Positions 1 through 64,000 of a stretch of DNA of 64,000 nucleotides are shown here, piece by piece. This stretch comes from Paragordius varius (taxonomy: Eukaryota > Animalia > Nematomorpha). Each line of letters starts with the position of its first letter. The first letter of the stretch is position 1. The position numbers and the translations under genes were made by a program. The stretch spans positions 4,774,001-4,838,000 of the forward strand of contig OZ176058.1 in NCBI GenBank assembly GCA_964247055.1, given 5' to 3'. Below the pieces are notes generated by a model, which was not told the DNA's origin, searched no databases, and saw only the letters and a program-made list of their open reading frames with translations.

Positions 1-2520
1 GACACCTGCTTTGTATATTAGCCATTTATTATTGTTAGATACATTTTTATTTTTAAGGACAAATTTTAGGGAATTGACTTTACCCCATGCTTGTTGGATA
101 CGTTTCCGTATTGCTCCAGTTATATGACCTTTAGAGTCTATGACGTCTCCTAGGTATGTAAACTGGTCTACTTTTTCTATTGAGTTTTCGTCGATTGTCA
201 TATATGTCGAGTGTGTTTGGGTTGTATTATTGTTTTTACAGTTGTCACATTTAAAGTTTATTTGTTCGTTGAGTTTGCCGGTGATTTTGGAGCATTTTTT
301 GTGAACCCAGAATTTGCATTTGTTGCATTTTATTGAATTTGTTTTGACCTCTTTGTCGCAGATAGCGCATGGATATTTGGGGCGCTGCGTACGATCTCCT
401 GATATCATTATTTTTGTTTTATTAATATTTATTTTCAGCCCATGGTTCTCTAAACAGATTTTCCATGTTCTGAATTTGTTTGAGATGTTTTCCATTGAAG
501 TATCTGTTAAAACGATATCATCCGCGAAGATTAACTCCCAGGGCGGTTGAGTAGATATGTTTTTTGTTATACTGTCTAATATTATAATGAATAGTAATGG
601 ACTAAGTACAGACCCTTGGTGTAGGCCAGTGTTTGTCTTGAAAGGTTCCGTGTCTCCTATTTGCGTGCGTACCATTGTAGTTGTATTTTCATAAAGGAGT
701 AATATTATTTCTATTAGATATTCTTCGATGTAATTTTGTCTTAGGGCCCATTTAATTGTTGCCCTAGGAATATTATCAAAAGCTTTCTCCAGGTCTAGAA
801 ATATGTGGAAAAGTTTTTGATTTTTTGAAAGGTATTTTTCCTGTAGTTGCCTGATTATGAAGATGGCATCTGTAGTGCTGTGTTCTTTACGAAATGCAAA
901 CTGATTATTTGATATTGTAATGGTTTGTCTAAGGCGATTGTCAATGATGCTTTCAAATATTTTGAATGTGTGTTCTAAAAGTTTTAAGGGGCGGTATGAG
1001 GAGCAGACGAGACGATCCCCCTTATTTTTATATATAGGGATCGTTATACTTTTATTCCAGTCATGGGGAATTTCACGTTTGGTAAGAATTTCATTAAAAA
1101 AAGTTGTAAGGTAAGATGTTAAGCATGGTATTGGTTTAAGCAGATCGATTGATAGTTCGCTGGCACCTGACGACTTGTTTGGCTTCATTTTTTGTATTGC
1201 TTTTAATACTTCATTTTCTGTGATTTCGTGGATGGGTCCGCTCGTGGGTGGTTTTAGTGTTAAAGGGATTTTTAAATTGTTGGTTTGGTTCATTGATTTT
1301 TCTAAGCTTTCTTTCCATATCTTGATTACACTTTCTGGGTTAGAGATTATTTCATTCATATTGTTTTTTATACATTTGGTTTTAATGATGTCTTGTTTGT
1401 TTGAGTTTATATTCTTTATGTATTTAAAGATTTTTTTATTTTTAACCTGGTCCTCTAGTTTACTGGCCAGTTTTAGGCAATTTTCATTCATAGTTTTTCT
1501 AATTTCTTTCTGCGCTTTGTGTTTTGCGATGAGATATGTTTGTCTGTTTTTATCATTGCTATCCCTTTTCCATGCTTTGAAGGCGTCGTTTTTTTCTTTA
1601 GTAACCTCTTTTAATTCCTTTTTCCACCACCAATTTTTCTTTTTTCTATTGTATGGTTTGCATCTCCCACAAATATTATCTGCTGTTTTAACTATTGTTT
1701 TTAGGTTATCCCATCTTGAACCAATGGATTCATTGTTTTGCTGGAGCTTTTCGGATGCCTGGTTGATGTATTTGTTCCTGATTGTTTGATTTTGGAGTTT
1801 ATTGTGGTTGATTTTGGCAGGTCTTTGATATAAGGGTTTATTTTTTAGTTTTTTCAAGACTGCAATCACTATTTTGTGTTGAGTGAAGCTAGTTTGATGA
1901 GTTTTAATGTTAAGTAATTGTGGCCGTTTTATTTTAGGCAAAAGGATATAATCGATCATGGTAGATGAGTTTGCTGTTTGAAAAGTGGTAAGTTGATTGT
2001 GGTTTTTTGTGAAGTGGGTGTTGGCTATGATTAGTTGGTTTGCTTGGCAATATTCTAACATCTGTTCTCCCATCTTGTCAGTACTGCCATAGCCGTTTCC
2101 ACCATGGACTTCCCTGAAATCGTGTTCATTATTACTGATGTGACTATTGAAGTCACCTCCTAAGAAGATGGATTCCTTGCCTGGTATTGTATTTGTTAGA
2201 TCTTGGAGTTCCGTCCAAAATTGTTGTTTAATTTCGTCTTTTAAACCTGGTTGGGGCGCGTATATCGATATTATATTTAGGATGTAGTCATCGTGCAAAA
2301 CCTTAAGCTGTATTATTCTTTCATTGTGTCTCGTTACTTGGATAACGTTTTCGCGAAGACAATTTTTAATCGCTATTGCTACACCAGCCTGACCATTTTC
2401 TTGCCCTTGATAATAGAGTGTGTAATTGTTCGTGGTAATTAAGTTGTCTCCTTTTAATCTGGTTTCTTGTAAGCAGCAGATGTCGACATTCTTAGATTCG
2501 AGAAAATCAATTATCATGTA
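1..2520 (-). mobile_element. RTE-clade non-LTR retrotransposon, 5'-truncated inside the APE domain, running off the window start; lies in RNF121 intron 3
   Basis: Manual minus-strand translation from ATG 2517 to base 1: APE motifs (CCLQET, SIYAPQ, GGDFN, IDYI), RT motifs (YRPLKLL, DLEKAFD, QGSVLSPLLF, FADD, YLG) and a C4HC3 finger. No stop was seen, and the ORF track lists no minus ORF here, consistent with an open frame leaving the window. The N-terminal GTWN motif is missing and AT-rich host sequence starts abruptly at about 2521. Confidence 0.95.
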
Positions 2521-2579
2521 AAAAATATCAAATATCAAAAAAAACAATTTTTCTCAGATTTTTCATTTTTTACCCAAAA

Positions 2580-4241
2580 AAGTTTTAAAAAACTAAAAAT
2601 TTATATTAAAAAAATGGGTGTATTAGGTTTCAGGTGTTTTTGAATACTTAATTACAACTAATGAATTTTCATATCTTAGAATTTTAACTGTATTTTAAGT
2701 TTAAGATTATTTCAATTTTTTCGATTTTCAATATAGAAAATTTATTTACAATTTTTACTGTATTTAAAACATTTTATGAAATTTTTTTACATATTTTTCA
2801 AGTTTGGTTTAAAAAATTATTAATTTTACTATATTTTAAACTATTTTTTAGATTTGCTCAATTTTTAACAGTATTTTAAACTATTTTTTTCAGAAAATTA
2901 AAAAAAAAATAAAAAAACCATAAATTTATAAAATCTAATTCATAAACCTGGGTGTATTAGGTTTCAGGGGTTTTTGAATAGTTGCCCACAACATATAAAG
3001 AGTAATGATTAAATAATTTTTATATTTTCATATCTTATTTTTACTGTATTTTAAAAATAATTTTTCATTTTTTGAAAATTATAAAATAAAATATATAAAT
3101 TTTTTAATAAACACTATTTTAACACATTTTTTTTAAATTTTTCAATTTATACTGTATTTTATAGTAAATTTTTTAAGATATATAAATATCAATTTTAACC
3201 GTATTTAAACGTATTTTGTTTAATTTTAATATAAAAAACATAATTTTTTCGGTTATTACTGTATTTTACCCTATTTTTTTAAATTTAGTTAATTTTATTC
3301 AAAAAAAGTTTTAAAAAGTTTTAAAAATACTAAAAATTTATGAAATTTAATTAAAAACCTAGGTGTATTAGGTTTCAGAGGTTTTTGAATAGTTAACCCC
3401 AACATGTAAAGTGTAATGATTGAATATATTTTCAATTTTCTATATCTTACAATTTTTACTGTATTTTAAAGTAAATTTTTAAATTTTTTTTCCAATTTCA
3501 ATATATAAAATTTATTAATTTTGACAATTTTTACTGTATTTAAACACATTTTTTTGAACTTTTTTTACATTTTTTTTCAAGTTTGGTTTAAAATATTATT
3601 AATTTTACTATATTTCAAACTATTTTTTTTAAATTTTATAAATTTTAACATTTTTTTTCAAAAAAGTTTTAAAAAAACTAAAAATTTATAAAATTTAATT
3701 AAAAACCTGGGTGTATTAGGTTTCAGGGGTTTTTGAACAGTTAATCCCAACATGTAAAGTGTAATGATTGAATATATTTTTAATTTTCTATATCTTACAA
3801 TTTTTACTGTATTTTAAAGAAAATTTTCGAATATTTTTAAATTTCTTTATAAAAAATATATTAATATTTTCAATATTCACACTATTTAAACACATTTTTT
3901 AATATTTTTTCAGTTTTTACTGTATTTTAAAATAAAAAATATTCATTTTATCAGTTTTAACAGTATTTAAACACATTTTTTTAATTTTTTCAATTTTTAC
4001 CGTATTTTAAAGTAAATTTTTCAATTTTTTTAATTTTAACAGTATTTAAACATATTTTTTAAAATTTTAATATAAATTTTAAAAATTTTACTGTATTTTA
4101 AAGAAATTTTTTCAAATTTCAATATAAAAAAATATTACTAATTTTTTTAATATTTTTTCATTTTAAAACAATATTTAACACTATTTTTTAGATTTTTTCA
4201 TTTTTTCAAAAACTAAATATTTATAAAATTTAATTAAAAAC
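2580..4241 (-). repeat. Tandem array (4 copies, about 330-530 bp spacing) of the RNF121 exon 3 3' end plus donor
   Basis: The motif cctgggtgtattaggtttcag.ggtttttgaatagtt recurs at about 2615, 2946, 3357 and 3706; the true exon copy is at 4241. Confidence 0.9.
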
Positions 4242-7200
4242 CTGGGTGTATTAGGTTTCAGAGGTTTTTGAATAGTTAACCCCAACATGTAAAGTGTAAT
4301 GATTGAATAGATGGCGTGTATAATGACAAATCTCAGGTGATTTCTATAGAGAGAAATACAGAATGGTAAAATCCACATGGCTACACTTGTACACAGCTAA
4401 GGGGGGAGGAATTAAAAATTAAAAAAATTTAAAAATTTTAAAAGAAAAAATGTTAAAATTGATATTTTTAAAAGATATCAATAATTTTTTTTAAAAAAAA
4501 ATTTAAAAAATGATTAATTTTAATTAATATTTTTAAGGGAAAAAATGTTAAAAATGATTTAAAATTAAAAAAAATATTTTAAAATTGATATTCGTAAAGG
4601 ATTTCATTAAATTTTTTATAAATTTTGAAAAAAATTGTTGACAAAAATTTAAAGTTAGAAAATTTTTAAAAAAAAATCTGTAAAATTAAAGGAAAAATTT
4701 AAAAAATAATTCAAAAAAGGTTGTTTTCTAATATTTTGTAATTAATAAATATATAAATAATTAAATTTAATATTGAAAAAAATAAAATACAGGAATAAAA
4801 TTTTAATTTTTAAATATTTGGTAAAAAAATGTTTTTATTTGTCAAAAACACATGGTTTCTTCAGTATTTAATATAAAATTAATTTTAAAAAATATATGTG
4901 AAGTTATTGGAATTAGAAAAAATCACAAATAATTTCGTTAAAAAAATATAATTATATTTGATTAAAAATCTAATTCTCATTAATTAAATAAATTTATATA
5001 CTTATATAAACTAATATTATAAAAAGACAAAAAAAACAGATTTTTAACAAAAATTATAAAAACTTATAAAATATAAAGACAAACATTTTTTTCTAAAAAA
5101 CCAGCCATACTTTTAAATCTTGATTTTTTTTCAATATAACTCATTTTTAAACTGCAAAATACGAATTTGATATATTTATATATCGATAAAACAATTAATT
5201 TAATATTTTACAAATTGTAATTAAAAATAATTTATAAAGGAAAAATTAGGGTTTTAAAAAATTGAAAAAAATATATGGTTATCTTTATTTTTAGATTTTG
5301 TCCTTACGTATAATTTAAATTTTCACTGTAAAATAAATTAATATAAAAATAATTCAACAAAACTTAATTTTACCATAAATTTTTAAATTAAATAAATATT
5401 TATTTAAAAAAATCGATTTTTAACCTTACAAATTTAAATTAGTATAAAAATTTTTCAAAAAAATTGGATTTTTAACATAAATTTTTAAATTATTTTTTTA
5501 ACCTAACAAATTTAAATTTGATATAAAAATATTTAAAATAAAAATATGATTTTTAACCTAACAAATTTAAAAATTAAAATAAAAATATTTACGAAAAATT
5601 TGATTTTAAACAAAAATTAACCTAACAAATTTAAATAAATATAAAAACTTTGGAAAAATTTGTTTTTAACCCTATAAATTTAATTTAATATAAAAATAAT
5701 AAAAAAAAACTTGATTTTTAACCTTACAAATTTAAATTAATATAAAAAAAATTTAAAAAAACTTAAATTTTAACATCAATTATTAAATTATTTTATTAAC
5801 CTAACAAATTTAAATTTGATATAGAAATATTTAAAATAAAAATTTGTTTTAACCTAACAAATTTAAAATTAAAATAAAAATGTTTACGAAAAATCTGATT
5901 TTTAACAAAAATTAACCTAACAAATTTAAATTAATATAAAAATATTTAAAAATCGATTTTTAACATATAAATTATTTAAAAATTTTTAAAAAAATAAAAA
6001 TGATATTTAACATAAAAAATTACAAAAATTTGAATTTTTAAAATCAAAATTAGATTTATTGCAAATCAAAATTTGATTTTTAACATAAATTTGAAATAAT
6101 TTTCGAAATCAAAAAAGATTATAAATGTTTTATTTAAAAATTATAATGTAAAAAAATATTTTAAAAAATCGATTAACATATAAATTAATTTTAAATATAA
6201 ATCATTTTAAAATCGAAATTCTCTCACCTGATATGATTAATATAAAAAATATAATTTTAATATTAAAAATATTAATTTATAAAATATTTAATTTTTTTTT
6301 AAATTTTTTAGATCTTAATTTAAAGTCTCACCTGATATGATTTAATAATAAATCAAAATATTATTTTTTATTGCTAAAACAAACATTATAAATAATTGAT
6401 TTCTAAATATAAAACAGGAAAAATTTAATTTTTAAATTTAATTTATAAAGTATTAAAATTTCAAATTTAAATGTTAAAATCAAATTAAATAATTCTCTCA
6501 ATATTTCTCTCACCTGATATGATTTAAATTAATATAAATAAATTTTTTTTATAAATTAGATTTTTAACAAAAATTAGATTATTTTAAATTTTTAAAATCA
6601 AAATTAAATTTTTGTCACTAATATGATTTAAATCTAAAAATAATTTGATAAAAATTAATAAATTTTAATTTTTTAAAAAATAAAAATGATACTCAACATA
6701 AAAATTACAAATTTTAAAAAAAACTTGATTTTTAACAAAAATTTTAAATTTAATTTATAAATTTAAATTATAAATTTAATTTATAAACATAAATTTAATT
6801 TTTTAAAATAAAATTATTGTCTCACCTGATATGATTTAATAGCGGTTCGCCTCCAAAGAAATAAAATTATTTGAGCCGTAACCATGACAAGCACAATAAT
6901 GGCCATCATTTGGGAATGCATCTTTTCATGTCCGCCATGTTCAATATGCCAATTCTCCTGAGAATTTCTAAGATTTAAGTTTAAAAGTTTAGAAATTTAG
7001 AATAAATTTTGTTTGTGAATTTATTAAGAAAAAATTGAAATTAGTTTAACAAAAGAAGTTAAAAAAAGCTTTTTTTGCAAAAACTGTTGTAATTTACATA
7101 TAATTGATGGATTAAAACTGCAAAGTATAAATAAAATTAGTTACAGTAACAATTTATTTAACAAATGCAATCAAATAGTTGAAATAAAAAAAATAAGGTT

Positions 7201-7346
7201 TAGAAAAGTATAGCGGTATTTTGATATAAAAATTTGAATTTATAGAGTTTTGTCTTTATTATTTTTATTTTTACTTTAGTTATGGTTTAATCTTACGTAG
7301 ATTCCGTTGAAGGCGAATTGGATAAATTTAGATGAGAAAAGGCCAT
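4242..7346 (-). CDS. RNF121: RING finger protein 121/175-family membrane E3 ligase, exons 1-3 (the rest lies left of the window)
   Basis: Exons 7346-7297, 6967-6826 and 4396-4242, with GT-AG introns in compatible phases (2, 0). Translation MAFSHLNLSNSPSTESTNSQENWHIEHGGHEKMHSQMMAIIVLVMVTAQIILFLWRRTAIKSYQLCTSVAMWILPFCISLYRNHLRFVIIHAIYSIITLYMLGLTIQKPLKPNTPR matches the recalled RNF121 N-terminus (H.GHE.MH..M, W......SY, MW..P, KPL...TPR). Confidence 0.92.
5330..6825. repeat. AT-rich minisatellite (aacctaacaaatttaaatt units), then four copies of the RNF121 exon 2 donor junction
   Basis: aacctaacaaattt repeats at about 5350-5950; ctcacctgatatgattt at about 6224, 6326, 6509 and (degenerate) 6615, versus the true junction at 6821. 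Confidence 0.85.
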
Positions 7347-7734
7347 GTGTTTTATTGGTTAATAAATGTGGTACAGTTGATTAAATATTTTTAATAAACG
7401 GATAAAATAATTTTATTAAAGCTTTTTATAAAGCTGTGCTTATAATTATTTTCAAAAAAATTCCTCCAATTTTTATGTCATATCTAACATTAAAAATATC
7501 ATTCCTGTCAAGAAAAACTAACCCATAATTGACCTATGCAAAAGAATTAGACTTTTTGAGCCATTTAAGTATTTATATGTGATGTATTTTCTAATATAAG
7601 TAAGTCTTTTTTATTAAAATTCTTTAAAAAAGAGTAAATTTTTTGATAATTAAATGGAAAATTTGCAACAAATCATATAATTTCTAGATAGCCTATTATC
7701 TAATACATTTTCTTATCAAAAATATATTATACAT

Positions 7735-8250
7735 TTGGATACAAAACATTCATTTGAGTCCTTTGATTCGAATTGATACCTTAGGCCTGTTAAAAATCAA
7801 AAATTCTATAAAAAATATAGAAGGAATCAAAAACTGGCAAAATTTTACTTATATAACATAATAAAAAGAAATTTATGAAAATTTTATTCAAAGTACTTGA
7901 TATTAGTTATTTTGAGCTGGAACTTTAGGTAAGTATTTAGTCAATATGACATGTGTGCAATGGTAACATAGAAAAATAATACAAATTAAACCACCTCTAT
8001 TTATTTTAAAGTTAGATGCAATTTAAATACTTAGCTTTATTTTACCCTTAAAACTTAACGAAAATGATATTTTGCAAAAATTTTGTAAATGGCCTTGAAG
8101 TAGTTTGACATAAAACTTTTTTTTAAAACGAAATTTTAGTCGGATGTATTAGCATATTTATATAATTTTTAATCAATTTAAATTAAGATCGATTCTTTCA
8201 GTAGTTTCTTAATCCTAACTTAAATATAGTCTGAGGTATTTAGATATTCC
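7735..8250. mobile_element. Decayed copy of the TTAA-type MITE found at 46149 and 47370
   Basis: Colinear similarity to 47370-47920 (ttggatacaa..catt..agtcctt.gattc; aggcctgtt.aaaatcaa; gaagtagtttga; agtctg.ggtatttagata). Confidence 0.7.
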
Positions 8251-8542
8251 ATTTTTAATTGAAGTTATATTAAAACATTTATAACAATGCGTAAATTTTT
8301 TGATCATTCTATGATGAATTCCTACAAATTCCAATAATTTTTAAATAGCTCAATAATTCTGATGCATTTTCCTAACAAATATATTCATTAAATAAGGACA
8401 TTTTCACTATGGGTTAGAATGATTAGCCAGATAGAAGTTTTAATTTATATATTTCAACTATATCTATATTTAACCTATATATTTATATATACTGGTATTT
8501 AAAAAATGTTAATTTTTCAATTTTAACGCATTTGTTTTATGC

Positions 8543-10043
8543 ATGAATGATGATTCGGACACCAGTGATGAGGACTATGTTCCCAAAATCAAAACGGTTG
8601 AAAAGTATTATTTCTGTGTTCTAATATTAGGAAAAAATCTGAAACCAAAATACCGCATGATAAAAATATAAAATCTGATGTTTGGAAAAAATTTACCGAA
8701 TTAAATGGGTAAGTAATTATAAATTTTAAATTATTTTATTTTATCATCAGTTTTTAAAAGGGATGAAAAGTTAATATTAAAGGCTATACTTTGGAAAATA
8801 TTTTTTATAACAATTGATATCTAATTTTATTTCACCTATAAAATGCTACATTTTACCAATTTGCATCGAAATTTGCTCCGAATATTATAAATAAAATCAA
8901 TGTAATATCCTTTAAATATATTTGCTTTTTTGTGTAATTTTTTAAATTGCGCATATCCTCCATATTTTGCCCCATTAAACGATAAGTTTTAATTTAATAA
9001 TTCATCATTCACAAATATATTTCCTTTAGTGTTTAATCAATACTGTATACAATAATAGTACTAATATAAGCCATAAAAACCCTAAACAAATATATATTTT
9101 TTCTAAAATATAGCCATACCATACTTTTTACATCTTTGAAATATTTTATGGTTTTGGCTTAGCTAGCAGGTAATTGAAATGTAAATTGGTAATGCACTAA
9201 ATTATATAATTTCTAATATTTTTATATAGTGAAATTTAGGTTTAAAAAGTATATACTTTTGAAATATATTTCTGTATTTTACGTCTCTTAATTTGGTCAG
9301 ACAGAACGATTAGTTATTATTAAAATTCAGTTTTATAAACAAATGTTAGTTTTCTTTGTACATTTTTACAGTAAAAATTAAAATTTTACGGACTAAACCT
9401 AAAAATTTAAAGACAAATGTGTATTTTTTAAAAGACATTTAAACTTTATTTTTATATGGTTGTTTTTTAGAAAATTCTTTATATTTTATTTTTTCCGTAT
9501 ATTATCAGTGTTTACTGTACTTTTATTTATTATCAACCCAAAATTTTTAGAAAATCAAGTTTTTTAAATAATTGTCTTTTAGTTTTCAGATATTGCTTAT
9601 AAATAATTATATATTTTTTGCTTATTAGCCAAGACCTAAAAAATCCCAAAGACAACGAAAAAGTTCTCAAAGATCAACAAACTAAACCCAATTCATGTAA
9701 AAAGAAAAAATGTGATGATAATAATACTTTATTTGCTAATAATCATCATAAAAATAGCTGCCTTTCTTCATCAAAATCATCAAGCAATAGTTTATTAGGG
9801 CATTTTGACAACTACTGTACGACAAAGAAAAAAACGTCAACAGTGTTAAGTATGACACAATCGAGTTGGTCTCACCTACAAAATAATATTGAATCAATTG
9901 AGGGCATTAATAAGCAAGAGTTTTCGAATGATCTCGAAAGATTTACCAAGAGTAAGGGCAGTGCCGTTGGTCAACTTCAATTTTTAGCCACGGTTGATAA
10001 ACTTAGTCATCAAGCAGACCTTAAAACAAAACGAAAATTGTGA
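8543..10043 (+). CDS. CFDP1: Craniofacial development protein 1 / BCNT / Swc5 homolog, 184 aa, 3 exons
   Basis: Exons 8543-8604, 8631-8708 and 9629-10043; introns of 26 nt and 920 nt, both GT-AG with matching phase 2. Acidic N-terminus DDSDTSDEDYVP; the C-terminus KKKTSTVLSMTQSSW...IEGI...LERFTKSKGSAVGQLQFLATVD matches the recalled BCNT-C domain pattern. Confidence 0.85.
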
Positions 10044-10119
10044 TAAATAAATTAATTATATTAAGTTTTAAGAGAAAGTTTATGAAGCCCAGTAAAATTT
10101 ATAAAAAGACAAAGCAGAA

Positions 10120-13100
10120 AGAGTAAATATTTGTTAACAGTTATCGATTGAAGGGTTAACACCAAAAGTTATCATATGATTAAAAGTAGCAAAGAATTAT
10201 CGAATGATCTCGAAAGATTTACTAAAAGTAAGGGCAGTTCCGTTGGTCAACTTCAATTTTTGGCCAAGGTTGATACACTTAGTCATCAAGCAGAGCTTAG
10301 AACAAAACGAAAATTGTGATTGAAAGTCTTGAAAAATAAATTAGGCTTTTGAAATGTATTAAAATTATTTAAGGACAAAACAGAACAAGTAATATTTGTT
10401 GACAGTTATTGATTAAAGGGATTAACATAAGGATGGGGTCAATTTATTAGTCACAGTGGATACACTTATTAGTTATCAAGCAGTCCTTAAAACAAAACAG
10501 GAATCGTGAAATAATATTGAGTAGAGGATAGAATTCGCTATATAACCCAAAAAACATTACACAGCAGAAAAAGTAAGTTTAAAAAGGGTCAATTGAAGGG
10601 GTTAACATATAAAAGTTATCATATGATTTGAAAATTATTAATAGTATGTCTATATAGCTGAAGTTGATACACTTACATGAAGCACTTGAAATTTAATAAA
10701 ATTTTAATATATATATCAATCATAAAATGAAGTTTTATTGTTTGCTAAAACACAGTAAATATAAAAGCAAAGCAGAAAATATTTCAATTTTTATTATAAA
10801 AAGGGATTAACAAAATTGTCAAATGATGAATAATTTACTAATTATATACAAAGTGTGGTTGGTCAACGTTAATTTTTAGCCTAAAATGTATTTTAAATTT
10901 TTCAAATATATATCTCCATTTTTAAAAGGAATAAAAAAGTTATTATATTAATAAAAGGCCACACTCTGTTAAATATATTTTTAGCAATTGATAAGTTTTT
11001 TACCTTTAAAATGCTAAATTTTATCAATTTATATCGCAATTACTTATTTTGCTCCAAAATTAAAAATAAAATAGATGAAATGCCTTTTTTTAAATATTTG
11101 CTTTTTCGTTTATATAATTTAAACAATTTCCTGCATATATCTTTATTATTTTGCCACCTCAAACGATAAATTTTAATCATGATTTACAAATATTTTCCTT
11201 TATTGATTAATTGATACTATATACAGTATATGTACTAATATAAGGCATGAAAACTTTAAACAAATATAATTTTTCTAAACCTAATTTCGAAATACTTTAT
11301 TTTCGCTTGCCGAACGGGTAATAGATATGTTAATTGGTAATGCATTCAATATGTAATATTTTTATACTGAAAAAATTAAGTCTTAAAAAGATTCGTTTAC
11401 TTTTGAATGTCTTTTAGTTTCAACATATGCTCTTTTTACTCACATCTCTTAATTTGGTAACACAAAACGATCATTTATTAAAAATGAAATTTTTATAGTT
11501 AGATGTCTTTTTAACTATTGTGTTGAATTTTTTAACTTTCTTATTATTTTAGCAACCCCAAAATTTATAAAAACATTCGAATATTCATAAATATTTGTCT
11601 TTTAATTTTTTAATATTGCTTGTACATAATTTCATTTTAACTATTGCTTTTTATTACCCAGACCTAAAAAATCCCAAAGACAACGAAAAAGTTCTCAAAG
11701 ATCAACAAACTAAACCCGCTTCAAATGTTGTCCCCTGTAAAAGGAAAAAATGTGATGATGGTAATACTTTATTTGCCAATAATAATCATCATAAAAATAG
11801 CTGCCTTTCTTTAACAAAATCATCAAACAATAGTTTATTACAGCATTTTGACAACTTCTGTACGACAAAGAAAAAAACATCAACAGTGCTAAGTATGACA
11901 CAATCGAGTTGGTCTCACCTACAAAATAATATTGAGTCAATTGAGGGCATTAATAAGCAAGAGTTTTCGAATGATCTCGAAAGATTTACTAAGAGTAAGG
12001 GCAGTGCGGTTGGTCAACTTCAATTTTTAGCCAAGGTTGATAGACTTAGTCATCAAGCCGACCTTAGAACAAAACGAAAATTGTGACAAATAAATAAATG
12101 AAATATATTAAGTTTTAAAGAGATTAATTTTATATAATCCAGTAAAAAATTATAGAAAGACAAAACAGAAAAAGTAAGTATAAAACACACATTTTCAATT
12201 GAGGGTATTAACAAACAAAAGTTATCATATGATTATAAGTAGCAAAGAGTTATCGAATGATCTGGAATGATTTACTAAAAGTAAGGGGAGTGCCGTCGGT
12301 CAACTTCAATTTTTAGCCAAGATTGATAGACTTAGCCCTCAAGCTGATCTTAGAACAAAACGAAAATTGTGATTGATAAATAAATGAATTATAATAAGTC
12401 TTAAAAGTAAAAATTTATATAAAGACAAAACAGAAAAAGTAATTGTATACAACACAATTTTCAATTGAGGCTATTAAACAAAAGTTATTATATGATTAAA
12501 AGCAAAGAATTATCGAATGATCTTGAAAGATTCACTAAAAGTAAGGGCAATGCGGTTGGTCAACTTCAATTTTTAGCCAAGGTTGATAAACTTAGCCATC
12601 AAGCCGACCTTAGAACAAAACGAAAATTGTGATTGATAAATAAATGAATTATATTGAGTCTTAAAAGTATAAATTTTATTTAAAGACAAAACAGAAAAAG
12701 TAAAAAACAATATTGAGTCAATCGTGAAAGGGTTATCACACAAAAGTTATCATATGATTATAAGTTGAAAAAAGTTATCGAATGATCTCGAAAGATTTAC
12801 AAAAAGTAAGGGCAGTGCCGTCGGTCAACTTCAATTTTTAGCCAAGGTTGATAGACTTAGTCATCAAGCAGATCTTAGGACAAAACGAAAATTGTGACAA
12901 ATAAATAAATAATATTGAGTCTTAAAAGTAAAAATTTATATAAAGAGAAAACAGTAAAAGTAAAAAACAATATTGAGTCAATCGTGAAAGGGTTATCACA
13001 CAAAAGTTATCATATGATTATAAGTTGAAAAAGTTAACGAATCATCTGGAAAGATTTATGAAAAGTAAGGGAAGTGCAGTTGGTCAACTTCAATTTTTAG

Positions 13101-15660
13101 CCAAGGTTGATGGACTTAGTCATCAAGCTGACCTTAGAGCAAAACGAAAATTGTGACAAATAAATTATGAGTCTTAAAAGAGAAAAGTTTAGGTGTTTAA
13201 AATGCAGTAAAAATTTTATATAAAGACAAAATAGAAAAAGTAAATATTTGTTAACAGTTATCGATTGAAGGGTTAACCTACAAAAGTTATCTATCATATG
13301 ATTAAAAGCAAAAGAATTATCGAATGATCTGGAAAAATTTCCAAATTTAATTTTTAGCCAGGGTTGATACACTCAGTCATCAAGCAGATCTTAGAACAAA
13401 ACGAAAATTGTGATTGATAAATAAATTAAAATGAGTCTTAAAAGTAAAAAAATTGTTATATAACCTAGTAAATAATTAAGACAAAACAGAAGTAAGTTTG
13501 CGATATTGAGTATGAATGGGTTAACAAACAAAAGTTATCATATGGTTAAAATTAGCAAAAAGTTATCGAATGATCTCGAAAGATTTACTAAAAGTAAAGG
13601 CAGTGCGGTTGGTCAACTCCAATTTTTAGCCAGGGTTGATACACTTAGTCATCAAGCAGATCTTAGAACAAAACGAAAATTGTGATTGATAAATAAATAA
13701 ATCATATTAAGTCTTAAAAGTAAAAATTTATATTAAGACAAAACAGAAAAAGTAAAAAACAATTTAGAGTCAATCGTGAAGGGGTTAACACATAAAAGTT
13801 ATCATATGATTAAAAGCAAAGATTTATCGAATGATCTCGAAAGATTTACGAAAAGTAAGGGGAGTGCCGTTGGTCAACTTCAATTTTTAGCCAAGGTTGA
13901 TAGACTTAGCCATCAAGCTGACCTTAGAACAAAACGAAAATTGTGACAAATAAATAAATTAATTATATTTAGTTTTAAAAGAGAAAAGTTTAGACGTTTG
14001 AAATGCAGTAAAAACTTTATTTAAAGACAAAACAGAAAAAGTAATTTTCATTGAGAGTTATCAATTAAAGGGAGTAAAAAGTGGTTATCGAATGATTCAG
14101 AAAGATTTATCAAAAATATGGCTAACAAATAGCTAATGTTTATACATTTAGTCATCAAGCCGACCTTAAAACAAAACGAAAATTGTGACAAATAAATGAA
14201 TTATATTGAGTCTTAAGAGTAAAAAAATTGTTATATAATTTAGTAAAGCTTTATATGAAGACAAAACAGAAAAAGTAAGTTTGAAACGATATTGAGTCAA
14301 ATGAATGGGTTAACAAACAAAAGTTATCATATGGTTAAAATTAGCAAAAAGTTATCGAATGATCTCGAAAGATTTACTAAAATAAACGCAGTGCGGTTGG
14401 CTAACTTCAATTTTTAGCCAGAGTTGATACACTATGTCATCAAGCCGACCTTAGAGCAAAACGAAAATTGTGATAAATAATTTATTATATTAAGTTTTAA
14501 AAGAAAGTTTATGAAGCCCAGTAAAAATTATAAAAAGACAAAACAGAAAAAATAAGTATAAAACATATTGAGTCAATAGTGAAGGGGTTAACACATAAAA
14601 GTTATCATATGATTAAAGAGTTTTCGAATGATCTCGAAAGATTTACTAAAAGTAAGGGGAGTCCCGTCGGTCAACTTCAATTTTTGGCCAAGGTTGATAG
14701 ACTTAGTCATCAAGCAGATCTTAGAACAAAACGAAAATTGTGATAAATAAATTTATTATATTAAGTTTTAAAAGAAAGTTTATGAAGCCCAGTAAAAATT
14801 ATAAAAAGACAAAACAGAAAAAATGTTTTTCATTGAGAGTTAATTAAAGGGAGTAAAAATTAAGAGGTTATCGAATGATTCAGAAAGATTTATCAAAAAT
14901 ATGGCTAACAAATAGCTAGTTGATACTAGCCATCAAGCAGACCTTAGAACAAAACGAAAATTGTGACAAATAAATTAATTATATTAAGTTTTAAAAAAAG
15001 GTTTAGGCGTGATAAATGCAATAAAAATTTTATTTGAAGACAAAACAGAAAAAGTTTTTGAGCAACGCAATTTTGAGGGTTTTAACAAACAAAAGTTATC
15101 ATATGATTAAAAGTAGCAAATGGTTATCGAATGATCTGGAAAGATTTACTAAAATAAACGAAGTGCAATTGGCCAACTTCTTTTAGCAAATTGATCTACT
15201 TAGTCAGGAAACAGATTTTAATTAACCAAAATTGTGATTAATAAATAAATTAAAATCATAATGAGTCTTAAAAGAGAAAAGTTTAGGCGTTTAAAATGCA
15301 GTAAAAATTTTATATAAAGACAAAACAGATAAAGTAAATATTTAATAACAGTTATCGAGGGGTTAACATACGAAAATTATCATATGATTATAAGTAGCAA
15401 AAAGTTATCGAATGCTCTGGAAAATTTATTTATTAAAATAAACGCAGTGCAGTTGGCCAAATTTTATTTTTGTCAAGAGTTGATGCACTATAAAACATGA
15501 GGCCTTTGGAACAAAATGAAAATTGTAATATTAATTAATTTTATATATTCTTAAAAAATGCCAAACACACTAAAAGATCGTATAAAGACAAGGCAGAAAA
15601 AGGAACCTTATGTTTTTTGAATAAAAGAAAAGGATTAACCAACAGAGTTATCGAATGATC
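10120..15660 (+). repeat. Satellite of about 240-300 bp units derived from the last ~120 coding nt, stop codon and 3' flank of CFDP1
   Basis: tatcgaatgatctcgaaagatttactaaaagtaagggc...acaaaacgaaaattgtga recurs about 16 times (e.g. 10303, 12357, 12615, 12881, 13140, 13398, 13669, 13929, 14171, 14457, 14726, 14949), decaying distally. Confidence 0.95.
10915..12086 (+). pseudogene. Duplicate of CFDP1 intron 2 plus last exon, with a mutated acceptor
   Basis: 10915-11660 parallels 8750-9630, and ORF 11595-12086 repeats exon 3 with two in-frame insertions. The acceptor ttattag|ccaa has become ttattaccca, and the new CAG is out of phase with exon 2. Confidence 0.75.
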
Positions 15661-15953
15661 GGGATACAACCATACCTTTTAAATCTTTGTTTGTTCACAA
15701 AAAATCATCATTTTGGCATTATGAATTAAATTATATCAAAAGGTCTAATGATTGTAATTGTATTCAAATAGAGGTGATAAATTATATTGTTGTCTTGAAA
15801 AAAATTCTTTAATTTACACTTTGTCCGTATTAAAAATCTAGAAACACATTAATTTCAAATACCATTTATTATATTAATATAAATCATAGAAAACTATAAC
15901 TACATATAATTTTAACATTACATAAAAACTATGCATTATTCATTAAGTAAATC

Positions 15954-18900
15954 TTAATTCAATTTTGTGTTTGAATTCGGACTTTTTTTGCTCTTAAAAA
16001 CTTTTTGATTCATTCTTCTTCGCCCATTTTTGTGGGCAGGTTTGCCTTTATTTTTATTGTTTCTTCTTTTAGGTTTATTTGGTTTAAAATGTCCTTGATT
16101 TAGCATTTTATTTTTATGGCGTTGACGATTGTATGGATTAACCACTATGAAATGTCGATGTTTTTTACCTTTGCTTGATGTTTTATGCTTGGGATAAATA
16201 ATTGGTACAAAATCACTGTAATGAAAATAGTCGAAGGGATATTCCTCGTATGAAGCAAAGTTGGGGCCAGGCCTCTGAAATAACTCCTATTTTGTAATTA
16301 CAGTAAAAATTTACATTATGACAAAACGTAAAAATATAAAGGCACATGTTTTTTTTAAAGACAAATATACTTTTAAATCCTTAATTTTCTCATATAAACT
16401 ATTTAGTTACAATAATAAAATATAGAATTGATTGTATTAGTATTAATATCTCTATTTCACACTTTGCCATTTAAAACAATGAGTTATATTGAAATAAATC
16501 TAAATTTAAAAAGTATCGTTGTCTATAGAAAAAAATATATATTTTTACGTTTTGTCCATATAATTTCAATTTTTACTGAAAAACGAAAACATAAAGATAA
16601 AAGCTAAAAAGGCAAGTGAAATAACTCCTCTTTTGAACATTATATACTACTGTATATAAAGAAAAATTATTATAAGATAAAACCTGATTAAAATTATACG
16701 GACAATACGTAAAATAAAACGAAATACTATAAAGATAATAGGCAAAAAGGTAAGCTTATAATCATTTTACGAAGTAAAGTTGGGGCCAGTCCTCTGAAAT
16801 AACTCCTATTTTGTCAATAAAAATTGAAATTATACGGACGATAAGTAAAATATAAAGACACATGTTTTTTTGTAAATGACAACCCCATACTCTTTAAATC
16901 TTGATTTATTTCAATATAACTCATTATTTTAGTTCTATAGACATATATATTACTAACACAATTAATTTTTTATTTTACAATTGTAAGTAAATATATATGA
17001 GAAAAATATTTGTCAAAATTTATAAAAAGACAAAATTGGATTTAGTATAAAAATACAGTAAAAATTAAAATTATATAAAGATAAAACCTAATCCAAATTA
17101 TACCGACAATACGTCAAATAAAATGAAAATATTTTAAAGATAATAGGTAAAAAAGTAAGCTTATAATCATTTTACGAAGCAATGTTGTTGCAAGACCTCT
17201 GGAAATACCTATTTTGTCAGTAAAAACTGAAATTATACGGACAAAGACAGATGTTTTTTTGTAAAAGTCAACCCCATACTGTTTAAAACCTTAATTTATT
17301 TCAAACTAACTCATTCTTTAAAACTTTAAAGTATGATATAGAAATGTATATTGGTAACACATTCAATTATATACAACTAAATAGCTTATATGAGAAAAAT
17401 TATTTGTCAGTAAAAATTTATAGGAAGACAAAATTGAATTTAGTATAAAAATACGGTAAAAATTAAAATTATAAAAAGATAAAACCTAATCGAAATTACA
17501 CGGACAATACGTAAAAATATAAAGACAGATGTTTTTTTGTAAAAGACAACAACCATACTTTATAAATGTTGATTTATTTCAATATAACTCATTGTTTTAA
17601 ATGGCAAAGTTTAAAATAAAGATATATAACAATAACATAATTAATTCTTTATTTTACAATTGTAACTTAAAGGTAAAAAAGTAAGTTTATAATCATTTTA
17701 CGGAGCAATGTTGGGGCCAGACCTCTGAAATAACTCCTATTTTGTTAGTAAAAACTGAAATTATACGGACAAAACGTGAAAATCCAAAGACAAATTTTTT
17801 TTTCTAAACGACAACCATACTTTTTAAATCTTGATTTTTTTATAAAACTCACTATTTTAAGTCTGAAATAGAGATATATTACTAACACAATCAATTCTTT
17901 ATTTTACAATAACTAAATAGCTCATACGATTATAATTATTTGCCAGTAAAAATTATATAAAGACAAAATTTAATTTAGAATAAAAATACAGTAAACTTAA
18001 AATTATACGTAAACGATAAAACTTAATCAAAATTATACGGGCAAAACGTAAAATAAAACGAAAATATTATTAAGATTAAAGGTAAAAAAGTAAGCTTATA
18101 ATCATTTTACGAAGCAATGTTGTTGCAAGACCTCTGAAATACCTATTTTGTCAGTATTTTAAATTATACGGACAAAACGTCAAAATATAAAGGCACATGT
18201 TTTTTTGTAAATGACAACCCCATACTTTTTAAAACCTTAATTTATTTCAATAAAACTCAATGTTAATAGCAAAGTCTGAAATAGAGATATATATTTCTAA
18301 CACAATCAATTCTTTATTTTGCAATGGTAATTATATTAAGGAATTATTTGTCAGTAAAAATTATATAAAGACAAAATTTAATATAGAATAAAAATACAGT
18401 AAACTTAAAATTATACGTAAAAGATAAAACTTTAAAAATACGGACAAAACGTAAAATAAAACGAAAATATTATTAAGATTAAAGGTAAAAAAGTAAGTTT
18501 ATAATCATTTTACGGAGCAATGTTGGGGCCAGGCCTCTGAAATAACTCCTATTTTGTTAATAAAAATTGAAATTATACGGACAAAACGTGAAAATCCAAA
18601 GACAATTTTTTTTCTAAACGACAACCATACTTTTTAAATCTTAATTTTTTTTAAAACTCATTATTTTAAGTCTGAAATAGAGATATATTACTAACACAAT
18701 CAATTCTTTATTTTACAATAACTAAATAGCTTATACGATTATAATTATTTGTCAGTAAAAATTTAAATATATAAAGAAAAAATTGGATTCAGTATAAAGA
18801 TACGTGAAAATTAAAATTTAGCTTAAAGAAAAAAACTTATTAAAATTATACGGACAATATGTAAAATAAAACGAAAATATTATGAAGATTAAAGGTAAAA

Positions 18901-21019
18901 AAGTAAATTTTAAATCATTGTACGAAGCAAAGTTGTTGCCAGGCCTTTAAAATAACTCGTGTTTCGTACAATATCTAAGTAATTATCAAAATTATATAAA
19001 GAAAAAATTGAATTTAGTATAAAGAGACAGTAAAAATTATAATTAAACGTAAAAGCATTTTGAAAGTCAATCATACTTGTTTTAAACAATATTAAATCTT
19101 ACGAGTTATATAGTACAACAAAAATTAAATTTAGCATAATGATTAAACATAAAAACTAAGCCGACCATATTTTTTGAAACATATGTTTTTAATTATTGTT
19201 ACAAGTATTATCGATTTAACAATCAATTATATATTTTAAAATGGTAATTTAATATAGTTATTAGGAATCATAAGCTTTGATAATTGACTTTGTATTTTTT
19301 AGCTTTTTCTTATATCAAACTATATATTTACAATAAATACTATATTAATTTGTTTTAAGATTAAAAGGAAAAAGACAAACTTTTCCAAAAGAAGCCAAAG
19401 CCATGCCATTTAAACATTATGTTTTAATAAAATACTTTGTTTTGTTTTGGTATGTCAAATGGGTTGTAAAATAAAAGTTATTATATTCAAAATTGTAATG
19501 ATATAGTTTATGTAAGAAATATCAAGTTTTTTGTACTGTCTGAAAAAAATGTGTTTTACAGTCATGTATCTTTTATTTATTAAAAATTTATTTGCTCCGT
19601 TAAATGGGTACAAATTTTTGTTAAAGAATGGAAAAAACAAGAGCATTATAGTATTAACAATATCATAATAGTATAAAAATTACCATAGGCTCTTGTTTTT
19701 TCCATTCTTTAACAAATATTTATATCCATTAAACAAAAAAATATATTTTTCATAAAATAAAGGATACTTGACTGTAAATTAAAATTTTATCTGTATAATT
19801 TCATTGTTTACCGTAAAAAACGTAAAAACAGATTATATATATATGAATTTAGCTTCTCCTTTCATAAATTATACAATTTTCAACGCAAAACGATGAGTTA
19901 TATATAATAAAACGTGAAAATTACTAATATTTTTATTAAACAGCCATACTTGCTTGATTTATATTACCGAAAGGATTACAATTATAAAATATATAATAAC
20001 AAAAAGTGTATAATTATTATATAGAAAGGTTAGGTTCGAAAAAGTATGCTTGTCTTTTAAAAAATTGTATTTTAATAAAATGATTATTCGTCCTCTAGTT
20101 TTACGTTTTGACTATGCATTGAAAATTGAAATTATACGAATTAAGCGTTAAAGGTAGGCATCTTTACCTAAAAGACAACCATATTTTTAAAAAATTGACT
20201 TATTTTAATATAACTCAACATTTTTGGTGGAAAAATAAAATATATATAATGATATAATTTTAAAGATGCTCATTTGAATTTCGAAATTGTAATCATATAG
20301 TTTATGTAAAAAATTGGAAGGTTAAAAAATATATGGTTGTCTTTTAAATAAATATTTGTCTTTATATTTTTACCTCTGTCCGTATATTATCAATTTTTAC
20401 TGTACCTATGTTATCTCTATTCTATATCTCGAGTAATATAAATTAAGGTTTAAAATAGGTTGCAAAAAAACTTTTTTTTCGTATAATTTTAATTATTTTA
20501 TAGTATAAATATTTTACAGTCATGTATCCTTTATTTTATCAAAAATTTATTTGTTTTTTCGTTAAATGGGTGGATATTAATATTTGGTAAAGAATGGAAA
20601 AAACAAGAGCTCTATGGTAATTTTTCTACTTTTTTAATGAATATGATATTGTTGTTAATACCATAAAGCTTTTGTTTTTTCCATTCTTTACCAAAAATTT
20701 GAACCCCATTTAACGAAAAAAAATAAATTTTTGATAAAACAAAAAGGATACATGACTGTATTAATTTTACTGTATTTTCGGCGTTTATTCCCCCTTGTTC
20801 GGGGTAAAAAGAATTATCATCATAAACATCAAATTGGTCAAATGTTTGAGGATTTCGTGCTGAATTTCTCCATTTTTTCCTCAATAAATTTGAATTAATT
20901 TTTTTTCCCAAAGATGATTGGCTTTTCACAATTCCATGATTTTTAATCGAAATCATTGTTGTAAAAATAATGTGCAGGATGATAAATATAGATTTACATG
21001 TCTTTAATACAGTAGTCAT
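15954..21019 (-). CDS. Putative secreted, highly basic orphan protein, 193 aa, 2 exons
   Basis: Exon 21019-20771 (83 codons, hydrophobic N-terminus IFIILHIIFTTMI, RKKWR, ends ACA|gtaaaa) joins in phase 0 to exon 16286-15954 (aaaatag|ELFQRPGP...TKLN*, open for 110 aa). No family was recognised and intermediate exons cannot be excluded. Confidence 0.6.
16290..19000 (-). repeat. Array of the orphan gene's exon 2 acceptor plus first ~35 exon nt, interleaved with MITE arms
   Basis: gttggggccag.cctctgaaataactcctattttgt recurs at about 16780, 17190, 17710, 18120, 18520 and 18930; a further dispersed copy is at about 22285. Confidence 0.9.
19559..19774. mobile_element. MITE with CAGTCATGT termini and TA flanks (same ends as the transposon at 27284)
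   Basis: TA|CAGTCATGTATC...GGATACTTGACTG|TA, with long internal inverted arms. Confidence 0.85.
20517..20758. mobile_element. MITE with CAGTCATGT termini and TA TSD; decayed paralog at about 24249-24480
   Basis: TA|CAGTCATGTATCC...GGATACATGACTG|TA; inserted 12 nt downstream of the orphan gene's first donor. Confidence 0.9.
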
Positions 21020-24000
21020 GGTTGATTTTATAACATATATTTAAATAGTTATTAAATATAACCAACAATCATAGTTATATAAATGATTAACATAATATCT
21101 AAAAATTCTTTATTAAAAATTTAAGTGTAGTAAAATTATATAAATACAAAAAGTGTCAAAAGGTAAAAGATAACTTTTTTAGCCATATTTTATTGAACCT
21201 TTTTAATTTCTAGCATAAATTTTTTTAAGTTGCAAAATATACCAATTTTTCCAAAATTTTCAACATAAAAAATCAAGGAATATTGAATAAGATTTTCTCA
21301 AAAAATATATTTGCTTGTGGTTTTTACATTAAAATTTAAAATTATACGGACAAAACCTAAAAATAAAAGTTAAATATTTTTTTTTAAAAGACAACCAACT
21401 TTTTCAAACTACAGTTTTATAAACATAAATCATTGTTTTATATTGTAAGTATAAAATTGATAAGTATATTGGTGAGACAATCAATTATATATTTTATAAT
21501 TGAAATTATATAATATTTATAAGAAAAATTAAGGTTTAATAAAAGTATGGTTGTTATTTAGAAAAAGTTTGTCTTTATATTTTTACGTTTTGGCTTTTCG
21601 TAAAATTTCAATTTTTACTGTAATGCCACGCAAAGGATTAAAACTAAAAAAGCTAACGAGAAAATGCACAATAGCTTTCCTTAAAACGCTCTGCTGTGTA
21701 AATAACCGTTTCAATTTTTAATTTTAATTTGTTCAACCAAGTAAAATTTAACTGTTTTAATGTGTTGACTTTCTAATTTCATTTATTGTAACTTAACAGC
21801 TCATATAATTTAAGTTTATGTAGAATCGAAAACATTATAAAAAACAAAATCGTCTGCCTTTATTTAATATAAGATAAACCAAATTAGTTTCAACTTTCTA
21901 TGATCTGTCTTTATAATTTAAAATATAGTAAAAAATGAAATTCGGACAAAAAGTAAAAAATAAAGGCAAATATAGACAACCATAGTTCTAGATTTATATC
22001 GATATAACTCATTGTTTTAAAGGGCAATGTGTGAGAGATATATTACAAACACAATTAATTTATTTTACAATAGTAACTAAATAGCATATATGAGAATTTT
22101 TTTTAAAAAGTATGGTTGTCTTTTAAATAAAAATATTTGTCTTTATATTTTTACGTTTTATCCGTATAATTTTCATTTTTACTGTAACAGAAAAAATTTA
22201 AACATACAATACGTAAATTAAAACGAAAATATTATAAAGATAATAGGTGAAAAAGAAAACTTAAAATCATCACACGAAACAATGTTGTTGCCAGGCCTCT
22301 GAAATAACTCTTGTTTTGTATATAATTATATATTGCAGTAAAAATTGAAATTATATAAAGACAAAATTGGATTTAGTATAAATACAGTAAAAATTAAATT
22401 TAAACGAAAAAATATTTTTGAAATTACACTATAGTTTTTGTAAACCATATTAATTTTACGAGTTGTAAAATGAGATATAGTACAGGAAAAATTAAATTGA
22501 GTATAAAGATACAGTAAAAACTGAAATTATACGGTTAAAATATACGGACAAATATTTCAAGACAACCATACTTTTAAACCTTAATTTTTCTATAATATAA
22601 TTACTATAAAATATATAATTGATGTGTCACCAATATACATCTCAATATTATACTTTAATTTAAAACGATGAGTTATATTTTTAGAACAAAGTTTAAAAAA
22701 GTAGGGTTGCGAAAAAAACATTTGTCTTTATATTTTTAGGTTTGTCCCTATAATTTCAATTTTTACTGTAAAACATAAAAATTAAGTCAATCATAGATTT
22801 GAAAACATATGTTTTAAATTCGTGTTGCAAAACAAGTAATATAGATGATAATTTTGGAACATCCTCAATATATACCAGTATTGTTTTGGACTATAAAGTA
22901 TAATATAAAAATGTAAATTGATAACACCTTTAATTATGTATTATGCGATTGTACAATGTTTTTTATAGGATCAATTAAGGTTTAAAAAAATATGGTTGTT
23001 TTTTCTTTAGAAAAAAATTTTGTCTCTATATTTTTACATTAAATCCGTATAATAATTATTGTATATTTTAAAATTGATACTAATCATAAAACTTAAATAG
23101 GTTATAGACGGGTAGGTTAGTAAAAAAGTTCATATATACTTAAAATTGTGACAATGCTTATGTAAAAATATTAAGTTTTATCAATGTCTTTTGACAAATA
23201 AAATTGTTTTTTGATTTTAAAAATTTTGTCTGTATAATTTCATTTTTCCCTGTTAAAACGTAAAAACAAATTAATTCAATACGCAACTATATAAATTTAG
23301 ATTTTTCTTCCATAAACTATATAACACGATTTTTATAGAAAATAGGAGGTAAAGAGGTGTCATCTTTCCAAAAAATTTGTCTATAAGTTTTAAAATATTT
23401 TGACTTTAAAAACGTATAAATTACATATATACTTAAATGAAACAGTTAAGCTTCCTTGATTTATATATAACCGAACGGATTAAATTGATAAAATATATAA
23501 TTGGAAGTAAATTACGCCTTGTATTATAAAAGGCTAGGTTTCAAAAAGTATGGTTGTTTAGAAAAAAATTTGTCCGTTGGTTTTTATATTTGTCTGTATA
23601 ATTTTAATTTGTACTGTACTGATATTTTTTAATAAAACCACCTATTTCTTATGTAACCTAAAATATTGCTATCATGAAATTTATAATAGCTTGATTTAAA
23701 CCTATTTTGCGACAAGGTAGCCAGGTTACATAAAGAGATTAGGATATTAGAAAGTATGATAATTGATATTATACAAACAAAACGTAAAAATAAAAAGACA
23801 AATTTTTAAAAGACAACCATACTTTTTAAATCTTGATTTTTTTAAATATGGCTCATTATTAATATGTAATGTATCAAAAACATATGGAAATAGGAAACTC
23901 CATCAATTTTATATTTTACAGTAATAGGTACATATTATTAGTATTAAAGTTTTAAAAAAATATGGTTGTCTTTTTAAAAAAAATATTTGTCCATGTTTTA

Positions 24001-24490
24001 CGCTTTGTCCGTAAATTTTTATGTTTACTCTATGTCTGTCCTTTTAGTAAAAAGAAATTCGTCCGTTAGTTATTTTGACTCTACTATATAAATTTGATTT
24101 TTTTTGTAAAAACAGTCATATTTTTCAGTTTTATATACCTGGGTGATCTCTATTTTATATATCAAATATAAATTAAGGTTTTTAAAAATATATGTTGCAA
24201 AAAAATTTTTGTTAGTAAAACTTTAATTTTTACTGTATAAATATTTTACTGTCATGTATCCTTTATTTTATTTGAAATATATTTTTTTTCGTTAAATTTG
24301 TATAAATGGTAAAGAATGGAAAAAAAACAAGAGCCATATAGTAATTTTTCTACTTTTTTGATGAATATGATATTGTTATACCATAAAGCTATTGTTTTTG
24401 GCCATTCTTTACCAAATATTTATACCCACCCATTTAACGAAAAATAAATATTTTTGATATACATAAAAAGGATATATTGTATTCATTTAC

Positions 24491-24745
24491 TGTATTTTCG
24501 GCGTTTATTGGTTAACCTCTTTGTTCGGGGTAAAAAGAATTATCATAAACATCAAATTGGTCAAATGTTTGAGGAATTCGCGCTGAATTTCTCCATTTTT
24601 TTCGTCGCAATAAATTTGAATTAATTTTATTTCCCAAAGCTGATTGGCTTTTCACAATTCCATGATTTTTAATCGAAATCATTGTTGTAATAGTAATGTG
24701 CAAAATTATAAATATAGATTTACATGTCTTTAATACAGTAGTCAT
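24491..24745 (-). pseudogene. Upstream duplicate of the orphan gene's first exon, within a ~700 bp direct duplication (20430-21100 versus 24150-24830)
   Basis: Near-identical peptide (MTTVLKTCKSIFIILH...) with an in-frame TAA at 24512-24514 before the conserved ACA|gtaaa donor. Confidence 0.75.
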
Positions 24746-27283
24746 GGTTGATTTTATAACATATTTAAGTAGTTAGTAAATATAACCAACAATCAATATT
24801 ATTTAAATGATTAACATAGTAACTTAATATTTTTAAATTGGTAAAATTAGTATGTAGTATAATTTATGTAAAGAATAAAAACTAAAAAATAATACAGTAA
24901 AATTTAATACGGACAAAACCTAAAAATATAAAGAAAATATTTTTTAAAAAGACAACCATACTTTTTAAATCTTGATTATTTTCGATATAAATGGTAATTT
25001 TAAATTAAAAGGTATTAAATACGGTTGTAAATAGGAAACCCCATAAATTTTATATTTTGTAGTTTAAAACAATGAGGTATATTGAAATAAAATAAAATTT
25101 TAAAATGGGGTTGTCTTTTAGAAAAAAAATTTGTCTTTATATTTTTACGTTTTGTCCGTATAATTTCAGTTTTTACTGTAAGTTAAAACTCTCAATTGGA
25201 AATTAAAGTGCAGTATAATTTATGCAAAGAATAAAAGTTAAAAAATAATACAGTAAAATTCGAAATTATACTATGGACAAAACGTAAAAATATAAAAACT
25301 CTTAAAGACAACATCCCTTTTTTAAACTTCATTTTTAAAAATATAAATTATTGTTTTAAATTGTAAAGTATAAAATTGATATGTATATTGGACACAATCA
25401 ATTATATATATTTTTATAATTGTAATTATATAATAAATATGAGAAAAATTAAGGTTTATATTGTCTTTTAGAAAAAAATATTTGTCCGTATATTTTTACT
25501 TTTTGTCCGTATAATTTCAATTTTTGCTGTATATTTCTCCATATTGAATTTTGATATTATTAACGCAAACCCATCGTTTTGAGTCACGAAATTAATATAA
25601 AATATAACCTTAAAATTTAAAAAACTAATATTTTTAAGAATACCATTAATATGGTTGTCATTTTTAGATATTGTTTTATCTGCTGATTCTTATATTTTTA
25701 AAGCATGTTGATTTAAAGGTGGTCCGTACCAATTTATTAAAATTAAAATTTACAGACAAAACTTAAATCATAAAGAAAAAGGAAAATAAAAATTGAAATT
25801 ATACGGACAAAATGTAAAAATATAAAGACAAATATTTTTTTGTAAAGACAACTATACTTTTAAAATCTTAATTATTTTATATAAAACTCATTGTTTTGAA
25901 CTGTAATTATGAAATAAAGATGTTAATTTGTAAAACAATCAATTATTAAATTTACAATTGAAATTAAACAATTATTATAGGATATTCAAGGTTTTAATAA
26001 GTAGATTGTTTTTGGAAAAGAATGTCTTTATATTTTTACGTTTTGTCCGTATAATTTCAATTTTTATTGTATGTTTCAAAACACAGCCGTACTTTTTTGC
26101 GCCTTAATTTTTTCTATATATTAATTAGTAAAAATTGTATAATTGATTGTTTGCATTTTAAAACAATGAGTTATATTTTAATAAAAATTTCAAAACGGCA
26201 GCCTTTAAAAAAATATTATCGTATGGTTTTGCGTTTTGAGTACATAATTTAAATTTTATACTATTTATATTTTATTAAAACAGCCATATTTTTTAGATAT
26301 TTTTTATAATGTGCTTATCGTTTGTCACGAAATATAAGGAATATTAAATTTATACAGAGAAATAAAAACTTAAACATAAAGAACATACAGTAGTAACTAA
26401 AATTATACGGACAAAAAGCAAAAATATACGGACAAATATTTTTTTAAAAATCATACTTATATAAACACTTTAATTTTATAAATTATATGATTACAATTAT
26501 AATATATAATTTATTGTGTCACCAATATACATATCAATTTAATACTTTACAATTAAAACCCAACAGTTCATATTTTTAAAAATAAAGTTAAAAAGTATGG
26601 GGTTGTCTTTTGGAAAAAAAATATTTGTCTTTATATTTTTAGGTTTTGTCCGTATAATATCAAAATTCACTGTACTTTTAATATGTTATTATGTCCAAAA
26701 ATATAATCTTTTACTTATTAATATTTTGTTTTTATAATATATTGTCCATTATTTTTGTTTCGTTGTATGGGCTCAGGATATAATTGCTAATTACCGCTTT
26801 ATCGATTGTGTGGGTATTTTACAGTAAAAATTGAAATTATAAGGAAACACAAAACGTAAAAATATAAAGACAAATATTTTTTTTATAAAACACAACCATT
26901 CTTTTTGTATCTTGATTAATTTAAATTTAACTCATTGTTTTAAACTGCAAAATATAATATAGACCTAATAATTGATAACAGAATCAATTAGGAATGTTTT
27001 TTTACGATTGTAATTTAATAATTATTTTTATAGGATAAATTAAGGCAGTTTAAAAAAGTATGGTGGTTGTCTTTGGAAAAAAAATTGTCTTTGTATTTTT
27101 ACGTTTTGTCCATCGTGTAAATTCAATTTTTACTGTAATAAAGCATAAGAAGTGTTTGTAAAAGTCGGACTTTACACCTAAAATTTCACAAAATCATAAC
27201 GAAAATATAAATATACAGCAAAGTTTCCATATATATTTTTTTTCAAAAAACAACCTTATGTAATATTTTCCAAATATCAATTA

Positions 27284-29244
27284 CAGTCATGTCTATATAG
27301 AATTGTCTTTTTTTTTTATTTAAATGATTATAATTTTTTTTTAATTGTTTTGATGTTTGATATGTCAACTTTCAACATGCGCATTTTTAAGCCTTAAAAT
27401 AATAATAGCCTATTTAGTGTAAGAATTTTTAATTTATAATTAAAAGATATTGCAAAATATTATTCTTGATGCACAACATGCACATATTGTAATTTTTATC
27501 TTTTGTAAAATATTAATTATAAAATTTTATTAATAAAGTTTAAACACACATAACCAAAATATAATTTAAAAGATAAAAATATTTATTGATTATAATATTT
27601 AAATAAATTTATAATTGTTTTCATTTTCTAGGGGTTTTCTTTGCATACATTCCAACAAAATATGTGAAGAAAAATTATAATAATTTTTTAGATTTTTTTC
27701 CCTTCTCTCTTCGCAAAGTCTTGCAATTTTATTATGTTGCTCTAGAGGGGTACTACACCGGGGTTTTTTATCATATTGATGTTTAATCTCATGAAAAAAA
27801 CATTCAATGGGATTCAGTTGTGGCGAATATGGAGGTAAATAAACTATTTTATTCCTTAGGTCACCTAACACCGCGGCTTTGTGAATAGGTGCATTATCGC
27901 AAACTATTATTGAACTTTCAGGAATTCTTGTTAAACATTCCGTCAAAAAAATTCGAAAATCATCGCCTCTAAAGGCGCCTTCTTTTGTTCTGTAATTAAT
28001 AACTCCCTGACAACCAATCATACATATCAATGAAACATTTTTTCCTAAAATAAATTCAAATTTTACCTTTGTTAAATCCCTCTACAATAGGAGATTTGCC
28101 CTTTGGAGCTCTACCCCATATATTTGTAAGTTTCAAACTGAAGCCTGACTCATCAATAAAAAAAACTTTTTCCTGTGGAATATCTTTCACCAATCTGGCA
28201 TAATTATAACGCTTTTCTATATTCTCTGGGGTGTTTCGTTCCCGAGGTTGTAAAATACACCTCTTTCGAGTAATTTCTGAATCCGAGAGAATTTTGTAAA
28301 TAGTTGCTCTGCATACTTTAATATGGTCTGGTATTTGTTCCATTATTTCATCGATTGTTAATTCACAATCATTGTTTATTAATCTTTTGACAGCATCTAT
28401 TATTTCTGGATTTCTGAATTTGTTACGCCGACCAGATTTATTTCTATCAGTAGAATTCCCAAGAATTATTTTTCTTCTTAATATATTTATAGATGTTAAG
28501 GACATATCAAAATAATCCAAAAAATAATTTGAGGGTTTTTCCAAATTTTTGGGATCAAAAAATAATTTTTTAGCTCTATCTATTTTTTCCTTATTCCAAA
28601 AATTATGTTCTAAAATTTAAAAATATTAATACTTTTATGTTTTATTTTTTCACGAGATAATTCATTTTCATTCAATGGAACATCCAAATCAGATACTACG
28701 AATTGTTATTTTTAAATACTTGAAGACTCTTCACTTGTATCCGATTCAAAAGTATAAACTGAGGGAGCTATGTTTTCCTTTAATATTGGATTTTGTTCTG
28801 AATTTTTATTTTTTAATATAAACCTTCAAGTACACTAGCTGCCGAGCAAAGAAGAAATAATGGGTTATCGTTGATATTCATAATTTTTAAAAATAACTCT
28901 AGATTTATGATTTATTTCTTTATATATATAGAGATTAATTGGACATCTGCTTGGGTTTTCTTATATATTTTAAGTGCATGTTAAAAACCCCTAGAAAATG
29001 AAAACATATATTAAACTTGGTTATCATAAATTACATGCGCATGTTGTAGATAAAATGTTCAAGAATAATATTTTGCAACATCTTTTAATTATAAATTAAA
29101 AATTCTTACACTAAATAGGCTATTATTATTTTAAGGCTTAAAAATGCGCATGTTGAAAGTTGACATATCAAACATCAAAACAATTAAAAAAAAATTATAA
29201 TCATTTAAATAAAAAAAAAAGACAATTCTATATAGACATGACTG
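27284..29244 (-). mobile_element. Full-length IS630/Tc1-like DNA transposon, 1961 bp, long TIRs, TA TSD
   Basis: TA(27282-3)|CAGTCATGTCTATATAG...CTATATAGACATGACTG|TA(29245-6). The outer ~185 bp of the TIRs are almost identical, and weaker similarity continues to about 27640/28981. The empty site with a single TA is seen in the mirror arm near 63630-63645. Confidence 0.97.
27599..28881 (-). CDS. DD30E transposase, 395 aa, 5 exons separated by 26, 24, 23 and 22 nt introns
   Basis: Exons 28881-28824, 28797-28720, 28695-28633, 28609-28067 and 28044-27599 total 1188 nt and give one open frame from ATG to TAA. Motifs: FIDESG, WGRAPKG, DNAPIH, LPPYSPQLNPIE. Confidence 0.92.
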
Positions 29245-29406
29245 TAATTAATTTACAAGATATCCAATTGATTGTACAATTTACATTTCATTTAATACCA
29301 GTTAAAACGATATATTATATTTAAAAAACAAGTGTTATTTTTCATTATTTTAATGTAAAAAACATTACAAAAAATTTTAAATAAGAAAATTTACAATTCT
29401 ATAATA

Positions 29407-29576
29407 CAGTAGCGTATGGCATAAAACAATATTAGTCCGTAAAAGAATCAAAAATGTTTTTTTTAAAAAAACAAGGGGATATTATGGATATGTGTATATA
29501 TAACTAGGCTTGTTTTTCAAAAAAAACATTTTTTATTTTATTATGGAATAATATTGTTTTATGCCATACGCTACTG
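29407..29576. mobile_element. Small palindromic MITE with CAGTAGCG termini and TA flanks; mirror copy at 63314-63470
   Basis: TA|CAGTAGCGTATGGCATAAAACAATATT...AATATTGTTTTATGCCATACGCTACTG|TA. Confidence 0.85.
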
Positions 29577-30303
29577 TAATGCCACGTACAGAGAACTTAA
29601 AATAAAAAAGCTAGCTAGAAATGAATGAATGTTTTACATAAGACGCTCTATTATGTAATTGGCCAGTTTGTAAATTCAATTTTCCCAGTAAAATTTATTC
29701 TAATTTTGTTTTTAATTGCAATTCAACATATCATATAAATTTGAAGGTTTATGTAGAATCGAAAACATTAAAAAAATATGTCGTCTGCTTTATTGAGCAA
29801 AAGATAAACCAAATTAGTTTCAACTTTCTATGTTCTGTCTTTATAATTTTAAATATTACTGTAAAAACTGAAATTACACGGACAAAACGTAAAAATATAA
29901 AGACAAATATTTTTTTCTAAAAGACAACCATACTTTTTAAATCTAAATTTATATCGATATAACTTATTGTTTTAAACGGCAAAATGTGAAATAGAGATAC
30001 ATAATACTAACATAATCAATTCTATATTTTAGTAACTAATTAGCTCATATGGGAAACATTTATGTTTTAAAAAGTATGGTTGTCTTTTAGATAAAAATAT
30101 CTTTAAATTTTCACGTTTTGTCCATATATTTCAAATTTTACTGTAATATAAGACAACATTCAATTATTTCAATATCATAATGAATTCAAAAAAATGATGT
30201 TTTAATATACAAAACAGGAATAACTAGATAAAAACATTTCAAATTTTTTGTATTTATTTCATTTTTACTGTATAACAACATCAATCAAATAAATAGGAAT
30301 ATA

Positions 30304-33300
30304 TTATAATTTCAAAATAATTAATGCCACGCACAGGAGTAAAACTAAAAAAGCCAACGAGAAAATGCATAAAAGTTTTCCATAAGACGCTCTGCTATGC
30401 AAAGTGGCCGCTTTAGTTAATTCGGTTAATCCTGTGCTTATGGTTTGTGTCGAATGTTCAATACTGTAATCTATACGATCTAACGTTGAACCCTATATAT
30501 GTATACAGTAAAAATTGAAATTATATAAAATTGCTACATTTTTATAAAATTTAAAAGAATATAAAAGAATTTTTTTTAGAGAAACCCGCTGAACTTTTTT
30601 TATACTAGATTTATTTAAAATTGTTCGAGGGTAAATTTGAATAGTAAATGGTATATATGTGTGTCTGTGTAAAATAAGCCCTCAAAAAAATATAATTGTA
30701 ATTTGACAAAAATCTTTGCTTATGTTTTCTTATAATTTAAATTTTTGTATAATATTTACAAGTTAGTTTATAGTTTAATTTATATTTTACGTTTGACAAA
30801 TAGTACTGTAGTAATCTAATTACCCCATAAATTCATTTAATTTTAACTAAATTATAATTGGGCAATAATAATATAAATTATTTTTCGGTATTTTTAAACC
30901 TATTTTTCAACTAATAAATTTAATATTACCTAACTAACTTTAAATATCTATGAACAAAAAAAGGTAAAAATATGCACAATAAGAGATGATTCTTAAATTA
31001 TTTTATAGTTTTATGTACTAAAAAAATTGTATTTTAAAAATATTTTAACAAAAAGATTATAATAACATTTTACCTGATCGTTTACCAATGTGCCAATATC
31101 GTGGAAAAGAGTATTTAAATCTTGAATAGATTGCACAAGACTGTTAATTTCTTTTTCCTTGTGCCTGTAATAACTCAATTCCCCATCAATGTCTGAAAAG
31201 AGTTTCTCCCTTTTTTGTAAGGATGTCTATATTTGGTAAATTATAAATAATTATTAATAAATTTTTTTTAAACATAATAATAATGTTTTTATTTGGAAAT
31301 TTTAAAAACTATCAAAAATTGTAAAAATTGTGTATATAGAAAAGCATGAATAATGAAATGTTTAATTTGAAAATAAAAAATATGAAAATTTTTGGAAAAA
31401 TATAATTAATCTAAATTTAAATATTTAACTTGTTTATAATTAAAATTATATTATATTTCCTAAATAATATTGATTCAATTTAAAAATTTTTAAAACTTTT
31501 AATACAATATAAATTTTTGAATAAATGTAGTATATAGATGGCGTTTATTTTTATTACTGCTAATTATTTAAAACCTTAAATTTTTTATAAACTAAACTCA
31601 TTATGAATTAGAAAAGGATAGATAGAAATAATTGCCTCAAACAATTTAATTAGATATTTCACACATTTGTGAATTAATTGGTTTTTCTTGAATAATTTTT
31701 TGAAATAAAAAAATTTGTCTTTATATTTTTACGTTTTGTCACTTCTATACATTCAAGTTTACTGTATAATTTAAAAAAAGCTTATATTTAAAAAACTATT
31801 ATATTATATTTCCTAATAATATTGTTTAAATTTGAAATTTTTTAATATTATAGTTAAAATTATCAAAAAAAATGTTATTTTTTAAAAAATTATTAATAAT
31901 ACAAATATCTTGTAATCCATATAATTATAAAGAAAAAATAAGTTTATGAAATCAATTATAGTTAAATTTACCAAAAAAAATGTTATTTTTAAATTATTAA
32001 CAATACAAATATCTTGAAATCCATATAATTATAAAGAAAAAAAAGTTTATGAAATCAATTATATACTATAAATTTCAAAATAAAATGTTTTATTTGAAAC
32101 TCGTAATTATAAATTAAAAAAAGAGTATCCAATATTTCGATATAAACTATTTAAAACTAACTTTTTGAAAGCGTTCAAAATTTGAGTTTAAGGAGTTATC
32201 AATTGATTGTTGATGGTTTATTATATCCATTTCAGACATTATAACATTATTATCGCTGGGGTGTTGAGAATTCGACGAAGTCAATTTATTTTCCCACAAA
32301 ATTTTTGTATTGATAGTTTCATCGTGTTCCTAAATAGTTTTTTTTATTATTACAGTAAAAATTAAAAGCAAAATACGTAAAATATAAAGACAAATATTTT
32401 TTTGTTTTCTAAAAGACAACCAACTCCATACTTTTTATTTAATATACCATTTACAATTCAAATCTACCGCGTACAACTCAAAATGACCCTCGAAACAATT
32501 AAAATCACTCTTGTAAACAATTCGAATTCACTCTTCAACTATTTGAATTCACCCTTGAACAATTCAAATTCACCCTGCGTACATTTCAAATTCACCTTTG
32601 ATCTATTAAATATCACCCTTGAACAATTTAAATTCACCCTTGTGAAATTCGAAATGATCCTTGAACTATTCAAATTTACCTTTGAACTATTAAATATCAC
32701 CCTTTTTAACATTTCGAATTCCCCCTAAACCAAATTATGTGTTTTGTTTAATATTAAAAATTACCTTTATTTTTTAATATTTTTCAACATATGAAATTGT
32801 GTTTAAAATTAATATAATGCTGAAAAAATATGAAACTATGTCCAAAAAAAAATATTTCATATTAATGATGAGTTATGTTAGATTGAAAGAAAACACATAA
32901 TATATTGTTCGAGGGTGGATTCGGATTGTAAATGGTATATACCTTAATATATTTAAAATATTACTTATTGTGTTTTGGGTTGCAAAATAAAGATTAGTTA
33001 TGTAAATTGTGTTAATCCACTCAATTATATATCATTTTAAAATAAAATTTCAAGTAGATTATAAGGGGAAAATTTCAAGGTGTGTAAAAGTATGGTTGGT
33101 TGTCTTTTTAAGAAAAAATTATTTATTGTCTTTATATTATTACGTTTTATAATATAATTACAATTTTTACTGTAATATTTTCATGATTAACATTTGCTTT
33201 TGTGGTTGTTTTATAATCCATGGTGGGGGTCGTATTGTATTGTTCATACAGTGTTTTAAATCTTTCAATTTCTAAGTAAATAATATTTATAAAGTTTATT

Positions 33301-36300
33301 ACAATTAATATTATTTAATATTAAACTACAAATGTTTTTAAGACGCCATACATTTATTTTTTCATTTAAATTTTAATATACCATTTGCACTTCAAAAGTG
33401 TCCTTAAACACTTCAAATTGGTCCTTGAACATTACACTTCAAGTTGGTTATTAAAATTTTTAAGTTTTGATTTAACCATAATTTTTACATATGTTTTTTA
33501 ATTTAATATTTTTTAACCTAATTCTCTTTATATATTTTATTCCTTAAAAACAAATAAAATCCAAAAACCACTTTTTTGTCTCAAACTAATTTTTTCCAAT
33601 TTAACCAAATTATTACCTTATGAATGTTTGAAATGAAAACTGTATTATTTAACCCAGAAAACTTTTTTGATTAGATGTTATAATCTTATAAATATCCAAA
33701 ATAATTTTAAGAAATAATAAATATATACGGTTTCTGAATTATTAAAAGTTAATATTGATTTAAAATTATGTTAATATATTGAAAATATGTCAAAAACGAT
33801 AAAGTAGATGAATGATTTACGATTTAATTGATAAAAATAAAAAAGAGAACAAACAAAGTCAAAGGACCAACTTAACGTGCAAATAGTATATTTAATATTT
33901 TTTCCAACCTTATTAAGACAAAAGTAAAAACATGAAAGGCGTTTTATTTGGTTTAAAACTCTTTATATTTAATTCACTCTAAAATTTAATAAAATTCGAA
34001 ATTTCATTTTTAAACTTTAAGATAAGTGGATTGACTTCGACGAAAAGACAAGGTTAAATCACACAATTTTTTAGCTGAAAAGTTGTTATATTGCGTTTGA
34101 GTTGCATTTCCTTAAGGCATTTTTTCAACAGAATTTGTTTCAAAACTCAAAAAATTAGTTATTTTATTCACTTTAAAACATTTTCAAAATTTCAATTTGG
34201 AAAATTTGAAAACTTTAAAACACCTTTAAGATAAGTAGATTGACTTCGGCGAAAAGACAGAATTATATATATAATGTTTAAATTGCATTTTTTGAAGCGT
34301 TTTTAAACAGAATTTGTTATAAAACTCAAAAATTAGTAATTTTATTTACTTTGTAACATTTAAAAACTTTAAAGCAAAACCTTTAAGGTAGGTGGGTTGA
34401 CTCCGTAGAAAACTCATATTACGATTAAATTGCATTTCTAAAGCGTTTTTTCAACAGAATTTGTTTTAAAACTCAAAAAATTCAAAAGTTTTTAAAGCAA
34501 AACCTTTAAGATAGTGGATTGACTTTGTCGAAAACTTAGGGTTAAATCACATTATTGTTTAGCTATAAAAGCTGTTTTTTTCGCTTAAGTTGCATTTCTT
34601 AAGCGTTTTTTTAACAGAATTGTTTCAAAACTCAAAAAAATTTCGAATTTCAAAGCAAAGCCTTTAAGATAAGTGGATTGACTTCGTCGAAAACTCAAGG
34701 TTAAATCACACGATTTTTTAGCTGAAAAAGTTGTTTTTTGCGTTAAATTCCATTTCTTAAGGCGTTTTTTCAATAGAATTTGTTTTAAAGCTCAAAAAAT
34801 TATTTTTATTCAATTTTAAAACTCAAAACTTCTTTAAACCTTTAAAATAAGTGGTTTGACTTCGTCGAAAACTCAAGGGTAAATCACACAATTGTTTAGC
34901 TAGAAACGTTGTAATATTGCGTTTAAGTTGCATTTCTTGAAGCGTTTTTATGAAGTATTTGTTTTAAAACTCAAAAAATTCGAATTTCAAGACAATCCTT
35001 TAAGATAAGTGGATTGACGTCCCAAAAGTAGCTGAAAAGGTTGTTTTTTGCGTTACCAATCAAGAAAATTCAAAAACTTAAAAGGAGAACCTTTAAGGTA
35101 AGTGGATTGACTTTGTCGAAAACTCAAGGTTTTACACAATTTTTAAGCTAAAAAAATTGTTTTTTTGCTTTTATGCATTTCTTTTTTCAACAGACTTTGT
35201 TTTAAAACGTTAAAATTAGTTATTTTATCCGCTTTAATACTTCGAAATTTTAATTTTAACCAGAAAAAAAGGAAACCTTTAAGGTAAGTGGATTGACTAC
35301 GGCGAAAAGACAAAGGTAAATTACACATTTTTTAGCTAAAAAGTTGTTTTATTGCGTTTAAGTTGCATTTCTTGAAACGTTTTTATTAAGAATTTGTTTA
35401 AAACTCAAAAATTAGTTATTTCATTCCTTTTAATTTTTAATTATTTTAAACAAAAAAATTGAAGGCAAAACCATTAAGATTAGTTGATTGACTACGACAA
35501 AAAGACAAGAAGTCATACAATTGTTTAGATATAAAAGTTGTTTTCTTGCATTTAAATATATTTCTTGAAACAGAATTTGTTTTAAAACTCAAAAATTAGT
35601 TTTTTTATTCACTTTGAAAATTTTTAAAATTTCAATTTTCAGAAAACAAAGGAGAACCTTAAGATGAGTGGATTGACTTCGTCGAAAACTCAAGGTTAAA
35701 TCACACGATTTTTTAGCTGAAAAAGTTGTTTTTTGCGTTAAATTCCATTTCTTGAAGCGTTTTTCAACAGAAATTGTTTTAAAATCAAAAAATTTATAAA
35801 TTTCAATTTCCAGAAAACTTTAAAGCAAAACCTTTAAGATAAGTAATTGACTTCGTCAAAAAGACAAGGTTAAGTCACACAATTGTTGGACTAAAAAAAT
35901 GTTTTTTGCGTTTAAAATGCATTTCTTGAAGCGTTTTTCAACAGAAACTCATGAAATTCAGAAATAAACCTTTAAGTTAAGTGGATTGACTTCGACAAAA
36001 AGTCAGAAATAAGTCACACAATTGTTTGCTTTTCTTAAAACTATTTTAAGCAAAATTTGTTTCAAAGTCAAAAAAATATTTTTTTAATGATTAAAAATTT
36101 CAATTTCCACAAACCTTTAAAGCGAAACCTTTAAGATAAATAGATTGACTTCCTCAAAAAAGACAAGGTTAATCCACACAATTGTTTAATTAGGAAAGTT
36201 GTTATATCACGTTTAAGTGGCAATTTTAAAGCGTTTTCAACAGAATTTGTTTTAAAACTCAAAAATTAGTTATTTTATTCACTTTGAAAATTCAAAAACT

Positions 36301-39241
36301 TTAAAGCAAACCTTTTAAGATAAGTAAATTGATTCCGTCGAAATGTCAAGGGTAAATTACACAATTTTTTAACTGAAAAAGTTGATTTTGCGTTTAAGTT
36401 GCATTTCTTTAAGCTTTTTTATAAGGAATTCGTTTTAAAACTCAAAAAAATTCAAAATTTCAAAACTTAAACTTTCAAGATAAGTGGATTGACTTCGTCG
36501 AAAAGACAAGGTTAAATCACACAATTGTTTAGCTAGGAAAGTTGTTTTATTACGTTAAAATGCATTTCTTGAAGCGTTTTTATGAAGAATTTGTTTTAAA
36601 CTTTCCAGAATATAGAAGCAAAACCTTTAAGATAAGTGGATTGACTTCATCGAAAAGACAAGGTTAAGTCACACAATTGTTGAACTAAAAAAGTTGTTAT
36701 ATTGCGTTTGCATTTGTTGAAGCGTTTTTCAACAGACTTAGTTTTAAAACTCTATTTTAACACTTTGAAACATTTTCAAAAATCAATTTCCAGAAAACTT
36801 AAAGCAAAACCTTTAAGGTAAGTGGATTGACTTCGACGAAAAGACAAGGTAAGGTCACACAATTGTTTCGCTAGAAACGTTGTTATATTGCGTTTGAGTT
36901 GCATTTCCTTAGGGCTATTTTTGCCTTCTTCTGTAATGGTGTTGTTATTGAGTTGATGTTGTTTTTGATTATTTATGCGTTTGACTAGTGATTGACAATG
37001 TTGTAACATCTATATTATATATATATATATATATAAATCTAAACCCTTAAACAATGTAAATTCACCTTTGATAATACTTTTTAAAACATTTTTACCTGTA
37101 ATAATTTATTCACTCTTCTTTAAAATATCAAGAATATTGGGGACATTTGTTAAAGTATAAATCAAAAAGGAATTATATAAAAAAAATTCAAAAAAGTATT
37201 TGTCTTTAAGAGTTATTTGCATTTCCTTTTTTATTTTTAACTTTAACATTCTGTTATTTTTAATTGTGTAATTTTTTTTAAAAAAAAAACTTTTTTTTCC
37301 GATATAAGGTTAACCCATACAATATACGTATCAATTCTCACAAAAATCTCAATAAATTCCATTTTTTTATCATTTTTTATTTTTTTGATAATACTTTAAC
37401 ATTTTCACCTGTATTTTTGTATTTACCTGAGTTATTTGTTTACTCTTCTTTAAAATATCAAGATTATTGGGGACATTAATTGAATATAAAATCAAAAAGG
37501 AATTACATAAAAAAAATATTTGTCTTTAATATTTTCATATGCTTTTTTATATATTTTTAACTTTAACATTATTTTTAATTGTGTAATTTTTATAAAAAAA
37601 ACTTTTTTTTCAGATATAAGGTTAACCCATACAATATATATTCTGCCAAAAAAATCTTAATAAATAGTCATTTTTATATTTTTTTAAATTTTTTGATAAT
37701 ACTTTAACATTTTTACCTGTAATATCTTAAATCGTGTAGTTTTTAAAAAAACATTTTTTTAAACATAACAATAACCCATAAAATATATGTTACATTTCTG
37801 ACAAAAAATAACAATAAATATCAATTTTTTGGACATTTCCAAATTTTTTAATTTTCGAAACATTTTTAAAACATTTTACCTGTAATATCCATTTTGTAGT
37901 TTTTTAAAAAAACTTTTTTTCAGATATAAAGATAACCCATACAATATGCGTGACAATTCTCACAAAAATCTCAATAAATATCCATTTTATATATTTTTAC
38001 AAATTTTTTGATTTTTTAAACATATTTACCATTTTTTAATTGTGTAGTTTTAAAAAACTTTTTTTCAGTAGATAACCCATACAATATATATGTCAATTCT
38101 CACAAAAATCTAAATAAATATCAATTTTTTTAGCAAATTTTTTGATTTATAAAAGTTTTTAGGAATTTCACCTGTAAAATCCTAAATCGTGTAGTTTTTA
38201 ATAAACTTGTTCAGTAATAAAAATAACCCATACAATATATTTGATAATTCTCATAAAAACCTCAATAAATATCAATTTTTTGGATCTATTTTCCAAATTT
38301 TTTGATTTATAAAAGATTTTTAAAAAATTTTTACCTGTAATATCCATAATTATGTAGTTTTAAAAAAACCATTTTTTAGATATAAAGATAACCCATACAA
38401 TATTTGTATCAATTCCCACAAAAATCTCAATAAATATCCATTTTTTTGGATTTTTTTGATTTTTATGATTTTTAAAACATTTTTACCTGTAAAATCCTAA
38501 ATCGTGTAGTTTTTAATAAACTTGTTCAGTAATAAAATCTCAATAAATATCCATTTTTTCCAAATTTTTTGATTTTAAAACATTCTTAAAAGATTTTTAC
38601 CTGTAATTTTCAATAATTTACCTGAGTTATTTGTTCACTCTTCTTTTGAATGTCGAAATTATTATTGGTGACATTTATTTTAGTGGAAAATAAAACAATA
38701 AAAAAAATTCAAAAAAATTTTTGTCCTTAAGAACACATTTAACATTTTTAACTGTAAATTATTGAAAAAACCATTTTTTCAGATTTAAAGATAACGTATA
38801 CAATATACGTAACAATTCTCACAAAAATCTCAATATATATCCATTTTTTTAGATTTTTTAGATTTTTATGATTTTTAAAACATTTTTACCTGTAATATCC
38901 ATAATTATGTAGTTTTTGAAAAAGACAATATATGTAACAATTCTCACAAAATTCTCAAAAAATATCCATTTTTATACATTTTTTCAATTTTTTATATTTT
39001 TTGATACCTTTTTAAACATTTTTTAAAACATTTTTAATTGTAATCTTGTATAATTTACCTGAGTTATTTGTTCACTCTTCTTTTGAATGTCAAGATTAGG
39101 ATTATTGGGGACATTTATTTGATTGGTATTATAAGTGGTATCATCTAAAGTTGGCATACTAACTTTCTTAACATGCAACGCATCTAATTCAATAATTTTT
39201 TGACCAATTTTTTCAATTCCATAGTTTACCTTAAATAGAGA

Positions 39242-39275
<34 letters not shown>

Positions 39276-42200
39276 CATTTACAGTTCGAATTTAACCTTA
39301 AACGATTCAATTTTCCCTTGAACAATTCGAATTCACCCTTGAACAATTCAAATTCACCCTTAAACAATTCAAATTCACCCTTAAACAATTCGAATTCACC
39401 ATCGAACATTTAAACAATTTAAATTTACTTTTGAACCATTCGCCTTGAATAATTTAAATTCACTCTTGAACAATTCATATTCAACTAAATAAATTAGTGT
39501 TTAAGATCAAAAATTACTCATATATATATTTTAAAAATTAAATTTCGTTTAAAATTAAAAATGAATTGTAAAAATAAGGAACTAAGCCACATAAAGATAT
39601 ATTTTATATAAATGATAAGTTATACTAGACTGAAATTTCATAATTTATATTTAGGTTGAATTTGAATTGTTCGAGGGTGAATTTTATTTGTTCGAGGGTG
39701 ATTTGAATTGCAAATGGTATATGTATAAAAGATTTATTTAAATAGATATATTAATATAATATATAAAATAATTTATGTTACATTTTAATTATTTTGAACT
39801 TAAACTATATAGAAACATTATATGTATATAAAATTAAACTAATGAAACCATTTTGAGATGGAATAATAATATATACCATTTACAGTTCAAATTCACCCTT
39901 AAACAATTCAAATTTACCCTTAAACAATTCAATTTCCCCTTGAACAATTCAAATTCACTCTCGAAAAATTCGAAATCAAATACCCTAAAATAAATTACTT
40001 TTTTTAAAATCAAAAACTACCTATATATATATACCATTTACAATTCAAATTCACCCTTAAACAATTCAAATTTACCCTCAAATAAAATATATGTTTTTTA
40101 AGATTAAAAAATTACCTATGTTATATATATTTTTTAAAAAAATAATAATGAAAAAAATAATAAACTATACCATAAACATTTCATATTAATAATGAATTAT
40201 ATTAGACTGAAATTTCATAATCTATTTTTACGGTGAATTTGAATTGTACATGGTATATATAAAAGATTTATTTAAATAAATATATATTAATATGATATAT
40301 TATAATTTATGTGAAATTAGAATTTTGATTTTAAACTATAGAAACATTATAAAAATTGTTGTATATATAAAATAAAACTAAAGAAACCATTTTGAAATAT
40401 GAATTCAAATTCACCCTTAAACAATTCAAATTCACCCTTGAACAATTCAAATTCACCCTTAAACAATTCAAATTCACCCTCGAACAATTCGAATTCGCCC
40501 TTGAACAATTCAAATCCAACCTAAATAATTCAAATTCGCCCTAAAATAAATTATGTGTTTTTTAAGATTAAAAATCACCTATATATTTTTAAAAATAAAA
40601 CTTGGTTTAAAATAATACTATAACATAATAAATTAAGCCACATAAATATAATCCAGATTAATGATAAGTTATAGACTGTAATTTCACAATTTATTTTTAG
40701 GGTAAATTTGAATTGTTCTAGGGTGAATTTGAATTGTAAATGGTATATTTTGATCATTAAGATGTGTGAAAAGATATATACCTTTTTAAAACATAATTGT
40801 GTTTTTTGATAAATTTTGTCGTTATAACCAAAAAAAATATTAAACTCTTTTTAGTTTACTTTTTATCAAATTTTTACTGAAAAACTAATATAAAAGGCAA
40901 ACAAACCTTATTTAGGATTTCCAGCCCCCAGAAAAAATACAGTAAAAATTGAAATTATACGGACAAAACGTGAAAATATAAAGACAATTATTTTTTTCAA
41001 AAAGACAACCATACTTTTTTAAACCTTATTTTTTATAAATATAACTTATTGTTTTATACTACAAAGTATGATATAGAAATGTAAATTGGTAACATAATTA
41101 AAAATGTATTTTACGATTGTAATTAAATGTTTTTTATAGGATAAAATTAAGATTTAAAAAGTATGGGGTTAAAAAAATTTTCTGTATATTTTTACATTTT
41201 GTCCGTATAATTTTAATTTTTACTGTAAATTTATATGTTAAAACAATAATTTTTTGACAAATATTTTTTATTATATCTTGTTGGAACAATTCACACCCTA
41301 AGAATTGAAATTATACGGACAAAACGTAAAAACATAAAGACAAATTTTTTTTTAAAAGACAACCAACCATACTTTTCAAAACTTAATTTATACTATATAA
41401 AAATCATTTATTTACGATTGTAAAATATATAATTGATTGTGTTACCTATATATTTATATCATAGTTTACAGTGTTAAAGAATAAATTTTATTTAAAAAAA
41501 ATCAAGATTAAAGTAAGTTTGTCTTTTAAAATATATATTTGTCTTTATATTTTTACACGCTTTGTCCATAGTATAATTTCAATTTTAATGTAATTAACCC
41601 TCCTAAAAATAAATTATATGTTTTCATAATAAGAATTATTTCTTTATAGTCATCAGTTTATCGTTCTTTTCAGTATTATGATATTATTAATTTTAAACGA
41701 AATTTTAGTTTTTTAAACTAATAATAAAAATATATAAAATATACGTAATTTATAATAATTAAATTAAATATGATTAATTTTAGGGTAAATTTGCGTTGTT
41801 AAAGGGTTAATTTGAATTGTTCAAGTGGGAATTTATATAGCTCAAAAGTGAATAATAATTGTTCAATGTGAATTGTTCAAGGGTGAATTTGAATTGTTTA
41901 AGGATAAATTTGAATGACGAAGGGTGAATTAAAATAGCTCAAGGGTGAATTTATAAAATAGTTCGAGAGTAAAATTGAAATAGTTAGAGAGTGAAATTTG
42001 AATTGTTAGGGGGTAAATCTGCATTGTTCAAGGGTGAAATGAATTGTTCAAGGGTGAATTTGAGTAAATTTGAGGTATAAATGTTATATATATAAAATAA
42101 ATAATAAATCTTTTAAAAAAACACAAGTCCATTCTTTTTAAGTCAAAATATAAATATCTTTTTACTTTTTTTACAAATTTTCCCTGTAAAATTATAAAAT

Positions 42201-44899
42201 AAAATTGTAAGCAAGCAAACTTCATTAACAATTTCAAATAAATTCTTTTAAAGTCAAAAAATATATGTCTTTTTAGTTTTTTTAAACCCCTCAAATTCCA
42301 GTAAAATTATAATAAAAAAGCAAGCAAACTTCATTAACAATTTCAAGTAAATTTTTAAAGTCAAAAAAAATACTTTTAATTTTTAAACCACCTTAAAATT
42401 TTTCCCTGTAAAATTATAATAAAAAAGGCAAGCAAACAAACCTCATTAACAATTTCAAGTAAATTCTTTTCAAGTCAAAAAATATTAAACTTTTTTAATT
42501 TTTTTCCCCCAAAATTTTTTCCAGTAAAATTATAATAAAAAAGCAAGCAAATAAACAAACCTCATTAACAATTTCAAGCCATCTAGGTTCCTCGTTCTGT
42601 TGATTTTCTATTATTGAATTTCCATTTTGTTGATTGCCATGATTTTTCTTTACCAGCCCATTTTGATGAGATTCATAAGTAGTTGGAAAATTCTTTATAT
42701 TAAATATTGAAATTAGTTTTTATATGAAAAAATAACCATACTTAATAAAAAAAATTTCAAAAAAGTATGATTGATGTCTTTTAGAAAATAATATTTGTCT
42801 TTATATTTTTACGTCGTGTCCGTATAATTTTGACTTTTACTGTAAATTCTGTTCAAATAAACTATGAATGTAAGTTTTGTTTGAAAAAAGGGTAAGGGGC
42901 TGGTTATCTTTAAGTTAAAAGAATATATTTGTCTTCATATATTAAAAATTGAAATTATACGGACAAACGTAAAAATATAAAGACAAATATTTTTTTCAAA
43001 AACAACCCCATACTTTTCAAACCTTAAGTTTCCCTTTATAAGCTATTTCAGACTTTTCAATATAAAATAATAAGTTATAATGAAAAATTAAGATCTAAAA
43101 AATATGGTTATCTTTAAGTTAAAACAAAATATGGTTGTCTTTATATTTTTACGTTTTGTCCGTATACATTAAATTTTTACTGTAAAATTTTGCTCAAATA
43201 AACTATGAATGTAAGTTTTCATCAAAAAAAACTCAAGATTTAAAAAATATAATTATTTTTAAGTTATTAAAAAATATTTGTCTTTATATTTTTACGTTTT
43301 GTCCGTATAATTTTGACTTTTACTGTAAAATTTTGCTCAAATAAATGAATGTAAGTTTTGTTTGAAAAAAAACAAGATTTAAAAAATATGGTTATCTTTA
43401 AGTTTAAAGAAAATATTTGTCTTTATATTTTTACCTTTTGTCCATAGTAAAATTTCATTTTTACTGTAAAATTTTGCTCAAATAAACTATGTATGTAAGT
43501 TTTGTTTCAAAAAACCTCAAGATTTAAAAAATATGGTTAACTTAAAGTTAAAACAAAATATTTGTCTTTATATTTTTACGTTTTGTCCGTATAATTTCAA
43601 TTTTTATTTTTACTGTAAAATTTGGCTTAAATTAACTATGAATGTAAGTTTTGTTTCAAAACACCTCAAAATTTAATAGTTAATTTAAAATAAGTTAAAA
43701 AAAATATGGTTGAATTTATATTTTTACCTTTTGTCCGTATAATTTCAATTTTTATTAAACTCAAATTTGGCTTAAATAAACTATATATGTATGTAAGTTT
43801 TAATCAAAAAAAATCAAGATTAAAAAAAATGGTTATCTTTAAGTTAAAAGAAAATATTTGTCCTTATATTTTCAATCTTGTTTAAATTTTAATTTTTACT
43901 GAAAGTTTTTCATTTCTTTTTAGGCGATTTTTGGTTGTTTGATTGAAAGGCAAAAGGCCCATTTCTATGTCTTGTGATATTAAAGCACATTTTTCATCCA
44001 CATCATACTATGTTAAATGAATAAATATAAATAAAAAATTTATAAAATAAAGTTTAAAATATTATAAAAATAATTTTATTAATCAGTAAAATAAAAATTA
44101 TAACGAAAATAACTTTAAATTTTTTCGTTTTTTTCTATAAAATTATTTAATTAATTGAAATATTTAAAAAAAATGTTTTAACCGTATTAAACTAATATTT
44201 TTAGTTGTTATAAAAAATTAAAACTCAAAAGAAAATAAAAACTAAAATTTAACTAATACAGAAAACGAATATTTCAAACAGGATTTTATAAAGTATATAC
44301 TTACTGTGTTTTTTAAAATGTAATCGTCTGAAAAAAATAATTTTTGAAATTTCACGGATGGACTGATGTTGCGTTCTTTTTAACTTTTTAGGTTTTGTCT
44401 TTATATATTAAAAATTTACTGAATACTTCAATGAGCAAATCCAAAAAGGTGGAAATAGTGTTTATTATTTTAGAAAAATTAAAAAGTTATATTTTTTAAA
44501 TTATTAAAAAAATAATTTTATAAAGACAAATTTTACAAATCTCAAATCATAGTTTTTTGGATAAAGTATAATTAAAACCAAACTTTACGTTCAAAATTAT
44601 TTACAGATATCAGATAAGAAAATATTTTAAAGTTAAAAAATATGTTGTATTTCCCAACTTTTTATTTTTATCCTTATAGAGTATTTATCCTTTATTATAA
44701 AATAAATATTAACAAGTTAAACAGTGTAATTACCAACAATATAATTTATAACATAAAATTTTATTAAAAAGAGTTTATAAAAATAAATATTTACTCAAAT
44801 AAGTAAATTTACCGCGTCGTAAGATGATGGAAAAAATTTGGATTGGAGAGAATTGTTGCGCAATAAAATGAAAATATCAAATAAACCACGTGTAGCCAT
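30304..44899 (-). CDS. STX16: Syntaxin-16 (Tlg2-type Qa-SNARE), complete, 9 exons, about 428 aa (435 with the alternative exon 6 donor)
   Basis: Exons 44899-44813, 44007-43900, 42692-42561, 39229-39059, 37009-36811, 33271-33192 (or 33171), 32329-32162, 31226-31074 and 30492-30304, all GT-AG and phase-compatible. N-peptide MATRGLFDIFILLRNNS, PRW, Habc helices (LHVKKVSMPTLDD, LQHCQ, SFRRSQSTYLK), SNARE motif DQGSTLDRIDYSIE and a C-terminal TM segment. Confidence 0.95.
32447..32935. mobile_element. Foldback-like element with CCATTTAC termini and 21-bp subrepeats (ttgaacaattcaaattcaccc); family members at about 39280-40745, 41780-42060, 51370-51660, 54847-55600 and 61135-61400
   Basis: TA|CCATTTACAATTCAAAT...ATTGTAAATGG|TA, with a variable number of 21-bp units in each arm. 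Confidence 0.7.
33990..36810 (-). repeat. Satellite (17 units, about 160-190 bp) made of the last ~95 nt of STX16 exon 5, its donor and the proximal intron
   Basis: The anchor cctttaagataagtggattgac occurs at about 34015, 34223, 34381, 34503, 34662, 34838, 34998, 35090, 35277, 35472, 35658, 35831, 35968, 36129, 36312, 36475 and 36624. Confidence 0.95.
37040..39058 (-). repeat. Intron 4 satellite (about 150-170 bp units) with embedded copies of the STX16 exon 4 3' end; mirror array at 49532-50950
   Basis: Exon-end copies at about 37093, 37424 and 38617 (and 50640-50700); the units carry tattaCAG|GTAAAAatg in gene sense. Confidence 0.88.
40940..41225. mobile_element. Representative of the dominant ~285 bp MITE family (about 95 bp TIRs, CAGT termini, TA TSD); mirror copy at 48137-48419; dozens of full and partial copies in the window
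   Basis: TA|CAGTAAAAATTGAAATTATACGGACAAAACG...GTCCGTATAATTT.AATTTTTACTG|TA; dense clusters at 21.3-27.1 kb, 42.7-43.9 kb and 61.9-64 kb. Confidence 0.93.
42190..42560 (-). repeat. Three tandem copies of the STX16 exon 3 end plus donor
   Basis: aagcaa(a/g)caaac(c/t)tcattaacaatttcaag at about 42210, 42320 and 42432, versus the true junction at 42550-42580; a distal degenerate copy lies at about 40905 (mirror 48430). Confidence 0.88.
42770..43899. repeat. Tandem array (about 140 bp units) of one MITE arm plus spacer, filling STX16 intron 2
   Basis: ttttactgtaaaattttgctcaaataaactatgaatgtaagtttt repeats about 6-7 times. Confidence 0.85.
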
Positions 44900-44978
44900 T
44901 TACTTTTAGAACATATTTCTAAGAGTTAATAAAATATATACTCTAAATTCAAAGCCTACGCAATCGATAAAGTGTTTA

Positions 44979-45384
44979 ATGGCATGTGTAAATGTGCATG
45001 TAAATAAATTTTACTGAAATATATTTTACATCTGTGCTTTTTAATATTCAAAGGAAATAAAATATAAAAATATTTTTGAATTTTATTAATCTATTAAACA
45101 ATAATTTATTACTTTTTATTTGATATTTAATACTATCATTGAGTGTTCTGTACCAGTATATTTCTAATATAAATTTGTTACATAAAACCTTAATTAATAT
45201 TTTAAAAACAAAATTTTTGGTGTGATTTGATTGTTAAGCTAAATTCTTTTATTGAAGAAATTAATTTTGAAGTAGTTTGCAAGCATTGTGACACTAAAAG
45301 CCCTCTGAAACCTGCGGAGATTTATATCAAAAAATGTCTAAAAATTAAGGTTAATTTTTTAATACACAATGGGCTTAAATTGAT

Positions 45385-45442
<58 letters not shown>

Positions 45443-46150
45443 CAGTTACAAAAAATATCATAATGAAATACATATTTCAATAGGAAAAATATCAAAATTC
45501 TCATGCTTTTAATTTTGGTTACTAGGTATATTTAAGCTAATAACACATTTTTGGGTGATCCATACTAAAAAATGATAATTTCAGAATTTTGCAATAAATT
45601 TTTTTTATTAAGGTTAGATGCTTTATTCTAATATCATAAATCAATAAAATCAAAACAATATTTTCAAAATTTCAATAAAATGTGGGCTTTAAAAACAATT
45701 TTTTTGCTAAAAAACTCAAAAATGCCTATGTGGGGCAATAAAATATATGCAAAATTTTGACATATAAAATATATATAATAAATTCATACTTTAAAATTTA
45801 ATATTTGGTAAAAAAAATCAATTATACATAATTCTTTAGGCTTGATGGAAACGGCATAATAACGCTTTTAGATATTACAATAAACTTTTTCTACATAATT
45901 TAATCATGCTAAGCTTTTCCACAATCTCAGAATTTTGATTAAAATATTTGTTTGTATTAATTTTAAATATATATTATTTTGTATAAAAAATATCCATAAT
46001 TTAAAAAACGAACCATTTAAAATTCTGAAGCGATATAAATATTCAGAAATATCAAATTATATAAAAGTGTTATTATTATATCTGAAAGCGTTATATTTCC
46101 ATCAAGCCTAAAATAGGAGGAAGTACGACTTAACAAAATTTTACTTAACA
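44979..46150 (+). CDS. Candidate small gene divergent from STX16 (function unknown)
   Basis: Possible exons 44979-44999 (MACVNVH|gtaaat), 45239-45349 (LNSFIEEINFEVVCKHCDTKSPLKPAEIYIKKCLKIK|gttaat) and 46117 onward (aaatag|EEVRLNKILL), all phase 0. The last exon is interrupted by a TTAA MITE. No homology was recognised. Confidence 0.35.
45839..46108. mobile_element. 270 bp MITE with GGCTTGATGGAAA TIRs and TA TSD
   Basis: TA|GGCTTGATGGAAA...TTTCCATCAAGCC|TA. Confidence 0.8.
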
Positions 46151-46716
46151 CTTCGATTCAAATTGGGGTATTTAAATACCCCAGACAAATTTTAAATTAA
46201 TATTTAAAAAACTACTGAAGAAAACGGTCCCAATTTAAATTTATGCATCTATCCTGATAATTATTATATAAATTTGACAAAATAACTTGATAAAATTTTG
46301 TTTTGAAAAAAAGCTCCATCTCAAACTACTTCGACGACATTTTTATTTTACAAAATTTTTGCAAAATATCGTCTTTATTTAATTTTAAGGGTAAAATTAA
46401 ATTTTTTGTTTAAACTACATCTAACATTGATAGCGAAAAAAGCGGTTTGTTTTGTATTAATTATTAATTTTACCATTTCACACACGCATCACGTTGACGA
46501 AAGTTTTACCTTTAGGAATTAGCTTAAAATAAGTAATATCAAGTATTTTTAAATAAAATTTTTAATATAATTCGGTTCATTAATGATATATAAGTGTAAA
46601 ATTTTGCCATGGTTTCGATTCCTTCTTTTTAAAGTATTTGATTTTAAACAGGCCTGGGGTATCAAACTACCCCAATTTGACTTGAAGGACTAAAATGAGT
46701 GTGTTGTATCCAAGTG
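46149..46716. mobile_element. TTAA-flanked MITE (piggyBac-like target), copy A
   Basis: TTAA|CACTTCGATTCAAATTGGGG...CCAAGTG|TTAA, 568 bp. Confidence 0.88.
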
Positions 46717-47369
46717 TTAATTACGATAGTAAAATATATAATTGATTGTGTTACCTTATATACTCTATATCATACTTTACAGTTTTAAAGAATGAGTTAG
46801 ACGAAATATAAAAAGTATAATTGTTTTTTAGAAAAAAATATTTGTCTTTATATTTTTACGTTTTGTCCATAGTATAATTTCAATTTTTACGTAAATTCAC
46901 CCTCTAAATATAAATTATATGTTTTTAAGATTGATTAATAAGAATTTATTCTTTATAGCCATCAGTATTTCATTTTTTTAGTATTATGATATTATTAATT
47001 TTAAACGAAATTTCAGTTATCAAAATAATAAATAAAATATATAATATATACGTATTTTTATGATTTAATAAAAGATTGATTAATTTTAGGGTGAGATTTG
47101 AATTGTTTAAGGGTGAATTAAATTGTTCAAGTTCTTTCAATAGTTTTTAGATTTACCCCAATTTGATTTGAAGTGTTAACATCACAAAGTTGAACTTTAA
47201 GGGTTCTAACTTATTCAAATAATTTTAAATATATATTTTGATCAGGATAAATACAACGTGTTTTGACTTTACTTAGCATTATTTTTTATTTTTTCATATT
47301 TTATAGATTCAGAGAATACTTACGCACAAAACTATCAATATTTAAAAAATCAGCTCAAATTTTGTTTAA

Positions 47370-47940
47370 CACTTGGATACAACACACTCATTTTAGTCCT
47401 TCGATTCAAATTGGGGTAGTTTGATACCCCAGGCCTGTTTAAAATCAAATACTTTAAAAAGTATGGAAGGAATCGAAACCATTGCAAAATTTTACACTTA
47501 TATATCATTAATGAACCGAATTATATTAAATTTATTTAAAAATACTTGATATTACTTATTTTAAGCTAATACCTAAAGGTAAAACTTTCGTCAACGTGAC
47601 GCGTGTGTGAAATGGTAAAATTAATAATTAATACAAAACAAACCGCTTTTTCGCTATCAATGTTGATGTAGTTTAAACAAAAAATTTAATTTTACCCTTA
47701 AAATTAAATAAGGACGATATTTTGCAAAAATTTTGTAAAATAAAAATGGCGTCGAAGTAGTTTGAGATGGAGCTTTTTTTTCAAAACAAAATTTTATCAA
47801 GTTATTTTGTCATATTTATATAATAATTATCAGGATAGATGCATAAATTTAAATTAGGACCGTTTCCTTCAGTAGTTTTTTAAAAATATTAATTTAAATT
47901 TAGTCTGGGGTATTTAGATACCCCAATTTGAATCGAAGTG
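47370..47940. mobile_element. TTAA-flanked MITE, copy B, inverted relative to copy A; a lone terminus also lies at about 47133-47175
   Basis: TTAA|CACTTGGATAC...CCCCAATTTGAATCGAAGTG|TTAA, 571 bp; reverse complement of copy A with few differences. Confidence 0.88.
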
Positions 47941-49312
47941 TTAAATGATTTTTTATATAGTATAAATTAAGGTTCGAAAAGTATGGTTGGTTGTCTTTTA
48001 AAAAAAATTTTGTAATTATATTTTTACGTTTTGTCCTTCCGTATAATTTTAATTTTTAGGGTGAATCGTTCCAACAAAATATAATATCTAAAAAAAATTT
48101 TGCTAAAAAAATTTATTGTTTTAACACATAAACTTACAGTAAAAATTGAAATTATACGGACAAAATGTAAAAATATACAGACAAATATTTTTTTAAAAGA
48201 CCATACCTTTTAAAACCTTAATTTATCTATAAAAAAGCATTTTTTACAATCGTAAAATACATTTTTGATTATGTTACCATTTCTATATTATACTTTGTAG
48301 TTTAAAACAATAAGTTTTTATAAAAATCAAGATTAAAAAAGTATGGATGTTTGACTTTTAAAAAAAAATATTTGTCCTTATATTTTCACGTTTTGTCCGT
48401 ATAATTTCAATTTTTACTGTATCTTTCAGGGGGCTAGAAATTATGAATGAGGTTTGTTTACCTTTTATATTAGTTTTACAGTAAAAATTTTGTAAAAAGA
48501 GTATACTAAAAAGAGTTTAATATTTTTTGGTTATAACGACAAAATTAATCAAAACTTTTACGAAAAACATGATTTAAATAGCTCTATATATTTTTGTGTT
48601 ACAGATATTAATGATTCACATTCACCCTTGAACAATTCATATATTCACCCTAAAAAAATTTGTCTTTTCAGGCAGCTAATATAACTCATCAAAAAAATAT
48701 ATTCTTATATAATTTTTAAGCATAATTATGATTTTATATCTTTACCTTATTTTGATATATCGATCTCAAAACTAATTGTGGTTTCTTTTGATTAAATATT
48801 TTAACTTTTTGAAATTTTTAATTGTTATTTTTCGAATTGATGTTATACGGAAAATATAAAGACAAATATTTTTTCTTAAAAGTCAACCCTATACTTTTTA
48901 AAACCTTGTTATATCCTATAAAAATCTTTTAATTTCAATTGTAATTGATTATTCTACCAATTTACTTTTTTATTTCATACTTTACATTTCAAAACAATGA
49001 GTTAAGGTTTTAAAAATATCGTTTTAAAAGTATGGTTTTTTTTAGTAAAAAATATTTGTCCTTATATTTTTATTACATTTTATCCGTATAATTTAAGTAT
49101 ATAACATAAAAATTAGGAATAGAGAATGAAATTTGAGCGTATCAATTATACCACTTACAGTAGAAATTCACCCTTAATTCACTCTTGAACAAATCAATAT
49201 ATTTATAGTTTTTGAAAATAAATATTTTATTTTTTCTTTTAATTTTAATCTCAAAACTAATTGTTCTTTTGATTAAATATGTTCTTTTAATAAATTTTTT
49301 ATTTTTCAAATC

Positions 49313-49349
<37 letters not shown>

Positions 49350-49360
49350 TCGATTTCAAG

Positions 49361-52300
49361 GTAAACTATGGAATTGAAAAAATTGGTCAAAAAATTATTG
49401 AATTAGATGCGTTACATGTTAAGAAAGTTAGTATGCCAACATTAGATGATACCACTTATAATACCAATCAAATAAATGTCACCAATAATCCTAATTTCGA
49501 CATTCAAAAGAAGAGTGAACAAATAACTCAGGTAAATTATTCAAAATTATAGGTAAAAATGTTTTAAAAATTGATTAAAATTAAAAAATTTGGAAAAAAT
49601 CAAAAAAGTTGAAAAAATTGATATATATTAATATATATATAGATATATATATAGTTTTGTAAGAATTGTTACTTATATTTTATTTATATCTGGAAAAAGT
49701 TTTTTAAAAAACTCTCTACAATTAAGGATATTACAGTTAAAAATTCTCTAAAAATCTTTTATAAATCAAAAAATTTGCTAAAAATATAAAAAAATTGATA
49801 TTTATTTAGATTTTTTTGTGAGAATTGATATATATTTGGTATGGGTTATCTTTATATCTGAAAAAAAAATTTATTTAAAAAACTATTTACATTATTAAGG
49901 ATATTAAAAAGTAAAAATGTTATGTGTTTAAAATATAAAAAAATGGATATTTATTGAGATTTTTTGTCAGAATTGAGACATATATTGTATGTGTTATAAT
50001 TATATTTGAACAAAAAAAGTTTGTAAAAAACTACATAAATAAGGATATTACAGGTAAAAATTCTTTGAAAAGTATTATCAAAAGATCTAAAAACATATAA
50101 AAAATAGATAATTATTGAGATTTTTTTGAGAATTGTCAAATATACTGTATGGGTTATCTTTATATCTGAACAAAAAAAGTTTTTTTTAAAAAAATACACA
50201 ATTATGGATATTACAGGTGAAAATGTTTTAAAAATGTTTTAAAAATCAAAAAATATAAAAAAATGGAAAAATTTCAAAAAATTGATAAAAATATGGATAA
50301 TTTAGTTTGTTGAGAATTGTTACATATATCGTATGGATCTTTATATCTGAAAAAATGGTTTTTTAAAAAAACTACACAAAGGTTATTACAGGTAAAAATT
50401 CTCTAAAAATCTTTTATAAATCAAAAAATTTCCTAAAAATTTAAGAAATTACAAAAATGGATATTTATTGAGATTTTTGTGAGAATTGTCAAATATATGG
50501 GTTATCTTTATATCCGATAAAAGTTTTTTTTAAAAAATTACACAATTATGGATATTACAGGTAAAAATGTTAAATGTGTTTGTTCTGATAGACAAATATT
50601 TTTTTGAATTTTTTTTCATTGTTTGATTATATACTAAAATAAATGTCGCCAATAATCTTGATATTCTAAAGAAGAGTGAATAAATTACTCAGGTAAATTG
50701 AAAATTACAGATAAAAATGTTTTAAAGAGTATCAAAAAGTCAAAAATTCAAAAAATCTAAAAAAATGAATATTTATTGAGATTTTTTTGTCAGAATTGAT
50801 AGATACATTGTATGGGTTATTGTTAATTTGAAAAAATGGTTTTTTTAAAAAACCACACAATTAAAAAGGATATTACTGGTAAAAATGTTTAAAAAAAATT
50901 GAATGTTACAACAGGTAAAAATTAATAAAATTTTGTTAAATTCAAAAGATGGTAGTAATGTTATAAAATACTTTTTGATCAAATTTTTTATGTAAAACAT
51001 AAAAATTGCCTTATATCTAAGAAAAGTATTATCAAAAAAAGTTAAAAACACGACAGAATTCCTTTAAATTTTACATCAAAAAATGGATGTTTCTAACAAT
51101 AAAATTCGACAAAGTTTTATATTATAATGAAAACGTAAAATTATAAGACAGATCTTTTTTTTCAAAGGACCACTCTACTTTATTAATGCTTGAATTTTTT
51201 TAAATTGTTTCTTATAAACTGCAAACACCTATATATATATATATATATTAAATTATCTAAATAAATAAGTTTTAACATTGTATGGTGCTTAAAAAATTTT
51301 TTTAACTCTATCTCTGTGTATAATTTCAGTTTTTTTATTGAATCTTTTAATTTTTTTGTCTCTTAATATACCATTTACAGTTCAAATTTACCCTAGAACA
51401 ATTCAAATTCACCCTAAATATAAATTATGTGTTATCGAACTAATATAACTCTCATTATTATTATGAAATATATCTTTATGGCATATAGTTTATAATTTTT
51501 TGAGTATACTATTTTAATTTAAAACAACATTTTATATAAAGGTAATTTTTATTATTTTAAAAAACATAATTTATTTTTAGGGTGAATTTGAATTGTTCAA
51601 GGGTGAATTTGAGTTGTTTTAGGGTGAATTTGAATTGTGTTTAGGGTGAATTTGTCTCTTTACAATTTGTGATTCTGTTTAATATAAGCAATTTTTACTG
51701 TGTTATTTACTTTTTTTCGTAAAATATCCGGATGAGTTTTTAAAAAACTAGATATTTTCCATTTTTTGATAAAATAAAATATTTTTATTACTTAAAAAAA
51801 TATCTAGATGTTACAACATTGTCAATCCCTAGTCAAACGCATAAATAATCAAAAACAACTTCAACTCAACAATAACACGAATACAGAAGGGAAAATTAGC
51901 CCTAAGGAATTTCAACTTAAACGCAATATTACAACTTTCCTAGCTCGACAATTGTGTGACCTTACCTTGTCTTTTCGACGAAGTCAATCCACTTACCTTA
52001 AAGGTTTTGCTTTGAAATTGAAATTTTTAATTTTTTTGAGTTTTTGAAAAATTAAATTGAGAAAAAGATTCATATTTTGAGTATTAAAATCTGTATAAAA
52101 AAGTGAAACTTAAACGCAAAATCAACTTTTTCAGTTATAAAATTGTGTAATTTACCCTTTCGACGGAATCAATTTACTTATCTTAAAGGGTTTGCTTTAA
52201 AGTTTTTGAATTTTCAAAGTGAATAAAATAATTTTTTGAGTTTTGTAACAAATTCTGTTGAAAACGCTTTAAAATTGCCACTTAAACGTAATATAACAAC

Positions 52301-55300
52301 CTTCCTAGTTAAAAAATTGTGTGATTTAACCTTGTCTTTTCGACGAAGTCAATCCACTTACCTTAAAGGTTTTTTTGTAATTTGATTTTTTGAGTTTTCT
52401 GGAAATTGATTTTTTGAAAATGTTTCAGAGTGAATAAAATAGCTAGTTTTTTGAGGTTTTTCTATTAAAAACGCCTAAGAAATGCCATTTAAACGCAATA
52501 AAACAACTTTCCTAGCGAAACAATTGTGTGACTTAACCGTGTCTTTTCGCCGAAATCCACCTATCTTAAAGGTTTTGCTTTGAAATTCGAATTTTTTGAG
52601 TTTTAAAGCGTTTCAAAGTAAATAATTAACTAATTTTTGGGTTTTAAAACTAATTCTTAATAAAAAAAAAACGCTTAAGAAATGCCATTTAAACATTATA
52701 TGACTTAATTCTGTCTTTTCGACGAAGTCAATCCACTTATCTTAAAGGTTTTTTTGTAATTTGAAATTTTAATTTTTTTGAGTTTTAAAACAAATTCTTA
52801 CGCTTCAAGAAAAGCATTTTTAACGCAAAAAAACATTTCAGTTAAAAAATTGTGTGATTTAACCTTGTCTTTTCGCCGAAGTCAATCCACTTATCTTAAA
52901 GGTTCAAAATTGAGTTTTCTCGTAAAAATTGAAATTTTTAAACATTAAAAGAATAATTTTTTTGCGTTTTAAAACAAATAATTCGTTAAAACCCTTCAAG
53001 TAATCCCACTTAAACATTATATGACTTAATTCTGTCTTTTCTACGAAGTCAATCCATTCACCTTAAAGGGAAATTCAAATTTTTTGAGTTTTAAAACAAA
53101 TTCTTCATAAAAACGCTTCAAGAAATTTAAACGCAATATAACAACTTTCCTAGCGAAACAATTGTGTGACCTTACCTTGTCTTTTCGCCGAAGTCAATCC
53201 ACTTACCTTAAAGGTTTTGCCTTAAAGTTTTAATTTTCTTGAGTTTTTAAACAAATTCTGTTGAAAAAACGCTTCAAGAAATGCAACTTAAACGTAATAT
53301 AACAACTTTTTTAGCTAAACAATTGTGTGACCTTACCTTGTCTTTTCGACGAAGTCAATCCACTTATCTTAAAGGTTTTGCTTTAAAGGTTTCTGAAAAT
53401 TGAAAATTTGAAAATGTTTCAGAGTGAATAAAATAGCTAGTTTTTTGAGGTTTTTCTATTAAAAACGCCTAAGAAATGCCATTTAAACATTATATGACTT
53501 AATTCTGTCTTTTCGCCGAAGTTAATCCATTCACCTTAAAGGTTTTGCTTTGAAGTTTTTGAATTTTCAAAGTTTGAGTTTTTTAACAAATTCTGTTGAA
53601 AAACGCCTTAATTATGCAACTTAAACGCAAAACAATTTTTCCTAGCTAAACAATTGTGTGACTTAACCTTGTCTTTTCGACGTAGTCAATCCACTTATCT
53701 TAAAGGTTTTGCTTTAAAGTTATGAAATGTTTCAGAGTGAATAAAATAACTAATTTTTTTGACTTTTAAAACAAAATCTGTTGAATAACGCTTCAAGGGA
53801 AAAAAATATATGTCCTCTTTTCATGTGTCATTTTAAGTTTTAAAAATCAAAAATTTTGGTTTCTTATGGGCAAAAAATATTTTATTATATAATTTGCATT
53901 TGGTTTTTAAAATTTTAACTTAACAATATATTTATTTAATATAGATTTTCAACAAAAATAATATAAGGGTTCTTGGAATTATTTGTATTTTAAACATTTT
54001 TTATTCATAATTGTTATGTCTTTATCTTTCTTGTTTTTAACTGAATTTTTTTGACCCCTAATAATTTTTTTATTTAATATAAAGTGTAAAAAAGTACACT
54101 ATTTGTAGAAGAAATTATATATTAATTTTTACATTTTTTGCCTTTATAAAATATAATATACAGTATGAGTAAGTATATATATATATATATATATTGCTAG
54201 AAAGTTATTTATTATTGCCAAATAGTAAATACAAAAAAGGGGGCTTAGAGTTATTTTTACTTTTTATTATTATTAGCCAATAATAGTGCGCCCTTTATTG
54301 TATTTACTATTTGGCAATATTTAATAACTCTCTGGCAATATATATTCACTCCTGTATTTAATAAATATATCAAACTTGAAATGTTCAAAGGACCAACTTG
54401 AAGTGTTTAAGGACACTCTTTATGTGCAAATGGTCCAAAAAATTTTAAAAATAAATGTATGGCGTCTTAAAAACATTTGTAGTTTAATGTTAAATAATTT
54501 ATATTATTTACTTAGAAATTGAAAGATTTCAAACACTGTATGAACAATACAATACGACCCCCACCATGGATTATAAAACAGCCACAAACGCAAAGGCAAA
54601 TGTTAATCATGAAAATATTACAGTAAAAATTGTATTTATATATATAAAACGTAAAAATATAAAGACAACAATTTTTTTAAAAGACAACCAACCATACTTT
54701 TAAAAACCTTGAAATTTTTTCCATAGAATCTATTTGAAATTTCATTTTAAAATATATAATTGAATGGATTAACACAATTTACATAACTAATCTTTATTTT
54801 GCAACTCAAAACAATAAGTAAAATTTTGAATAAATTAAGGTATATACCATTTACAATTCAAATTCACCCTCAAACAATCCAAATTCACCCTTAAACGATA
54901 TATTATGTGTTTTCTTTCAATCTAACATAACTCATCATTAATATGAAATATATTTTTTGGATATAGTTTATTATTTTTTCAGCATTATATAAATTTTAAA
55001 CAAAATATCATATTTTGAAAAATATCAAAAAATAAAGGTAATTTTTAATTTTAAACAAAAACACATAATTTATTTTAGGATAAATTTAATTGTTCAAGGG
55101 TGATATTTAATAGTTCAAAGGTAAATTTGATTTGTTCGTGGGTGGATTTAAATTGTTTAAGAGTGATTTTTAATTGTTCAAAGGTGAATTGAATAGTTCA
55201 AAGGTGAATTCGAATTGTACGCAAGGGTAAATTTGATTTGTTTGAGGTGAATTTGAACTGTAAATGGTAGATTTAAATTCTTTTTAAATTGTTTAAGGGT

Positions 55301-58300
55301 AAATTTAAGGGTAATATTTTATAGTTTAAAGGTGGATTCGAATTGTTCACAAGAGTGAATTTGATTGTTCAAGGGTGATTTTTAATTGTTCAAGGGTGGA
55401 ATTTTTAAGGGTGATTTTGAATTGTTCAAGGGTGAGTTTAATTAGTTCTAAGGTGAATTCGAATTGTACGTGGTAGATTTGAATAGTTCAAGAGTGAATT
55501 TGAATTATTTAAGGGTGGATTTTAATTGTTTAAGGGAGAATTCAAATAGTTCAAAGGTTAAGTTGAATTGTACACAAGGGTAGATTTGAACTGTAAATAG
55601 CATATTAATTTAAAAGTATGGAGTTGGTTGTCTTTTAGAAATAAAAATATTCTTAATATTTTTACCTATTTTGTCTTTTTTACTTTAAAAATAAAAAAAA
55701 ACTATTTAGGAACACGATGAAACTAACAATACAAAAATCTTGTGGGAAAATAAATTGACTTCATCGAATTCTCTACACCCCAGCGATAATAATGTTATAA
55801 TGTCTGATATGGATATAAACTATCAAAAATCAAATGATAATTCCTTAAACCCAAATTTTGAACGCTTTCAAAAAGTGAGTTTTAAATAGTTTATATCCAA
55901 ATATTGGATACTCTTTTTTTAATTTATAATTGCAAGAAAAAAAGCTAGTAGTATTTTTGAAAAAATATTTGTCTTTATATTATCACGTTTTGTCCGTATA
56001 AATTTAATTTTTATTGTGATAAAAAAAGCTTTGTTTTAAATTTAAAAACTATTATATTATATTACATAAATAATAATGTTGAAATATGAAATTTTTTAAA
56101 ATTTTAAATAAAATTATCAAAAAAATATAACTAAAATAATGTTAATTGTTTTAAAAATTATTATTAAAATTGTATAATTTAATACAAATATTTTGCAATC
56201 CATATAAGAATATAGAAAAAAATTTATTAAATCAATTATACTAATAATTAAATTTTCAAAAAAAAATGTTTTATTTTAAAATTTTTTAGTATATAATTGA
56301 TTTTATAAACTTTTTGTTTCTTTATAATTATATGGATTCCAAGATATTTGTATTATTAATAATTTTTTAAAAAAATAACATTTTTTTAAATTATAATCAC
56401 GAAAATTAAAACATTTTATTTTAAAACTTATTAATATAATTGATTTCATAAACTTTTTTTCTTTATAATTATATGGATTCCAAGATATTTGTATTATTAA
56501 TAATTTAAAAAAATAACATTTTTTTTTTCGATAATTTTAACTATAATATTAAAAAAAATCAAATTTAAACAATATTATTAGGATATATAATATAATAATT
56601 ATTAATTTAATATAAGTTTTAAGCCTTTTTTAAATTATACAGTAAAGTTTGATATTATATCGTATCGTCTTTGTGTAATGGCTAGCCATTGTATCCGTAT
56701 AGAAGTTGTCTGTAATATTTGCGATCCTGCCAGGCGTTATCATCAATGTTGGCAACACTTAAATCATTATTTATTGTTTTTTCCCAGTTGAATGTTGGTC
56801 TGCCCCTGCGATTGTTACCTTCGGGATGTAGGGATAAAATTTTATTTGTCCATTGTTCTGGAGCACGTTTGATGTGTCCGAAATATCTGAGCCTATTTTT
56901 TCTGAGCATGACATTTAAAGGTTCAATTTGGTAGAGTTGATGTAAATTTGAATTTGACTTATTGGGTTGGAATAAATTTAGTATCCGTTTTTCTAAGTTC
57001 ATTAGTTTTTTCTCGATTGAATCTGTCATCGGCCACGTTTCGCAACCATACAGGAGTATGGGACGTATGCCGGCTTTGTAAATCAAACCTTTGTTTTTTG
57101 CTGATATGTGTTTATTTTTGAGGACAAATTTAAGTTGATGATATTTTACCCAAGCCTGTTGGGATCTATATTTAACTGATTGGTTTATTCCACCTAGGCA
57201 ATGTATGACATCACCCAAGTATTTGAAATTATTCACCAATTCGATTTTGGTGTCTGCCATATAAACGTAATTTAGGGAAGTGGATGAGTTATTTATTGTT
57301 TTATTTTTACATGATTCACATATAAATTTGTCATTATTGATTAGTTTCCCTTTTATAAGCGAGCACTTTTTGTGTACCCACTTATTGCATGATGTACATA
57401 GGATTGAATTGAGTTTAACATCTAAATCACATACTCCACATGGAAACTTAGGTCGTTCATATACAGTTTCACCCGTTATCATCACCTTTGTTTTGCTTAT
57501 ATTTATATTCATTCCACCCTTTTCTAAGTGTAATTTCCATGTGTTGTACTTTTGATTTAATGCTTCCATTGATGTTGCGGTGAGGACAATGTCGTCCGCA
57601 TAGATAAGTTCCCATGGTGGGCCTTGTTTTATATCTTTTGTTAGGTAATCCATTATTAATATGAAGAGTAGAGGGCTTAGGATGGAGCCTTGATGAAGAC
57701 CAGATTCGTTTGGAACAAAAGCTGTGTTACCTAGTGTTAATCTGACGCAGTTTGTTGTTTTGTAGTACATCATTTCTATTGATTTAATTATCCACTCATC
57801 TACATTATTGGCTCGTAGTGTGGATGTGATCAACTTCCTGGGGATACAATCAAAGGCCCTTTGTAAATCAATAAAAACATGATATAGTTTTTTATTTTTC
57901 GCTAAATAGTTCTCTTGCAATCTTCTCAAAATGAAGATTGCATCAATTGTGCTACTGTTTGGTTTATAGGCATATTGTGATTCCTGTATACAAACGATTG
58001 ATCTTAGTTTTGATTCAATAATGGATTCAAAAATTTTTAACGGGTGTTCCAATAACTTAAGTGGTCGGTAGGAGGAGCAAACGAGTATGTCTCCTTTGTT
58101 TTTATAAATGGGTATGATGGTGCTTTTTGACCAATCATTAGGGATGCGATTTGTTGATAAGATTAGATTGAATATGTTAGTTAAATGTATAATGCATTGT
58201 GGTAAAGCTTTGATCATGTCACAGCTGAGTTCAGATGGACCTGTAGCTTTGTTATTTTTCATCTTGGCCAAGGCATCTCTTACATCGTCTGTTGTTATCA

Positions 58301-61300
58301 ATGGTCGAGGACCAATTGCTGGTGGTTGGTTTATTGTTTCAAAATCATGTTTTTGTGCAAATTGTTCTTTGTAATACGTTGTCCAGACATTGCTTATGTC
58401 ACTCCACTCAGTTACTAGTTGTTGATCTTTATCTTTAATATAGGAAATTTGTTTAATGTCCTTTTTATTATTGTTAACTGAATTTATTGTTCGAAAAATC
58501 TTAAGATTTTTCATGTCTTGTTCTAATTTTTTAGCTAAATCCAAAGCTTTTTTGTTGGCTGAAATATTGATGGCTTGTTGTAAATTTTTATTTGATTTGA
58601 TATATGATTCCAAGTCTCTTTTATCTTTTGTTTGTTTCCATCTTTTATAGTTATTGCGTTTAATTTTAATTAAAGGTTTTATGGATTCTGACCACCACAA
58701 ATTTGATTGTTGTTTTTTCCTGTATATTTTCTTTCTGCCACAGCAATTAAGCACATTTGGGATGATGCTGTTTTTAAAATTATCCCAAGCTTGTTCAGAT
58801 GTTTTGTGGTTGAGGCTAAGCGATGCATTGACAGTTTCTGAGAGTTGAAGTTTAAGATCAGGAAGGTGTAATTTTTCTAAGTTTATTTTAGGTTTCTGGT
58901 TACTATGGTAATAGGATTTGTTTATTGTTATTATAGCTACAATTAATTTATGTTGCGTGTCAGTAAGGTATGTTTTAGAGTCTTTAATGAATTTTCTATC
59001 TTGAATGGGTGTTAAAATGTAGTCTACCATAGAATTTTGATTACCACTTGTATAAGTTATTAATTTCTTTGCTGGTTTCGTGAAGAGGGTATTGCAGATA
59101 GTAAGTCTAAGAGATGCGCAGTATTCCAATAATGTATCACCTTCTTTGTTACGGCTGCCAAAAGCGTTTCCTCCATGTATTCTCATATAGTCTTCACCAT
59201 TAGTGCCAACGTGGGAATTGAAATCTCCACCTATAAAAATTTTGTCATTTGGAGGTATTGCATGGGAAATGTCGTATAGTTGGTTCCAAAAGGCTTGTTT
59301 GGTTGCTTCGCTTAATCCAGACTGGGGAGCATAGATGGAAAGTATGTTAAGAATTTGTTTTTTAAAGCCGATACGTATTTGGATAATTCTTTCGTTGTGT
59401 CTGTTTACTTCTATTATATTATCACAATATTCATTTTTAATAGCTATAGCCACTCCATGTTGGCCTTTCATTTGACCTTTGTAGAAAATTGTATAATTGT
59501 CTATATTCAGCTTTCCCTCAGATTTATATCTTGTTTCCTGGAGGCAACAGATGTCAATGTTTTTCTCTTTTATTTGGTCGATAACTAAGTTTGATCTACC
59601 GACTAGCGTCGAGATATTCCAAGTGCCGATCTTAAGTGGTTTTACCATATTGTTGGGTGTTTTTTGATGTTTGTGGTTTTTTAGGAGAACATTAATATTG
59701 TTATCATGTAAATTAATATTATTATCAAAATTAAGATTATCACATATATTAATATCATTAATAAAATTATTTGTAAGATTAATATTATCATTTTTAAAAT
59801 ATATATCATTGTTTAAAAGTGTTGTCAATTCATTCATTATTTTCATATACGGTATGATTAAGGCGATTGTTTTACAATTTGCATGCCTTTGCAAATCAAG
59901 AGACTATTTCGGTGTCCCTGACCTATGGAATTGCCTTTCTGGGCTTACGGAGTTCCATCTCCGCTTACATATATTACAAATTGGTTGTTTCTAGCAACTG
60001 GTTATAGCGCCAGATAAACCCGCTTTATCATCTGTGTGAATGCAGGTATTGTGGTATTTTATAGGAAAAAATAATGGTAGTTTATTTTTTCCACCACACC
60101 CCACACAGATGATTTCTTTCCTTTGCCGCTCCCGTTGGTATTAACCAGGGTGCACCACGTGGAGGTGGGAGTCGGACTTTGCACCCCCACTGGAGGTGGG
60201 AGTCGGACTTTTAAAGACAAAATTTTTTTTCCAAAATCAAACACGTCATACTTTACGTATTCTTGCTTTCCAAGAAAAATCAATTAATTTACATAATTTT
60301 AAAATATCTAATTAAGCTGTTTGAGGCAATCATTTCAATCTATCCCTCTCTAATTCAAAATAATGAGTTTAGTTTTTAAAAAATTTAAGGTTTAGAAAGT
60401 TTAGAGGCAAGAAAGAATCAAAGATGAAGTGCTTTAATTATATATACACGCCATCTATATCTTACATTTAATTCTATTCAAAAAATTTATATTGTTTTAA
60501 GTTTTAGGAATATTTTAAATTGAAACAATATTATTTAGGAATAATATAATATTTGTATTAAATTTAAACAAGTTTAAGCTTTTTAATTTTTTATTATTAA
60601 ATTTTTTCAAAAAAATTTTTTTAATAATTAAATATTTTATTATTTAAATTTAAGCTTTTTCATTGATATAATTTTATATTTTAATAGTTTTTAAATATTT
60701 TCAAAAATATTTGAAAATAAAATTTATTAATAATTATTTAATTTACCAAATAAAGACATCCTTACAAAAGAGGGAAAAATTGTTTTCTGACATTGATGGT
60801 GAATTAAGTTATTACAGGGACAAAGAAAAAGAAATTAACAGCCTTGTCCAATCTATTCAGGATTTAAATGCTCTTTTCCAGGATATTGGCACTTTGGTGC
60901 AAGATCAGGTAAAAATTTTATTTTATTTTTAATTTAACTTTTTATCTTTTTGTTAAAATATTTTTAAGATATGATATATAAATTTAAAATATTATATATT
61001 ACATTTTTCATATAACTTTTAAATTTTTTATACTTAAGAATATTATATTAATTAATTAATTAATTGGAATTTTAAAAAAATATATAAATTATTGTGATAT
61101 CCATTTACATCTGTATTGCATATATCATGTACCATTTACAATTCAAAATTATCCTTGAAGAATTCTAATTTACCCTCAAACAATTCAAATCTCCCCTCAA
61201 AGAATTATATGTTTTTTAAAAATTTACCTATATTTTTAAAAAATAAAATTTTTTTTTAAATTAAAATTATATTAAAAAAATAAATAACTATGCCATAAAG

Positions 61301-61676
61301 ATGTATTTCATAGTAATTATAAGTTATATTAGAGTTCGAAAACATATTTTTAGGGTGAATTCGAATTGTTCGAGGGTGAATTTCTGTTTGAGGGTAAATC
61401 TAATCTGTAATTATATAACTCATGGTTTTAGATTATGCGGATTATATTATTATTATTTAGTTTTTAAAAACAAATTGTAGATGGCGTTCTTGTCAAAAAA
61501 ATTCATTCTTAATTTCTTGCATCGCTTATTACTGTACATATCTATTTCGTACTTTGCAACCTAAAACAACTAAATTTTAAAAATTTGTGGTTTTTAAAAT
61601 CTAGAGCTAGCTATGTTTTTTAAAAAAAATTGTTTTACTATTACATTACTTTTTTCTGTAGAGTTTCAATTTTTAC

Positions 61677-61762
<86 letters not shown>

Positions 61763-62567
61763 AATATACAGTATGTATTTTAATGGCTACTTATTTCACA
61801 CTATAGTAGGGCAATTTGCAACACAGTAGGGTATGGAAAAAACCATAAAATGTTGAATTAACATTATTGCCTTTCTTTTTTTCATACACTCTTGTGTTGC
61901 GAATTGCCCTACTAAAGTCATTAAAGATTGAAATTATACGGACAAAAAGTAAAAATTTACGGACGAATATTTTTTTTAAAGACAACCATACTTTTATAAA
62001 CCTTAATTTTTAAAAATATAAATCATTGTTTTAAATGTAAAGTATAATATTGATATGTATATTGGCGACACAATCAATTATATATTTTATATTTTAATTG
62101 TATTATAAGGTTTATAAAAGTATGGTTGTCTTTTTTTAAAAAATATTTGTCCTTATATTTTTACTTTTTGTTCGTATAATTTGAGTTTTTACTGTATATA
62201 TATATATATTCCCAGTATGCAACTCAAAACAATGAGTTATTCTTTAAATATCTACTTTAGAAAAGTTCAGTGGCTTTCTCTAAAAAAAATTCTTTCACAT
62301 TCTGTTTAATTTTAATTTTTATCGTATAAAAATGTAACAATTTTATATAATTTCAATTATTACTGTATACATATATAGGGTTCAACGTTAGATCGTATAG
62401 ATTACAGTATTGAACATTCGACGCAAACCATAAGCACAGGTTTAACCGAATTAACTAAAGCGGCAACTTTGCATAGCAGAGCGTCTTATGGCAAACTTTT
62501 ATGCATTTTCTCGTTGGCTTTTTTAGTTTTACTCTTGTGCGTGGCATTAATTATTCTGAAATTATAA
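49361..62567 (+). CDS. STX16: Second syntaxin-16 copy: exons 4-9 only, 319 open codons plus stop
   Basis: Exons 49361-49531, 51808-52003, 54516-54601 (or 54622), 55710-55874, 60756-60908 and 62379-62567; splice sites and frame are intact. No copy of exons 1-3 was found upstream on this strand. Confidence 0.8.
52004..53800 (+). repeat. Mirror satellite of the STX16 exon 5 end plus donor (10 units)
   Basis: gtcaatccactta(t/c)cttaaagg anchors at about 52165, 52348, 52553, 52728, 52880, 53048, 53192, 53360, 53520 and 53684. Confidence 0.95.
56651..60211 (-). mobile_element. Apparently full-length RTE-clade LINE inserted in intron 7 of the duplicated STX16, antisense to it
   Basis: Single ORF 56682-59894 (first ATG about 59849) with APE (GTWN, QET, YAP, GDFN, DYI), RT (YADD) and PHD domains. 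GC-rich 5' UTR to about 60211 and a short ACGAT-like 3' tail. Absent from the mirror arm (about 31720-31760). No TSD was recognised. Confidence 0.96.
61681..61759. repeat. (TA)n microsatellite; shorter tracts at about 37011, 39250, 45385, 49315 and 54175
   Basis: Direct inspection. Confidence 0.95.
61806..61912. mobile_element. 107 bp MITE with TA flanks, right arm only
   Basis: TA|GTAGGGCAATTTGCAACAC...GTGTTGCGAATTGCCCTAC|TA. Confidence 0.8.
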
Positions 62568-64000
62568 TATATTATTCCTATTCGTATTTATTAATTGATT
62601 GATTGATGTTATACAGTAAAGAAGAAATAAATACAAAACTTGAAATTTGATATCTAGTTTATTCATGTTTTGTATATCGAAAACTACATCATTTTTTTGA
62701 ATTCATTATGATATTCAATTAATTGAATGTAGTCTTGTATTACAGTAAAATTGAAATTACATGGACAAAACGTGAGAATATGACAAATATTATTATCTAA
62801 AAGGCATCCATACTTTTTAATAAATGTTTCCCCTATAAGCTACTTAGTTACAATTTTAAAATATAGAATTGATTGTGTTAGTATTATGTATCTTTATTTC
62901 ACACTCTGCCGTTTAAAACAATGAATTATATCGATATAAATCTTAAAAAGTATGGTTGTCTTTTAAAAAAATATTTTTCTTGATATTTTTACGTTTTGTC
63001 CGTATAATTTTATTTTTTACAGTAATATTTAAAATTATAAAGACAGAACATAGAAAGTTGAAACTAATTTGGTTTATCTTTTGCTCAATATAAAGCAGAC
63101 GATATTGTTTTTATAATGTTTTCGATTCTACATAAACTTTTAAATAATATGATCTGTTAAATTACAATAAAAAACAAAATTAGAAACTCAAATTTTACTT
63201 GGTTGAACAAGGAAAATTGAAATAAAAACTGTTATATAATAGAGCGTCTTATGTAAACATTTATTCATCTCGCTAGCTTTTTTAATTTTACTTTTCTGTA
63301 CGTGGCATTATTACAGTAGCATATGTCATAATACATTATTAGTCCGTAATAAAATAAAAAATTGTTTTTTTTAAAAAAACAAGCCTAGTTGTATATACAC
63401 ATATCCATAATAGCCCCTTGTTTTTTTATTCTTTTATGGACTAATATTGTTTTATAGCCATACGCTACTGTATTATGAAATTATAAATTTCTCATTTATT
63501 TATAATTTTTTGTAATGTTATTCACATTAAAATAATGAAAAATAACACTTGTTTCTTAAATATAATTGATCGTTTTAATTGGTATTAAATTGAAATGTAA
63601 ATTAAACAATCAATTATATATCTTGTAAATTAATTAATTGATATTTGGAAAAAATTACATAAGGTTGTCTTTTGAAAGAAATATATTTCGAATTTTTATT
63701 TATATGTATATTTTTATTACAATTTTCGTGAATTTAAGGTGTAAAGTCCGACTTTTACAAACACTTCATATCCTTTATTACAGTAAAAATTGAAATTATA
63801 CTATGGACAAAACGTAAAAAAATAGATACAATTTTTTTTTCAAAAGACAACCACCATACTTTTTTAACTGCCTTAATTTATCCTATAAAAATATTTATTT
63901 AATTATAATTGTAAAATACATAATTGATTCTGTGTTATCAATTATTACTCTAAATTATACTTTGCAGTTTAAAACAATGAGTTATATTTTAAAAATAAAC

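Follow-up and report, generated by a model that had tools for sequence, protein, structure and literature searches.

Inverted repeats can flip the segment lying between them, and alternative transposition has been described for the maize Ac/Ds elements. Partial gene duplicates are common, and some of them are functional (PMC3449122, PMC6092874). Syntaxin-16, known in yeast as Tlg2, is the Qa-SNARE of endosome-to-TGN traffic and is regulated by Vps45 (PMC7470827). All of these subjects meet in a locus of the nematomorph Paragordius varius, where two copies of a syntaxin-16-like gene (STX16), designated here A and B, lie head to head. The DNA analysed, hereafter the window, comprises 64,000 nucleotides of the forward strand (assembly GCA_964247055.1, contig OZ176058.1, positions 4,774,001 to 4,838,000); all coordinates below are counted from its first letter. 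The A/B locus represents a good example of two known kinds of structure, the diverged palindrome and the partial duplicate.

Two palindromes and a four-copy syntaxin-16-like family

The contig, with about 22% G+C, belongs to a very AT-rich animal genome. An inverted duplication had been predicted at 26,915–64,000. The duplication is real, and BLAST chains trace two reverse-complement, collinear arms around a spacer from approximately 6,822 to 71,642, i.e., past the right end of the window; hence, the predicted start at 26,915 is no boundary but only the mirror image of the window end. The pieces aligned by BLAST are 75–90% identical between the arms, inverted and collinear throughout. The left arm (6,822–45,281, minus strand) harbors copy A together with downstream neighbour sequence; its part at 6,822–41,826 is homologous to the right arm, while 41,827–45,281, including exons 1–3 and a block upstream of them, matches only the two further copies described below (C and D). 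The right arm (47,945–64,000, plus strand) harbors copy B and runs on to about 71,642, where its outer end lies 15 bp from another end of the same family of MITEs as that found in the palindrome centre. The satellites in each arm are of sizes private to that arm.

Copy A (30,304–44,899, minus strand) is complete, with nine exons and 435 codons, as modelled from four-copy alignments, with AG/GT at all boundaries and a joined open frame. Its exons 1–5 occupy 44,813–44,899, 43,900–44,007, 42,561–42,692, 39,059–39,229 and 36,811–37,009, and exons 6–9 occupy 33,171–33,271, 32,162–32,329, 31,074–31,226 and 30,304–30,492. Copy B (49,361–62,567, plus strand) consists of exons 4–9 only, located at 49,361–49,531, 51,808–52,003, 54,516–54,622, 55,710–55,874, 60,756–60,908 and 62,379–62,567. 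As regards a possible pseudogene status, the promoter block, exons 1–3 and the start codon of B are absent; at the same time, the remaining 326 codons are open to the normal stop, with no premature stop or frameshift, in-frame indels only and 11 of 11 AG/GT splice sites kept. The original prediction had exons 4–9 intact in both copies, and this holds in detail: exon 9 differs by six substitutions with identical proteins, exon 8 by 18 substitutions with four residue changes, and there are length differences of 3, 6 and 3 nt in exons 5, 6 and 7.

The arm-specific insertions reported earlier were also recovered. A Tc1/mariner-like transposon (27,276–29,252, minus strand; 194-nt inverted ends 99% complementary, DDE_3 at 63.7 bits) is specific to the 3′ flank of A, and the empty site is contiguous in the B arm at 63,635/63,636. 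An RTE-like non-LTR retrotransposon (56,685–59,903, minus strand), with APE, RT and a PHD finger in an intact frame of 1,073 codons, is specific to B, where it lies antisense in intron 7, which spans 4,881 nt in B vs. 935 nt in A. Intron 3 of B also contains a MITE at a site empty in A.

About 105 kb downstream, a second palindrome of the same head-to-head design holds two complete copies, C (434 codons) and D (437 codons). Together, the two palindromes hold a four-copy syntaxin-16-like family, putative Qa-SNAREs of the Tlg2 type, near the contig end, and no N occurs in 264 kb. The four copies are roughly equidistant, with dS of 0.20–0.27 and non-coding divergence of 11–21%. Introns 4 and 8 did not align reliably across the four copies (apparent divergence 0.2–0.48); the pooled non-coding value includes intron 8, and the pairwise non-coding p-distances come to 0.11–0.16 once this intron is excluded. 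A more similar inner part is confined to the C/D pair: its innermost 575 bp are 92% identical, and C–D dS amounts to 0.10 in exons 1–3 vs. 0.27 in exons 4–9.

The assignment to syntaxin-16 draws on several features of the predicted proteins. Exon 9 of B matches the Pfam SNARE family PF05739 at 34.7 bits (cut-off 26.8), and a profile search of the whole genome gives the SNARE domain in all four copies at 33–33.7 bits. In each of the four, exon 8 ends in Gln, which we take to be the zero layer of the SNARE, exon 9 opens with G-S/T-T-L-D-R-I-D-Y, and the frame closes with a hydrophobic stretch of about 23 residues (read by eye), as in a C-terminal transmembrane anchor. Database searches were run exon by exon, the joined coding sequences being built locally for codon counting only. 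The best solved-structure matches of exon 8 were the Tlg2 SNARE chains 9zcs_D and 5buz_C, ahead of syntaxin 1 and 7, although such single-exon matches are weak (E 0.003–0.004). Copies A, C and D begin with M-A-T-R-G-L-F-D, presumably resembling the N-peptide of STX16; the solved-structure search with exon 1, which encodes this segment, returned no match.

The palindrome centre and the lost head of copy B

From copy A towards the centre, a block conserved at 86% with C and D (44,900–45,281) is followed by a spacer, up to 46,144, that aligns collinearly with the spacer unique to the C/D palindrome. The first TTAA-ended MITE copy (46,145–46,720, plus strand) comes next, and a collinear fragment of it is present in the C/D spacer, the collinearity with the region upstream of A extending as far as this MITE. 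Beyond it lies a remnant of B intron 3 (46,721–47,132, plus strand), matching A at 41,411–41,826 in direct rather than mirrored orientation (81.8% identity by BLAST); this flipped piece is the innermost surviving B sequence, ending about 0.7 kb short of the expected place of exon 3. It is succeeded by a lone MITE-end fragment with some 180 bp of further sequence (47,143–47,365), whose only other match is in the outer flank of copy C, next to a MITE; in the C/D spacer, no match was obtained for the 233 bp of 47,133–47,365. The second TTAA-ended MITE copy (47,366–47,944, minus strand) is inverted relative to the first and resides in B intron 3, at the site empty in A (41,408/41,411).

The homology of B intron 3 to its counterpart therefore ends among inverted TTAA-MITE copies, with a 0.4-kb piece flipped. 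A single TTAA/TTAT site of intron 3, empty in A, has its two flanks attached to opposite MITE copies, and the junctions are base-exact. Judged from the sequence, these split target-site flanks and the flipped piece are the apparent signature of an exchange between inverted repeats. As the two MITEs are 95.5% identical vs. 75–86% identity between the arms, the intron-3 MITE, and hence the rearrangement needing it, is younger than the duplication. Furthermore, the collinearity of the C/D spacer with the region upstream of A implies that the two-headed palindrome is older than the split between the two palindromes and that B once had a head.

Today, copy B is truly headless: its promoter block and exons 1–3 with the start codon are gone. 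A census of the whole assembly supports this, since exon 8 occurs four times, whereas exon 2, exon 3 and the exon-1/upstream block occur three times each. The end of the window as the cause of the missing head was ruled out, because the 5′ end of B faces the centre and only three heads exist assembly-wide. On the plus strand between A exon 1 and B exon 4, no ORF combines a start codon with a phase-0 donor, and no exon-like G+C island was found; ORFs at 44,900–49,360 are just 25–36 codons long and lie inside MITEs or in sequence of 11–27% G+C, and no in-frame ATG occurs closely upstream of B exon 4. A chimera of B with a divergent neighbour gene was rejected on these grounds, although B may have a first exon that is non-coding. 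Thus, nothing that could replace the head or promoter of B is visible. When the public protein collection was word-searched with B exon 5 for transcript-derived fragments specific to this copy, no candidate emerged, and the Rfam SL1 model for a spliced leader gave no match, its controls being equally silent.

Constraint on copy B and its probable fate

The headless copy is genuinely constrained at the codon level, and this constraint falls on B's own branch. Of the singleton changes assigned to this branch, 14 are synonymous and 11 are replacements, corresponding to an omega of about 0.2–0.25, as in the complete copies; neutrality is rejected (p = 2.8e-4). The synonymous/replacement pattern is indistinguishable from that of A, C and D (Fisher p = 0.82), without an excess of replacements, and exons 4 and 9 contain none of the 11 replacements private to B. 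In a joint count model, where f is the neutral share of B's branch, the joint probability that B shows no disabling hit and 11 or fewer replacements falls from 0.30 at f = 0 to 0.037 at f = 0.10, 0.0036 at f = 0.20 and 2e-5 at f = 0.40, so a neutral period of up to about 10–15% of the branch is allowed. Hence, if B died upon decapitation, the event should fall within roughly the last 10–15% of the branch. The suggestion that B is, or until recently was, translated is a fair one, supported by constraint on its branch and the intact frame; selection may, but need not, have persisted after the loss of the head.

Two rival readings were weighed first. In one, the inverted repeat would be an assembly error, arising from two mis-joined haplotypes, the alternative named in the original prediction, or from a contig placed in the wrong orientation, and the deletion of B's head would be spurious as well. 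Palindromes and repeat-rich centres are indeed difficult to assemble, and the present centre is full of MITE copies, but no pair among the four mutually diverged copies looks allelic, the transposon insertions and satellite sizes are private to each arm, and B is structurally unlike every other copy. The recurrence of the head-to-head design 105 kb away, the gap-free 264 kb and the base-exact MITE junctions with TTAA also argue against an artefact; a mis-join was accordingly rejected on divergence and structure, and we consider it highly improbable. In the other reading, which we deem slightly less probable still, B would be dead, and the working copy A would have cleaned its exons time and again by gene conversion between the arms. 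Palindromes typically undergo such conversion, and divergence is uneven along the arms, as exemplified by the C/D pair. However, A–B dS (0.21) is no lower than intron divergence (0.11–0.17), which speaks against recent overwriting of the exons; at silent sites, the exons of A and B are no closer than the introns, so the arms do not appear homogenised. Moreover, conversion would erase the private changes of B instead of biasing them to silent sites, whereas 14 of its 25 private changes are silent. Exon-directed conversion was rejected on these grounds.

There remain a late death of B and its continued use; the sequence suggests either that B lost its head only very recently or that it is used to this day, and the data do not choose between the two. 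The reading we prefer, at a probability of about 0.48, is that of an old, real inverted duplication in which B was complete and long constrained, was lately beheaded at the TTAA-MITEs and is now a silent, very young unprocessed pseudogene. B would have started complete, in a head-to-head pair like C/D, and purifying selection would have kept it through nearly all of its independent history. A MITE would then have inserted into B intron 3, exchange with the inverted spacer MITE would have flipped the segment between the two, and most of this segment, including the promoter block, exons 1–3 and part of intron 3, would have been deleted late. The apparent purifying selection on exons 4–9 would mainly be the legacy of B's whole period: as the spacer is common with the complete C/D palindrome, B was once complete, and most of the signal can date from that time. 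B today would be a very young unprocessed pseudogene still free of disabling mutations. The structure, the absent head, the constraint on B's branch and the MITE junctions are observed, whereas the sequence of events in the rearrangement, its date and the present silence of B are inferred. Against this reading, death at head loss within so short a final part of the branch is a timing coincidence, and B lacks a replacement excess over the complete copies; if decapitation were as old as the 4.5% divergence of the MITEs (about 35–45% of the branch), neutrality since then would be rejected at about 1e-4 to 1e-5.

It is somewhat less likely, but possible, that B is still functional and transcribed from a new 5′ end. 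Such an end could stem from divergent transcription at the promoter of A, 4.1 kb distant, from a promoter carried by a MITE, or from a non-coding first exon joined to the phase-0 acceptor of exon 4. The branch omega equal to that of A, C and D, the undamaged frame with its 11 splice sites and the lack of private replacements in exons 4 and 9 fit a working gene; given a decapitation time uniform over the 0–40% of the branch that the MITE pair permits, the odds are about 7 to 1 that constraint continued rather than that B died on losing its head, and the allowed neutral period is short. Partial duplicates are frequent and sometimes functional (PMC3449122, PMC6092874), and Tlg2 with a truncated N-terminus is stable in vitro, yet neither bound nor rescued by Vps45 (PMC7470827). 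On the other hand, the upstream sequence offers no promoter block, candidate first exon, start codon or close in-frame ATG, the protein-collection search with exon 5 was blank, and a copy chosen for looking intact is biased towards recently broken ones. A working B would encode a syntaxin-16 lacking the N-peptide and, if translation began at the first in-frame Met (exon 4 codon 25), part of helix Ha. Vps45 could not hold such a protein by the N-peptide handle, and it could act as an unregulated or modulating Qa-SNARE. The fuller version of this scenario, in which selection maintains B as a Qa-SNARE independent of SM proteins, with an improvised 5′ end supplied by a MITE or by the divergent promoter of its neighbour, is to be regarded as a shade less likely; it would represent a natural counterpart to the N-terminally truncated proteins of SNARE biochemistry.

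Under either fate, the locus offers a clean, datable case of what becomes of a duplicate gene after the transposon-mediated loss of its head, with three complete sister copies serving as internal controls of how fast and in what manner the sequence changes. If expressed, B would be a natural syntaxin without the N-peptide and, in addition, a partial duplicate saved by a promoter acquired from elsewhere; if silent, it would testify to a very recent rearrangement and help to calibrate the speed of dead-gene decay in an extremely AT-rich genome. Moreover, palindromes of this genome can evidently be duplicated themselves and then erode at MITE ends.

Comparison with known systems

Like syntaxin-16/Tlg2 elsewhere, the proteins combine a presumed N-terminal peptide (in A, C and D), a helical Habc region, a SNARE motif ending in DQ|G..LDRIDY (the bar marking the exon 8/9 boundary) and a C-terminal membrane anchor. 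They differ in that four linked copies are present where a single one is usual and in long Asn/Thr/Gln-rich insertions of the linkers; in copy B, the N-peptide and the first part of Ha are missing. With 5′-truncated duplicates and young unprocessed pseudogenes (PMC3449122), copy B shares the retention of introns and of a 3′ exon block, the loss of the promoter and first exons, and a fate between decay and reuse. In contrast to them, the truncation seems secondary, a complete duplicate having been beheaded later, and the frame is free of decay, with the omega of complete copies.

The palindrome resembles known large gene-pair palindromes, e.g., those of mammalian sex chromosomes, in its mirrored arms of tens of kilobases, short unique spacer, head-to-head genes and locally uneven arm-to-arm divergence. 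However, its arms are old in terms of non-coding divergence, full of private transposon insertions and devoid of general ongoing homogenisation; the palindrome is present twice in diverged form, and one arm is shortened at both ends beside MITE ends. Finally, the centre is comparable with inversions between inverted transposon copies and with alternative transposition in maize, since a flipped segment is bounded by inverted element copies, the breakpoints lie exactly at the TTAA element ends and the flanks of one target site are divided between the copies. Unlike in those systems, the mechanism would be read here from a single scar, which accounts in less detail for the deletion of 4–5 kb and for the isolated MITE end (47,143), whereas the flipped segment and the divided target site conform to the known pattern.

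A palindrome carrying four STX16-like genes with its neighbour

The window lies ~230 kb short of the end of the 5.07-Mb contig C9 (the assembly comprises 110.6 Mb), its G+C content is ~22%, and no N bases occur over the 264 kb formed by the window and its flanks. In a self-BLAST of the window, reverse-complement matches of 75–90% identity formed one long collinear chain pairing ~26.9–41.4 kb with 64.0–47.9 kb. With 200 kb of flanking sequence added in total, the mirrored homology reached 6,822 on the side of copy A (left arm) and 71,642 on that of copy B (right arm). Hence, the mirrored arms that the original prediction placed at 26,915–64,000 are real, whereas their left limit merely reflects the window end.

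Scanning the whole assembly with the Pfam SNARE model revealed four near-identical last exons, all on this contig, two in the window and two ~105 kb downstream. The gene model built by aligning the four loci comprises nine exons, every boundary of which carries AG/GT. Copy A (30,304–44,899, minus strand, 435 codons) is complete, as are copies C (135,870–147,686, window-relative, 434 codons) and D (150,239–167,938, 437 codons). The latter two stand head-to-head, with start codons 2.55 kb apart, in a second palindrome (C9:4,907,861–4,965,000 and beyond, ~133.9–191 kb window-relative), which, with its two full STX16 copies, is more complete than that of the window. The inner 575 bp of the C/D palindrome are 92% identical, and C–D dS is 0.10 in exons 1–3 vs. 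0.27 in exons 4–9; this inward rise of identity suggests gene conversion acting locally.

Judged from sequence, the gene is identified as a putative syntaxin-16/Tlg2-type Qa-SNARE by the order of its domains (an N-terminal peptide, then a helical region, a SNARE motif whose Gln lies where exons 8 and 9 meet, and a membrane anchor), by the Pfam SNARE match of exon 9, and by the Tlg2 SNARE chains that head the solved-structure matches of exon 8; these last matches are weak and were obtained with exon-by-exon queries. In all four copies, exon 5 contributes its 3′ end (…KRNITTFLAKQLCDLTLSFRRSQSTYLKG) and donor side to an intronic satellite of many repeats (33,990–37,009 and 51,808–53,800; also 37,373–37,525), and intron 4 holds an echo of the end of exon 4; these arrays predate the four-way duplication.

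Direct, non-mirrored homology links -12,000 to 6,800 (window-relative) with 114.7–123.8 kb, and 94–98 kb, joining the outer flank of A, including an RNF121 satellite region upstream of the window, to that of C. The unit duplicated here spans 57 kb or more, and the contig end as a whole is a nest of segmental duplications. A plus-strand tandem array at 9,600–15,500, each unit of which encodes a ~40-residue motif (…SNDLERFTKSKGSAVGQLQFLAKVD.LSHQADLRTKRKL) without a Pfam match, is much reduced in the B arm (~68.2–69.1 kb) and is also present in the flanks of C and D.

Copy B and the selection on its exons

Copy B (49,361–62,567, plus strand) comprises exons 4–9 only, with 326 open codons that run to the normal stop and no splice site of the eleven damaged, in line with the intactness claimed originally; its sole private splice-site change is TAG to AAG at the exon-8 acceptor. 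AAG acceptors occur at 39,230 (A exon 4), 49,360 (B exon 4), and 60,755 (B exon 8), where sister copies carry CAG or TAG. In the whole assembly, exon 8 occurs four times but exon 2, exon 3, and a 500-bp exon-1/upstream block three times each; the predicted lack of exons 1–3 thus holds, and the head of B (promoter/upstream block plus these exons) is missing genome-wide, not just from the window.

The differences between A and B also proved to be as first described: six substitutions in exon 9, all silent; 18 in exon 8, with four residue changes; and a length difference of 3 nt in each of exons 5 and 7 and of 6 nt in exon 6. The arm-specific insertions were recovered as well, namely a Tc1/mariner-like element in the 3′ flank of A and, antisense in B intron 7, an RTE-like retrotransposon (APE, RT, and PHD-type finger; 56,685–59,903, minus strand, 1,073 codons). 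The latter is intact, so its insertion is probably recent; a second copy with a long open frame lies at 1–2,553 on the minus strand.

Over exons 4–9, all six pairs show dS of 0.20–0.27 and omega of 0.14–0.20 by four methods, with A–B omega at 0.135–0.19. In conservatively filtered columns, non-coding DNA diverges by 11–21%, about equally across pairs, and the site patterns of the four taxa come close to a star (AB|CD 35, AC|BD 36, AD|BC 17). Changes private to one copy, taken as a measure of each terminal branch, number 8 silent and 5 replacement in A, 14 and 11 in B, 16 and 16 in C, and 11 and 13 in D. From the intron substitution spectrum, neutrality in the frame of B would yield 70% replacement, 7% nonsense, and 22% silent changes, which the B counts reject (p = 2.8e-4); B is no different in this respect from A, C, and D (Fisher p = 0.82), and none of its private replacements fall in exon 4 or exon 9.

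Loss of the head

Most likely, B was born complete, not headless. The upstream region of A and the unique spacer of the C/D palindrome are collinear: a 380-bp block of A matches 149,863–150,235, 45,564–45,953 matches 149,224–149,637, and a MITE at 46,145–46,720 matches 148,652–148,971. This common spacer implies that a two-headed palindrome is older than the split into two palindromes; the loss of ~4–5 kb from B most likely came after that split.

The mirrored homology of B to A intron 3 halts at 47,945 (A 41,408), at the end of an inverted MITE (47,366–47,944), and the next 0.4 kb of the intron (A 41,411–41,826) sits at 46,721–47,132, in the orientation opposite to the rest of the arm, abutting the spacer MITE. 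The insertion site is an empty TTAT in A, and TTAA stands at both MITE junctions. This pattern is the one expected of an exchange between two inverted MITE copies: a MITE would have inserted into B intron 3 and recombined with the spacer copy, flipping everything in between, head included, and a deletion would then have removed most of the flipped segment. At 95.5% identity, the two MITEs are much more alike than the arms, so the intron-3 copy and the rearrangement needing it appear younger than the duplication. This scheme accounts neither for a lone MITE end at 47,143 nor for the 180 bp next to it.

The MITE family (~580 bp, TTAA ends, termini TTAACACTTCGATTC… and TTAACACTTGGATAC…) is found in the window at 46,145–47,944 and 7,773–8,265, and outside it at ~70.2–70.8 kb, 71,657–72,243, 77.2–78.7 kb, 124.1–124.6 kb, and 183.3–183.8 kb. 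Copies of it stand at both limits of the B arm, inner and outer; at the outer one, the arm stops 15 bp short of another family end. The two flanking copies face inwards with the same end, so a transposase-made rearrangement or a composite element is conceivable for this arm.

Time and consequences of the loss

From the intron data, the rate of disabling changes (nonsense, frameshift, or splice site) in the frame of B was estimated at 0.155 for each neutral substitution. Combined with the replacement count, it yields a joint probability of 0.30 if 0% of the B branch was neutral, falling to 0.11 at 5%, 0.037 at 10%, 0.0036 at 20%, and 2e-5 at 40%. Two histories fit: either the head was lost in the last ~10–15% of the independent history of B, i.e., within under ~1% sequence divergence, or B has remained under selection while headless. 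The MITE pair, with its divergence of 4.5% (2.2% per copy, vs. 5–6% for the B branch), bounds the decapitation only to the last 35–45% of that branch.

Recent decapitation receives a probability of roughly 0.48, slightly more weight than a B still working as a headless gene. The latter is a serious, if doubtful, contender: under a uniform prior over the MITE-bounded interval, the data favour continued constraint ~7-fold, but a promoterless, start-less fragment has a low prior chance of functioning, and the case was chosen for looking intact. The original wording that B “is, or until recently was, translated” is fair. Its alternative, haplotypes mis-joined by the assembler, seems improbable. 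Maintenance of B by gene conversion is unlikely, since exon silent-site divergence is not below intron divergence; exon-directed conversion is accordingly rejected as the source of the clean exons.

On the plus strand between A exon 1 and B exon 4, no credible coding first exon was found, the family's conserved upstream block is absent for B in the whole-assembly search, and B offers no in-frame Met before codon 25 of exon 4. With B exon 5 as the query, a word search of a public protein collection returned no match. N-terminally truncated Tlg2 can be produced in vitro, but Vps45 no longer binds or rescues it (PMC7470827); hence, if B makes any product, it would be an unregulated SNARE. Overall, the locus combines a diverged palindrome with a partial duplicate (PMC3449122); both are known kinds, of which it provides a good natural example without adding a new one.

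Follow-up and report, generated by a model that had tools for sequence, protein, structure and literature searches.

We found that positions 27284-29244 of the window (the whole stretch of 64,000 nucleotides of Paragordius varius DNA that was analysed) form a structurally complete DNA transposon of 1,961 bp with a transposase gene on the minus strand, and we consider it probable that this gene is interrupted by four genuine spliceosomal micro-introns and that its carrier is an autonomous transposon of the IS630/Tc1 type. For the fourth intron taken alone, our confidence is higher than for the set of four. In the model that we propose, transcription would start behind a TATA-like run and end at an AATAAA, and splicing of GT-AG introns of 26, 24, 23, and 22 nt would yield the mRNA for a transposase of 395 aa. 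Exons 1-3 would contribute an acidic extension of 66 aa, exon 4 two putative helix-turn-helix (HTH) units together with the catalytic residue D219, and exon 5 the catalytic residues D297 and E328.

The window is repeat-rich, with a G+C content of approximately 22%. The ends of the element and its putative flanking signals are as follows.

27282-27283, no strand: TA target-site duplication, 3′ side as transcribed; letters ...caatTA followed by CAGTCATG...
27284-27469, minus strand: terminal inverted repeat (TIR), 186 nt, 3′ side as transcribed; begins CAGTCATGTCTATATAG
27582-27587, minus strand: AATAAA, putative polyadenylation signal, beginning 12 nt past the stop codon
28919-28930, minus strand: TATA-box-like run TATATATATAAA, beginning 49 nt upstream of the ATG (putative role)
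29059-29244, minus strand: TIR, 186 nt, 5′ side as transcribed
29245-29246, no strand: TA target-site duplication, 5′ side as transcribed; letters ...CATGACTG followed by TAattaat

Both TIRs open with CAGTCATG, and the two arms are identical at 185 of 186 positions, the single mismatch lying at position 166. As detected with their flanks, the arms extend over 27276-27469 and 29059-29252 at 99% identity. The features of the IS630/Tc1/mariner superfamily found in the element are the DDE triad in an RNase-H-like domain, the TA duplication, and the TIRs. Judged from its sequence, the element is a young transposon of this superfamily, in the Tc1/IS630-like DDE clade with D-D-30-E spacing. It is most likely autonomous, in the sense that it would encode its own transposase, a protein that we presume to be active.

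The transposase gene is divided into the following exons and candidate introns.

28824-28881, minus strand: exon 1, 58 nt, opening with the start ATG (28881-28879)
28823-28798, minus strand: intron 1, 26 nt, GTTTAT...ATTCAG, phase 1, inner G+C 4.5%
28720-28797, minus strand: exon 2, 78 nt, symmetric 1-1
28719-28696, minus strand: intron 2, 24 nt (a multiple of three, 3n), GTATTT...TCGTAG, phase 1
28633-28695, minus strand: exon 3, 63 nt, symmetric 1-1, with no variant among those listed for other copies
28632-28610, minus strand: intron 3, 23 nt, GTATTA...TTTTAG, phase 1
28067-28609, minus strand: exon 4, 543 nt, with two putative HTH units and, as first Asp of the catalytic triad, D219 (FIDESGF)
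28066-28045, minus strand: intron 4, 22 nt, GTAAAA...TTTTAG, phase 1, between the first and second catalytic Asp
27599-28044, minus strand: exon 5, 446 nt up to and including the stop codon TAA (27601-27599), with D297 (CDNAP) and E328 (NPIE)

The original prediction had placed four GT-AG introns at these coordinates and had derived from their removal a single 395-aa open reading frame (ORF); we reproduced all of this by reading the minus strand and splicing it. Once the four segments are excised, a coding sequence of 1,188 nt (395 codons) runs from the ATG at 28881 to the TAA at 27601-27599 with zero in-frame stops, and the cumulative exon lengths of 58, 136, 199, and 742 nt place all four introns in phase 1. 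Unspliced, the gene is spread over three frames. In the program-made ORF list it is represented by nothing more than pieces of 162 and 143 aa, so that the gene does appear there as a broken pseudogene, as had been claimed. Of the broader claim, a transposase with four phase-1 spliceosomal introns, the part concerning intron 4 stood firmly, while the evidence for introns 1-3 is moderate.

Each of the four junctions has exactly one GT-AG solution within 20-30 nt. If every frame-restoring deletion of 15-40 nt is considered, between 196 and 493 are possible per junction, and only one or two of these have GT-AG ends. Composition separates the two classes of sequence as well, with a G+C content of 6.3% in the interior of the introns versus 30.8% in the exons (p = 1.4e-7). 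Intron 2 is the only 3n intron, and its retention would bring two in-frame TAA codons into the message (frame-2 reading ...SSSI-stop-K-stop-QF...), where an in-frame TAA had been predicted; this is a sample of one (n = 1), and in sequence with 6% G+C such stops are to be expected in any case. In Paramecium, introns of 3n length are under-represented or contain an in-frame stop; in the element this rule, and with it the possible surveillance of transcripts by NMD, is represented by this single intron. The Paramecium framing of the original prediction was reduced to an analogy, since the host is an animal that uses the standard code: the reading frame ends at TAA, and none of its 395 codons is an in-frame TAA or TAG. 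A ciliate host or code was rejected on the same grounds and because the best relative comes from Gordionus.

We conducted an exhaustive HMMER search, which returned 2,556 relatives; the best 150 of these 2,556 included 74 full-length single ORFs of 300-400 aa, and these are the homologues referred to below. Exon 5 matches the Pfam family DDE_3 (E = 4.5e-17), and exon 4 has Pfam matches below cut-off to HTH_Tnp_Tc3_2 (E = 0.0034) and HTH_32 (E = 0.0053); in the alignment with the 74 homologues, this region falls opposite their N-terminal halves. The three catalytic columns are conserved nearly throughout (D219 in 73/74, D297 in 74/74, and E328 in 73/74 homologues). A protein-database search with the exon-5 piece gave four matches, the best at 46% identity, and the exon-4 piece gave no match in protein databases. 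The NCBIfam IS630 profile (NF033545) covers the gene in two collinear halves, the exon-4 piece matching profile positions 44-173 and the exon-5 piece positions 183-297, so that there is space for just a few residues at junction 4. Scored as separate pieces, the two reach 36.2 and 59.6 bits, each below a 100-bit cut-off that was set for whole proteins; the homologues P0010 and P0053 exceed that cut-off. Members of the IS630 family and eukaryotic IS630-like DD34E relatives (NF033545; DDE_3) share with the element a collinear profile match and a conserved triad, but they are uninterrupted single ORFs and mostly have 34 residues between the second Asp and the Glu.

The closest relative that we found is LOC135930258, an annotated protein of Gordionus sp. 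m RMFG-2023, a horsehair worm (P0001; L001:2890-3522). This copy is 38% identical to the spliced protein over 211 residues and has the same spacing of 30 residues between the second Asp and the Glu. It differs from the element in being uninterrupted at the intron-4 site and throughout residues 128-338; with a stop codon in frame upstream, it appears to be degenerate.

Intron 4 is well supported as a genuine intron by these comparisons. In a tblastn alignment of the spliced protein with Gordionus L001, residues 128-338 align with 0 gaps and in a single frame through junction 4, where KGKNVSLICMIG pairs with KGKKVSVLCTIG of the Gordionus copy, and the alignment with the 74 full-length homologues likewise shows no gap at this junction. 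The homologues conserve a motif, [NS][KR]G.N[VI]SL, at a near-constant distance from the first Asp. In the element its counterpart, NKGKNVSL, exists only once intron 4 is excised, and the sequence then reads ...NKGK/NVSLICMIG... across the junction, which confirms the restoration of KGK-NVSLICMIG that had been predicted. We rejected a 1-nt frameshift with segment 4 kept, which adds seven residues absent from every homologue, and also the only other short GT-AG option at this junction (19 nt, 28085-28067), which ruins the NKG of the motif. A variant copy of intron 4, from another sequencing run, has four inner changes and keeps the GT, the AG, and the length; the same run has no further variant among those listed for 27969-28173.

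For introns 1-3 the evidence is of a different kind and weaker than for intron 4, and we hold with moderate confidence that these predicted introns are real. All three fall within an N-terminal extension that is not conserved and are therefore beyond validation by homology: no homologue of exons 1-3 was detected, and the 66 acidic residues that these exons encode lie upstream of the point, near the start of exon 4, at which most relatives begin. An upstream exon is needed because exon 4 lacks an ATG ahead of the midpoint of the first HTH. Of the ATGs upstream of exon 4, the one at 28881 alone can be linked to the exon-4 frame by way of at most three GT-AG segments of 20-30 nt. An ATG-started path of at least 200 nt into this frame arises in 1.5% of dinucleotide shuffles and in 2.15% of natural 449-nt segments of the window; a path of any length arises in 19-26% of control sequences. 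At junction 3, KHKK is joined to HNFWNKEKIDRAKK, and the resulting KHKK/HNFW aligns weakly with the RKKR arm and helix 1 of the homologues. Intron 2 is distinguished by the finding that no 1-2 nt frameshift can replace it. The G+C content is 24-38% in exons 1-3 versus 0-15% inside introns 1-3.

Other copies of the element were followed in public sequencing runs. Between 70 and 86% of its 31-mers are present in six runs from four organisms, none of which is recorded as RNA, and a putative RNA run under the same species label (X7) gave zero coverage of 27470-29058. We aligned contigs of runs X3, X4, and X6 to this inner part of the element (27470-29058, 1,589 letters). All four segments are kept in near-identical DNA contigs of the three runs, and no joined (intronless) DNA form was found in them at a likeness of at least 85%. 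The contigs are fragmented and fall into several variant lineages, so the element is multi-copy. Among the variant sites listed, whose entries are not independent, the 95 intron nt hold 9, compared with 27 in the 1,188 nt of the exons (odds ratio 4.5, p = 0.0008). In the 5′ part (28495-28878), the substitutions listed for near-identical copies number five in 73 intron nt versus one in 311 (p = 0.001). Intron 2 holds three substitutions and one 5-nt deletion among the variants listed for other copies, and this deletion is the only indel in a near-identical copy among the variants listed. Where the main contig of run X4 covers intron 3, the acceptor reads AA instead of AG (28610 C>T, plus strand) and position 28612 is changed too; the dominant copy in this run therefore cannot use intron 3 as modelled.

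The X4 copy is one of the observations that favour the leading alternative, in which only intron 4, and perhaps also intron 3, is real, the chain of exons 1-3 has stayed open by chance in AT-rich DNA, and the gene's actual 5′ end is different or has been lost, leaving a protein that is truncated or inactive. This reading also draws on the missing homologues of exons 1-3, on relatives that mostly start near exon 4, and on the fact that some ATG path exists in 19-26% of controls. We nonetheless regard it as unlikely: paths of the observed length appear in only 1.5-2.2% of controls, exon 4 itself supplies no ATG until midway through the first HTH, the exons of the chain are set apart from its introns by their G+C content (24-38% versus 0-15%), and five of the six substitutions listed for 28495-28878 fall within the 73 intron nt. 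We consider it more improbable still that the gene is a dead pseudogene whose segments are common insertions, or mutations bringing in nonsense codons, with a fortuitous likeness to GT-AG introns, the element then being non-autonomous and moved in trans by a relative that is intact. ORF scanners do read the gene as broken, no transcript was found (the matching runs are not recorded as RNA, and coverage in X7 is zero), and frameshifts of 1-2 nt could likewise bring the frames into agreement at junctions 1, 3, and 4. On the other side, all four interruptions are GT-AG segments of 22-26 nt whose exact excision restores the frame, although GT-AG ends are so scarce among the frame-restoring deletions at each junction; the excision at junction 4 restores, without a gap, a motif conserved in 74 homologues; and the segments persist in near-identical copies from three runs that have no intronless DNA form. 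Moreover, because the TIRs are identical at all but one position, the copy is not old enough to have taken up four disabling insertions independently.

Removal of the segments from somatic DNA, in the manner of the internal eliminated sequences of ciliates, could in principle take the place of RNA splicing. The segment sizes resemble those of short ciliate eliminated sequences. However, the segments end in GT...AG rather than TA...TA, all of them are present in DNA contigs of three runs, and the host is an animal; we know of no description of precise excision of DNA segments of such size in animals. We regard this reading as scarcely credible, and we retain four spliced micro-introns in an autonomous transposon as the probable explanation.

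The comparison with relatives also bears on where the introns came from. A recent gain of introns had been suggested, and for intron 4 this is supported: the Gordionus L001 copy and all 74 of the 74 full-length homologues are uninterrupted at its site, so that gain in the transposon lineage is the simplest reading. The alignments thus support the view that at least intron 4 was gained within the transposon lineage. Between introns 1 and 2, 17 of 19 nt agree (p = 0.0016 from shuffles, uncorrected for the six pairs), which is a weak hint that these two sequences may have a common origin. An origin of each intron by tandem duplication of its flanks was rejected, as the similarity is not beyond chance, and the likeness of the end of exon 1 to the end of exon 2 is not significant (p = 0.48). 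None of the four introns was found to recur in the rest of the window with up to three mismatches, and a dispersed introner-like repeat was rejected at the scale of the window for this reason. Because the element moves as DNA, introns can pass from copy to copy. We tentatively raise the possibility, which we hold to be doubtful, that DNA transposons of this horsehair worm are a dated record of ongoing micro-intron gain, with this element acquiring all four introns once it had split from relatives that lack them, and with introns 1 and 2 perhaps copied; the introns may then bind the transposase to hosts that can splice introns of less than 30 nt and so limit its horizontal spread. It is a reasonable expectation that the element would be unlikely to function after horizontal transfer.

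Transposases with introns are known. Within the Tc1 family, the Caenorhabditis elegans transposons Tc1 and Tc3 and the Drosophila hydei transposon Minos each have one short transposase intron of approximately 40-60 nt. The element is like these transposons in its superfamily, its TA target, its TIRs, and its DDE transposase with a putative N-terminal bipartite HTH, and also in carrying along introns of presumably host style, since movement is as DNA. It is unlike them in having four introns rather than one, each of 22-26 nt and all in phase 1, in having three of these in an extra N-terminal extension, and in having 30 rather than 34 residues between the second Asp and the Glu. The P element of Drosophila is a DNA transposon with a splicing-regulated transposase. 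It resembles the element in that its transposase depends on host splicing, as we infer for the element, but it belongs to another superfamily, and no sign of regulated or tissue-specific splicing was seen in the element studied here. In size, the closest parallels are the GT-AG micro-introns of dicyemid mesozoans, in the range of 15-30 nt (PMC6736024, PMC2222250), and the tiny GT-AG introns of 15-30 nt of the ciliates Paramecium and Blepharisma, the mapping of which requires aligners with a lowered minimum intron length (10.1101/2022.05.02.489906). These micro-introns sit in host genes of other lineages, whereas here the carrier is a mobile element and the animal phylum is a different one. Our search of the literature on introns of hairworms (Nematomorpha) and of Tc1/mariner elements found nothing describing such introns, and four introns of less than 27 nt in an animal transposon were not found in the literature searched. 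If the splicing is real, ORF-based annotation mistakes active transposons of this genome for pseudogenes. The occurrence or lack of introns across young and numerous transposon copies could be used to time intron gain in a micro-intron animal lineage and to dissect its mechanism, and the element lends itself to a simple assay of whether mobile DNA is restricted to its host by micro-introns.

Two further genes in the window provide context. The only host gene seen there, a duplicate resembling syntaxin (STX16-like), shows long introns only within the window. The window additionally contains, as a contrast to the transposase gene, an intact LINE ORF of 1,070 aa with endonuclease and reverse-transcriptase domains; it has zero interruptions, as is expected because a LINE is copied through spliced RNA.

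Of the two copies of a large inverted duplication that carries syntaxin (STX16-like) exons, the one on the minus strand has the transposon under study about 1 kb beyond its 3' end, and the one on the plus strand is interrupted by a LINE. The features noted, in window coordinates, are as follows:

30298-32849 on the minus strand with 54953-62573 on the plus strand: the two copies of the large inverted duplication, with syntaxin (STX16-like) exons
56682-59894, minus: intact non-LTR retrotransposon ORF of 1,070 aa, with Exo_endo_phos, RVT_1 and PHD-like finger domains
27608-27638 and 28984-29014: internal inverted repeat of 31 nt (90%; I7), inside the TIRs of the transposon
9879-15500: satellite-like array, units of about 265 nt
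33977-36923 and 51868-53729: second satellite-like array, units of about 160 nt
46200-47887: foldback structure of about 1.7 kb, with several inverted arms of 93-98% (I8, I9, I17, I24)
25110-25207, 41299-41382 and 29862-29945: examples of a MITE-like repeat (families D4 and D5), with at least 36 copies across the window

Both arms of the duplication share the second satellite-like array, and a SNARE exon, recognised by Pfam SNARE with E = 1.8e-8, lies at 62379-62564 and has a mirror copy at 30307-30492 (94%). The LINE ORF runs without any interruption, in contrast to the interrupted DNA transposon. A G+C-richer stretch at window positions 1-2000 may be a fragment related to this LINE.

Within the transposon, the arms of the internal inverted repeat pair the final codons of the transposase ORF with part of the 5' untranslated region; this repeat may be either what is left of TIRs that were once longer or an additional binding site. 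Near-identical copies of the element were found in six public sequencing runs (X1-X6), in which 70-86% of its 31-mers occur, under four different coded organism labels. These labels may stand for species that are close relatives, for samples that were relabelled, or for mixtures of host and parasite. The D4/D5 MITE-like repeat, whose termini are of the type TACAGTAAAAATTGAAATTATACGGACAAAACG, is a Tc1/mariner-like family distinct from the transposon.

Two pairs of ORFs gave no Pfam match. The ORFs at 9618-10043 and 11595-12086 have a repeated peptide in common, while those at 20612-21019 and 24512-24745, both on the minus strand, begin with the same N-terminus (MTTVLKTCKSIFIILHI...) and look like either a duplicated small gene or a repeat-borne ORF.
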